NCBI GenBank assembly: GCA_020847355.1
Contig: JADLCG010000055.1
Location: 1-35,857, forward strand
DNA length: 35,857 nt
Direction: 5' to 3'
Source: Anaerolineales bacterium
GTDB lineage: Bacteria > Chloroflexota > Anaerolineae > Anaerolineales > Villigracilaceae
How positions within the stretch are numbered: position 1 is the first letter of the stretch; the number at the start of each line of letters is the position of its first letter. This document shows positions 1 through 35,857 of this stretch, one piece after another. Position numbers and translations under genes: made by a program. Under the pieces are notes generated by a model. It was not told the DNA's origin. It searched no databases and saw nothing but the letters and a program-made list of their open reading frames with translations.

Positions 1-458
1 ACGAGTTGCTGAAAGATGTCGCCAATCAAGCCACACACATAGACGCTTCATCCGCCTACTTGAAGATTGCGACTGAAGAAGCTAAGCGTTTAGGACATGG
101 CGAACAAGTTACATTCATTCACGCTGACTTCACCGACGTTGCGGCTGAACTTCCGCAAGTAGATGTAGTGACGCTCGATCGAGTCGTTTGCTGTTACCCA
201 AACATGCGCGAGTTACTAAAAGCCGCTTCATCAAAGAGTCGCAAAGCGCTCGCTATGACCTATCCCCGCGAAGTCTGGTACACAAAGAGCGCCATCGCGA
301 TCATGAATTTCTTTCAGCGTCTCAGAAAAGACCCGTTTCGGGTTTTCGTTCACCCAGTCCATGAAATGGAAGCGCTGTTAAAAAACGAGGGTTTACAACG
401 CGTCGTCACACGCAGATTATTCATTTGGGAAATGGCTTTGTATCAAAGGACAACCTAG
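1..458 (+). CDS. Class I SAM-dependent methyltransferase (BchM-like C-terminal part), 5'-truncated by the window edge
   Basis: ORF 6..458 has motif II-like 'ATHIDAS', 'FIHADF' and 'DVVTLDRVVCCYP'. The motif I GxGxG would lie upstream of the window. Confidence 0.75.
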   Translation, partial: ELLKDVANQATHIDASSAYLKIATEEAKRLGHGEQVTFIHADFTDVAAELPQVDVVTLDRVVCCYPNMRELLKAASSKSRKALAMTYPREVWYTKSAIAIMNFFQRLRKDPFRVFVHPVHEMEALLKNEGLQRVVTRRLFIWEMALYQRTT

Positions 459-514
459 CATTAGCAATATATCCGCAACAATGAAATAGCAAGCCTCGTC
501 AACTAGCTTTTCGA

Positions 515-520
515 TATAAT
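515..520 (+). promoter_or_regulatory. Candidate -10 element (TATAAT) for the cyclase gene
   Basis: Perfect TATAAT just upstream of GGAGG (529-533) and ATG 539. No clear -35 box. Confidence 0.45.
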
Positions 521-538
521 ATTTCCTTGGAGGCAAAT

Positions 539-1156
539 ATGTTCCCTGGCGATTCGCAATTCCAAGAGCTATTGCTAAATTACTCGCAAGAAACCGATTC
601 GGCGCGCCGCAAGAAACTAGAAGAAAAAATCTGGAAATCTTACGGCACTGAAAACACCGTTTTAGTTTTAGATATGTCGGGGTTTTCTCTGCTCACCCGC
701 AAATACGGAATCATTCACTACCTCTCTATGATTCGCAGGATGCAATTAACCGTCGAACCAATTATCGCCAGTCACGAAGGCAAAATCATCAAATTTGAAG
801 CCGACAATTGCTTTGCAATTTTGCCCAATCCGCTTTTAGCGGTGCGCGCCGCCATTACCATTCAGCACGCCTTTTACGCTTCCAACCTGCTCTCCGCAGA
901 CGAATTAGATATTCGCGTCGCCATCGGGATTGACTTCGGAAAAGTGCTCATCGTGAACGATCGCGATATGTTCGGCGAAGCCGTCAACCGCGCCTGCAAA
1001 TTAGGCGAAGACGTTGGCAATGCAAACGATATTCTAATTACAAAGGAAGCCATGGCGTTGATCCCAAAAGAAGCCGAAATTACCGGTCGCTTCATTGACA
1101 TCAGCATCGGAGGGTTGACAATTCCGGCTTACTCCGTATTTTACAAAACTGAGTAG
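539..1156 (+). CDS. Stand-alone class III adenylate/guanylate cyclase domain protein
   Basis: Motifs 'VLVLDMSGFS' (metal Asp), 'KFEADN' (Lys specifier and second Asp), 'RVAIGID.G' and 'DMFGEAVNRACKL'. Start moved to ATG 539 after the GGAGG RBS. Confidence 0.85.
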   Translation: MFPGDSQFQELLLNYSQETDSARRKKLEEKIWKSYGTENTVLVLDMSGFSLLTRKYGIIHYLSMIRRMQLTVEPIIASHEGKIIKFEADNCFAILPNPLLAVRAAITIQHAFYASNLLSADELDIRVAIGIDFGKVLIVNDRDMFGEAVNRACKLGEDVGNANDILITKEAMALIPKEAEITGRFIDISIGGLTIPAYSVFYKTE

Positions 1157-1157
1157 C

Positions 1158-1193
1158 AATAAAAAAGATTGCCGTTTGGCAATCTTTTTTATT
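1158..1193. terminator. Bidirectional intrinsic terminator
   Basis: Perfect inverted repeat AATAAAAAAGATTGCC-gttt-GGCAATCTTTTTTATT between the convergent cyclase gene and gltX. Confidence 0.9.
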
Positions 1194-2668
1194 TATATCT
1201 TTTCCAGAAGTTGAAGCGCAGTTTGGATTCTTTGCAAACATTTCTCGCGCCCAATAATTTCCATTGATTCAAATAACGGCGGGCTGACCTTTTGCCCCGT
1301 CGTGGCGACGCGCAGAATGCCGAAAACTTGATTCGGCGTCAAGCCGGATTCTTCCACATAGGCGCGCAACGCTGGCTCCGCTGTGGCATGGTCAATGGAC
1401 GCCAAGCTTGAGAGAATTTCCAAGCATTTTTTGGCAACCTCAGCCGATTGCTTGGCGTCGAGTCCTTTAGCAATTAAATCTTCCGGAGTCGGCGAAACAT
1501 CTTCTTTGAAGAAGAATGCGCCAAAGGCAAGGCAATCATCCAAAGTGGTCAAGCGCTCGCGGATTAATGGGATAATCTTTTGCAAAACATCATCATTAAC
1601 CTTCAGCCCTTCACGGGTGAAATAAGGCTTGAGGCGGGCTGACAAGTCTTCGGGAGTCAAGCGGCGGATATGCGTCGCGTTGAAATGATCCAGTTTTTGA
1701 AAATTGACCGCGGCGGGCGAGGGCGTCAATGAGTCAATTGAAAAGCGCTCAATCATTTGACTCAGCGTCAGCACGTCGTCTTCGGCTACGCCCCAACCCA
1801 TCAGCGCCGCCCAATTGAGAACGCCTTCCGGAGTGAAGCCTAAATCTTCCATATCTTTGATAAACACGGAATGACCGTCTTTGTTGGCTTCAGCCGAATC
1901 GCGTTTGCTTAATTTGCCCTTGCCGCTTGGCTTTAGAAAAACTGAAAGATGCACCCAAGTCGGCTCTTCCCAGCCGAAGGCGCGGACAATATTCACGTGC
2001 AAGGGAAAAGAGCCTAGCCATTCCGAGCCGCGAATCACGTGCGTGATTTGCATTTCATGGTCGTCCACCATCGCGGCAAGATGATACGTGGGCAAGCCGT
2101 CGGACTTTATCAAAACTTGATCGTTAAGTTGTTTGTTATCGGTGGCAATGTCGCCGCGCAGATGATCGTGCGCGATGGTCACGCCTTCTTGCGCCATCTT
2201 GAAGCGGACGGTATGCGCCTCGCCGTCAGCGCTGCGTTTGGCGGCTTCGGCAGGCGGAATGTTTCGGCAGGTTCCGGCGTAGCGCGGATTCTCCTTACGT
2301 TTCAACTGTTCCTGTCGCGTTTTTTCCAATTGATCCGGCGTGCAAAAACAAGGATAAGCTTTATCGTTATCTATTAATATTTTTGCGTAGCGCTGATAAA
2401 TTTCGCGGCGTTCCGTTTGGCGATAGGGAGCAAACTTTCCGCCAATATCGGGACCTTCGTCATAATCCAGCCCTAGCCAATGCAAGCCGTCAATGATCTC
2501 TTGCTCTGCGCCGGGGATAGTGCGTTTCACATCCGTATCTTCAATGCGTAACAGAAATTGTCCGCCGGTTTGTTTGGCAAGCAAATAAGCGTATAAGGCA
2601 GTGCGGGCGCCGCCGAGGTGTAGATGTCCGGTTGGCGAAGGGGCAAAGCGAGTGCGGGCGGGTTTCAT
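1193..2668 (-). CDS. gltX: Glutamate--tRNA ligase
   Basis: 'RTRFAPSPTGHLHLGGARTA' (HIGH), 'LRIEDTD', Zn-motif 'CFCT...YAGTCR', 'THVIRG.EW', 'KLSKR' (KMSKS) and C-terminal 'SPPLFESM'. Confidence 0.97.
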   Translation of the reverse strand: MKPARTRFAPSPTGHLHLGGARTALYAYLLAKQTGGQFLLRIEDTDVKRTIPGAEQEIIDGLHWLGLDYDEGPDIGGKFAPYRQTERREIYQRYAKILIDNDKAYPCFCTPDQLEKTRQEQLKRKENPRYAGTCRNIPPAEAAKRSADGEAHTVRFKMAQEGVTIAHDHLRGDIATDNKQLNDQVLIKSDGLPTYHLAAMVDDHEMQITHVIRGSEWLGSFPLHVNIVRAFGWEEPTWVHLSVFLKPSGKGKLSKRDSAEANKDGHSVFIKDMEDLGFTPEGVLNWAALMGWGVAEDDVLTLSQMIERFSIDSLTPSPAAVNFQKLDHFNATHIRRLTPEDLSARLKPYFTREGLKVNDDVLQKIIPLIRERLTTLDDCLAFGAFFFKEDVSPTPEDLIAKGLDAKQSAEVAKKCLEILSSLASIDHATAEPALRAYVEESGLTPNQVFGILRVATTGQKVSPPLFESMEIIGREKCLQRIQTALQLLEKI

Positions 2669-2680
2669 TTTTTAGGCTTC

Positions 2681-4177
2681 CTAAGGCTTATTGGTTGGCT
2701 TACCATGGCTTTGCGCCAAGTTGCGCGCCAAATTCACAGTCGCCTCACTGCCAACTGTATGAAGCAAAGCCATATTCGGCGTGCGCATTGCGCCCACTGG
2801 ATAGCCGCAAACCAAAACGATTTGCTGTCCGGGTTGCAACGTTCCGGAGGCGAGCAAGGCGGCATCTACGCCCGCGAGCATTTCTTCTAACGTATTGGCG
2901 TAACGCGCAAGATGCGGCTTTACGCCCCATAAAAAAGCGAGTTGATTGTAAGTTTCAAGAGTCGGCGTGAACGCTAAAATCTGTTTCTCGGGGCGCGCTT
3001 TTGAAATAAGCCAAGCGGAATGGCCCTGCATGGTAAATACCGAAACCGCGGAAACGTCGGAATCATGCGCCAGTTCGTTTGTGGCGCGCGCCATAGAAGC
3101 GGCGTCGCTATGACCAAGCCCAACGCGGCTATCCTGCCGACTCCCCCACTGCCAAAAGTTAGATTCGGCTTCCACGACAATGCGCGCCATCATGGAAACA
3201 GCTTCCACCGGATATTCACCGGAAGCCGTTTCAGCAGAAAGCATGACGGCGTCTGTGCCGTCAAAAATAGCATTGGCAACGTCTGAGGCTTCTGCGCGGG
3301 TTGGGATCGGGTTTTGAATCATCGACTCGAGCATTTGCGTGGCGGTAATTACCAATTTAGCGCGCGCATTCGCCGAGTAGATAATATGTTTCTGAAGCGG
3401 CGGCACGCGTTCAGGGGGAAGTTCCACGCCCAAATCGCCGCGCGCTACCATCACGCCATCCACCACGTCTAAAATATCTTCAAGTTCTGTCAGAGCTTCC
3501 GGCTTTTCCAACTTGGCAATCAAGAATGGGATACGTTTACCTTGAGCAAATTCAACCATCGCGGCGCGGACAACTTTCACATCTTCAGCGCTGCGCACAA
3601 AGGAGATCGCCACCGCATCCACGCCTTGAGACATGCCAAATTCAAGGTCGGCTTTATCTTTATCCGTAAAGCCTGAAATCCGCAGTTTCACGCCCGGGAG
3701 ATTAATGCCCTTGTGCGAGGATAAAGAACCGCCCACCAACACTTTTGCCTTGACCACGCGCCCCTGCGCCGAAGAAACCTGAAGCGCTAAACGCCCGTCA
3801 TCGAGCAACAACTGATCGCCCACATGCACTGCGTCAAAGAGTTCGCGGAAATCTACGGGGAGCAGTTGTTCGGTAGTTTGAGGCGGCGTATCTTCAGTGG
3901 CATACAAGCAGACTTGCTCATCCACTGCCAATTGCACCGGAGCATTCAATTTACCAAAGCGGATCTTAGGTCCCTGCAAATCCTGCAGGATGCCGACGGG
4001 AGTATTCAATTTCTTGGAAATTTTACGAATTGTGGCGACACGGCTGGCGTGTTGATCGTGCGTGCCGTGTGAAAAATTCAGCCGCGCAACATTCATACCG
4101 GCTTTAATTAGTTTTTCTAGCTTCTCCTCAGAATCCGAAGCCGGTCCAATCGTGGCGACAATCTTTGCCCTGCGCAT
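2681..4177 (-). CDS. pyk: Pyruvate kinase
   Basis: 'KIVATIGPAS', 'ARLNFSHG', 'DLQGPKIR', 'MVARGDLGVE', 'ATQMLESM', 'PTRAEASDVANA', 'DAVMLSAETA'. Start placed at ATG 4177, preceded by AGAAGGAAGAG. Confidence 0.97.
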   Translation of the reverse strand: MRRAKIVATIGPASDSEEKLEKLIKAGMNVARLNFSHGTHDQHASRVATIRKISKKLNTPVGILQDLQGPKIRFGKLNAPVQLAVDEQVCLYATEDTPPQTTEQLLPVDFRELFDAVHVGDQLLLDDGRLALQVSSAQGRVVKAKVLVGGSLSSHKGINLPGVKLRISGFTDKDKADLEFGMSQGVDAVAISFVRSAEDVKVVRAAMVEFAQGKRIPFLIAKLEKPEALTELEDILDVVDGVMVARGDLGVELPPERVPPLQKHIIYSANARAKLVITATQMLESMIQNPIPTRAEASDVANAIFDGTDAVMLSAETASGEYPVEAVSMMARIVVEAESNFWQWGSRQDSRVGLGHSDAASMARATNELAHDSDVSAVSVFTMQGHSAWLISKARPEKQILAFTPTLETYNQLAFLWGVKPHLARYANTLEEMLAGVDAALLASGTLQPGQQIVLVCGYPVGAMRTPNMALLHTVGSEATVNLARNLAQSHGKPTNKP

Positions 4178-4279
4178 AATATATCTCTTCCTTCTCGTTA
4201 TAAAATTAACCCATCCAGAACAGATGGGCAATGGATAATAAAGCCTCCCAAATCTACAGCTTCATCCCAAAACTTACCG

Positions 4280-4308
4280 ATGATAGGTAAAAAATGAAGG
4301 TCTGTCAA
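4280..4308 (-). promoter_or_regulatory. sigma70-type promoter for pyk(-gltX)
   Basis: Minus strand reads TTGACA-17 nt-TATCAT. Confidence 0.75.
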
Positions 4309-4342
4309 GATGGGAAAAACCTATTATAGGCTTAACAGCCAA

Positions 4343-4376
4343 AGCGGCACAGGGTTACGCCAGACCCTGCGCCGCT
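4343..4376 (-). terminator. Hairpin downstream of the CoA-transferase gene (weak terminator or 3' stabilising stem)
   Basis: Minus strand AGCGGCGCAGGGT-8 nt loop-ACCCTGTGCCGCT, followed by only a short U run. Confidence 0.55.
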
Positions 4377-4388
4377 CGAAAGCGCTTA

Positions 4389-5699
4389 TTAGGCGTAGTT
4401 CAGTTCTTTCGCCTGCCTGAGTAAGTCTTCCCGAAATTGAGGGTGCGCCACACTGATCAGCGCTTGCGCGCGCTGTCGAATCGTCTTCCCGTATAAATCC
4501 GCAATGCCGTATTCCGTCACGACGAAGCGCACATGATTCCGCGTGGTGACTACGCCCGCCCCGGGTTTCAGCATTGGAACAATCTTACTAAGCATAGTTC
4601 CATCCCGCAGAGTAGCGGAACTTGGCAAGGCGATAATTGGCACGCCGCCCCGAGAGCGTGACGCGCCGTAGATAAAGTCAAGTTGACCGCCCGCGCCGCT
4701 ATAAAGTTTAGTTCCGATGCTATCGGCGCAAACCTGACCGGTCAAATCCACTTCAATCGCCGAGTTGACCGCCACCATACGTTCGTTTTGGGCGATGACA
4801 AACGGGTCGTTCACATACTCAGTTGGGTGCATTTCGATCATTGGGTTGTCGTCAATCCAATCATATAAACGCTTCGTTCCAAGCACAAAGCCAGCCACAA
4901 TTTTTCCAGGATGCAAAGATTTTCTAGCGTTGGTCAATACGCCCAGATTGACCAGATCAATCACGCCCTCAGAAAACAATTCGGAATGAATGCCTAAATC
5001 CTTCTTCTGATGTAAAAATTTCAAAACCGCATCCGGGATTGAGCCAATCCCCAATTGCATGGTCGCGCCATCTGGAATCAACGAGGCGACATAGCCGGCG
5101 ATTTTCTCAATAACCTGCGAATCGCCGTCTGCGGTCATCTTGTGCTCAGGGATCGGGTAATTTACCGGAACAATATGCGTTAAGCGGCTAATATGGATAA
5201 AAGCATCGCCCAAAGTTCGCGGCATTTGTTCGTTCACTTCCGCAATGATAATTTTTGCAGATTCTGCCGCCGATTTCGTCAAGCCAACTTCTACGCCAAA
5301 GCTACAAAACCCGTGCTCGTCAGGCGTGGAGACGTGCACAACCGCGACATCCAACGGGAGCGCGCCATTTTTGAAAAGCAAAGGAAATTCAGAAAGCAAC
5401 ACGGGCGTAAAATCCGCATGGCCCGCTTGAACCGCCTTACGAATATTCGCGCTAATAAACATGGAATTGACGCGCAGATGACCAGCCATTTGCGGGCTGA
5501 CATAATCGGCAGAACCAACCGTCAACGCCTGACAAATTTCCACGTTAGAAAGTTGAGGCGCATATTCCACCAAAGCCGCCAATAACGTCTGCGGAACAGA
5601 AACATTACCGGTCAAAAAGATGCGCTCTCCAGATTTAATTACTTTGACGGCTTCCTGCGCCGTAGTCACCCGCGATTGATAAAGGTTTGCAATCGTCAT
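4389..5699 (-). CDS. Acetyl-CoA hydrolase/transferase family protein (4-hydroxybutyrate CoA-transferase-like)
   Basis: 'DGATMQLGIGSIPD', 'GIHSELFS' with the catalytic Glu, 'NSAIEVDLTGQVCAD', 'SGAGGQLDF', 'VVTEYGIADL.GK', 'AHPQFR'. Confidence 0.92.
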   Translation of the reverse strand: MTIANLYQSRVTTAQEAVKVIKSGERIFLTGNVSVPQTLLAALVEYAPQLSNVEICQALTVGSADYVSPQMAGHLRVNSMFISANIRKAVQAGHADFTPVLLSEFPLLFKNGALPLDVAVVHVSTPDEHGFCSFGVEVGLTKSAAESAKIIIAEVNEQMPRTLGDAFIHISRLTHIVPVNYPIPEHKMTADGDSQVIEKIAGYVASLIPDGATMQLGIGSIPDAVLKFLHQKKDLGIHSELFSEGVIDLVNLGVLTNARKSLHPGKIVAGFVLGTKRLYDWIDDNPMIEMHPTEYVNDPFVIAQNERMVAVNSAIEVDLTGQVCADSIGTKLYSGAGGQLDFIYGASRSRGGVPIIALPSSATLRDGTMLSKIVPMLKPGAGVVTTRNHVRFVVTEYGIADLYGKTIRQRAQALISVAHPQFREDLLRQAKELNYA

Positions 5700-5703
5700 T
5701 TTA

Positions 5704-6789
5704 TTAGCCCGCCCGCGAATTCAAACGCGCTAAGTTTCGGATCTTACCGTCAAACGTATTGACCGCAACTTCCAGAGCCGGATATTGCCGCAGAGCCTCA
5801 ACCATGCCCAAATTGGCAATCGCTAAAATGTAGGGAAGCGCCGCATTCAAAAACGCATGGCTGGAAGCGCGCCCCACAACGCCGGGGATGTTCGGCACAC
5901 AGTAATGAATCACGCCTTCTTCAATGAAAATAGGGTTTTCATGCGTTGTCGGGCGCGAAGTTTCTATGCACCCGCCTTCGTCAATGCTCACGTCTATAAT
6001 CACGGAGCGCGGCTTCATCGCGCGCACCATCTCGCGCGTGACCACAATCGGCGCGCGTTGCCCGCTCACCAAAACCGCGCCGATAAGCACATCCGCATAG
6101 GCAGTGGCGCGCTCTATATTTCTCTTTGTCGAAATCATTGTAACCACGCCGGGCAATTGTTCGGCAAGTTTTTCCAGCTTTTCAATTTTTTCATCCAATA
6201 CGGTTACATGCGCGCCAGCGCCCACTAAAGCTTTAGCGGCAGAAAATCCCACTGCTCCGCCGCCAATAATCACAACCTCCGCCGGAGGAACTCCGGGCAG
6301 TCCGCCCAGTAAAATTCCTTTGCCGCCGCAATCATTTTGCAGGAAGCGCGCCGCGATTTGCGGAAGTAGCGCCCCGCAGATCCAGCTAAAGGGCTGTAAA
6401 ACCAACAGCCTGCCGTCTTGATCCGCAATTTGCTCATACGCCAAGGCCGTGATCTTTTTTTCAAGCAGTGAATCAATTTGATCTTGCGAGCAAGAAGGCA
6501 AATGCAATAAGCCGGCTAAAATCGAACCGGGCGTGAGGTATTCAATTTCCCGCTTTAGCGGACGGGAAATCTTCAGCACAAAATTTGCCCGCCCAAACGC
6601 CTCCTCCGCAGAATAGACGATGCGCGCGCCAACCTTTTCATATTCGTGATCGTGAAAGCCAGAGCCCAGCCCCGCCTCATGCTGAACGAAAACCTGATGC
6701 CCGCTCTGAACTAAAATCTCTGCCCCAGCCGGAGAAAGCCCCACGCGGTATTCAAAAGCTCGGCTTTCTTTGGGAATGCCAATATCCAT
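5704..6789 (-). CDS. ald: Alanine dehydrogenase-family protein with an atypical active site
   Basis: 'IGIPKE...EYRVGLSP', 'GKGILLGGLPGVPPAEVVIIGGGAVG', 'DVSIDEGGCIETSRPTTH', 'HYCVPNIPG'. GGAGG RBS. The canonical KVKEP reads KISRP. Confidence 0.85.
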   Translation of the reverse strand: MDIGIPKESRAFEYRVGLSPAGAEILVQSGHQVFVQHEAGLGSGFHDHEYEKVGARIVYSAEEAFGRANFVLKISRPLKREIEYLTPGSILAGLLHLPSCSQDQIDSLLEKKITALAYEQIADQDGRLLVLQPFSWICGALLPQIAARFLQNDCGGKGILLGGLPGVPPAEVVIIGGGAVGFSAAKALVGAGAHVTVLDEKIEKLEKLAEQLPGVVTMISTKRNIERATAYADVLIGAVLVSGQRAPIVVTREMVRAMKPRSVIIDVSIDEGGCIETSRPTTHENPIFIEEGVIHYCVPNIPGVVGRASSHAFLNAALPYILAIANLGMVEALRQYPALEVAVNTFDGKIRNLARLNSRAG

Positions 6790-6912
6790 ACGCTAGACCT
6801 CCATCATTAACTACATTAATACAAGCTGGATCAGCTTAGGTCTAAAGTATATTCACAACCCCCAATTCGCGCAGGTTTCAAAGATCACCCCTTCTATATG
6901 ACATGTCTCAAC

Positions 6913-7821
6913 TTATTTTTCAGGCGTTCTAAATTTCTTCCAATATCGCGCCAAACCGTCTGCGCTCATGCCTAGCGGGTTCGCCAACTGAAACGATTCG
7001 ACAACATCCGCGCTTAAAGCTTCTTCACGCGCTTGCGTCTCCATCCAGCGCGTAAATTCTTCGCGCAATTCTTCAATGGAAGGGTTCTTCGGCATTACGC
7101 CTTCCAGCCAATTTTCTGCCGCATCTAAATTCTTTTGCAGGCTTTGCAAATGCCAAGCCGCATCGTCATAGATTCCAAAGTGCGTTGGCGCAATGCGCTT
7201 AAATTTCAGGGCTTGCAAGCGCTGAATGCTCGCCCGCCATTTGCCAAAATGCAGTTCAGGCGGCGGCATCGGCGCGCGCAAATATGGGAAGCCGGGGATG
7301 CGTACTCCGCCTACATCGCCGCTAAAGCACAGGTCTTCAAAGAGATAAGCATAATGATGATCGGCATGACCCGGCGTGTTGACTGGTAAAAAATTCAAAT
7401 TGCCGATTGAAATTTCTTCCGCATCCTTCGGGACTTTGAGTTGATTCTGCTCTACGGGCAGAAACTCACCCCAAAGCATTTCCATCCGCTCGCCATAAAT
7501 GCGGGTTGCGCTGGCGATCAATTTTTCCGGGTTGAGCAAATGCGCCGCACCATTGGGATGCACATAAATTTCAGCGCCCTGTCTGGAAAGCCAGCCGGCC
7601 GCGCCGGCATGGTCCAGATGGATATGCGTTAGCAGTACATGGGTAATGTCACGGGGAGATAAGGCTAGGTTCGCCAGAGCCGCCGTCAGCGCAGGAAGGG
7701 TCGAGCCGGGTCCGCTTTCAATTAAGACAATCGCATCCTTTCCCCGCATCAAATAGGAAGCAATCGCTTGAGGTTTATTTTGAAAATTCAAATCAATTGT
7801 GACGATGTTGGAGTTTGCCAT
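6913..7821 (-). CDS. MBL-fold metallo-hydrolase
   Basis: 'THIHLDHAG' (HxHxDH), 'TPGHADHH', 'FSGD' and 'PTHFG'. Confidence 0.92.
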   Translation of the reverse strand: MANSNIVTIDLNFQNKPQAIASYLMRGKDAIVLIESGPGSTLPALTAALANLALSPRDITHVLLTHIHLDHAGAAGWLSRQGAEIYVHPNGAAHLLNPEKLIASATRIYGERMEMLWGEFLPVEQNQLKVPKDAEEISIGNLNFLPVNTPGHADHHYAYLFEDLCFSGDVGGVRIPGFPYLRAPMPPPELHFGKWRASIQRLQALKFKRIAPTHFGIYDDAAWHLQSLQKNLDAAENWLEGVMPKNPSIEELREEFTRWMETQAREEALSADVVESFQLANPLGMSADGLARYWKKFRTPEK

Positions 7822-9119
7822 TTTTTTAAATCCCGTGGAGCGAGGTCAGAAACAAAATGCGAAAGAACTTGCGAAAGCTCGGCGTTGCAATTCACCAAAC
7901 AAACTGGCGCGCGCCTTTCTCGCAAAGCTATGAGGGTTTGATCGGCAGTTTGTGCGCCGCCAAACGAGGCAGGTTCAAGTAAAACGACGATTGGGCGTAA
8001 ATACCTTTTGCGTAATTCTTCCACTGCAAATAATAATTCCGGTTTTATGTTGGAGGTGATCAAGACAATGCTTGAGCCTTGCGGAATTTGGGAGGCTTGC
8101 GCGGAAGTCAAAGCCAGCAACGAGAGCGCGCTGTTCGCTTCCATGAAAGCCAGCGTTTCCAAAATTTTTACTTCTTGGCGTTCGCTTCTTTCGGCAGGGT
8201 GAACGATATAATTTTCGCCAGCGCCTTGCGCCGCGCTGACAAAACCAACTGCGCGGCGTTGCGAAAGAAAATAATGCGTCAGTGAAGCGGCGATGCTAAT
8301 TGCGTATTCAAAAGCGGCGGGCGGTAAAGTGAATTTTGGCTTTCTGCCAAACAACATAGCCTCCACCGGAATTGAAGTTTGCTCGTGCGGCTGGGTTGGG
8401 TAAACGCCTTTTTGGGCGTCTAAAAAAAGCCATACTTCCGCTTGCGGGTCTTGTTCAAATTCTTTGACGATCAAACGGTTGCGCCGCAGGCTAGAGGGCC
8501 AATGAATCCGCTTGATCGCGTCGCCGTGAACGTATTCGCGCACGCCCGCGGCATGGGGCGTAATATCCGCCGATTTTCTGCGAATCACTTGTCCGCCGGG
8601 CAATAAGCCGGGCGGAAAAACAAACGAACTCACTTCAAATAACATTGGCAGAACCACCAAAGTTTGCCGCGCCGGAAATTCTTTTTCATAACGGAAGAAT
8701 CCAAAAGGGTCGCCGACCGAAACGCGGGTTGGTCCAAGCGTAAAAGCGCCGCGCTTGGTAAGCCAAGTGCGCGCGTTATACTGTCTTTTCTGTTTGCCGA
8801 CAAACGCAGTCAATATACGCGAGCCGGAAGCAAACGGGAGATTCGTAGCGTTGATCACCTCCACCCACGGCGCCATCAAACGGCTGTGATTAACCAGATC
8901 GTAATTTTCTTCAAATATATCGCCGACATTTGCGCGTTGCACACGCGAACTTCTATTCAATTGAAAGGAGCGCCCTATCCAATAAGTCCACAAGGAACTG
9001 CCAATAACGAGAAAAAGCCCAAGGTAGAAAAAGCGCGAATAAATTGCCGAGCCGTTGAAGATAATGCCAATCAGCCCGATCAAGATCAAAGCCGCGAGCA
9101 ACATGCGCCCAGATTTCAT
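7788..9119 (-). CDS. DUF58 domain membrane protein (MoxR partner)
   Basis: Two N-terminal TM helices, 'DPFGFF', 'GVREYVHGDAIKRIHWPSS' and 'VKEFE'. Lies directly downstream of moxR. Confidence 0.9.
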   Translation of the reverse strand: MKSGRMLLAALILIGLIGIIFNGSAIYSRFFYLGLFLVIGSSLWTYWIGRSFQLNRSSRVQRANVGDIFEENYDLVNHSRLMAPWVEVINATNLPFASGSRILTAFVGKQKRQYNARTWLTKRGAFTLGPTRVSVGDPFGFFRYEKEFPARQTLVVLPMLFEVSSFVFPPGLLPGGQVIRRKSADITPHAAGVREYVHGDAIKRIHWPSSLRRNRLIVKEFEQDPQAEVWLFLDAQKGVYPTQPHEQTSIPVEAMLFGRKPKFTLPPAAFEYAISIAASLTHYFLSQRRAVGFVSAAQGAGENYIVHPAERSERQEVKILETLAFMEANSALSLLALTSAQASQIPQGSSIVLITSNIKPELLFAVEELRKRYLRPIVVLLEPASFGGAQTADQTLIALRERRAPVCLVNCNAELSQVLSHFVSDLAPRDLKKWQTPTSSQLI

Positions 9120-9122
9120 GGG

Positions 9123-10085
9123 CTATTTTTTTGAATCCGCTAGAAAATCGCCGCCCGGCGCGGGGGTAGCATGAATGACTTCCTGCACGATGCGGCTGGA
9201 ACTTAAATCACGCAGGCGCGCCGCCGAACTAACGATAATCCGATGCGCCAAAACAGAAACTGCCAACGCCTGAACATCATCCGGCAAGACGTGATCGCGC
9301 CCAAGCAATGCGGCTTTGGCTTGACTGGCGCGCGCCAGCGCCAGCGAGCCGCGCGGACTCGCGCCCAAATATACGTCTGAGCTTTGGCGGGTGCGCGTGG
9401 TCAAATCTACGATGTAGCGCTTGATCGCGTCAGAGACGAAAACGCGCTTGACTTCTTCAACGGCTTGTAAAATCTCGTCAACCGTCACCACAGGTTTTAG
9501 AGTCGCTAAAGGATGTTCAATTTGTTGTTGTCCCAAAATACGAATTTCATCCGCCGCCGCCGGATAACCTAGCCGCAACCTTAAGAGGAAACGATCTAAT
9601 TGGGCTTCGGGCAAAGGGAATGTGCCTTCATACTCAATTGGGTTTTGCGTAGCTAGAACCATAAAAGGACGCGGCAAAGGGCGCGTCTCGCCATCTACGG
9701 TCACTTGGCGCTCTTCCATCGCTTCAAGCAGAGCCGCTTGCGTCTTTGGCGTAGCGCGGTTAATTTCATCCGCCAGAATAATTTGCCCAACTATGGGTCC
9801 GGGGCGGAATTCAAAGGCGTTGTTTTGTTGGTTATAGATGGAAACGCCAGTCACATCGCTGGGGAGCATATCCGGCGTAAACTGGATGCGGTTAAACGTA
9901 CAATCTAAGGAACGCGCAAGGCTTCGCGCTAAAATCGTCTTCCCCACTCCGGGCACATCTTCAATTAACACATGCCCCTGGCATAGCAATCCAATGACAA
10001 TCAATTCAACGGATTGTTTTTTACCGACAATTACTTTTTCAAGATTCTCGACAACTTTCTCGCTAAACGCTTGCACATTTGCCAT
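9123..10085 (-). CDS. moxR: MoxR family AAA+ ATPase
   Basis: Walker A 'EDVPGVGKT', '[12 protein letters not shown]', Walker B 'ILADEINRA' and '[22 protein letters not shown]'. Confidence 0.95.
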
Positions 10086-10167
10086 AAGATGTCCTCGATC
10101 AAGCTCGCTAGATTTTAGAGGGGTGAAAAAAATATTTTTGATTACCAGCGCCGATTAAATAAAAAGG

Positions 10168-10240
10168 CGCCCCAGGCAGGAGTCGAACCCACAACCTACT
10201 GATCCGAAGTCAGGCGCTCTATCCATTGAGCTACTGGGGC
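10168..10240 (-). tRNA. tRNA-Arg(UCG)
   Basis: Minus strand folds as a cloverleaf: GCCCCAG TA GCTC AATGGATA GAGC G CCTGA CT-TCG-GA TCAGT AGGTT GTGGG TTCGACT CCTGC CTGGGGC G. The Arg identity element A20 is present. CCA is not fully encoded (CC then T). Confidence 0.95.
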
Positions 10241-10296
10241 GAGGGGCATAGGTTATTCTATTCCGGTTATTTCGTCAAGGTGAAGTCAAATAAATA

Positions 10297-10334
10297 ATTT
10301 TGGAAGACGTAAAAGAGTTAACGTCTTCCAAAAT
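10297..10334 (-). terminator. Intrinsic terminator after the bcsB-like gene
   Basis: Perfect 14-bp inverted repeat ATTTTGGAAGACGT...ACGTCTTCCAAAAT with AT-rich flanks. Confidence 0.75.
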
Positions 10335-10350
10335 AGCGAGTTCTTATTTT

Positions 10351-12660
10351 CTATTCCGACTTTTCTTCGTCTGCGTTATCGTCTTCCTCGCTCCGCGAGA
10401 GGTCAACAGTTGCGGCGCGCTTTTGCGCTAGCGCCCCTCTGACGACAAAGGCAATGATCGCCAAAATAATTACGCCGGAAGCAATGAGAAGCGGCATGAG
10501 CCAATCTGGCGGAGCGGTATTCAAAGCCGGGTTCGTTCCAGCCGGAAGCGGCGTAGTGACCACCGCCTCAGCGTCTGGCACAACATCGCCAACTGTGGAA
10601 AAGATTGCCTGATCGTCGCCTACGGCAACCTGCTTACCGTTCGTAATTGCAAACACGCCGGAGACCTGCGCGTTTATTTCGCTGACGAGTAAAGCGTCGC
10701 CAGAAAGCGCCAATCCATTCGCATCATTTCCGGAGAGGAGCAAGATCGTCTTGTCAATATTGAACGGCGAATGGAACAATTCAAGGTAGCCAACGCTGAC
10801 GCCCTGAGGGATGCGATACACAATTTGCAGTTGACGCTCGCTGGCGGTATCTGTAGCAAAATCAAAAGGCGCCGGCAGATTTTCGTTAATCTCATTCAGG
10901 ATGGGAAGCGTGCTCGCCTTGCCGATCATAATCATGGAATATTTCTCGCGGATTTCCGGCGAAACGTCATCGGCGAAAACCGTCCGCATTCCAGAAATGA
11001 TTGGGTTGGCAACTCTACCCAGTTCGTAAGCTAATTTACCGGCGATGCCCCAACCCGTTGTATCGGTCTTTGAAAGCACAAAAGCCAAATCGCCAAGGTC
11101 GCTTTGCGTTACGAAAAGTCCCGGGTAATTTTTCAAATCCATTGCGGAGTATTGAAATGCGCCAAGCGCATTCGCTTCGGGCAAATGCAGATTCGATTGA
11201 TCTGAGATGATCACCCATGGGTCGGAAAGTCCGGATTCGTCGCAAGAGGTGTCGGCGGAAAGTTGCCCGCTAATCGTCAGGCGATTTTCTCCATAGCGCA
11301 AAATGCCAAAAGGAATTTTGATGCGCACCGCTGTTAATTCTTCAGAGGCTTTATCCAAAGCTGTGCTATTGATCACCTGCCCATTCAATTCAATATTCAA
11401 GGAAGACAGCCCGTTATCTACCAGCGCAGAATGGTAATAGAGCAATTCAAAATAGCCGTCTCTAGTGAAAAGCTGTTGCTTAGAGACCATAAACGTGTAA
11501 TCTGCGGTTGAACGCCCGATGCCGCTAAGAGTCTCGGTCAGGTAGCCCAAGCTTTGGAAGGTGAAATTTTCAACGAAAGGAATGCTATCCATCAACGGCT
11601 GAACGTCTTTGACGTACGCGAGCGTCGGGTCTTGATAGATGAAAATTTTTCCAGAGCTAACCGCTTGAGAAGCCTTTTGAACCGCCGCCTCATCTTTTCC
11701 GCTCACTAACAGGATAGACTTTGCAGTATTCCACGGCGAAATTGCCAATTGAATCACGCCGTCTGTTGCAGAAGCCGGCGGAAGGTTCGGGAAATTGCCA
11801 GCCTCAACTTTTAGCGGTAGAGTGACGACATTCGACAAGAGCGGCAGTTTCTCTAGCGCGCCGACAAAAATAAAATTGCTCGTCGCCAGATCGTCATTCG
11901 TGACTCTGCTGGAGTTGATCAGCGAAAAATCAGCGGTACTGCCGACCATAGAACCAAAGCCAGCCATAATATTCAAGGCGGCTTGAAGTTCGCCGGCAGT
12001 TGGAGCGTCTGGCGTAACCACGAGAGTCCGTTCTGGCACAAGCGCGTTGGCTTGATAAAACGGCGCAGGCAAGCGCGATAAGTTCAAATCTGGCGGCGTG
12101 ACGCCATAAACCAAATTGAGGATCGAGGTGTCTTTGATGGTCACAACGGCGCGCACGTCATATTGACAGCTGAATTGAGCGTCTAAAGCGATTTTCAAAA
12201 CGTGGCGTCCGTCGCTGGTACTCGGCGTCAGCGCTTCGGGCGGGATTTGAAAACGAGCGGAATTGCTCCCAGTACTGCCCAGCGGGATTGTGCCAATAAT
12301 TTGATTATTAAAAGACACAACCAGCGAGCCGCCATAGGGGTTGCCCGCGCTAGCCAATTGCGCCAAGCCAGAACCAGTTAATAAAACGTCATAATCAATT
12401 TGAACATCGCCGCCAGCGGCTAATTTCCAGTTTGGGGGAATGCTAAAGAGTAAATGCGTCACGTCAAACGGGCTGTTTAATTCCGCTGGACGGAAACCTA
12501 ATTGCGCGAAGTTAAGCGAAACATTGTCGCTTGCGCCAACCTGCGTTGGCGCATTAATCTCCGCATAAAAGGTATCGCTCTTTGGCGCTTTCGCCGAAAC
12601 CTGAACAAAGTTACTCAAAATCAGAATCGGCAGAAAAATAAATGCGAGTATTTTTTTCAC
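10351..12660 (-). CDS. BcsB-like (cellulose synthase co-polymerase-like) extracytoplasmic protein with C-terminal membrane anchor
   Basis: Signal peptide from GTG 12660 (RBS GAGGTG). Two repeated units ('LNFAQLGF...FSIPPNW' and 'FTFQSLGY...'), each with a conserved Cys and followed by 'LSRLPAPF' or 'LKNYPGLF' and an 'SPWN/SPFN..K.ILL.SG.D' segment. C-terminal TM helix. This is the BcsB two-repeat architecture. Confidence 0.75.
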   Translation of the reverse strand: MKKILAFIFLPILILSNFVQVSAKAPKSDTFYAEINAPTQVGASDNVSLNFAQLGFRPAELNSPFDVTHLLFSIPPNWKLAAGGDVQIDYDVLLTGSGLAQLASAGNPYGGSLVVSFNNQIIGTIPLGSTGSNSARFQIPPEALTPSTSDGRHVLKIALDAQFSCQYDVRAVVTIKDTSILNLVYGVTPPDLNLSRLPAPFYQANALVPERTLVVTPDAPTAGELQAALNIMAGFGSMVGSTADFSLINSSRVTNDDLATSNFIFVGALEKLPLLSNVVTLPLKVEAGNFPNLPPASATDGVIQLAISPWNTAKSILLVSGKDEAAVQKASQAVSSGKIFIYQDPTLAYVKDVQPLMDSIPFVENFTFQSLGYLTETLSGIGRSTADYTFMVSKQQLFTRDGYFELLYYHSALVDNGLSSLNIELNGQVINSTALDKASEELTAVRIKIPFGILRYGENRLTISGQLSADTSCDESGLSDPWVIISDQSNLHLPEANALGAFQYSAMDLKNYPGLFVTQSDLGDLAFVLSKTDTTGWGIAGKLAYELGRVANPIISGMRTVFADDVSPEIREKYSMIMIGKASTLPILNEINENLPAPFDFATDTASERQLQIVYRIPQGVSVGYLELFHSPFNIDKTILLLSGNDANGLALSGDALLVSEINAQVSGVFAITNGKQVAVGDDQAIFSTVGDVVPDAEAVVTTPLPAGTNPALNTAPPDWLMPLLIASGVIILAIIAFVVRGALAQKRAATVDLSRSEEDDNADEEKSE

Positions 12661-12718
12661 GTTAAACACCTCAAATTCCTGAGTTATATCGAGAATCACT
12701 TAATAATAAAAAGTCTAA

Positions 12719-13831
12719 TTACCCAAAAGGTCGAACTTTATATAGGTTGATCTTAACGTCGGATTGCATCGAAATTTCCAGAGCCTGCTCAGCCTGATTG
12801 ACCAAAACCTGAAAGGACTCGCCGCCTTGATGATCGGCAAAGCCAATACGCGGATCGAGTTCAATATCAAATTCTCCGTCCGTATCCAAGGAAAAGCGCT
12901 GGGCTAAGATTTCTTGAATCCGCGACATTCTTTGCATAGCGGAATGTCCGTCCGTGGTGGGCAGAAGGACGCTAAACTTAAGTTGAGACCAGCGCCCTAC
13001 AATATCATTGCCGCGCAATTGATACTTCAGCGTGCTGGTCACTTTCTGCATGATCATATTCTTATACGCTTGCGGCAAAGAATCGTAAAATTCCTGAATG
13101 CCATTCAGATAAATGATGCCAATTGTGCGCACGTCATTCGGCTGATTGGCAATTTCTTGACGCACCAATCTTTCAAAATATGTTTTGGTATAAGCCAACG
13201 ATTCCGAATCGATCATCTTTCTTTGACCTAAGCTACCCAGCGAGCTAGATAATTGATCGCGGAAGATGGCGATGCCAACGCCAAGCCCCAAGCCGACGAT
13301 CAAAGCCAAACCGGCATTTTGCAACGGCTGAGGTTGGTACGGCTCTTCTGGCACAACGGCTTTATCCAGAAAGTCAATATCATAGATAACGTATAGCTTA
13401 CGCACAAAATCAATCGCATATTGACCAATGCCATTTGCCAACATCGCCGCCACTTCCGGGTCTGGACCTTTAACGCTAAATCGAATAATGTTCGCGTCCG
13501 GCAAAACGGTTACAGAGGTATCGTAAGCGCTAAACTTTTTCGGGTCCGCCGCAAGCAGTTGAATCGTACCGTTAATTACGTCGCGGCTGTTCAAAATTTC
13601 AGCGTAGGTCGAGATGATCGAACGCTTATCCAAAGCCTCAAGGCTATTGATTAGATCGCGGCTCTCGGTACTTTGTACGTTCGGGCTAACAATAAAACGC
13701 GCAACCGCCTCATACATAGGAGTTACAAAATAGTACGAATTGATCAAAGAGAGATTCAGCGCCAGCAAAGCTGAAATTGCGATAATCCACCAGCTACGCT
13801 GAAGAATACGAAAATAAAAACGAAGTTCCAT
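12719..13831 (-). CDS. Wzz/CpsC-type polysaccharide co-polymerase fused to a C-terminal degenerate GGDEF domain with RxxD I-site
   Basis: N-terminal 'RILQRSWWII..TM..TPMYEA' and the Pro-rich pre-TM2 motif 'DKAVVPEEPYQP..N..LALIVGLGLGVG' mark a PCP. A GGDEF-like region follows: 'IDSESLAYTKTYF', 'RGND-IVGRW-SQLKF-SVLLP', 'RIGFA', 'LVNQAEQAL'. Confidence 0.85.
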   Translation of the reverse strand: MELRFYFRILQRSWWIIAISALLALNLSLINSYYFVTPMYEAVARFIVSPNVQSTESRDLINSLEALDKRSIISTYAEILNSRDVINGTIQLLAADPKKFSAYDTSVTVLPDANIIRFSVKGPDPEVAAMLANGIGQYAIDFVRKLYVIYDIDFLDKAVVPEEPYQPQPLQNAGLALIVGLGLGVGIAIFRDQLSSSLGSLGQRKMIDSESLAYTKTYFERLVRQEIANQPNDVRTIGIIYLNGIQEFYDSLPQAYKNMIMQKVTSTLKYQLRGNDIVGRWSQLKFSVLLPTTDGHSAMQRMSRIQEILAQRFSLDTDGEFDIELDPRIGFADHQGGESFQVLVNQAEQALEISMQSDVKINLYKVRPFG

Positions 13832-13850
13832 AAAAGCTCCTAAGCCGAGA

Positions 13851-13896
13851 ATTATAGTGTTAGAATTTAGGGGTTAATCGAAATGATTATATCATT
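13851..13896. promoter_or_regulatory. Divergent promoter region: minus-strand TATAAT boxes (13851-13856, 13886-13891) and palindrome AATGAT-TAT-ATCATT (13882-13896)
   Basis: AT-rich 110-bp gap between the divergent wzz-GGDEF and GT2 genes. Confidence 0.45.
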
Positions 13897-13941
13897 CTCA
13901 AAAGACTATATATTTTAGTTACAGTACTAAAGGGCTACCGA

Positions 13942-15144
13942 ATGGAAACTGTCTCGCTTATTGTTGCGCTCTTGTTTTGGGGGTCTAGCGGCATTATTCT
14001 TTATGTATATCTTGGCTATCCAATCTTCATCGCGCTTCTTGCCAAGCTTCGCCCGCAAGCCGAAGCTTTTCCCGCATATTTACCAACAGTGACGTTATTG
14101 ATCGCCGCCTACAACGAAGAAACGGTAGTTGAATCCAAAATCAAGAATTCGCTCGCTATTGATTATCCACGCGAAAAATTTCAGATTCTCTTCGTCTCTG
14201 ACGGGTCTTCAGATGCCACGCCGCAGATCATTAAACGCTTTGAGAATCAAGGCGTTGAATTGTTGCATGAAGCGCAACGCAACGGGAAAATGGCGGCAAT
14301 TAACCGCGCCATGCCCAGCGTGCGCGGGGAAATCATCGTTTTCTCAGACGCCAATAATTATTATCAGCCGGATACAATCAAAAAGTTGGCGGCGCCTTTT
14401 CAAGATCCAAAAATCGGAGCGGTCAGCGGCGCAAAACTTATCGCGGATGGAGACGGCAGTCTCGGCGCATCCGAAGGCTTGTACTGGAAGTATGAGTCTT
14501 ACATCAAAAAGCAAGAAAGCCGTTTGGGTAGTTGCACCAGCGTGGCTGGGGAAATTTTCGCGCTGAGGAAAACGGCATATCTCAAACCGCCGGATAATAT
14601 TATCAACGATGATTTCTATCTGGGGATGCAAGTCATCCGCCAAGGATTGCGTTTGGTATATATTCCCGAAGCAAAATCCATAGAAAGAGTTTCGTTAACC
14701 GCGCAAGATGAAATTAAGCGCCGAATGCGGATCAACGCCGGGCGCTATCAGATTATCGCTAATGCCGAAAAAATCCTGCCTAAAAATCAACCGCTTTTAA
14801 TTTGGCAAATTATCTCGCATAAATTCCTGCGCCCCTTAGTCCCGTTTGGGATGATCTTAGCTTTGCTGGCGAATATCCTTGCGGTCGTTATTCCGTCTAC
14901 TAAAAACAATTTCTTTCTATTATCTAACCCCTTTGGCGAAATCATTTTAGGCTTACAAATTCTTTTTTATGGCTTAGCCTTTATTGGAACAGCCTTTCCT
15001 AAACTTGGCGAAAAATCTAAGATTATCAGGTTGCTCTATTTACCCGCCTTCCTGACAAACAGCAACCTAGCCGCGCTGAGGGGCTTCTTCCAATATCTAC
15101 GCGGACAACAATCCCATTTATGGGAACGCATTGAAAGGCGCTAA
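13942..15144 (+). CDS. GT2 glycosyltransferase, CESA-like (membrane-bound)
   Basis: N-terminal TM, 'IAAYNEE', 'SDGSSD', 'GKMAAIN', 'FSDAN', 'EGLYWKYE', 'NDDF', 'RRMRINAG' in place of QxxRW, 'SHKFLR' and C-terminal TMs. Confidence 0.92.
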   Translation: METVSLIVALLFWGSSGIILYVYLGYPIFIALLAKLRPQAEAFPAYLPTVTLLIAAYNEETVVESKIKNSLAIDYPREKFQILFVSDGSSDATPQIIKRFENQGVELLHEAQRNGKMAAINRAMPSVRGEIIVFSDANNYYQPDTIKKLAAPFQDPKIGAVSGAKLIADGDGSLGASEGLYWKYESYIKKQESRLGSCTSVAGEIFALRKTAYLKPPDNIINDDFYLGMQVIRQGLRLVYIPEAKSIERVSLTAQDEIKRRMRINAGRYQIIANAEKILPKNQPLLIWQIISHKFLRPLVPFGMILALLANILAVVIPSTKNNFFLLSNPFGEIILGLQILFYGLAFIGTAFPKLGEKSKIIRLLYLPAFLTNSNLAALRGFFQYLRGQQSHLWERIERR

Positions 15145-15165
15145 AATTCCAGCCGACCTTTTCTC

Positions 15166-16317
15166 ATGGTATCCGATTTTGACGCTTTTCCAAAAGTATT
15201 ACTGGTTGATTTATCCCTGAAATATGGCGGGTCTACTTCGCGCGCGCTTTCTTTAATCCAAAATTCCCCGCGTGGCAAGATAGCGCTGGCTGGGCTAAAA
15301 AACGGAGCAATTACGCAAGAAGCGCTCAAACTCAATTTGCCGGTTCACATCGTGGGCAAGAACAAGCTAGATCCGCGCATTCTATTCAATCTAATCAAAC
15401 TCATTCGTCAAAATGGCTACCAAGCCCTCGATACGCAAAACATTCAATCGAAATTTTGGGGCAGTCTCGCCGCCTGCTTGACCAAGACGAGTCTGATCTC
15501 GACGATCAATAGTTGGTACGCAAACGAACATGGGCAAGCCTCCACCAAAGGCAAAATTTACACTGCGCTCGAGCTTTTGACCAATTTGAATTTGGATTTA
15601 TACATTACCGTATCCGAAAAAGATCGCAAAGCTTTGCTAAATGCCAAGATTGACGAAAAGCGCATTCGCCTGATTTATAATGCCGTAGATATCACGCCCG
15701 CCGCCATCTTCGGGGAGGCTGGGTGGCTAAAAGAAAAATTCAGCCTACCGACAGATTCAATAGTTTGCACAGCCGTAGGTCGGCTTGTTCCAGTTAAGGG
15801 GTATGATATCTTGATCGAAGCCATGCGGCAGGTTGCGCCAAAAATCCCTAATCTAGTTTGTTTATTGGTTGGGGCTGGCGAATGTCAGGAAGCGCTAGCA
15901 ACGCAAATCAAAGAAGCTAAACTCGAAACGCGCGTCTATTTAGCGGGTTATCAAGATCGAAACACGGCGCTCGCGATTCTGAAAGCTAGTTCTATCTTCG
16001 CCATGCCTTCCAGATATGAAGGCACGCCCATCGCGCTATTGGAAGCGGCGGCGCTCGGACTGCCCATCCTCGCCTCTGCCAGCGGCGGCATACCGGAACT
16101 GGTTACAGACGGCGAACACGCGCTACTGATTCCGCCCAACGACCCAGCCGCGCTCGCGGATGGTTTGCTCAAACTCTGCACAGACGCTCAATTTGCAAAG
16201 GCGCTTGGAAAAAACGCGCAAGCCCGCATACGCTCTCAATTCAACCTCAAAGCGCAAGTCGAAGCGACTTGGAACGCTTACCAAACTGCTTATCAGTATC
16301 ATTATCATATAGATTAA
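15166..16317 (+). CDS. GT4 glycosyltransferase
   Basis: 'VGRLVPVKGYD' and 'PSRYEGTPIALLEAAALGLP...GGIPELV' (EX7E). Confidence 0.93.
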   Translation: MVSDFDAFPKVLLVDLSLKYGGSTSRALSLIQNSPRGKIALAGLKNGAITQEALKLNLPVHIVGKNKLDPRILFNLIKLIRQNGYQALDTQNIQSKFWGSLAACLTKTSLISTINSWYANEHGQASTKGKIYTALELLTNLNLDLYITVSEKDRKALLNAKIDEKRIRLIYNAVDITPAAIFGEAGWLKEKFSLPTDSIVCTAVGRLVPVKGYDILIEAMRQVAPKIPNLVCLLVGAGECQEALATQIKEAKLETRVYLAGYQDRNTALAILKASSIFAMPSRYEGTPIALLEAAALGLPILASASGGIPELVTDGEHALLIPPNDPAALADGLLKLCTDAQFAKALGKNAQARIRSQFNLKAQVEATWNAYQTAYQYHYHID

Positions 16318-16331
16318 GGAAAAGAACATTT

Positions 16332-17369
16332 ATGGGAAGCGTAAAACTTTCGCAAAACTCGCCCCTAAAGCGCTTTATCAATTTTGCCTATCGTAAAGGC
16401 TGGTTCAATGTTGGCAGAGCGCTGTTTGCTAAATCCCTGACTGTGATCAACTATCATCGCATTAACGATCCGCATCAAGCTGGGTTTGATTCATTTTTAC
16501 CGAACGTCAGCGCGCACCCAAAAGATTTTGACTTGCAAATGGAATATCTGGCGCGTTGGTTTAATGTCGTCTCGCTCACAGACGTAACGAATTGGCTCCG
16601 CAACGGAAAAGACTTGCCGCCTTACGCCGCGCTCATCACGTTTGACGACGGCTATCTTGATAATTACACCGAGGCGTATCCCATTCTGCGCCGCCATAAC
16701 TTCCCTGCCGTAATTTTTCTAACGCATGGGCACATCGGCACAGACGCGCCATTTTATTGGGATCTGGCGGCTTATTGTTTTTATCACACGCAGACAGATG
16801 CAGTTCTCTTCCCTGATAACACAAATGAAAAATGGGCAAACGAAGCTCAAAGAAAGCTGATCAGCCAACGGTGGATTGAGGCGCTGAAAATCCTCCCGCA
16901 TACCGAAAAACTAAAATGGGTCGAAAAACTTCCAGAGCGGCTCAATGTATCCATCCCTCAAGGTTATTTCCAAAAATTGATGTTGAACTGGGATCAAGTG
17001 CGCGAGATGAGTCAAAATGGTATTGAGTTTGGCGGGCATACCTTGACGCACCCGATTCTGACGCGCGTTTCGCCGGAACAAGCCGAGAAAGAGATTCACG
17101 GCTCGAAGCTTGCAATTGAACGAGAGCTAGGGCAAGAAATTTCAGGCTTTGCTTATCCAAACGGCAGGCAAGCCGACGTGAATGCCGAGGTTGAGAAGCT
17201 CACGCAAAACGCCGGTTATCAAGCCGCCTTCACTTTGCAAAACGGACCGACTACGCTTCAAGAAGTAAGGCGGAATCCGTTTGCGATTCGCCGTATTTTT
17301 ATATCGCACCTGCATACGTTGCCGCGTTATGCTTTACTCACACACAGAATAAATCGTTATCGTAAGTGA
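16332..17369 (+). CDS. Polysaccharide deacetylase (CE4/NodB-like, with internal insertion)
   Basis: 'INYHRI', 'ITFDDGYLD', 'FGGHTLTHP' and 'FAYPNG'. Start placed at ATG 16332 after TAAGGA. Confidence 0.92.
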   Translation: MGSVKLSQNSPLKRFINFAYRKGWFNVGRALFAKSLTVINYHRINDPHQAGFDSFLPNVSAHPKDFDLQMEYLARWFNVVSLTDVTNWLRNGKDLPPYAALITFDDGYLDNYTEAYPILRRHNFPAVIFLTHGHIGTDAPFYWDLAAYCFYHTQTDAVLFPDNTNEKWANEAQRKLISQRWIEALKILPHTEKLKWVEKLPERLNVSIPQGYFQKLMLNWDQVREMSQNGIEFGGHTLTHPILTRVSPEQAEKEIHGSKLAIERELGQEISGFAYPNGRQADVNAEVEKLTQNAGYQAAFTLQNGPTTLQEVRRNPFAIRRIFISHLHTLPRYALLTHRINRYRK

Positions 17370-17380
17370 ACTCTAATGCC

Positions 17381-18619
17381 CTACAAGGTTTCATAAACGC
17401 CTGAAATTATTTCGGCTACTTTTTCCCAGCTAAATTTAGTGCGCGAAAGCAAGCGGGCATGTTCGCCCATCGCCTGGGCGAGTTTTGGATCTTGAAGCAA
17501 GGCGTTAATTTTCTGCGCCAAATCTTGCGGGTTTTGGGGCGCGGCTAAAAATCCGTTTTTGCCGTCCTCCACAGCTTCAGGCAAGCCGCCAATATTTGCG
17601 GCGACCACCGGCTTACCAAACGTATATGCTACCTGCAACGCCCCGCTTTGCGTACTGCTTCGATACGGATAAACCACAACGTCCGCAAGCGTCATAATCG
17701 GAGCGATCTCGGTAACGTCAATATAACGCGGGTCAAAAATTATCCGTTCGCTCAGTCCTAATTCTGTCACCCGCTCATAGAGGGCGTTCATGTCAATATA
17801 TTTCGTTGGGTATCCAACCACAAGCAATTTAGCGCCGCAAGTTTGAGGAAGCAAACCAAAGGCTTCAAGCAAATCTTCAATGCCTTTGCTCGGAGAGAGC
17901 AAGCCAAAGAACAAAATAACTTTATCCTGCTCGGTCAGCGCATATTTCTGGCGGAGATCCGCTTCAGCGCTTGGACTCTGCGGAAGTTGAAGAAGCCAGC
18001 CTTGATTGCCGTGCGGGATGAGATGCGTAGCCTTCACTGGAACTGCGGGAAAATGCGTAATAAATTTCTGACGGTTTTCTTCAGCGTGAAAAAATAGCGC
18101 GGAAAACTTGGCGTACATGGCTTCGTCAGAACCGAAAATGATCGTAGAAAGGACTTCATCTTTTCCCTCTCTGGCTTCAAATTCATGGCAAACCTGAGTT
18201 AGAACCAAATTATTTTTCTTCAAGCGCCTGATAAAGTAAGCTTCAAACTGAAATTGAATGCGGGAAAATTGCACAATCTCCGGTTTGACGCGCAATAAAT
18301 AAGCCGTCACTCGAAACCAAGTGAGGATCAGATAAACTCCGCGCAAGATTCGCAAACCCAAGCGCTTCACTCTCCGCCAAACAGATTTCAGCAATCCTTT
18401 TGAAGTTTCGCTATTTGACGAAGAGAAATTCTTCATCAAATAAAAATCTTTTTTCACCCGAAAATTATGCGGCAGGTTCGCCATTTCGTAATCCGAAGCG
18501 GTCAACAGAGTCACCTCGAAACCTGCATTTGCTAAAGCGGTGCAGAGTTGATAGGCATAATGAATCAACCCGCCAACGCTGTTCAATTCAATGACACAGA
18601 TATGTTTTTTATTTTTCAT
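17381..18619 (-). CDS. GT4 glycosyltransferase
   Basis: 'LFFGLLSPSKGIEDL' and 'YPYRSSTQSGALQVAYTFGKPVV...GGLPE'. Confidence 0.92.
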   Translation of the reverse strand: MKNKKHICVIELNSVGGLIHYAYQLCTALANAGFEVTLLTASDYEMANLPHNFRVKKDFYLMKNFSSSNSETSKGLLKSVWRRVKRLGLRILRGVYLILTWFRVTAYLLRVKPEIVQFSRIQFQFEAYFIRRLKKNNLVLTQVCHEFEAREGKDEVLSTIIFGSDEAMYAKFSALFFHAEENRQKFITHFPAVPVKATHLIPHGNQGWLLQLPQSPSAEADLRQKYALTEQDKVILFFGLLSPSKGIEDLLEAFGLLPQTCGAKLLVVGYPTKYIDMNALYERVTELGLSERIIFDPRYIDVTEIAPIMTLADVVVYPYRSSTQSGALQVAYTFGKPVVAANIGGLPEAVEDGKNGFLAAPQNPQDLAQKINALLQDPKLAQAMGEHARLLSRTKFSWEKVAEIISGVYETL

Positions 18620-19781
18620 GGCGGGTTATCAATTCCAGATAGAGTTTTTTCAATTGGTTAACTTGCCCGCGAACGTCAAATTTCTCATTAACGATTCTAA
18701 AACCGTCAAGCCCCATTGATTTCATCTCCTCAGGGTTAGCAAGCAGACTCAGGCAGGCTTTGGTCAATTCAACTGGGGAGCCCGGCGCAACCAAACGTCC
18801 ATTGACTCCATCCGCAAGCATTTCAGGGACGCCCCCCACGCGGCTGGCAACGATTGGCAAACGCGCCGCCATAGCCTCGGCTAAAACAGTCGGCAGGGCT
18901 TCGGTCAAAGTTGGCAAAATAAACAGATCGCTAGCGGCTAAAATCTGCGGAATATCGCTTCGCTGACCGGCAAAAATCACCTTTTCCTTTATCGGGCTAT
19001 TTGCGAGCCTTTTTTCAAGTTCAGGACGATACGCGCCATCGCCTACAATCAAATAGTAAGCGTTGGGATGCGCAGAAAAAATCTCAGGCAGGGCTTCCAG
19101 CATAAACTGAATTCCCTTTGGCTCGCGCAAGACCGCCACAGTTGTTAGCAGAATCGCATCGGGCGGTAGGCTGAACGCATTGCGAAGCGCCAAGCGTTCG
19201 CGCTGAAAATCCAAATTTGCGTAAGCCGAAAGGTCAATGCCGTTATAAATAACGCGCACATGATCGGGCGAAGTTTTACTCTCATTCAAATGGAATTGAC
19301 GCGCCTCTTCTGAGACGGAGATCACTTGATCGCAGAAATAGCGAAGCGCAGATAATTCCGTAAATTCATGCAGACGCGATTTGAAACTTCGATCGCTTGC
19401 CAGCATGGTATGAAGCGTAGTCACGCTGGGCAGGCGCAACAATTTCGCCGCAAAATTTCCGAGCGTGTCCGCAAATTCAAGCTGAGTATGCACAAGATCG
19501 GCGCGCGTTTTCTTCAGATACGCATAAAGGCGCGGAATTGCCGTCAGGTCCCGCAGGTAAGGAATCGGTAGAAAATCAACCGGGATGTCAATCGCTCGGA
19601 GTTGATCCGCGATTGGATTGCCCTGCCGCACTTGAAATGCGCAAACGCGGGGAGTAAAAATTTCCTGATCTAAATTCTTGAGGGTTGGAACCAGCAAACG
19701 CTCGGCGCCGCCCATGCCTAGCCCGTCAATTAGATAGCTAATATTATATTTTCGCTTGGGAGCATTGATAGTTGTTGACAC
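18609..19781 (-). CDS. GT4 glycosyltransferase
   Basis: 'GMGGAER', 'IYNGID', 'VAVLREPKG' and 'PTLTEALPTVLAEAMA...GGVPE'. Confidence 0.93.
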   Translation of the reverse strand: MSTTINAPKRKYNISYLIDGLGMGGAERLLVPTLKNLDQEIFTPRVCAFQVRQGNPIADQLRAIDIPVDFLPIPYLRDLTAIPRLYAYLKKTRADLVHTQLEFADTLGNFAAKLLRLPSVTTLHTMLASDRSFKSRLHEFTELSALRYFCDQVISVSEEARQFHLNESKTSPDHVRVIYNGIDLSAYANLDFQRERLALRNAFSLPPDAILLTTVAVLREPKGIQFMLEALPEIFSAHPNAYYLIVGDGAYRPELEKRLANSPIKEKVIFAGQRSDIPQILAASDLFILPTLTEALPTVLAEAMAARLPIVASRVGGVPEMLADGVNGRLVAPGSPVELTKACLSLLANPEEMKSMGLDGFRIVNEKFDVRGQVNQLKKLYLELITRHEK

Positions 19782-19877
19782 AATTTATTCCTGATGACCA
19801 ATAATTATATTATCTTTTTTTGATTTCTTATTTACCAATTACATAAGGAAGCGTCTAAAGGAATGGGCTAAAGAGCC

Positions 19878-19956
19878 TTTCACCACAGAGAGCGCAGAGT
19901 CCACAGAGAGGCTTCAGAAGGGTTTCTCCGTGTTCTTTGTGCGCTCTGCGGTTAAA
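19878..19956. repeat. Imperfect palindromic extragenic element with internal 9-nt periodicity (REP-like)
   Basis: Arms TTTCACCACAGAGAGCGCAGAGTCCACAGAGAG and TTCTCCGTGTTCTTTGTGCGCTCTGCGGTTAAA match at 24 of 33 positions. The repeating unit is C(A/G)CAGAGNN. Confidence 0.75.
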
Positions 19957-19960
19957 TCTT

Positions 19961-20995
19961 TTAAAAGCCCACAGAATTAGACACTCCCTTACATAAACCA
20001 GAGAACAGCGCCCGCCAGATAAAATCCTGCGTTTTCTCAGAATTACGATTCATACTTGCGCGCACTGCGTTCTCAACGCAACAAACCAACATGCCGGAGC
20101 GCATCGGCAGAACGGTATATTTAGTCGGCGTGCCGAAAGCGTTTAAGTACGCAGGAATGATCTGTCTATTCCAAGCGCGCAAAATCTCAAGCGCGGCTTG
20201 CGCCCGCGCTTCAACTGGGGCGTTGACAAATTGTTTTGGAACAGCGGTTAAAGCGCCAGCCAGTAAAAACATATATAAATCCAGGCTGACGTCTTTAGAC
20301 CAGCGCGCGTATTGCCAATCCAAAAGCATCAGCTTGCCATGCTCGGCGCTTCGAATCATATTTCCGTGCCAGAAGTCGCCCTGAATGAGAATTTTGTGAT
20401 CAACTTTCAAAGCGGCGGATTCTACTTCTAAAGCCAAAGCGTCCAGCGTTTGAAGCTCGGCGTTGGGCGGAGCGTACATCTGCTTATACTTCTCAATCTT
20501 TTCTGAAAAACCAGAATCAATTTTCTCGCCGTCAGTTAAGGGCGTAGCCGTTTGATCCATAATGCTACGCAGAGACTGCGCCACGTCAATGGATAAAGAA
20601 AGCAAGCGCGCCGGAGCCTGCCACAAGGATTTTCTAGTGACGCGCAAAAGGTTTTCGCCACGCAAAAACGTTGTGACTAAAACCGGCTGACCCTGCAATT
20701 CAGCCATAGCGATTATCTTTTGTAGCCGATATTCAGCTTCTGGACCAAGTAGCCGCCAAAGTTCCGTCAATCTATCGTATTCGATTTGAAGCGCCCATTT
20801 ATTTTCAGGCAGGCGCGGCGTTTTAGCGACTACCGTCGGGTAGGTTTTGCCCGCTTCAAAACCAAAGAAAATGACATTCTCGTCAAGGTCGGGAATTCCC
20901 GGCGCCAAACTCACCCATTGGAGCGGCAAGGCAAAAGACTTAGCTTTCTCGGAAGCGACAATAAGTTCGGTAAGAGCGTCAACAAAAGTATTCAT
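19961..20995 (-). CDS. Aminoglycoside phosphotransferase/choline kinase-like (APH family) kinase
   Basis: 'VVAKTPR' (catalytic Lys), helix-C Glu 'LQIEY', Brenner motif 'QGDFWHGN', 'LLDWQY' and 'DL' helix. Confidence 0.8.
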   Translation of the reverse strand: MNTFVDALTELIVASEKAKSFALPLQWVSLAPGIPDLDENVIFFGFEAGKTYPTVVAKTPRLPENKWALQIEYDRLTELWRLLGPEAEYRLQKIIAMAELQGQPVLVTTFLRGENLLRVTRKSLWQAPARLLSLSIDVAQSLRSIMDQTATPLTDGEKIDSGFSEKIEKYKQMYAPPNAELQTLDALALEVESAALKVDHKILIQGDFWHGNMIRSAEHGKLMLLDWQYARWSKDVSLDLYMFLLAGALTAVPKQFVNAPVEARAQAALEILRAWNRQIIPAYLNAFGTPTKYTVLPMRSGMLVCCVENAVRASMNRNSEKTQDFIWRALFSGLCKGVSNSVGF

Positions 20996-21007
20996 TAGAG
21001 TCGGCGT

Positions 21008-21661
21008 TTAGGCGGAAGAGTTCTTTGAGCTAGCGGTCGCAAAGTAAAAGGGAAAGAAATTAAGCAGAAAGGTCGCGAGAAAAGCGATAATCTGCGAATT
21101 CCGCGCCTTAAAGGGAAGTTTGTGCCGATAACGATGATCCAAGGCAAAGGCAGCCGCCTGCCGATTGAGCGGAAAGATGTATTCAGGCAAAGTCAAATTA
21201 GAGAGCGCGGCATATAAAACAATCTCGCAATAACCAGCCTGTTTCAGAGTCTTTTGAATTTGCATCGGCGTGGATAAATATTTTTGAGCAGGCGCCGCCT
21301 CCCAAAGCGTGTAGCGGTTCGAAAAAGCGAGGAGTATGCGGCCCTTTGGACGTAGTAATCTCGAAGCGGCGGCAAGCGCTTCAACTACGCGGTCAGAAAA
21401 AGAATCGGGGAAGCCCAAAGGTAGCGCGATAAAATCAAAATTTGCCGAAGCGTTGCGTAGCTCCTGCTCAAACTCCGGGAAATCCATAGCTTGCGCTGAA
21501 AATTTCAGCGTATTAAAAAACTGGGCAACATCCCCCAATTCGCGCCCAACGATTATCCCCTTGCTATTCTCCGAAAGCGGCAGTAAAAAACGCCAATCTG
21601 CGCTATGCTCGATGGGCAATTCACTGGCAAGAAAATCGGGGCGGTTTTGATTCTGCATCAA
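21008..21661 (-). CDS. Methyltransferase-fold protein, probably degenerate
   Basis: 'ADWRFLLP', weak motif I 'GIIVGRELG', 'NFDFIAL', 'SRLLRPKGRILLAFSNR' and 'TLKQAGY'. ATGA overlap with wzx. Confidence 0.55.
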   Translation of the reverse strand: MMQNQNRPDFLASELPIEHSADWRFLLPLSENSKGIIVGRELGDVAQFFNTLKFSAQAMDFPEFEQELRNASANFDFIALPLGFPDSFSDRVVEALAAASRLLRPKGRILLAFSNRYTLWEAAPAQKYLSTPMQIQKTLKQAGYCEIVLYAALSNLTLPEYIFPLNRQAAAFALDHRYRHKLPFKARNSQIIAFLATFLLNFFPFYFATASSKNSSA

Positions 21662-23154
21662 GCCTGTACATTCTGTTTAGCGCCGCTCACCATGCGGATA
21701 AGGCGCAAGAGATTGTCGCGTTCAAGCCGCCACAAAACCGCGAGATAGCTGATAGCGCCAGCGGCAACCACGCTAATCAATTGAACGATCGGCGCGGCGT
21801 TCGCCGTAAGTTTTAACGCCAGCAATGCAAATGGAACCATCACCACGCCCGCCAAGAACGCCGGCTTTAGCTCTTTCAAAATATCAGCAATCTTGATTTG
21901 GACGTATTTTGTCGCCAGCGTTAGGCTCGTGGCTCTTCTAACTAGCACCGCAAATAAATGCCCCCAGGCGATGCCAATTAATCCGAAGTGTGAGCCAATC
22001 CAAATTGAAGGGACGATCACAATCACCGTCAGAACGGTTAGCCACAGCAGGATGTCCGGTCGTCCAATGGCTTTATAGACATCGCCAATGTGATAGCCAA
22101 CAGAATAAACCCAAGCGTAAATCGCCAGAACGCGCAAAACGGGGATCGCCTCCAGCCACTGATCGCCAAAAACCACGCGCACGATAGGATCGGCGGCAAG
22201 AAACAACCCCAAGGCGATTGGAACCGCAATTAGTTGAATGAGGCGAATCGCCGCCAAAACGCCGCGCCGCATTTCCGCAGGTTTATCCTGAATTGAGGAA
22301 AATGCGGGGAACGTAACGCTCCCCATCACCCACAAATTCCCGATCAGCAACATCTCCGGTAAACGATAAGCCAGCGTGTATATACTTAATTCAGCCATGC
22401 CAAAAACTCTACCGACAATGATGTAATCTATGTTGTCAATGATCACGCCTAAAAAATCGCTAACCGTCACAGACGAGCCGAACTTCATCAACGATTTAAT
22501 TAATGCAAGGTCCAAACTTAAGCGCGGGCGCCAAGCGACAACGATCCAAACTAAAATTACCGAAGTAACAGCGCCCAAGATTTGCCCAAAAACTAAAGCC
22601 CAAACGCCATAACCGGCATACGCCAAGCCGATCGAAGCGACGCCCTTGACAATCGTATTTCCCATGTCTGGGATAAACTTGCGCCGATAGTCAAGGTCTT
22701 TCATCAACAAAATCACATGGACTGCGCCGAGCGCATTGATCGCAAAAGAAGTTCCAAGCCAACGCAGAACCGGAATAATTCTAGGTTCGTGAAAGTAATC
22801 TGCAAAGAATGGCGCTACTGGAATCACGAGCGCGGACAAGGTGAACCCAATAATCAGGTTGACGGTAAAAACAATATTCGCCACTTCATTGACATTCTCG
22901 CGGCGTTGAATGAGCGCGAGCCCCAGCCCTAAATCTTTGACCAGCGAAAGATAGCTGATTGCCACAATCGCAATCGAGAGCAAGCCGAAGTCGTCTTTCG
23001 TGAGGATGCGCGCCAAAATAGCGGTGGTGACTAAAACCGCCCCTTTACCCAAGCCGTAAGTTAGGAAATTCCAAATAACGCCGCGCCCAGCTTTGCGGGT
23101 AACATGAGCGCCGGAAGTCGTCTCTTCAACGGCAATAATTGGATTATCGTTCAA
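21658..23154 (-). CDS. wzx: Wzx-type flippase (MOP superfamily, WzxC-like)
   Basis: 'ILARILTKDDFGL', 'DLGLGLALIQ', 'GYGVWALVFGQ', 'NIDYIIVGR', 'YTLAY' and many TMs. Likely start is TTG 23154 after GGGAGA; the ORF extends to 23211. Confidence 0.9.
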   Translation of the reverse strand: MNDNPIIAVEETTSGAHVTRKAGRGVIWNFLTYGLGKGAVLVTTAILARILTKDDFGLLSIAIVAISYLSLVKDLGLGLALIQRRENVNEVANIVFTVNLIIGFTLSALVIPVAPFFADYFHEPRIIPVLRWLGTSFAINALGAVHVILLMKDLDYRRKFIPDMGNTIVKGVASIGLAYAGYGVWALVFGQILGAVTSVILVWIVVAWRPRLSLDLALIKSLMKFGSSVTVSDFLGVIIDNIDYIIVGRVFGMAELSIYTLAYRLPEMLLIGNLWVMGSVTFPAFSSIQDKPAEMRRGVLAAIRLIQLIAVPIALGLFLAADPIVRVVFGDQWLEAIPVLRVLAIYAWVYSVGYHIGDVYKAIGRPDILLWLTVLTVIVIVPSIWIGSHFGLIGIAWGHLFAVLVRRATSLTLATKYVQIKIADILKELKPAFLAGVVMVPFALLALKLTANAAPIVQLISVVAAGAISYLAVLWRLERDNLLRLIRMVSGAKQNVQA

Positions 23155-24643
23155 GAGACGTCTCCCGAGATGAAAAACGGGAGAGACCTGTACCCGATTG
23201 AAGTTCATCAACCAATTGAATCAGCGTAATTCCCAAAGCGACTAAGATCCAAAAATAACGGATGTAAGCGTTGTGCAAAAAGACAGCGGCAATCATATAA
23301 GCGATAATTGAAACGCGAAGTGAATTGATCCACGGCAGTAAAGAGATATGCCGAGGCATCAAATGAACCGTCCGCGCCGCCCGCGCCAGCCCAGCCATAA
23401 GCGCTAACACCAATCCAAAAAACGAGACTGCGCCAAAGACTCCCGTCTCCGCCAACACTTGCGTATATAACGAGTGCGCGTCTCTTTCTTCCGAACGCAT
23501 CTCAAGCCCAATCTTCTGCGCATATTCCTGATAATTATTGCGAAAGTTCCCCGCCCCCACGCCCAACAATGGATGATCGGCAAACATCATCACGCCGGCA
23601 ATCACCTCGCTCGCCCGCCCACGAAACGAAGAATCCTCATACACGCTCACGCCGCCTTCAGAACTCGGCGCAAGCGATAATAAACTTTCAAAACGCTCAA
23701 GGTACGCCGGAGGGAGCAAGGGAATAAAAATCGTAGCCAGCCCCAAGATACCAATCGCCACCAGCGGATTAAGTTTCCGATCGAAAACAAAGAGCGTTAG
23801 GATCATACTGACGACAAACGCTAGATACCCGCCGCGGCTATAAGTATTCAACAACTCGAAGCCGATAATCCCAAACGCGGCAATTGCGTAAAGCTTGGTC
23901 AACATGCGCGGCTGATTGAAGATCTGGAAAGCGATCAGCGGCAAAATAGCCACCAAAACTTCAGCCCACATATTCGGGTCGCGTATTGGTCCGCCAATGC
24001 GATTCGTCGAAGAATTATCGCCCTCCACCACGCTTTGCGTTTTAATCCGCGCCATGCCGAAGAAATCTTGCGAATAATCTCCGGTGAAAATTTGATAAGC
24101 GCCGAACAAACATAACACAGTTGTAATGAAGACGATGATCCAAACCGCCTGTTTCCAAGTGGAAGTTTCTCGAATGGCGAACAAAATTGTATAAAGAATA
24201 AAAATATCCTTCGCCAAATCCTGAATCGCTTCCATCGTTCGATCTTTATCCGAAGCGACCGCATAAGAAGCCAGCATGGAAACAAAATAGAGGATCAAAA
24301 ACAACTCAACGACAAAGGTGCGCGTGCGGTTCTTCGGCAACTGCCCGGTATAATAATTCCGAACCATGATCGCCGCAAAGACCACCACCACCAAAGGCTT
24401 GATGATGCTTGGGTATCCGCGATTGGTCAGTTCCGCCGAGATGTTGATAAAGATCGTAATAATCAGGATGTTCGCGCCAATATTGGGCTTGATGATGATC
24501 ATCATCACCATCACAATCCCTAATACTCCCGCCAAGCCGTACAAGCCCACGCTGGTATCCGGGTCTGCCAAGGCGAAAGAAGCCGCGCCGACAAAAAACA
24601 AGCTGAATACTAAAAAGATCAAATCATTATTTTTGAGAGTCAT
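23144..24643 (-). CDS. O-antigen ligase/Wzy polymerase family membrane protein
   Basis: 'RIGGPIRDPN', 'TYSRGG', 'SSFRGR', 'HPLLGVGAGNF', 'AHSLYTQVLAETGVFG' and about 12 TMs. Confidence 0.88.
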   Translation of the reverse strand: MTLKNNDLIFLVFSLFFVGAASFALADPDTSVGLYGLAGVLGIVMVMMIIIKPNIGANILIITIFINISAELTNRGYPSIIKPLVVVVFAAIMVRNYYTGQLPKNRTRTFVVELFLILYFVSMLASYAVASDKDRTMEAIQDLAKDIFILYTILFAIRETSTWKQAVWIIVFITTVLCLFGAYQIFTGDYSQDFFGMARIKTQSVVEGDNSSTNRIGGPIRDPNMWAEVLVAILPLIAFQIFNQPRMLTKLYAIAAFGIIGFELLNTYSRGGYLAFVVSMILTLFVFDRKLNPLVAIGILGLATIFIPLLPPAYLERFESLLSLAPSSEGGVSVYEDSSFRGRASEVIAGVMMFADHPLLGVGAGNFRNNYQEYAQKIGLEMRSEERDAHSLYTQVLAETGVFGAVSFFGLVLALMAGLARAARTVHLMPRHISLLPWINSLRVSIIAYMIAAVFLHNAYIRYFWILVALGITLIQLVDELQSGTGLSRFSSRETSLER

Positions 24644-24664
24644 TTTTTCTCGTTTCTACCAAAG

Positions 24665-25762
24665 CTACGGAAGCGTAGTGGAAGGCTGATTCCAGTCAAT
24701 TACGACATACCAACTAGACGGAATATCGCGCAACATATCTTCAGACCAAATGCTTGCGTCCCATTTCGCAGTTTCGTTGCCTTCGCCGTAAGTTTTCGGA
24801 TGCCCGCTGTTATCAACAATAAAGCCGCCGTATTCCTGCATGTTCAACGCCCAGACGACGCAACCGCGCACTCCCGAACACGCTTCTATTATTTCAGCCT
24901 GCGTAACTTCCGGCTTGATCGCAATCCGCGCCCCTTCCGGAATGTCAAATTGATCCGTCCCATCTCCATCTGTTTTGGTGAAAGGCGGGATGGATGCGGG
25001 CCACCCATTCGCCGCGCAAACTTCCGCCATACAGGGATAATCGTAAGCAATTGTAACTGCGTGGCCGATATAGCCGCGTTCGATCTCACAGGGCCGCACA
25101 ATTCCGGCAAAGCTACCGATACCGGCGCCGCGCTGTGCAAAACCTTGCGGCGGTATACCTGAAGAGTAAATACTATATTTATACAGCCCGCCAACAAACC
25201 AATGCTCAGCGTCAATAATTCTGCCTTTGACCAAACCCCATTCTTCGCCAGTCTCAACATTCACTAGCGTCAACTCGCCATCTGTGCCGGGCGCGGGTTT
25301 GGCGTGAGCCGGAATTGGAGCTAAAACTACGCCGCCAGATTCTCCATACTCAATAACGGAGTCGTCAAGCACATTTCGGAATCTGCGCCCTTCCTGCAAC
25401 TGCACCGAAATTAACGGAGTAGCGTTATCAATAAAATAAATATTGGAGGAAAATTGCGAGGTGTCCGAGCCGATCCAGCTTGAGTTTTTGAAAAACGCGG
25501 ACATCATCTGATCGTTATCCGGATGCGCTTTGGCTTTTGACCAATCAATCGGCACATTCCAAATCGAATCGCTCGCGTACGGTCGGACGCATCCGAGGTC
25601 GGCATTGTTCCAATCGGCAGTTGCGGCAACCGCTAAAGATTCCGCCGTTTGCGTATTTTGCGCAGACATAGAAATACTCACGCCTTTAGCCGGCAAAAAA
25701 AAGCAGGCAGATACGCCAACCCCAAGAAGCAACAAGCCTAGCAGGCGTTTAAAAATATTCAT
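24665..25762 (-). CDS. Secreted/extracytoplasmic hypothetical protein
   Basis: N-terminal signal or anchor helix, then an aromatic- and Gly-rich domain ('RPYASDSIWNVPI', 'PGTDGEL', 'GIVRPCE..GYIGHA', 'IPEGAR', 'QEYGGFIVD'). Confidence 0.8.
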   Translation of the reverse strand: MNIFKRLLGLLLLGVGVSACFFLPAKGVSISMSAQNTQTAESLAVAATADWNNADLGCVRPYASDSIWNVPIDWSKAKAHPDNDQMMSAFFKNSSWIGSDTSQFSSNIYFIDNATPLISVQLQEGRRFRNVLDDSVIEYGESGGVVLAPIPAHAKPAPGTDGELTLVNVETGEEWGLVKGRIIDAEHWFVGGLYKYSIYSSGIPPQGFAQRGAGIGSFAGIVRPCEIERGYIGHAVTIAYDYPCMAEVCAANGWPASIPPFTKTDGDGTDQFDIPEGARIAIKPEVTQAEIIEACSGVRGCVVWALNMQEYGGFIVDNSGHPKTYGEGNETAKWDASIWSEDMLRDIPSSWYVVIDWNQPSTTLP

Positions 25763-25776
25763 ATGCGTTCAACTTC

Positions 25777-26991
25777 CTAAGAGACCAACGCCAAGCCGAT
25801 GTTTCTAATTAGATAGCGGGCTTGTTTCAAACGCTCTTCAAACTGCGGCGCCCGTTTGATCAGGCGTTTAACCTCGACGAGCGAATTTTCGATAAAAAAC
25901 CTAGCCTTATTTTTTACCCAGCGAATCTTGTACATCTGCGTCGTATCCGTGGATAGACTGCTTTTATACGGAGCGTCTCCGGCTAGAAAATCGTACACGG
26001 CTCTGCCTTTGGAAGCATTGTGGACAATTGCGTAATAGTGCGAAACTAAACCGGGTCTATAAACATTTTTAGGCAGATACTTAAACCCGCTTTGATAAAA
26101 CAAAACTTGATTGCAATACACAAAGCAATATAAATATCCCAGGTTTCCCGATTCGTTATAAATTTGTAGTAGTTGAATCTCGCCGCTAGCAAAACGCGAA
26201 CGAATCAAGTCGTGATGAAACTGAAGCACATACGGATTGGAGAATGCGCCCGGGCGATTCAAATTATTCCATTCAGCTTGGTGCAAAGCGACCAAATTTT
26301 CAAACATCGCCAGCGCCTCTTCAGAAGTTTCAGCTTCGCGCACGAGAATACGCCCGCCATCTGCCTCATACTGTTTTACTGAGCGCCTAATCTGACTCCG
26401 TTTGTTTGAGCTTAACAAAGCGTAGAAATCCAAATTTACGGCGCGAACCTTCTCCAAATTTACCAAGAACGCGGTAGCCGCATCTATCTGAATAGAATAA
26501 ACGCCGAGCGTTTTTTCCGCATTGAGCAAATTGAAGTCTTGAGTAAATTTCAAAGAAACCCACGGGAAATCGAACTCGTCCCAAGCCAAATTACGCACAT
26601 ATTCAAGGGCTTGAGTCGCATCCGTCAGCATTGCCGGGTCGTATAAAATCGAATTGTATTCCGCGTAAATCTCGTCATATCTACGCACGGCAGTAGCGTT
26701 TAGCGCCAAAGTTTGCGAGGGTAAAAAGCCATACTTATTCTTCTTGCGCCGATTGATAAAAAATGCCAAGGCTGGGGTTTCATTTATAGAACCAACGATC
26801 AGCTCAAGTTGGAGGTCGCGCGGCAAGCTATTCAACCAAGTGGAAATCCAACCCCAGGAAGTGAAATAGCTATGCGCGCTTCTGGCGAGCAAATCCAGCC
26901 AAATTTTCTCCGCTTGTTCCGTTTCCACAAAAGGATCGTAAGTTCGGAAGGCAAGCCGGACTTCATCTGGCGAATTTTTACTGAGCGTCAT
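25777..26991 (-). CDS. CelD/BcsL-type GNAT acyltransferase
   Basis: 'W.DLL.RS.HSYFTSWGWISTW', 'LSSNKRSQIRRS', 'LHQAEW', 'FYQSG', 'RPGLVSH' and 'YDFLAGDAPYK'. Confidence 0.85.
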   Translation of the reverse strand: MTLSKNSPDEVRLAFRTYDPFVETEQAEKIWLDLLARSAHSYFTSWGWISTWLNSLPRDLQLELIVGSINETPALAFFINRRKKNKYGFLPSQTLALNATAVRRYDEIYAEYNSILYDPAMLTDATQALEYVRNLAWDEFDFPWVSLKFTQDFNLLNAEKTLGVYSIQIDAATAFLVNLEKVRAVNLDFYALLSSNKRSQIRRSVKQYEADGGRILVREAETSEEALAMFENLVALHQAEWNNLNRPGAFSNPYVLQFHHDLIRSRFASGEIQLLQIYNESGNLGYLYCFVYCNQVLFYQSGFKYLPKNVYRPGLVSHYYAIVHNASKGRAVYDFLAGDAPYKSSLSTDTTQMYKIRWVKNKARFFIENSLVEVKRLIKRAPQFEERLKQARYLIRNIGLALVS

Positions 26992-27024
26992 AACAATTTC
27001 TCTGCATTATCGGCAAAATGAATC

Positions 27025-27765
27025 TCACTCGGCAAGCGCCGGTTGTTCGGAACGGAGCAAATCTAATAGGATGAATAAGCAGACGAAGATATAGAAGAAC
27101 TCGTAATTACTTTCTTTGATTTCCTGCACAGCTTGAATAAACGGCACTTTAGCGTAGCTGTAACCGGCGGCAAATGCCAGCTTGGCGACTTTTGCAAATA
27201 GATAATTGAAAAGGAAAAACATGCCCAGCCCCCAATGAACAATTGGGATAAATCTTGAGCTGAATTTCCCAAACCGTGGAATAAAAACAGCCGCCAGCGG
27301 AATTAAAAAGACGAAGAAGCCCCAGAAAACGTCAAACTCGCTTTCAAATGGCATAACCATTCCGCCAAATTCAATGTTATGGATATTGATCTCGTCCTGC
27401 TCGTTGATCTCAGCTAAAGCTTCTGGGGTTTGTATTCCAAATATCCTTTGACCCCAGCTAATCTCCTCGCCCGCGCCAAAAAAGAAAAGGAGCGCCAACC
27501 CTAAATAGGCAAGTTGCTTCACCCAAAGGACCTTAGTAGTTTTACGCCGTTTCATTACATAGTAAAAAGCGTAAAACATCAAAACCGAAGCGATAAATAA
27601 AGAGAGCGCGCCGAGGTTTTCAAAATAACCGTCCTCGTGATAAAGCGAGGGCGCTAAACCGGAAAGTTTCAAGGTCAGATAGGTCGCTACAATATACACA
27701 AACACAGTTACATACAAAGTCGGTTTATAAAAAATATTAATTTTATTCACAAGAACCTCATTCAA
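27025..27765 (-). CDS. Conserved hypothetical membrane protein ('GEEISWGQR' type)
   Basis: About 6 TMs with motifs 'EDGYFEN', 'GEEISWGQRIFG', 'NEQDEINIHN' and 'EIKE'. Confidence 0.8.
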   Translation of the reverse strand: MNEVLVNKINIFYKPTLYVTVFVYIVATYLTLKLSGLAPSLYHEDGYFENLGALSLFIASVLMFYAFYYVMKRRKTTKVLWVKQLAYLGLALLFFFGAGEEISWGQRIFGIQTPEALAEINEQDEINIHNIEFGGMVMPFESEFDVFWGFFVFLIPLAAVFIPRFGKFSSRFIPIVHWGLGMFFLFNYLFAKVAKLAFAAGYSYAKVPFIQAVQEIKESNYEFFYIFVCLFILLDLLRSEQPALAE

Positions 27766-27784
27766 TTAGTTTAGGGGATCAAAA

Positions 27785-28459
27785 TCAATGCGCGCCGCGC
27801 TGTTGAAAAACAGCCATCACGGTTTTATATAAGATCACAATATCCAGCCAAATGCAGGCGTGATCAATGTAAGCGATATCCAGGCGCAAGCGGTCGTCAA
27901 ACTCCAACTGCGCCCGCCCGACGATTTGCCACAAGCCGGTCAAGCCGGGCGGCACATCCAGCCGCTCCGTATGCCAAAGTTTATAAGTTTCCGCTCCAAA
28001 AGAAGTTGGGCGGGGACCTACCAAACTCATTTGACCTTTTAAGATATTAATCAGTTGGGGAAGTTCATCCAAACTGGTCTTGCGTAAGAAGCCGCCAATT
28101 TTAGTGATGCGCGGATCATTGGTGATTTTGAAATCGGGCCATTGCAATTCGTTCAAATGCGCGTATTTCTGTTTTAACTCTTCCGCGTTCGGCACCATTG
28201 TGCGAAATTTGTAAATCACAAAGCGCTTCCCGCCTTTGCCAGTACGCAGTTGATGAAAAACCGCCGGAGCGCCGGGGGATGTAATTTCAATGATCGCCCA
28301 GACTACAACAATCACAGCCAGCCAAAGCGGGGCGCTGACGATAACCAAAATCAAATCCATTGCCCGTTTTAATTTTAAATAAGTTTGACCCGTAAAAATT
28401 CGCTTTTCCGGGTCAAAATCTGCCAACCAATCCGTAACATTGTTCTGATTAAGTTCCAT
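27785..28459 (-). CDS. Priming phosphoglycosyltransferase (bacterial sugar transferase, small monotopic type)
   Basis: 'KRAMDL', 'KFRTM', 'DPRITKIGGFLRKTSLDELPQL', 'GQMSLVGPRP' and 'PGLTGLWQ'. Confidence 0.95.
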   Translation of the reverse strand: MELNQNNVTDWLADFDPEKRIFTGQTYLKLKRAMDLILVIVSAPLWLAVIVVVWAIIEITSPGAPAVFHQLRTGKGGKRFVIYKFRTMVPNAEELKQKYAHLNELQWPDFKITNDPRITKIGGFLRKTSLDELPQLINILKGQMSLVGPRPTSFGAETYKLWHTERLDVPPGLTGLWQIVGRAQLEFDDRLRLDIAYIDHACIWLDIVILYKTVMAVFQQRGAH

Positions 28460-28464
28460 TTTCT

Positions 28465-29331
28465 TCAGGCGACGCTTTCATGCGACTGCGCCTCTTGGGC
28501 AAGCTGAATATTTTTCTGAGGAGTACGCGAGCGCTCGCGCGCCGTGTGTAACAGATCTTCAAAATTCAAGGCTTCATCCGGAAAAGCGGAAACGCCACAA
28601 ACGACCTTGAAGCTAGTCTTCTCCGCCAAAATTGAGCAAACTCTCTCAGCCAAGAGCATAGCTCGCTCCAAGGGAGTCTCTGGACAAAGAATCAAAAAAT
28701 GCCCTCTGCGATCCTGCATTAACACATCTGTTTGGCGCATAACTTCATTTAAAACCTGCCCCACCCGAGCGGCTGATAAACGCGCCATCATATCGCGTTG
28801 TAAAGTTTTCAAAACGTCTTTTGAAGACTGGTCATCATGCGGAGAAGTGACTACAACCACCAGCGAAAGCGGACGATGATAGCGCCGGCTACGGCTAAAT
28901 TCAGTTTTGATGATGTCTGAAGCTTCGTCCAATTTAATAGAATCGTGCGGGAAGGTGCCTTGCGCCAAAGCGTCCATCATCGATTCGGAATGATCTATCG
29001 CCACCGCCAATTGATACGCCAGCCAAACGCCAATTTCCAAAAGCACAAACTCCAAAAGCACAACCGCGACATCGTCAGTGGCGGTGTTTAAGCGATTGAC
29101 CATTTGAAAGAGCGCGAAGTAAACCGCGCCAAAGAAAATGCTCGGCACATAAATCGGCGCTTTATGCAGGGCCGGAATAAAAACCATAATTGGAATAATC
29201 AAGATGGCGAAAATATAGAAATAAGACGCAAAATTGATAATGGGACGGTCGGCGCTATCCAACTGCCCTAAAACCAAAATAAGCAACAAGTAAAACGATA
29301 CCAAGAATAATGATTTTCTGAAATTAGTCAT
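28465..29331 (-). CDS. 4-TM membrane protein with degenerate GGDEF domain and RxxD I-site (PelD-like c-di-GMP receptor candidate)
   Basis: Four hydrophobic helices, then 'EFSRSRRYHRPLSLVVV', 'RQTD-VLMQD-RRGHF-LILCPET', 'LAERV' and 'GVSAFPDEA...DLL..A'. Start placed at ATG 29331. Confidence 0.82.
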   Translation of the reverse strand: MTNFRKSLFLVSFYLLLILVLGQLDSADRPIINFASYFYIFAILIIPIMVFIPALHKAPIYVPSIFFGAVYFALFQMVNRLNTATDDVAVVLLEFVLLEIGVWLAYQLAVAIDHSESMMDALAQGTFPHDSIKLDEASDIIKTEFSRSRRYHRPLSLVVVVTSPHDDQSSKDVLKTLQRDMMARLSAARVGQVLNEVMRQTDVLMQDRRGHFLILCPETPLERAMLLAERVCSILAEKTSFKVVCGVSAFPDEALNFEDLLHTARERSRTPQKNIQLAQEAQSHESVA

Positions 29332-29353
29332 GTTTGCATTCCAATAATGAGAA

Positions 29354-29387
29354 AGACCTTGCAAAAATATAAGGTCTCTAAATTATA
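29354..29387 (-). promoter_or_regulatory. Candidate EPS operon promoter (-10 TATAAT at 29382-29387) followed by palindrome AGACCTT-N10-AAGGTCT
   Basis: Read directly from the sequence. The palindrome (29354-29377) overlaps the expected transcription start. Confidence 0.5.
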
Positions 29388-29505
29388 CTGTTTTTTTTTG
29401 ATAACAAAAGGGCAGGCGTTTTTTTTCTTAATCACCCATGAGTCCTTGTTAAAAGGTAAGTTTTTCGCCGGTGCGCCTATCTAAATCTAAAATTTGGAGG
29501 AACTC

Positions 29506-29769
29506 TTGTCTGATCTTTATACACAACATCCGTCACAAATTGTCATGTACGCTACCGCAACCTGCCCCGATTGTTTACGCGCCAAAGCTTTTTTTGAAGC
29601 CCACAAAATTGAATACAAACGAGTAGGCTTAGAAGGCGACGAAGAAGCGACTGAATTTGTAGTCCGCTTAAATAACGGCTACCAAAGCGTGCCAACGATC
29701 GTCTTTCCAGACGGCTCAGTTTTAGTAGAACCTAGTTGGGAAGAATTACGCAAAAAAGTAATTGCGTAG
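29506..29769 (+). CDS. Glutaredoxin-like protein (mycoredoxin/NrdH-like)
   Basis: CPDC motif and 'NNGYQSVPTIVFPDGSVLVEPS' with cis-Pro. TTG start after GGAGG. Confidence 0.88.
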   Translation: MSDLYTQHPSQIVMYATATCPDCLRAKAFFEAHKIEYKRVGLEGDEEATEFVVRLNNGYQSVPTIVFPDGSVLVEPSWEELRKKVIA

Positions 29770-29838
29770 AAAAAACTCAACGAAAGAGAAGCCGGCTGAA
29801 AGTCCGGTTTGAGGCGAAGCGGGGAGTATAATCATTTG

Positions 29839-30465
29839 ATGATGAAGAAAATCCTAATCGCGACATTCAGCGTTTTAATCGCCGCCTGTTCGCCGATTAT
29901 TGCGCCGCAACCTTTTCCGGCGTGGACTTCATTTCCCACCAGCACGCCAAACATCGTCACGGCGACTTCGCTTTCTCCGCTGACTTCTACGCCGATCGTT
30001 TTAACGCTCCCCTTCACGCCGACGCTTGTCACCGCCACCGAAACATTCAGCCCCTCAGCCACTTTTGTGTTTACCAATACGCCGTTTCAGGCGGTAGAAA
30101 TTCAAATTCTCGGTTGTGATACCAGCCTGGATATTTTGCACGGCATGGGCGAAGTGACTAACGCTTATGTCACCGTAAAAAATACGGGGACTGCGGATTT
30201 ACCCAACGCCTGCGCTTTGCTCCGCGCAATTGACGAAGATCGCGAACATCCTGATAAAAAAAGTTGCACGGCAAATCTACCGGCGCAAAATCAGGTAACG
30301 TTCAAATTAACCGTCGATTCGGCTTATAAACAAGATACGATCATTCAAGTGGATGCGCTTTCAAACGACGCAGTTATATTAAGGGTGGATAAACAATCCT
30401 GTAGAAATATCAGTTTATTCGGCGGCAAACCAAACGACGTGGGGATTGTGAAGCCGATTCAATAG
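29839..30465 (+). CDS. Hypothetical lipoprotein with Pro/Thr-rich linker
   Basis: 'MMKKILIATFSVLIAAC' lipobox, T/P-rich stretch and a C-terminal beta-rich domain with 4 Cys. Confidence 0.8.
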   Translation: MMKKILIATFSVLIAACSPIIAPQPFPAWTSFPTSTPNIVTATSLSPLTSTPIVLTLPFTPTLVTATETFSPSATFVFTNTPFQAVEIQILGCDTSLDILHGMGEVTNAYVTVKNTGTADLPNACALLRAIDEDREHPDKKSCTANLPAQNQVTFKLTVDSAYKQDTIIQVDALSNDAVILRVDKQSCRNISLFGGKPNDVGIVKPIQ

Positions 30466-30476
30466 TTTGCGAAAAA

Positions 30477-30521
30477 ATGCCGAGGCGTATTTTCTAGATT
30501 ATAGAAAACACGCCTCGGCGT
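30477..30521. terminator. Long hairpin between convergent lipoprotein genes (bidirectional terminator)
   Basis: ATGCCGAGGCGTATTTTCTA-gatta-TAGAAAACACGCCTCGGCGT, a 20-bp stem with two non-Watson-Crick positions. Confidence 0.7.
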
Positions 30522-30526
30522 ATATA

Positions 30527-31162
30527 TTACTTGACAAACACCTGAACGAGCGGCGAATCGTCAAAGCCTACCAAAATGCCCCTTGAGTTATCAGTTGGGG
30601 TCAGCCAAATGGCGCGCAAGAACGCCACGTCGTTAAATTCAATTGGCTCGTCTGGGCTTTTGATCTCAGCAAAGCTAAAGGTTCTAGGGTTGAGTTCAAT
30701 CCCATTTGCTACGGCTTTATATAAGCCCCAACCCGGATACCAAGTACCTGCTGAATCAATGATGTAAACGTCGCCCCAGCCGACTTTCACCGGCGAGCCA
30801 GTCAGATTCTTCACCTTGATGCCTATTTCCGCAAACTGATAACCGGGGTTAGCCACCCAATGAGAAGTTTCGTCAAGATAGACGGTTTCCAACTTGCGAA
30901 AATTTACGACCGAGATTTCGTATTGATCATTTGCGGCAATTTCGCCAACCTGAGCGGCGGTGGGCGTAGGCGGGACTTGGGTGGCTGTTGGGAGCGACGT
31001 GGAAGTTGGGCGCGGCGTATTTGTGCTGGTTGGCGCTGGCGTGTTTGTGGATTTTGGAAGTTGCGTCGCTGTCGGCGCCGCAGTTGGAGCTAAAGCGGCT
31101 GATTGGCAAGCCAAGATGACAATTAGAGAGCCAACTGCAAAAAGCAAAGTATTCTTTTTCAT
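30527..31162 (-). CDS. Hypothetical lipoprotein (DUF4352-like Ig-fold domain after a PT-rich linker)
   Basis: Lipobox 'ILAC', PT repeats and 'ANPGYQFAEIGIKVKN...YIIDSAG'. AGGAGG RBS. Confidence 0.75.
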   Translation of the reverse strand: MKKNTLLFAVGSLIVILACQSAALAPTAAPTATQLPKSTNTPAPTSTNTPRPTSTSLPTATQVPPTPTAAQVGEIAANDQYEISVVNFRKLETVYLDETSHWVANPGYQFAEIGIKVKNLTGSPVKVGWGDVYIIDSAGTWYPGWGLYKAVANGIELNPRTFSFAEIKSPDEPIEFNDVAFLRAIWLTPTDNSRGILVGFDDSPLVQVFVK

Positions 31163-31404
31163 ATCTGCGCCCCTCCTATGAGCGCCATTTAAAAATATTG
31201 AAAAATAAAAGTTGATTTACTATAGTCCGCTTGTGCGTGATCCTATTATGGCATAGATATCTTCGCGGAACTGCCAAAATCTGCCGATTTGCGCGGATTG
31301 TTTTCGGGGCGGGAATTTTCCTGAAAGCGAATCAAGCTTGAGTTAAGTGAGGGGCGTTTAATCTTCCATTTAGGTTGAGGCTACCCATGCCTGTTCTTCG
31401 GGAG

Positions 31405-31410
31405 TATAAT
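31405..31410 (+). promoter_or_regulatory. Candidate -10 element for secDF
   Basis: TATAAT about 50 nt upstream of the secD ATG. A small hairpin GCCAGC-CCAAG-GCTGGC lies in the leader. Confidence 0.5.
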
Positions 31411-31461
31411 CACGCGCACGCCAGCCCAAGGCTGGCATTTTCGTGGATGGAGTAGAGATAC

Positions 31462-32823
31462 ATGCGTAATAAGAATAATTGGCTGGTAATCATTATTATC
31501 CTGTTGGCGTTTTCCCTGTGGATTGACCTGACGGATAAAATTAGCATCCCGCTTAACGATACGACGATGCTCTTCGAGCGCGACGTACCGATTAAATTGG
31601 GTTTGGATTTGCGCGGCGGCTTGCAAGCCTTGCTCGAAGCGGATCTCCCCGCGGATGTGAAAGTGGATACAGACGCGATGAATAATGCGAAGACCATTAT
31701 GCAGAACCGCGTCAATGCGCTAGGCGTGAGCGAAGTGAATATGCAAATTGCCGGCGAGCGCCGTATCGTGGCTGAATTCCCCGGCGCTACCAATCCGGAA
31801 GAAGTAGTGGCGGCGTTGAAACGCACCGCTTTGTTGGAATTTGTGGATATGGGCAGTACGCCAATCCCGCAAGGCACAACGATTGTCACTGATCTAGGAT
31901 TAGAAGCCGGCGCGACTCCCGAACCTGCCGCAGACGGGACTACGCCGACTGTTTATCACACGGTGATGACTGGTTCTGGTTTGAAAAGCGCCACTGTGGG
32001 GCAAGGTCAATTGGCTGGGCAATACGGAATTTCATTCACCTTAGATTCTGAAGCCAGCAAGATCTTCGCCGAATATACCAGCACGCATCGCGGACAGTAT
32101 CTGGGCATCGTGTTGGATAAGGTTGTCGTTTCTGCGCCAGTGATCAATGAACCCATTACCGGCGGCGAGGGCAGTATTTCCGGCAGTTTCACGCAGGCAG
32201 AAGCTCAAACTTTAGCCGTGCAATTACGCTCAGGCTCTTTGCCAATTCCAATCAAAGTAGTGGAAAGCCGCACGGTTGGTCCAACCCTCGGCGAAGAAAG
32301 CGTGCGTAAAAGCGTGCTCGCCGGCTTGATCGGCTTGGGCGTGGTCATCCTTTTCATGGGAATTTATTATCGCTTACCCGGCGTGATCGCCGATTTGGCG
32401 TTGATTTGTTACGCGATTTTCTCTTTGATGATCTTCAAAATGGTCGGCGTGGTGCTGACTTTGCCGGGCATTGCCGGTTTTATCCTGAGCGTAGGCATGG
32501 CGGTAGATGCAAACGTCCTCATCTTTGAGCGCTTAAAAGAAGAATTGCGCGCCGGCAGAAATTTACGTCAGGCGATTGATATTGCCTGGAGCCGCGCTTG
32601 GCCCTCCATCCGCGATTCAAACTCGTCCACTTTGATTACTTGTTTAATCCTCTATGCTTTTGGCAACACTTTTGGCGCGAGCATGGTCAAGGGCTTTGCA
32701 GTGACTTTGGCTTTAGGCGTGGGCGTGAGTTTATTCACCGCCATTACCGTAACGCGCACCTTCCTGCATACCGTTTTGGATAATATCAAAGGCGCCGAAC
32801 ACCCCGGCTGGTTTGGTCTTTAG
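31462..32823 (+). CDS. secD: Protein translocase subunit SecD
   Basis: 'KLGLDLRGG', 'NRVNALGVSE', 'LRSGSLP', 'VGPTLG' and 'LTLPGIAG.ILSVGMAVDANVLIFERLKEE'. Confidence 0.97.
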   Translation: MRNKNNWLVIIIILLAFSLWIDLTDKISIPLNDTTMLFERDVPIKLGLDLRGGLQALLEADLPADVKVDTDAMNNAKTIMQNRVNALGVSEVNMQIAGERRIVAEFPGATNPEEVVAALKRTALLEFVDMGSTPIPQGTTIVTDLGLEAGATPEPAADGTTPTVYHTVMTGSGLKSATVGQGQLAGQYGISFTLDSEASKIFAEYTSTHRGQYLGIVLDKVVVSAPVINEPITGGEGSISGSFTQAEAQTLAVQLRSGSLPIPIKVVESRTVGPTLGEESVRKSVLAGLIGLGVVILFMGIYYRLPGVIADLALICYAIFSLMIFKMVGVVLTLPGIAGFILSVGMAVDANVLIFERLKEELRAGRNLRQAIDIAWSRAWPSIRDSNSSTLITCLILYAFGNTFGASMVKGFAVTLALGVGVSLFTAITVTRTFLHTVLDNIKGAEHPGWFGL

Positions 32824-32832
32824 GAATGTAAC

Positions 32833-33780
32833 ATGAATATTACAAAAAATCGTTACCTCTATTTCTTTATTTCTTTATTAATTATCATCCCCGGCTTGGT
32901 TTTCATGGGGCTGAACTGGCAAAAGACAAAAGAAGGTCCGCTACCTTTAGGCATTGACTTCCGCGGCGGCTCTCTACTGGAAGTCCAATTCACCGGAACG
33001 CTCCCTTCGGCGGAAGAAATTTCCGAAATCTATCAACAATTTTCAACGGAAGAACAGCCGATCACCGACCCAATCGTTCAGCTTTTGGGCACGGACGGTT
33101 ACTCCATCCGCTCTAAAACGATGAACGACGAGACCAAAGGCGCGATTATCGCGGCAATGGAATCAAAATTTTCAACGAAAGCCACCGTGCTGAACTTCAC
33201 TTCCGTCAGCGCCTCTGTCGGCGCTGAAGTGACCAAAGCCGCCGGCTGGGCAGTTCTTGCGGCGGCGCTCGCCATTCTGTTATATATTTGGTACGCCTTC
33301 CGCAGTGTAGAACATGCCTATCGTTACGGCACAGCCGCCGTGTTAGCCATGCTCCACGACGTTTTAGTCGTAGTCGGCGTGGAAGCTATGCTTGGGTATT
33401 TCCTCGGCTGGGAAGCGGACGCGCTCTTCCTCACCGCGTTGCTCACCGTCATCGGCTTTTCCGTGCATGATACTATCGTCGTGTTTGACCGCGTCCGCGA
33501 GAACGCGCATATCCTTCGCCGCGTGGATTATGAAACGATGGTCAATCACTCAGTCATCCAAACGCTGGATCGCTCGCTCAATACGCAACTCACCGTATTA
33601 TTCACGCTCACCGCGCTCGTCCTCTTCGGCGGCGATAGCATCCGACACTTCATCATCATTTTGCTGGTCGGCATCTTCAGCGGAACATACTCATCCATCT
33701 TCAATGCGGCGCAAATCCTGGTGGTTTGGGAAAACCGCGAATGGGAAAACTGGTTCAAAAGAAAAGAAGCGACTGCCTAG
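32833..33780 (+). CDS. secF: Protein translocase subunit SecF
   Basis: 'LGIDFRGG', 'LHDV', 'LLTVIGFSVHDTIVVFDRVRE', 'QTLDRSLNT' and 'GTYSSIF'. Confidence 0.97.
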   Translation: MNITKNRYLYFFISLLIIIPGLVFMGLNWQKTKEGPLPLGIDFRGGSLLEVQFTGTLPSAEEISEIYQQFSTEEQPITDPIVQLLGTDGYSIRSKTMNDETKGAIIAAMESKFSTKATVLNFTSVSASVGAEVTKAAGWAVLAAALAILLYIWYAFRSVEHAYRYGTAAVLAMLHDVLVVVGVEAMLGYFLGWEADALFLTALLTVIGFSVHDTIVVFDRVRENAHILRRVDYETMVNHSVIQTLDRSLNTQLTVLFTLTALVLFGGDSIRHFIIILLVGIFSGTYSSIFNAAQILVVWENREWENWFKRKEATA

Positions 33781-33784
33781 CTAC

Positions 33785-33816
33785 AAAAAAGACCTCACAA
33801 ATTGTGAGGTCTTTTT
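33785..33816. terminator. Bidirectional intrinsic terminator
   Basis: AAAAAGACCTCACAA-A-TTGTGAGGTCTTTTT between the convergent secF and murI genes. Confidence 0.9.
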
Positions 33817-34630
33817 ATTTCAATACCGCTTCGTCAATCCACGCGGCAGTTTGAACAAATTCATCCACGCCGAGCAATTTAGATAAAGCGGATTTGACCT
33901 TGCCTGCATTTCCAGAAGTGAAGTATTGGATATTACCCTGCGCTTCGGCTGGACTCAACGCATCGCCCGCCGCCAACAAACGTTTAGCCTGTTTCGCCAC
34001 CGAGGGGGCTGGGTCTATCACCCGAACATTTTCGCCCACTATCTCCTCAATCAACGGTATCACAAAAGGATAATGCGTACATCCCAACACAACTGTATCA
34101 ATATTTTTTTCAAGCATTGGAATTAAGGCGTCTTCTAAAATATCGCGGGTAACTTGCGTATCCAACTCGCCGCGCTCAATCTGAGTCACCAGCCCTGGGC
34201 AAGTGTGCTGAAACAATTCCACGCCTGCGCCGAACCTTTCCACTACAGAGGCATATAGCGCTCCCTGAAACGTGGCTGGCGTAGCCAAAACGCCCACCTT
34301 GCCGGTTTGCGTCGTCTCCGCCGCCGGCTTGACCGCCGGCTCCATGCCCACAAATTGCACGCCTTGAAATTCCGCGCGCAAATATTTCAACGCCGCCGCA
34401 GAAGCCGTATTACAAGCCACAATCACGAGCTTGGACTGCTTTTCAAGCAAGAATTTTGTAATGCCCGCCGAGAATTTTTGAATCTCTTGCATTGGGCGCG
34501 GACCATACGGCACATGCCCTTGATCGCCAAAATAAAGCATGTTTTCAGCGGGCAATTGCTCACGCAGGGCGCGCAAGACGGAAAGCCCGCCCACGCCCGA
34601 ATCAAAAACGCCGATTGGATTTATGTTCAT
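33815..34630 (-). CDS. murI: Glutamate racemase
   Basis: 'IGVFDSGVGGLSV', 'PYG', and catalytic Cys motifs 'ACNTAS' and 'LGCTHYP'. Confidence 0.96.
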   Translation of the reverse strand: MNINPIGVFDSGVGGLSVLRALREQLPAENMLYFGDQGHVPYGPRPMQEIQKFSAGITKFLLEKQSKLVIVACNTASAAALKYLRAEFQGVQFVGMEPAVKPAAETTQTGKVGVLATPATFQGALYASVVERFGAGVELFQHTCPGLVTQIERGELDTQVTRDILEDALIPMLEKNIDTVVLGCTHYPFVIPLIEEIVGENVRVIDPAPSVAKQAKRLLAAGDALSPAEAQGNIQYFTSGNAGKVKSALSKLLGVDEFVQTAAWIDEAVLK

Positions 34631-35349
34631 TTATTTTTTGAAGCGGCGCTCACAAAAGACTTGAACAATCTCCGCATGGCAGGCTGATCGGTCAACCATT
34701 CAGGATGCCATTGCACGCCAATTGCAAAAGGGTGATCCGCAATCTCGACAACTTCAGGCAAGTTATCGGGAGCATAGCCTACGGCTTTGATCCGAGGAGC
34801 AAGGTCTTTTACGCCTTGATGATGCAAGCTGTTAACTTGTAGAAGGGTTTCGCCAAATATCTCTGCGGCTTTAGAGGCTTCATCTACATGGACGGGATGA
34901 ACTAAAGTTTTCCGTAAATGCCCCGGGTAGTGGTGGTCAATTGCGTTTGGGAGTTGATCGGGGATATGGGTGTAGAGCGTGCCGCCTAAGGCAATGTTCA
35001 TCACTTGCGCGCCGCGACAAATTCCCAACAGCGGCTTGCCATCGTTTGCGGCGGCGCCGAGTAAACTGATCTCGGTAAAATCCCGCTCATCGTCTGCTGT
35101 GCCAATTCTCGGGTGGTCTGCGCCGCTGAAATATTCCAAAGAGACGTCCCCGCCGCCGGAGAAGAGAATGCCATCGAGGCGGGAATAGATATCGTTGAAA
35201 TCTTCTTCATTTAACATCGAAGGGATGAGGAAAGGTAAGCCGCCAGCCTGAACAATCGCGCGAATATAATTTTGACCGACCGCGACGAAGGGGCTTTCAT
35301 CTAAATCTTTCTCGTTACGCATGGTAATGCCAATTAGCGGCTTGGGCAT
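34627..35349 (-). CDS. Peptidase C26 / gamma-glutamyl-gamma-aminobutyrate hydrolase family protein
   Basis: 'GILFSGGGD', 'LGICRGAQ' (nucleophile Cys), 'VNSLHHQG' and 'GVQWHPE'. ATGA overlap with murI. Confidence 0.93.
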   Translation of the reverse strand: MPKPLIGITMRNEKDLDESPFVAVGQNYIRAIVQAGGLPFLIPSMLNEEDFNDIYSRLDGILFSGGGDVSLEYFSGADHPRIGTADDERDFTEISLLGAAANDGKPLLGICRGAQVMNIALGGTLYTHIPDQLPNAIDHHYPGHLRKTLVHPVHVDEASKAAEIFGETLLQVNSLHHQGVKDLAPRIKAVGYAPDNLPEVVEIADHPFAIGVQWHPEWLTDQPAMRRLFKSFVSAASKNK

Positions 35350-35366
35350 ATTTGCTCCTAAAACAA

Positions 35367-35403
35367 AAAGACCCTAAAGGTCCATGAGACCTTTAGGGTC
35401 TTT
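35367..35403 (-). terminator. Terminator of rplS built from a nested palindrome (REP-like)
   Basis: Perfect 16-bp inverted repeat AAAGACCCTAAAGGTC-catga-GACCTTTAGGGTCTTT, ending in TTTTTGTTTT on the minus strand. Confidence 0.8.
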
Positions 35404-35414
35404 CAGAACCCTAA

Positions 35415-35762
35415 TTAATCGAATTTTTGTTTGAGGCGGGCGCTCTTGCCGGTGCGCTCGCGCATGAAGTAGAGTTGTGCGCGGCGGACTTTGCCATGGC
35501 GTTCAACTACGATCTTGCTCAAACGCGGGGAGCGGAGTAAGAAGGTGCGTTCCACGCCTACGCCATTGCTCGCCATACGGCGGACGGTAACAGAGGCTTC
35601 GTTGCCGCTGTTGCGAAGACGAATGACGATGCCTTTGAACTCTTGGATGCGTTCCCGATCGCCTTCTTTGATCTTCACATGCACGCTGACGGTATCGCCA
35701 GGGTTTAATTGAGGGATTTGCTCGTTCACTTTCGCTTCAACAGATTTCAATAAGTCGGTCAT
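35415..35762 (-). CDS. rplS: 50S ribosomal protein L19
   Basis: 'PGDTVSVHVKIKEGDRERIQEFKG', 'GVGVERTF' and 'GKVRRAQLYFMR'. Confidence 0.98.
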   Translation of the reverse strand: MTDLLKSVEAKVNEQIPQLNPGDTVSVHVKIKEGDRERIQEFKGIVIRLRNSGNEASVTVRRMASNGVGVERTFLLRSPRLSKIVVERHGKVRRAQLYFMRERTGKSARLKQKFD

Positions 35763-35857
35763 TTTCGTTCTTCCTTATGCTTTCTATAATTATTTTCCTA
35801 GACGCGAGGGCGGATTATAGCGCTCATTTTCTGAGGTTACAAGGCTCGGTTTTGAAA

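Follow-up and report, generated by a model that had tools for sequence, protein, structure and literature searches.

A Wzx/Wzy-type glycan locus of Chloroflexota with a BcsB-like protein and two degenerate GGDEF proteins as candidate c-di-GMP receptors

How might a Wzx/Wzy-type glycan pathway be controlled when its locus carries two degenerate GGDEF proteins and no tyrosine kinase, and what could a BcsB-like protein do there without a synthase? The excerpts of a 2025 paper used here describe the post-translational control of Wzx/Wzy pathways as incompletely understood and assign receptor subunits for c-di-GMP to synthase pathways (PMC12802240). We addressed the question for one locus in the window, i.e., the whole stretch of 35,857 nucleotides that was analysed (contig JADLCG010000055.1 of the Anaerolineales assembly GCA_020847355.1; the source genome, G000, is 90.8% complete). 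We consider it rather probable that this is a Wzx/Wzy line in which the predicted-inactive GGDEF proteins, having kept their RxxD motif, would bind c-di-GMP and control priming and co-polymerase in the place of a tyrosine kinase, and in which the BcsB-like protein would guide the polymer. Direct control by c-di-GMP appears likely because we observed no tyrosine-kinase switch, two predicted-inactive cyclase domains that keep the motif, and a BcsB without a synthase.

According to a family profile search of the window ORFs, the span 10351..29331 holds every gene that an earlier note on this DNA had named (priming PGT, three GT4s, GT2, Wzx, Wzy_C, Wzz, BcsB, GNAT and deacetylase); its inventory had passed over four others, namely the APH-family kinase, the methyltransferase-like ORF, the secreted 365-aa protein and the 5-TM 246-aa protein. 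The features are as follows:

28465..29331, minus strand: 4TM + degenerate GGDEF protein (4TM-GGDEF), 288 aa; weak GGDEF match, ATG at 29331
27785..28459, minus strand: small monotopic phosphoglycosyl transferase (PGT), the priming enzyme, 224 aa; Bac_transf PF02397 (E 3e-60), family alignment
27025..27765, minus strand: 5-TM protein, 246 aa, accessory; no family over cut-off, hydropathy, match in 1/20 loci
25777..26991, minus strand: Acetyltransf_6 GNAT acyltransferase, accessory; PF13480 (E 4e-21), match in 2/20 loci
24665..25762, minus strand: secreted or N-anchored 365-aa protein, accessory; no named family, 3/79 loci
23144..24643, minus strand: Wzy_C-family polytopic protein, likely polymerase; PF04932 (E 7e-21), about 13 TM
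21658..23211, minus strand: Wzx flippase; PF13440 (E 9e-79)
21008..21661, minus strand: methyltransferase-like ORF, accessory; sole match weak (Anamorsin_N, E 0.047), accompanies the APH gene
19961..20995, minus strand: APH-family phosphotransferase, likely glycan modifier, accessory; PF01636 (E 2e-11), 23/79 loci
18609..19781, minus strand: GT4 glycosyltransferase; family profile match
17381..18619, minus strand: GT4 glycosyltransferase; family profile match
16269..17369, plus strand: polysaccharide deacetylase, accessory; PF01522 (E 2e-26), 40/79 loci
15166..16317, plus strand: GT4 glycosyltransferase; family profile match
13942..15144, plus strand: membrane GT2 without TED and QxxRW motifs; profile match and motif alignment
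12719..13831, minus strand: CpsC/Wzz-type co-polymerase (2 TM) fused to degenerate GGDEF (Wzz-GGDEF), 370 aa; PF02706 and PF00990
10351..12699, minus strand: BcsB-like protein; PF03170 (E 2e-53)

The GNAT and the deacetylase are accessory; in the locus comparison that matched the former in two of 20 loci, the latter was matched in seven. Neither a TM nor a signal segment is predicted for the deacetylase, and the Atlas neighbours of the secreted 365-aa protein carry no family name. Among the 30 window ORFs of at least 200 aa we found no BcsA, BY-kinase, OPX or nucleotide-sugar genes, so that the absences reported earlier, including that of a kinase from the locus, are borne out. The genome-wide search for bcsA and BY-kinases that had been suggested gave the same picture: in G000, at its 90.8% completeness, neither CelA nor BY-kinase matches exceed the cut-off, and Cellulose_synt and Poly_export are absent. 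The profile search found a single Wzz and a single BcsB in this genome, which also carries three LCP protein genes outside the locus, seven canonical GG[DE]EF domains and three HD_5 (HD-GYP-type) matches; an EAL domain was looked for and none was found, which speaks against c-di-GMP gating. Scans of the locus for promoters and terminators stayed at chance level (20 vs 25.5 and 33 vs 29.6), and no informative repeats were seen. Contigs from four RNA-library runs cover the locus (30, 29, 24 and 16 of 30 bins); this coverage may stem from DNA, because it is even and includes intergenic parts.

Co-occurrence of the modules across Chloroflexota, a check that the earlier note had named beforehand, was observed. 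Full Wzz-GGDEF is found in 32 of 61 relatives (G004 was left out of the count, its match spanning residues 3-190 only); BcsB accompanies it in all 32, as compared to 6 of the remaining 29 relatives, and 4TM-GGDEF in 29 of the 32. Among 301 genomes of the phylum, 15 contain the close Wzz-GGDEF clade, with the close BcsB clade in 15/15 and 4TM-GGDEF in 12/15. Where the 10-kb flanks are complete (34 loci), BcsB and Wzx each appear in 31 and Wzy in 27, and the order 4TM-GGDEF, PGT, GT4, Wzz-GGDEF, Wzy, Wzx, GT4s, GT2, BcsB recurs outside the class, in family f51. A cultured strain, Levilinea saccharolytica KIBI-1, carries the portion with Wzz-GGDEF, Wzy, Wzx, GT2 and BcsB (locus L113). Many relatives have both GGDEF genes at the head of one operon; the 'bracketing' of the cluster by these genes, as it had been described, is a rearrangement of this lineage, and we rejected it as a design feature. 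The modules are separable, which counts against the proposal: BcsB lies distant from the cluster in f72, f33 has Wzz-GGDEF without BcsB, and Wzz without GGDEF occurs in otherwise similar clusters (f72, f81 and L221).

In fold searches, Wzz-GGDEF matches PleD (Z 23.1, rmsd 2.0, 164 aligned) and, over residues 2-196, Wzc 9r62 (Z 13.9, rmsd 2.7, 179 aligned). The model also matches KpsE and WzzE, the families PF02706 and PF13807 are found, the match to TIGR01006 (E 8e-19) is under cut-off, and the Walker A motif is absent. The 4TM-GGDEF protein likewise contains a GGDEF fold (Z 17.1, rmsd 2.4, 138 aligned). The cytoplasmic parts span residues of about 195-370 in Wzz-GGDEF and about 110-288 in 4TM-GGDEF. 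The putative I-site of Wzz-GGDEF consists of RxxD (R273-D276) and a third arginine, R304; 4TM-GGDEF has RxxD (R199-D202), R230 and RxxR (R147-R150). In the sequence alignment the third arginine follows 31 residues on in both, a PleD-type spacing (we take the PleD I-site to be R359/D362/R390). Both proteins have RxxD five residues before a dead signature, just as the earlier note had read them (RGND-IVGRW-SQLKF and RQTD-VLMQD-RRGHF). Active cyclases were rejected, given the signatures SQLKF and RRGHF in the window and GG[DE]EF in 0 of 100 full-length Wzz-GGDEF representatives (picked at 50% identity), 80 of which have RxxD. The presence of RxxD in one sequence is unsurprising alone (5 of the 7 canonical GG[DE]EF domains of G000 have it); the signal, as read from the alignments, is that it stays conserved beside an active-site motif that drifts. 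That RxxD is common in GGDEF domains and that the compared sequences are kin both count against the proposal. Close Wzz-GGDEF homologs (about 38-93% identical to the window's protein) keep R273 and D276 in 91/92 each and R304 in 81/92, and close 4TM-GGDEF homologs (19-58% identical) keep R199, D202 and R230 in 51/52 each. Several counts run against gating by c-di-GMP or replacement of a kinase: R304 drops to 57/100 in distant Wzz-GGDEFs, a BY-kinase is encoded elsewhere in the genome in 18 of the 32 full Wzz-GGDEF genomes, and the L217 cluster has a BY-kinase-like gene inside. In favour of the proposal, the other 14 genomes have no BY-kinase match, and L217 is the one case in 146 stretches (out of 194) that match the Wzz-GGDEF profile.

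The PGT gene directly follows 4TM-GGDEF in 48 of 52 copies, and the two are fused in 19 of 120 long PGTs, plus L206. These fusions surfaced only in searches that started from the PGT; a search from the 4TM-GGDEF side for longer forms (525-2000 aa) found none. P0373 is a fusion that keeps RxxD. In three loci (L041, L158 and L185) a large WbaP-type PGT replaces the pair, and a profile comparison of 4TM-GGDEF with a large PGT, using a single-sequence template, showed no similarity. The 4TM bundle alone, a part that was barely probed, gave no outstanding fold-search match, and the predicted complex of 4TM-GGDEF, PGT and c-di-GMP scored 0.30 against a mark of 0.32, with controls not folded, and weighs in neither direction. 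From the observed linkage and fusions, 4TM-GGDEF is likely a regulatory subunit that would contact the PGT. The earlier note had overlooked it as a specific partner of the priming enzyme, a pairing that outlasts loss of RxxD.

It might be argued that the machine is the same and its GGDEF folds are structural oligomerisation modules, comparable to the cytoplasmic domain of WbaP/EpsZ, with the I-site a relic and no gating by c-di-GMP; we judge this unlikely. Distant 4TM-GGDEFs, which keep the PGT linkage, mostly lack RxxD: of 15 class-level copies 4 have it and 11 have lost it, and of 19 fusions 3 have it and 16 have lost it (L216 is a homolog without an I-site). This counts against our main proposal, since the domain then has a role that does not need the I-site. 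The clusters whose Wzz lacks any GGDEF suit the structural explanation as well, as does the dimerisation that the excerpts of PMC12802240 assign to the cytoplasmic domain of large PGTs. However, the I-site is not required for the GGDEF fold, since some copies have lost it, yet it is kept in 51/52 and 91/92 close homologs next to a scrambled signature, and RxxD persists in 12 of 13 distant Wzz-GGDEFs.

Two other explanations concern the output of the locus. The Wzy_C protein is likely a polymerase, although its PDB and NCBIfam matches do not tell polymerase from ligase; the Wzy_C family includes ligases too, which tells against this assignment. If it were a ligase or O-oligosaccharyltransferase that transfers the repeat to an acceptor in the wall or to a surface protein, the BcsB-like protein might be an acceptor or chaperone; its Pro/Thr-rich stalk and the three LCP genes would fit, as would the best PDB match, 7tpg (putative polymerase/ligase, E 3e-9), and the best NCBIfam match, TIGR03097 (putative O-glycosylation ligase, under cut-off). 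We find this quite improbable, since in locus comparisons a co-polymerase is a fixed module member that often directly precedes the Wzy_C gene, G000 has a single Wzz, and co-polymerases work with polymerases, according to the pertinent part of a 2025 review (PMC12220298). The locus might also combine two pathways, Wzx/Wzy plus a Yda/Pss-like system with the GT2 as synthase, BcsB as its partner and 4TM-GGDEF as receptor. The GT2 does adjoin BcsB in several loci, at times with the deacetylase, its best NCBIfam match, to PgaC/IcaA, stays far below the cut-off with 90 of 422 bits, and other Chloroflexota have BcsB and 4TM-GGDEF beside MshEN-GT2 proteins. Against this, TED and QxxRW are missing in 18/18 aligned GT2 copies and present in two synthase-type controls, and the GT2 ortholog was not found in 5/5 genomes that retain BcsB and Wzz-GGDEF; the GT2 as BcsB's synthase was rejected. 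Moreover, 4TM-GGDEF tracks the PGT and not the GT2, in family f127 a single reading frame runs through the junction of Wzx and BcsB in 5 of 11 genomes (the fusion has an internal signal-like segment), and a search for a synthase-like GT2 of 481-505 aa outside the locus detected one in G009 and in G032 but none in G000 or G264. BcsBs linked to synthases fall outside the clade of the window's BcsB (SH-aLRT 100 in a quick tree with midpoint root and long branches; its WZY label includes L056, L173 and L184, whose locus showed no Wzy). All this makes two pathways a highly improbable arrangement.

The BcsB-like protein comprises a signal segment, a BcsB ectodomain with two invariant Cys, a Pro/Thr-rich stalk and a C-terminal TM anchor; it matches E. 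coli BcsB with E 6e-27, the PDB match ending at E. coli residue 699. The stalk, variable in sequence, precedes the anchor in 21/21 BcsB-like proteins. The earlier proposal of one Wzy-type machine that includes a BcsB-like protein without BcsA is supported by the co-occurrence, the Wzx-BcsB fusion and the absence of Cellulose_synt/BcsA from all five genomes tested (two of these single-contig).

Small PGTs load sugar-1-phosphate on undecaprenyl phosphate, and the PGT here would prime the carrier in this way under the likely control of 4TM-GGDEF, which would occupy the place of the TM bundle and cytoplasmic domain of large PGTs. The three GT4s and the GT2 would then build the repeat, and the accessory enzymes, judging by their families, may decorate it. 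Wzx would flip the repeat, and the Wzy_C protein would likely polymerise it with an oligomer of Wzz-GGDEF; given the observed fusion and motif, c-di-GMP at the I-site may set the oligomer state without a phosphorylation cycle. Outside the single membrane, the anchored BcsB-like ectodomain would receive the chain, and the polymer would be released or attached by one of the three LCP proteins encoded elsewhere. BcsB-like and 4TM-GGDEF were probably recruited jointly from a synthase-type operon. That c-di-GMP activates the pathway is assumed by analogy with YdaK.

If this is true, the co-polymerase would have a titratable switch, with a domain that binds a ligand where others carry a kinase, and signalling from co-polymerase to Wzy, which the consulted part of the 2025 review leaves open (PMC12220298), could be put to a direct test. 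The known roles of BcsB would also grow if its fold works where there is no synthase at all and is even joined to a flippase. According to the excerpt used, Anaerolineae are proposed to give flocs and granules of treatment plants their structure, and their exopolysaccharide has so far been inferred from precursor genes (PMC9942424); the locus offers a candidate for such a polymer, together with the point of its control.

The earlier note did not recognise a described system, and our literature search found no description of such a locus; the pairing of a BcsB-like protein with a 4TM degenerate GGDEF, on the other hand, is known from YdaN/YdaK (Listeria PssD/PssE). As a control of the profile search, B. 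subtilis was found to have a BcsB-family protein, presumably YdaN, to which we take Listeria PssD to be alike. Bacillus subtilis YdaJKLMN and Listeria PssABCDE/PssZ are synthase-dependent, c-di-GMP-activated EPS systems of monoderms that share the 4-TM degenerate GGDEF, whereas the window has neither processive synthase nor GH8 hydrolase and instead has a PGT, GT4s, Wzx, Wzy_C and a co-polymerase, with the receptor linked to the PGT. By the features described in the excerpt of PMC5422440, to which our comparison is limited, YdaK has the same architecture, with RxxD (R202-D205) five residues before SDERI and RxxR (R157-R160), and needs its own RxxD for EPS. A look for orthology to YdaK/PssE and YdaN/PssD led, among Atlas neighbours, to clusters of Chloroflexota and Planctomycetota.

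Wzz-GGDEF resembles PCP-2 proteins (Wzc; CpsC/CapA with CpsD/CapB) in its two TM helices round a short CpsC-type ectodomain, beside Wzy and Wzx, but its cytoplasmic module is a degenerate GGDEF and not the tyrosine kinase that defines PCP-2 in the review's relevant passage (PMC12220298). Large monotopic PGTs such as WbaP/WcaJ, or EpsZ of Myxococcus, which has EpsW as activator, likewise combine TM bundle, cytoplasmic and PGT domains, and their priming step is controlled via protein contact, as the portion of PMC12802240 at hand has it; here the cytoplasmic domain has a GGDEF fold, usually in a separate gene, and c-di-GMP would be the input in place of a phosphorylated receiver. With BcsAB the window shares the full-length BcsB ectodomain and TM anchor, without BcsA and with the stalk in the position at which BcsB has an amphipathic helix that BcsA requires (PMC8892547, in the section consulted). 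Caulobacter HfsK, in the part of PMC5362036 that treats it, is a c-di-GMP effector in a lipid-linked flippase/polymerase pathway with GNAT and deacetylase; HfsK, itself a GNAT, modifies the polymer, and the ligand inactivates it, whereas the window has candidate receptors at priming and co-polymerase and an accessory GNAT. With I-site receptors of the PelD, YdaK and PssE type, both window proteins share a GGDEF fold with degenerate active site, RxxD and third arginine. Set against these systems, the locus could, we suggest tentatively and with slightly less than even confidence, represent a new class of Wzy machine, with a c-di-GMP-switched co-polymerase in place of tyrosine phosphorylation, a PGT gated by a c-di-GMP receptor subunit (split or fused) and a BcsB fold in a flippase/polymerase pathway, onto which the receptor and the scaffold of a synthase operon would have been grafted in Chloroflexota.

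Each gene that the earlier note had assigned to the cluster was matched by Pfam, and the genes lie in three blocks, which is a rearrangement relative to the order common among relatives.

Gene blocks of the cluster (window coordinates)
29331-17381, minus strand: four-TM protein with a degenerate GGDEF domain (4TM-GGDEF), small priming phosphoglycosyl transferase (PGT), 5-TM protein, GNAT, secreted protein, Wzy_C protein (likely polymerase, possibly ligase), Wzx, methyltransferase-like protein, APH kinase, two GT4
13942-17369, plus strand: GT2, GT4, deacetylase
13831-10351, minus strand: CpsC/Wzz-type co-polymerase with a degenerate GGDEF domain (Wzz-GGDEF), BcsB-like protein

A tRNA-Arg(TCG) gene (10166-10240, minus strand) lies immediately past the BcsB-like gene, at the cluster edge. 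In many relatives, a 218-aa gene (29809-30465, plus strand) that is lipoprotein-like and belongs to no known family is transcribed away from the head of the cluster. The window also holds a palindromic, REP- or MITE-like intergenic element of about 145 nt (19846-19990; 28 blastn matches in the genome, folding z -2.5) and a stand-alone 209-aa ORF (527-1156, plus strand) with a weak class III nucleotide cyclase-like match (E 4e-5).

The source genome (2.74 Mb, 90.8% complete) encodes a single Wzz, a single BcsB and three LCP genes. The window was said to lack BcsA and BY-kinase, and a search of this 90.8% complete genome extended both absences beyond the locus, with CelA and BY-kinase giving nothing over the cut-off and Cellulose_synt, Poly_export and EAL giving no match. 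There are 14 GGDEF matches (12 outside the window, seven of these with the canonical motif) and three HD_5 matches. The closest named homologs of Wzz-GGDEF are Anaerolineales records (88-93% identity), and those in Ca. Villigracilis share 64-71%.

In the predicted model of Wzz-GGDEF (pLDDT 82, pTM 0.48), residues 201-367 align with PleD (Z 23.1, rmsd 2.0, 164 aligned) and residues 2-196 with Wzc (Z 13.9, rmsd 2.7, 179 aligned). The 4TM-GGDEF model (pLDDT 81) combines a GGDEF fold (Z 17.1, rmsd 2.4, 138 aligned) with four helices. A profile of 21 BcsB-like proteins matched the BcsB of E. coli (E 6e-27) and that of Rhodobacter (1e-7); two cysteines are invariant, and all 21 carry an unconserved Pro/Thr-rich stalk N-terminal to the anchor. 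Extra domains, namely a GSDH propeller, SH3 repeats and a DUF11 insertion, are present in some BcsB-like proteins (loci L048:2381-6595, L206:6170-9934 and L216:9341-12088).

The expectation that the modules travel together was borne out: 32 of 61 relatives have a full-length Wzz-GGDEF, and BcsB is found in all 32 versus 6 of the 29 others, counts that are descriptions and not tests because kin are not independent. 4TM-GGDEF is present in 29 of the 32; BY-kinase has no match at E 1e-20 in 14 and lies elsewhere in the genome in 18. Across 301 phylum genomes, the close Wzz-GGDEF clade occurs in 15 (eight in the window's family, seven in f51, a family outside its class), accompanied by the close BcsB clade in 15/15 and by 4TM-GGDEF in 12/15. 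From the best 80 of 242 matches in a species-genome collection we obtained 79 loci, 34 with full flanks, among which BcsB and Wzx are each found in 31, GT2 in 28 and Wzy in 27. A common order, f51 included, is 4TM-GGDEF, PGT, GT4, Wzz-GGDEF, Wzy, Wzx, GT4s, GT2, BcsB, with variable modifying genes (sulfotransferases, asparagine synthase, hydrolase-like genes, GNATs). In two loci (L211:8508-11978, L212:9536-12925) the Wzy_C domain is C-terminal in 1130-1156-aa proteins, whose unannotated 700-aa multi-TM N-terminal part has an internal repeat.

PGT directly follows 4TM-GGDEF in 48 of 52 copies, the exceptions being one cut by a contig end, two in genome G059, and an in-frame fusion of the two whose PGT part is interrupted by a stop (L135). 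The pair stays together in clusters split over 120-170 kb (L174, L175). Among 120 long PGTs listed, 19 have an N-terminal 4TM-GGDEF domain, some carriers being named Anaerolineae or Aggregatilineales, and in L206 such a fusion lies between the Wzy and BcsB genes. A large, WbaP-type PGT with CoA_binding_3 replaces the pair in three loci (L041, L158, L185), and 4TM-GGDEF has no match in genomes G032 (single contig) or G163.

As noted earlier, RxxD, the candidate c-di-GMP I-site, precedes the dead signature by five residues in both GGDEF domains of the window. Its residues are conserved in Wzz-GGDEF (R273 and D276 in 91/92 each, R304 in 81/92) and in 4TM-GGDEF (R199, D202 and R230 in 51/52 each), with the following signature scrambled in both sets; the PleD I-site residues are R359, D362 and R390. 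A search among representative sequences gave 449 proteins at E 1e-30; of the best 150, 100 are full-length Wzz-GGDEF fusions, and these distant representatives keep RxxD in 80 cases and GG[DE]EF in none. YdaK has the same layout and requires its RxxD, according to an excerpt of PMC5422440. Counting against direct control, RxxD occurs in 5 of 7 canonical GGDEF domains of this genome, in only 4 of 15 distant 4TM-GGDEF copies and in 3 of 19 fusions. Also against it are kinase-free Wzz proteins without GGDEF in Chloroflexota clusters, Wzz-GGDEF without BcsB (sulfotransferase clusters, family f33) and a BY-kinase-like gene inside a single cluster (L217). Distant Wzz-GGDEFs also occur in Wzx/Wzy clusters that encode sulfotransferases and sugar oxidoreductases (L152, L153, L155, L160, L064-L065), with no BcsB or 4TM-GGDEF within the fetched stretch. 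We read the family as modular, with putative c-di-GMP sensing at the PGT limited to the window's clade and that at the co-polymerase wider.

BcsB might belong to a synthase or to the Wzx/Wzy core. In L221:1348-5214, Wzx and BcsB share a 1288-aa reading frame; no stop interrupts the junction in 5 of the family's 11 genomes, all of one genus (G457, which holds L221, G743, G741, G742 and G651, about 1288 aa), and the fusion may be cleaved at a signal-like segment that it keeps. In 18/18 copies the GT2 has neither TED nor QxxRW, and it was not found in 5/5 genomes picked because their cluster had none; Cellulose_synt had no match in 5/5 genomes tested. BcsB therefore goes with the Wzx/Wzy core. 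In other Chloroflexota, BcsB-like genes adjoin 4TM-GGDEF, several beside 1150-1325-aa MshEN-GT2 proteins, or adjoin a cellulose-synthase-family GT2, and 6 of 7 4TM-GGDEFs from synthase-type loci have RxxD. The window's BcsB clade (27 rows) stands apart from the synthase-linked BcsBs (SH-aLRT 100; quick tree of 42 rows without outgroup). BcsB, together with 4TM-GGDEF, may have been recruited from a synthase operon.

Synthase-like GT2 proteins with two to six MshEN matches lie near BcsB-like genes (L192:8461-12438, L198:4630-8565, L201:3877-7767, L202:14984-18436, L168:5187-7412), most with 4TM-GGDEF and 535-580-aa unannotated proteins, and are a candidate separate c-di-GMP-controlled synthase system of Chloroflexota. 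In L199:9283-14747, BcsB-like and degenerate GGDEF genes directly 5' of Mur-ligase and CapC genes suggest that a poly-gamma-glutamate capsule operon carries this module too. In L196:6244-13165 and L197:6507-15092, from other Chloroflexota families, GGDEF/SpoIIE signalling genes precede BcsB and the adjoining cellulose-synthase-family GT2, an ordinary-looking bcsAB.

Literature searches aimed at the system and at its components, covering titles and abstract openings in a library with few subscription journals, gave no description of the system; the tables of genome-wide operon surveys (for example PMC7112194) could include these loci. Excerpts covered the yda operon (PMC13274460), EpsW-EpsZ (PMC12802240), capsules (review, PMC12220298) and HfsK (PMC5362036); those of a cellulose review (PMC8892547) do not mention Chloroflex-, and those of a paper on Chloroflexi in reactors (PMC9942424) mention neither Wzy nor c-di-GMP. 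The cluster is real and conserved and, as a variant of the Wzx/Wzy pathway, apparently undescribed. That it forms one machine, BcsB included, is very probable, and that c-di-GMP directly controls it through at least one of the two GGDEF domains, where binding is predicted, is fairly likely; the whole mechanism, in which c-di-GMP would act on both priming and co-polymerase instead of a tyrosine kinase and the BcsB-like protein would lead the chain outside the membrane, is somewhat favoured. Among known systems, YdaK/YdaN and PssE/PssD, of Bacillus and Listeria, are partners in synthase systems, and YdaN and PssD are BcsB-like.

What the first reader, a model, noticed from the sequence alone, without database searches (positions are those of the whole stretch)
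12719..13831. Polysaccharide co-polymerase (Wzz/CpsC-type) fused to a degenerate GGDEF domain instead of a tyrosine kinase
Seen: residues ~1-195 have the two-TM PCP layout (PxYEA after TM1, Pro-rich motif before a Gly-rich TM2). The cytoplasmic tail, where Wzc carries its Walker-A kinase, is GGDEF-like. It reads RGND-IVGRW-SQLKF, aligning with PleD RAID-LPCRY-GGEEF. The catalytic signature is lost and the I-site is kept. Inference: c-di-GMP binding could control PCP oligomer state, and so polymerisation or chain length, replacing the phosphorylation cycle.
Basis: partly seen in the sequence, partly recalled or inferred. Interest (0 to 1): 0.85.

Follow-up and report, generated by a model that had tools for sequence, protein, structure and literature searches.

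The report
Polysaccharide co-polymerase with dead cyclase tail
A Chloroflexota membrane protein of the family that sets polysaccharide chain length carries, where the textbook protein has a tyrosine kinase, a catalytically degenerate copy of the c-di-GMP-making domain that keeps the signal's binding residues, so it likely lets this biofilm signal act directly on a Wzx/Wzy sugar-polymer machine, though binding is untested.

Summary
Confirmed. Window 12719-13831 (minus strand, 370 aa) is a two-helix CpsC-like polysaccharide co-polymerase fused to a GGDEF-fold domain (predicted model vs PleD Z 22.8, vs Wzc Z 13.4). It defines a Chloroflexota family (18 of 301 sampled genomes, including Herpetosiphon proteins) in kinase-free Wzx/Wzy clusters with a GT2, a BcsB-like gene and a second, YdaK/PssE-like dead GGDEF protein. 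Catalytic residues are lost; R273/D276 align on DgcR's mutated I-site and are kept in 120 of 120 close and 75 of 94 distant homologues. Against a sensor role: active cyclases keep RxxD as often (40 of 49), structural residues are kept equally well, and the cross-linking arginine is missing in this clade. 'Replacing the kinase' is not shown: sister clusters have a tail-less co-polymerase and no kinase either. Best reading: c-di-GMP-gated co-polymerase (0.45); rivals are a ligand-free scaffold or control of the GT2/BcsB module. Nine literature searches found no description. This scan noted the same architecture before on other genomes (Chloroflexota; also a Clostridia form I did not test).

The parts
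12719..13831 (-). Co-polymerase-GGDEF* fusion gene, 370 aa (P0001)
13247..13831 (-). PCP part, residues 1-195: TM1 (13-31), short extracytoplasmic domain, Pro-rich motif, Gly-rich TM2 (172-190); CpsC/CapA-sized
   Evidence: Pfam Wzz and GNVR, TIGR01006 E 8.3e-19 under cut-off, Wzc Z 13.4 and WzzE Z 10.4, hydropathy
12731..13231 (-). Degenerate GGDEF domain, residues 201-367
   Evidence: PleD Z 22.8, rmsd 2.0; Foldseek 3ign E 5.9e-11; catalytic positions lost
13004..13015 (-). I-site RxxD (R273-G-N-D276)
   Evidence: in register with DgcR RKSD/AKSA; 120 of 120, 75 of 94
12974..12988 (-). Degenerate signature SQLKF (residues 282-286) in place of GG(D/E)EF
12920..12922 (-). R304, third primary I-site residue (PleD R390 position)
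   Evidence: 113 of 120, 55 of 94; role of R390 from PMC7288161 passage; position mapping inferred
10351..12699 (-). BcsB-like protein, 782 aa, 19 bp downstream
   Evidence: Pfam BcsB E 2.2e-53; next gene in 42 of 55 loci
13942..15144 (+). GT2 with membrane helices, PgaC/IcaA-like
   Evidence: present in 43 of 55 loci
15166..16317 (+). GT4 glycosyltransferase
16269..17369 (+). Polysaccharide deacetylase
   Evidence: 36 of 55 loci
17381..19781 (-). Two GT4 glycosyltransferases
21658..23211 (-). Wzx flippase
23144..24643 (-). Wzy_C-family polymerase or ligase
   Evidence: PF04932 E 7.1e-21; directly follows the fusion in 9 of 55 loci
27785..28459 (-). Priming phosphoglycosyltransferase
   Evidence: PF02397 E 2.8e-60
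28465..29364 (-). Four-TM protein with a second degenerate GGDEF domain (RQTD I-site), YdaK/PssE-like
   Evidence: Pfam GGDEF E 1.9e-05 over cut-off; 4 hydrophobic helices; RxxD plus third Arg in 15 of 15 homologues

Best explanation
This is a membrane-anchored polysaccharide co-polymerase fused to a GGDEF-fold domain that has lost its catalytic residues, and it likely acts as a c-di-GMP receptor that would switch the cluster's Wzx/Wzy polymer assembly on or tune it. Shown: two-domain anatomy, loss of metal- and GTP-binding residues, retention of the three primary I-site residues, fixed place in a kinase-free Wzx/Wzy cluster, and c-di-GMP enzymes in the same genome. Inferred steps: (1) the PCP part oligomerises and works with the Wzy-family protein as PCP proteins do; (2) a c-di-GMP dimer binds R273/D276/R304; (3) because the domain hangs on the helix that continues TM2 (model helix 169-204), binding would change how neighbouring cytoplasmic domains pack, and so the state of the ring and its hold on the polymerase; (4) the cluster's four-TM GGDEF* protein would be a second c-di-GMP input and could supply the cross-linking arginine that this clade lacks. 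Historically the tail was most likely added to a co-polymerase that already lacked a cluster-encoded kinase, rather than swapped for one.
For: Fold and domains. Catalytic positions kept in 47-49 of 49 intact cyclases but in few group-A fusions (of 68: D241 9, K246 8, N249 3, H254 3, D258 4, G283 1, E285 0, K355 4), while R273 55, D276 64 and R304 46 of 68 stay; all three together 41 of 68 vs 29 of 49 in intact cyclases. D276 is the best-conserved residue of the domain, 88 of 94. Register with a mutated I-site. Only Wzz-domain protein of the genome; 0 of 7 TIGR01007 matches over cut-off; 7 of 18 fusion genomes have no kinase over cut-off and the 18 kinase matches in the other 11 all lie on other contigs or over 0.6 Mb away. 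Genome has 7 of 14 GGDEF matches with an intact signature and 3 HD_5 matches. Precedent: dead-GGDEF I-site receptors PssE (Kd 0.79 uM; PMC4125290) and YdaK (R202A, D205A abolish EPS; PMC5422440) sit in EPS operons and are required.
Against: RxxD is no more frequent than in intact cyclases of the same phylum (75 of 94 vs 40 of 49), and non-ligand structural residues are kept as well (D208 81, P291 79, G330 79, R280 68 of 94), so retention may be structural. Other degenerate GGDEF domains of these genomes often keep RxxD too. R273 and R304 co-occur only weakly (Fisher p 0.069, kin not independent). In group B only 6 of 26 keep all three residues. Position 229, my inferred match to the cross-linking PleD R313, is N in P0001 and Arg in only 17 of 68 group-A members. 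A better-conserved receptor candidate lies in the same cluster (15 of 15). No binding or activity was measured.
Confidence: 0.45

Rival explanations
1. The GGDEF-fold tail does not bind c-di-GMP; it is a scaffold that oligomerises the co-polymerase or docks cytoplasmic glycosyltransferases, and sensing is done by the four-TM GGDEF* protein.
For: RxxD at background frequency; family-specific conservation on the former active-site face (L252-P253-Q254-x-Y256, G279, W281 invariant in 120 close homologues; P253 58 and W281 64 of 94); group B mostly lacks R304 (9 of 26); the four-TM protein keeps RxxD+R in 15 of 15 and is present also in clusters whose PCP has no tail. An earlier scan note reports a Clostridia fusion without the motif (not tested here).
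Against: Three surface-charged I-site residues survive together in 41 of 68 sequences whose catalytic residues decayed, and are near-invariant in the close clade.
Confidence: 0.28
2. The tail binds c-di-GMP, but its target is a Pss/Yda-like GT2 plus BcsB-like module rather than Wzy; the PCP part serves as its membrane anchor and chain guide.
For: BcsB-like gene is the next gene in 42 of 55 loci and GT2 is present in 43 of 55; Listeria pssC (GT2), pssD (BcsB ortholog) and pssE (I-site receptor) form such a module (PMC4125290).
Against: In the unrearranged operons the fusion directly precedes Wzy and Wzx (9 of 55 loci; L113, L115); group-B fusions in L116-L118 and L120 sit with Wzx/PGT and no BcsB or GT2 match in the stretches read, and BcsB was not found with this query in G090 and G183.
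Confidence: 0.19
3. The pathway makes a protein-linked or wall-linked glycan, with the Wzy_C protein acting as a ligase, so the fusion would gate glycosylation rather than chain length.
For: The Wzy_C protein's best NCBIfam match is a putative O-glycosylation ligase model (TIGR03097, E 1.6e-23, under cut-off); no OPX exporter in the genome.
Against: A PCP has its known role with a polymerase; deacetylase and BcsB-like genes point to a polymer; lack of OPX is expected in a monoderm (own knowledge).
Confidence: 0.05
4. The domain is an active diguanylate cyclase, as database names say.
For: Passes Pfam and TIGR00254 cut-offs; sources name homologues 'diguanylate cyclase'.
Against: None of 94 distant or 120 close homologues has GG(D/E)EF; metal ligand D241 and the N-D-x-x-G-H motif are lost.
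Confidence: 0.03

Closest known systems
PCP-2b co-polymerases (CpsC, CapA, YveK/EpsA type) and PCP-2a Wzc
   Same: Two-TM layout, Pro-rich motif before Gly-rich TM2, Wzc-like fold of residues 2-196, Wzx/Wzy/PGT context; small extracytoplasmic domain like CpsC (TIGR01006 best PCP model).
   Different: PCP-2 proteins are defined by a fused or partner tyrosine kinase with Walker motifs and a Tyr cluster, plus a phosphatase (PMC12220298 passages). Here there is no Walker A, no Tyr cluster, no kinase in the cluster; the cytoplasmic module has a GGDEF fold.
PssE (Listeria), YdaK (Bacillus subtilis), PelD (Pseudomonas): membrane-anchored dead-GGDEF I-site receptors
   Same: Degenerate signature with RxxD five residues upstream, membrane anchor, inside an EPS cluster with a GT2; Pss also has a BcsB ortholog.
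   Different: Those are anchored by plain TM helices and act on synthase-type systems; here the anchor is itself a PCP in a Wzx/Wzy cluster. The cluster's other gene (28465-29364) is the closer match to YdaK/PssE. Binding is measured for them, not here.
Alg44 and BcsE (c-di-GMP-sensing subunits of synthase-dependent systems)
   Same: A co-polymerase-side subunit that senses c-di-GMP (Alg44 PilZ; BcsE REC-GGDEF*; PMC8892547 passages).
   Different: Synthase-dependent pathways; Alg44 uses PilZ, BcsE is cytosolic; neither is a Wzz-family PCP.

Membership tests
PCP superfamily (Wzz/CpsC/Wzc) | TM1 and TM2 flanking an extracytoplasmic domain; Pro-rich/Gly-rich TM2 region | tested here: met
PCP superfamily (Wzz/CpsC/Wzc) | Encoded with Wzx/Wzy pathway genes | tested here: met
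   window 21658-28459; loci
PCP superfamily (Wzz/CpsC/Wzc) | Oligomerises and controls polymerisation or chain length | not testable with these tools
   needs experiment
PCP-2a (Wzc) | Fused kinase with Walker A/A'/B and Tyr cluster | tested here: not met
   no Walker A, one Tyr in last 30 residues; tail is GGDEF fold
PCP-2b (CpsC/CapA) | Separate cognate BY-kinase (CpsD/CapB) in the cluster | tested here: not met
   none in the window; no match over cut-off in the 90.8% complete genome; pattern scan of L001-L058 found no kinase-like ORF
PCP-2b (CpsC/CapA) | TIGR01006 curated cut-off | tested here: not met
   67.9 bits vs 296
GGDEF domain (fold) | GGDEF fold and Pfam PF00990 cut-off | tested here: met
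   39.7 bits vs 23.8; Z 22.8 to PleD
Active diguanylate cyclase | GG(D/E)EF, metal-binding Asp, N-D-x-x-G-H substrate motif | tested here: not met
I-site c-di-GMP receptor (PelD/PssE/YdaK type) | RxxD five residues before the degenerate signature, plus R390-like Arg | tested here: met
   R273, D276, R304
I-site c-di-GMP receptor (PelD/PssE/YdaK type) | Second-site Arg from a neighbouring domain (PleD R313 type) | tested here: inconclusive
   position 229 is N here, Arg in 17 of 68 group A and 26 of 26 group B; R224 invariant in the close clade only; mapping of R313 to 229 rests on my recall of PleD
I-site c-di-GMP receptor (PelD/PssE/YdaK type) | Measured c-di-GMP binding needed for polymer synthesis | not testable with these tools
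   no assay possible

The most novel reading that the evidence does not exclude
A fourth kind of polysaccharide co-polymerase: a Wzz-family ring whose assembly is switched by c-di-GMP cross-linking of fused GGDEF* domains instead of by tyrosine phosphorylation, giving the first direct second-messenger control of a Wzx/Wzy polymerase complex, within a Chloroflexota cluster that joins Wzx/Wzy genes to a Pss/Yda-like GT2, BcsB-like and four-TM I-site module.
Probability: 0.3. Interest if true: 0.85.

Novelty: new variant of a known kind. Interest (0 to 1): 0.63.

Why it matters
Reviews read here divide EPS control into c-di-GMP for synthase systems and phosphorylation of PCP-2 proteins for Wzy systems, and state that how PCP oligomer state signals to Wzy is unclear (PMC12220298 passages). 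A natural PCP whose cytoplasmic switch is a small-ligand site would break that division and would offer a titratable handle on the open question: add ligand, watch the ring and the chain length. Cultured Herpetosiphon species carry the protein, so it can be tested, and the host lineage (Anaerolineales) is common in sludge and wastewater records.

Tried and rejected
Complex prediction of two GGDEF* domains (190-370) with four c-di-GMP riding along: no answer, score 0.01, no evidence either way. Search for longer forms (731-2085 aa): none of 116 hits carried both Wzz and GGDEF; weak evidence only. Origin by duplication of the four-TM GGDEF*: BLAST 26% over 78 aa, E 0.001; quick tree (careful search unfinished; 48 of 95 fused, 25 of 49 intact, 15 TM rows) kept the three groups apart with support 84, 90, 100, unrooted, so not shown. 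Tree of PCP parts (52 rows): GGDEF-fused rows one group (85), kinase-fused rows another (93), base unresolved; my automatic labels were wrong for some rows (L199, L204, and weak hits in L199/L200/L202), so a kinase-for-GGDEF swap is neither shown nor excluded. RNA-library contigs from 4 studies cover parts of the gene, but no silent control was laid, so transcription is not shown. Promoter/terminator scan near chance (9 vs 5.7+-2.8). Rfam: only a tRNA, no c-di-GMP riboswitch in the window. Structure job for the BcsB-like protein had not finished after five collections. No EAL and no OPX match in the 90.8% complete genome. L031 and L035 are labelled Saccharibacteria and Planctomycetota but are 62-64% identical to the query; I took them as possible binning errors and did not count them as spread. 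epsSMASH preprint main text has no GGDEF, c-di-GMP or Chloroflex- term; its supplements are closed and could list such clusters.

Full report
Observation. The finding's coordinates hold one minus-strand ORF of 370 aa. Pfam gives Wzz at 2-91 (E 4.1e-12), GNVR at 152-191 (under cut-off) and GGDEF at 215-352 (E 5.4e-10, over cut-off); NCBIfam's best co-polymerase model is the CpsC-type TIGR01006 (E 8.3e-19, far under its cut-off). Hydropathy shows helices at 13-31 and 172-190; there is no Walker A and no tyrosine cluster. An AlphaFold2 model from 120 aligned sequences (mean pLDDT 83.5, pTM 0.49, so the relative placing of the two domains is unsure) matches PleD at Z 22.8 (rmsd 2.0, 164 residues, 201-367) and Wzc at Z 13.4 (2-196), KpsE 12.6, WzzE 10.4. 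The model's TM2 helix runs on to residue 204, straight into the D208 that opens the GGDEF domain.

Family. A sequence search gave 419 hits; all 120 listed carry both Pfam domains and the named ones are Anaerolineae/Chloroflexota. A profile search of 50%-identity representatives listed 150 hits, of which I took 94 that span both domains (22-42% identity to P0001). In a phylum sample 18 of 301 genomes had a full-length match, in three families (8, 7 and 3 genomes). The protein of L091 clusters with proteins named from Herpetosiphon giganteus, H. llansteffanensis, H. geysericola and UniProt A9B577_HERA2. The ESM Atlas has three clusters of 54-76 members with this architecture, commonest phylum Chloroflexota.

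The domain is catalytically degenerate. I aligned the 94 fused domains with 49 distinct intact GGDEF domains drawn by motif from 72 Chloroflexota loci and 15 four-TM GGDEF* domains. Positions kept in 47-49 of 49 intact enzymes are mostly gone: in group A (68 sequences, P0001's group) D241 9, K246 8, N249 3, H254 3, D258 4, G282 9, G283 1, E285 0, K355 4; group B (26) is alike. No member has GG(D/E)EF.

The I-site. The primary I-site is RxxD plus one arginine (PleD R359, D362, R390), with a fourth arginine (R313) from the neighbouring domain (PMC7288161, passage). The family's RxxD column aligns on DgcR RKSD and on AKSA in the DgcR I-site-mutant structures, so the register is right. R273, D276 and R304 are kept in 120, 120 and 113 of 120 close homologues (mean column identity 71%, 57 invariant columns) and in 76, 88 and 55 of 94 distant ones. 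All three together: 41 of 68 in group A, 6 of 26 in group B, 29 of 49 in intact cyclases, 15 of 15 in the four-TM proteins, several of which are near copies. So the site survived while catalysis decayed, but no better than in active enzymes or than structural residues (D208 81, P291 79, G330 79 of 94); other degenerate domains in these genomes often keep RxxD as well. The position I map to R313 (229; mapping from recall of PleD) is Asn in P0001, Arg in 17 of 68 group A, 26 of 26 group B and 13 of 15 four-TM proteins; the close clade has instead an invariant R224. The former active-site face carries its own conserved patch (LPQxY 252-256, G279, W281), which suggests a protein contact whatever the ligand does. 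This evidence is compatible with c-di-GMP binding and does not prove it.

Context. The window holds a four-TM dead-GGDEF gene, priming transferase, Wzy_C protein, Wzx, three GT4, deacetylase, GT2 and a BcsB-like gene 19 bp behind the fusion. Of 58 loci fetched my ORF caller recovered the fusion in 55; within the DNA held (up to 10 kb a side, often cut by contig ends) BcsB-like occurs in 48, GT2 43, deacetylase 36, Wzx 34, Wzy 26, priming transferase 12, four-TM GGDEF* 9; the next gene is BcsB-like in 42 and Wzy in 9. More distant members show one co-directional order: four-TM GGDEF*, PGT, GT4, fusion, Wzy, Wzx, GT4s, GT2, BcsB-like, deacetylase (L044, L113-L115, L119). Group-B fusions sit in other Wzx clusters with sulfotransferases and no BcsB match in the stretches read (L116-L118, L120).

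Kinase question. P0001 is the only Wzz-domain match in its genome, and none of 7 TIGR01007 matches passes cut-off (genome 90.8% complete). Of 17 other fusion genomes 11 have a BY-kinase, always on another contig or over 0.6 Mb away. But homologous clusters in L127/L197, L128/L198 and L209 (proteins named from Kallotenue and Roseiflexus) have a 230-232 aa PCP with no tail, keep the four-TM GGDEF*, and show no kinase in the stretches read, although those genomes have kinases elsewhere. The simplest history is that the cluster was kinase-free and c-di-GMP-linked first, and the PCP gained a GGDEF* tail; the trees do not settle this. The genome has 7 of 14 GGDEF matches with intact signature and 3 HD_5 matches (GYP motif not checked), so the signal is likely made and degraded.

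Mechanism. I commit to a c-di-GMP-gated co-polymerase (0.45): ligand binding at R273/D276/R304 would alter packing of the cytoplasmic domains under the PCP ring and pass through the TM2 helix to the Wzy-family partner. Every step after the anatomy is inferred. Rivals: ligand-free scaffold with sensing by the four-TM protein (0.28); ligand binding that drives the GT2/BcsB-like module as in Listeria Pss (0.19); glycosylation rather than polymer (0.05); active cyclase (0.03).

Known systems and novelty. It is a PCP by fold and context but fails the kinase tests for PCP-2a and PCP-2b as described in PMC12220298 (passages). It resembles PssE (PMC4125290, passages), YdaK (PMC5422440, passages), PelD, BcsE and Alg44 (PMC8892547, passages) as a candidate c-di-GMP input to EPS synthesis, but those act in synthase systems. 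Nine searches (listings and abstracts seen, six papers read as passages, no supplements) found no description of a Wzz-GGDEF fusion; most subscription papers are outside that library. Databases annotate the members automatically as diguanylate cyclase or YveK family. Earlier notes of this scan record the same idea on other Chloroflexota genomes and a longer Clostridia form; they are not independent evidence and I did not test the Clostridia form. Verdict: real, conserved, apparently undescribed new variant of the PCP family; sensor function plausible but unproven; interest 0.63.

Noticed in passing
window 28465-29364 (-): Four-TM protein with a dead GGDEF domain; RxxD and third Arg in 15 of 15 homologues, with invariant S-R-R at the end of the first helix and an F-P-D-A-L-T-F motif; heads the operon even where the PCP has no tail. 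Probably the stronger c-di-GMP receptor candidate of the cluster.
   Followed up: partly
window 10351-12699 (-): BcsB-like protein with no BcsA in the cluster; next gene after the fusion in 42 of 55 loci; in G281 and G193 its homologue lies away from the cluster.
   Followed up: partly
window 10166-10240 (-): tRNA-Arg(TCG) directly behind the BcsB-like gene, at the cluster's edge.
   Followed up: no
window 24665-25762 (-): 365-aa secreted-looking protein before Wzy with no Pfam match; unnamed Atlas clusters at 0.92-0.95, mostly Chloroflexota.
   Followed up: partly
window 19961-21661 (-): APH-family phosphotransferase plus a 217-aa gene without Pfam match, conserved between Wzx and the GT4 genes in 23 loci (cluster 7); possible glycan-modifying pair.
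   Followed up: no
window 13832-13941: The fusion-BcsB pair and the GT2-GT4-deacetylase block are divergent here, whereas distant relatives have one co-directional operon: an inversion in this clade.
   Followed up: partly
L119 and L120 (G006): One genome carries two fusions, a group-A copy in the BcsB/GT2 cluster and a more distant copy in a sulfotransferase-bearing Wzx cluster.
   Followed up: partly
window 527-1156 (+): Stand-alone 209-aa adenylate/guanylate cyclase-like domain (PF00211, E 3.8e-05).
   Followed up: no
L069, L148, L150, L154, L189, L190, L192: Several Chloroflexota GGDEF-like domains with GGDDF/GGDNF signatures and no RxxD; by recall such motifs mark promiscuous cyclic dinucleotide synthases.
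   Followed up: no
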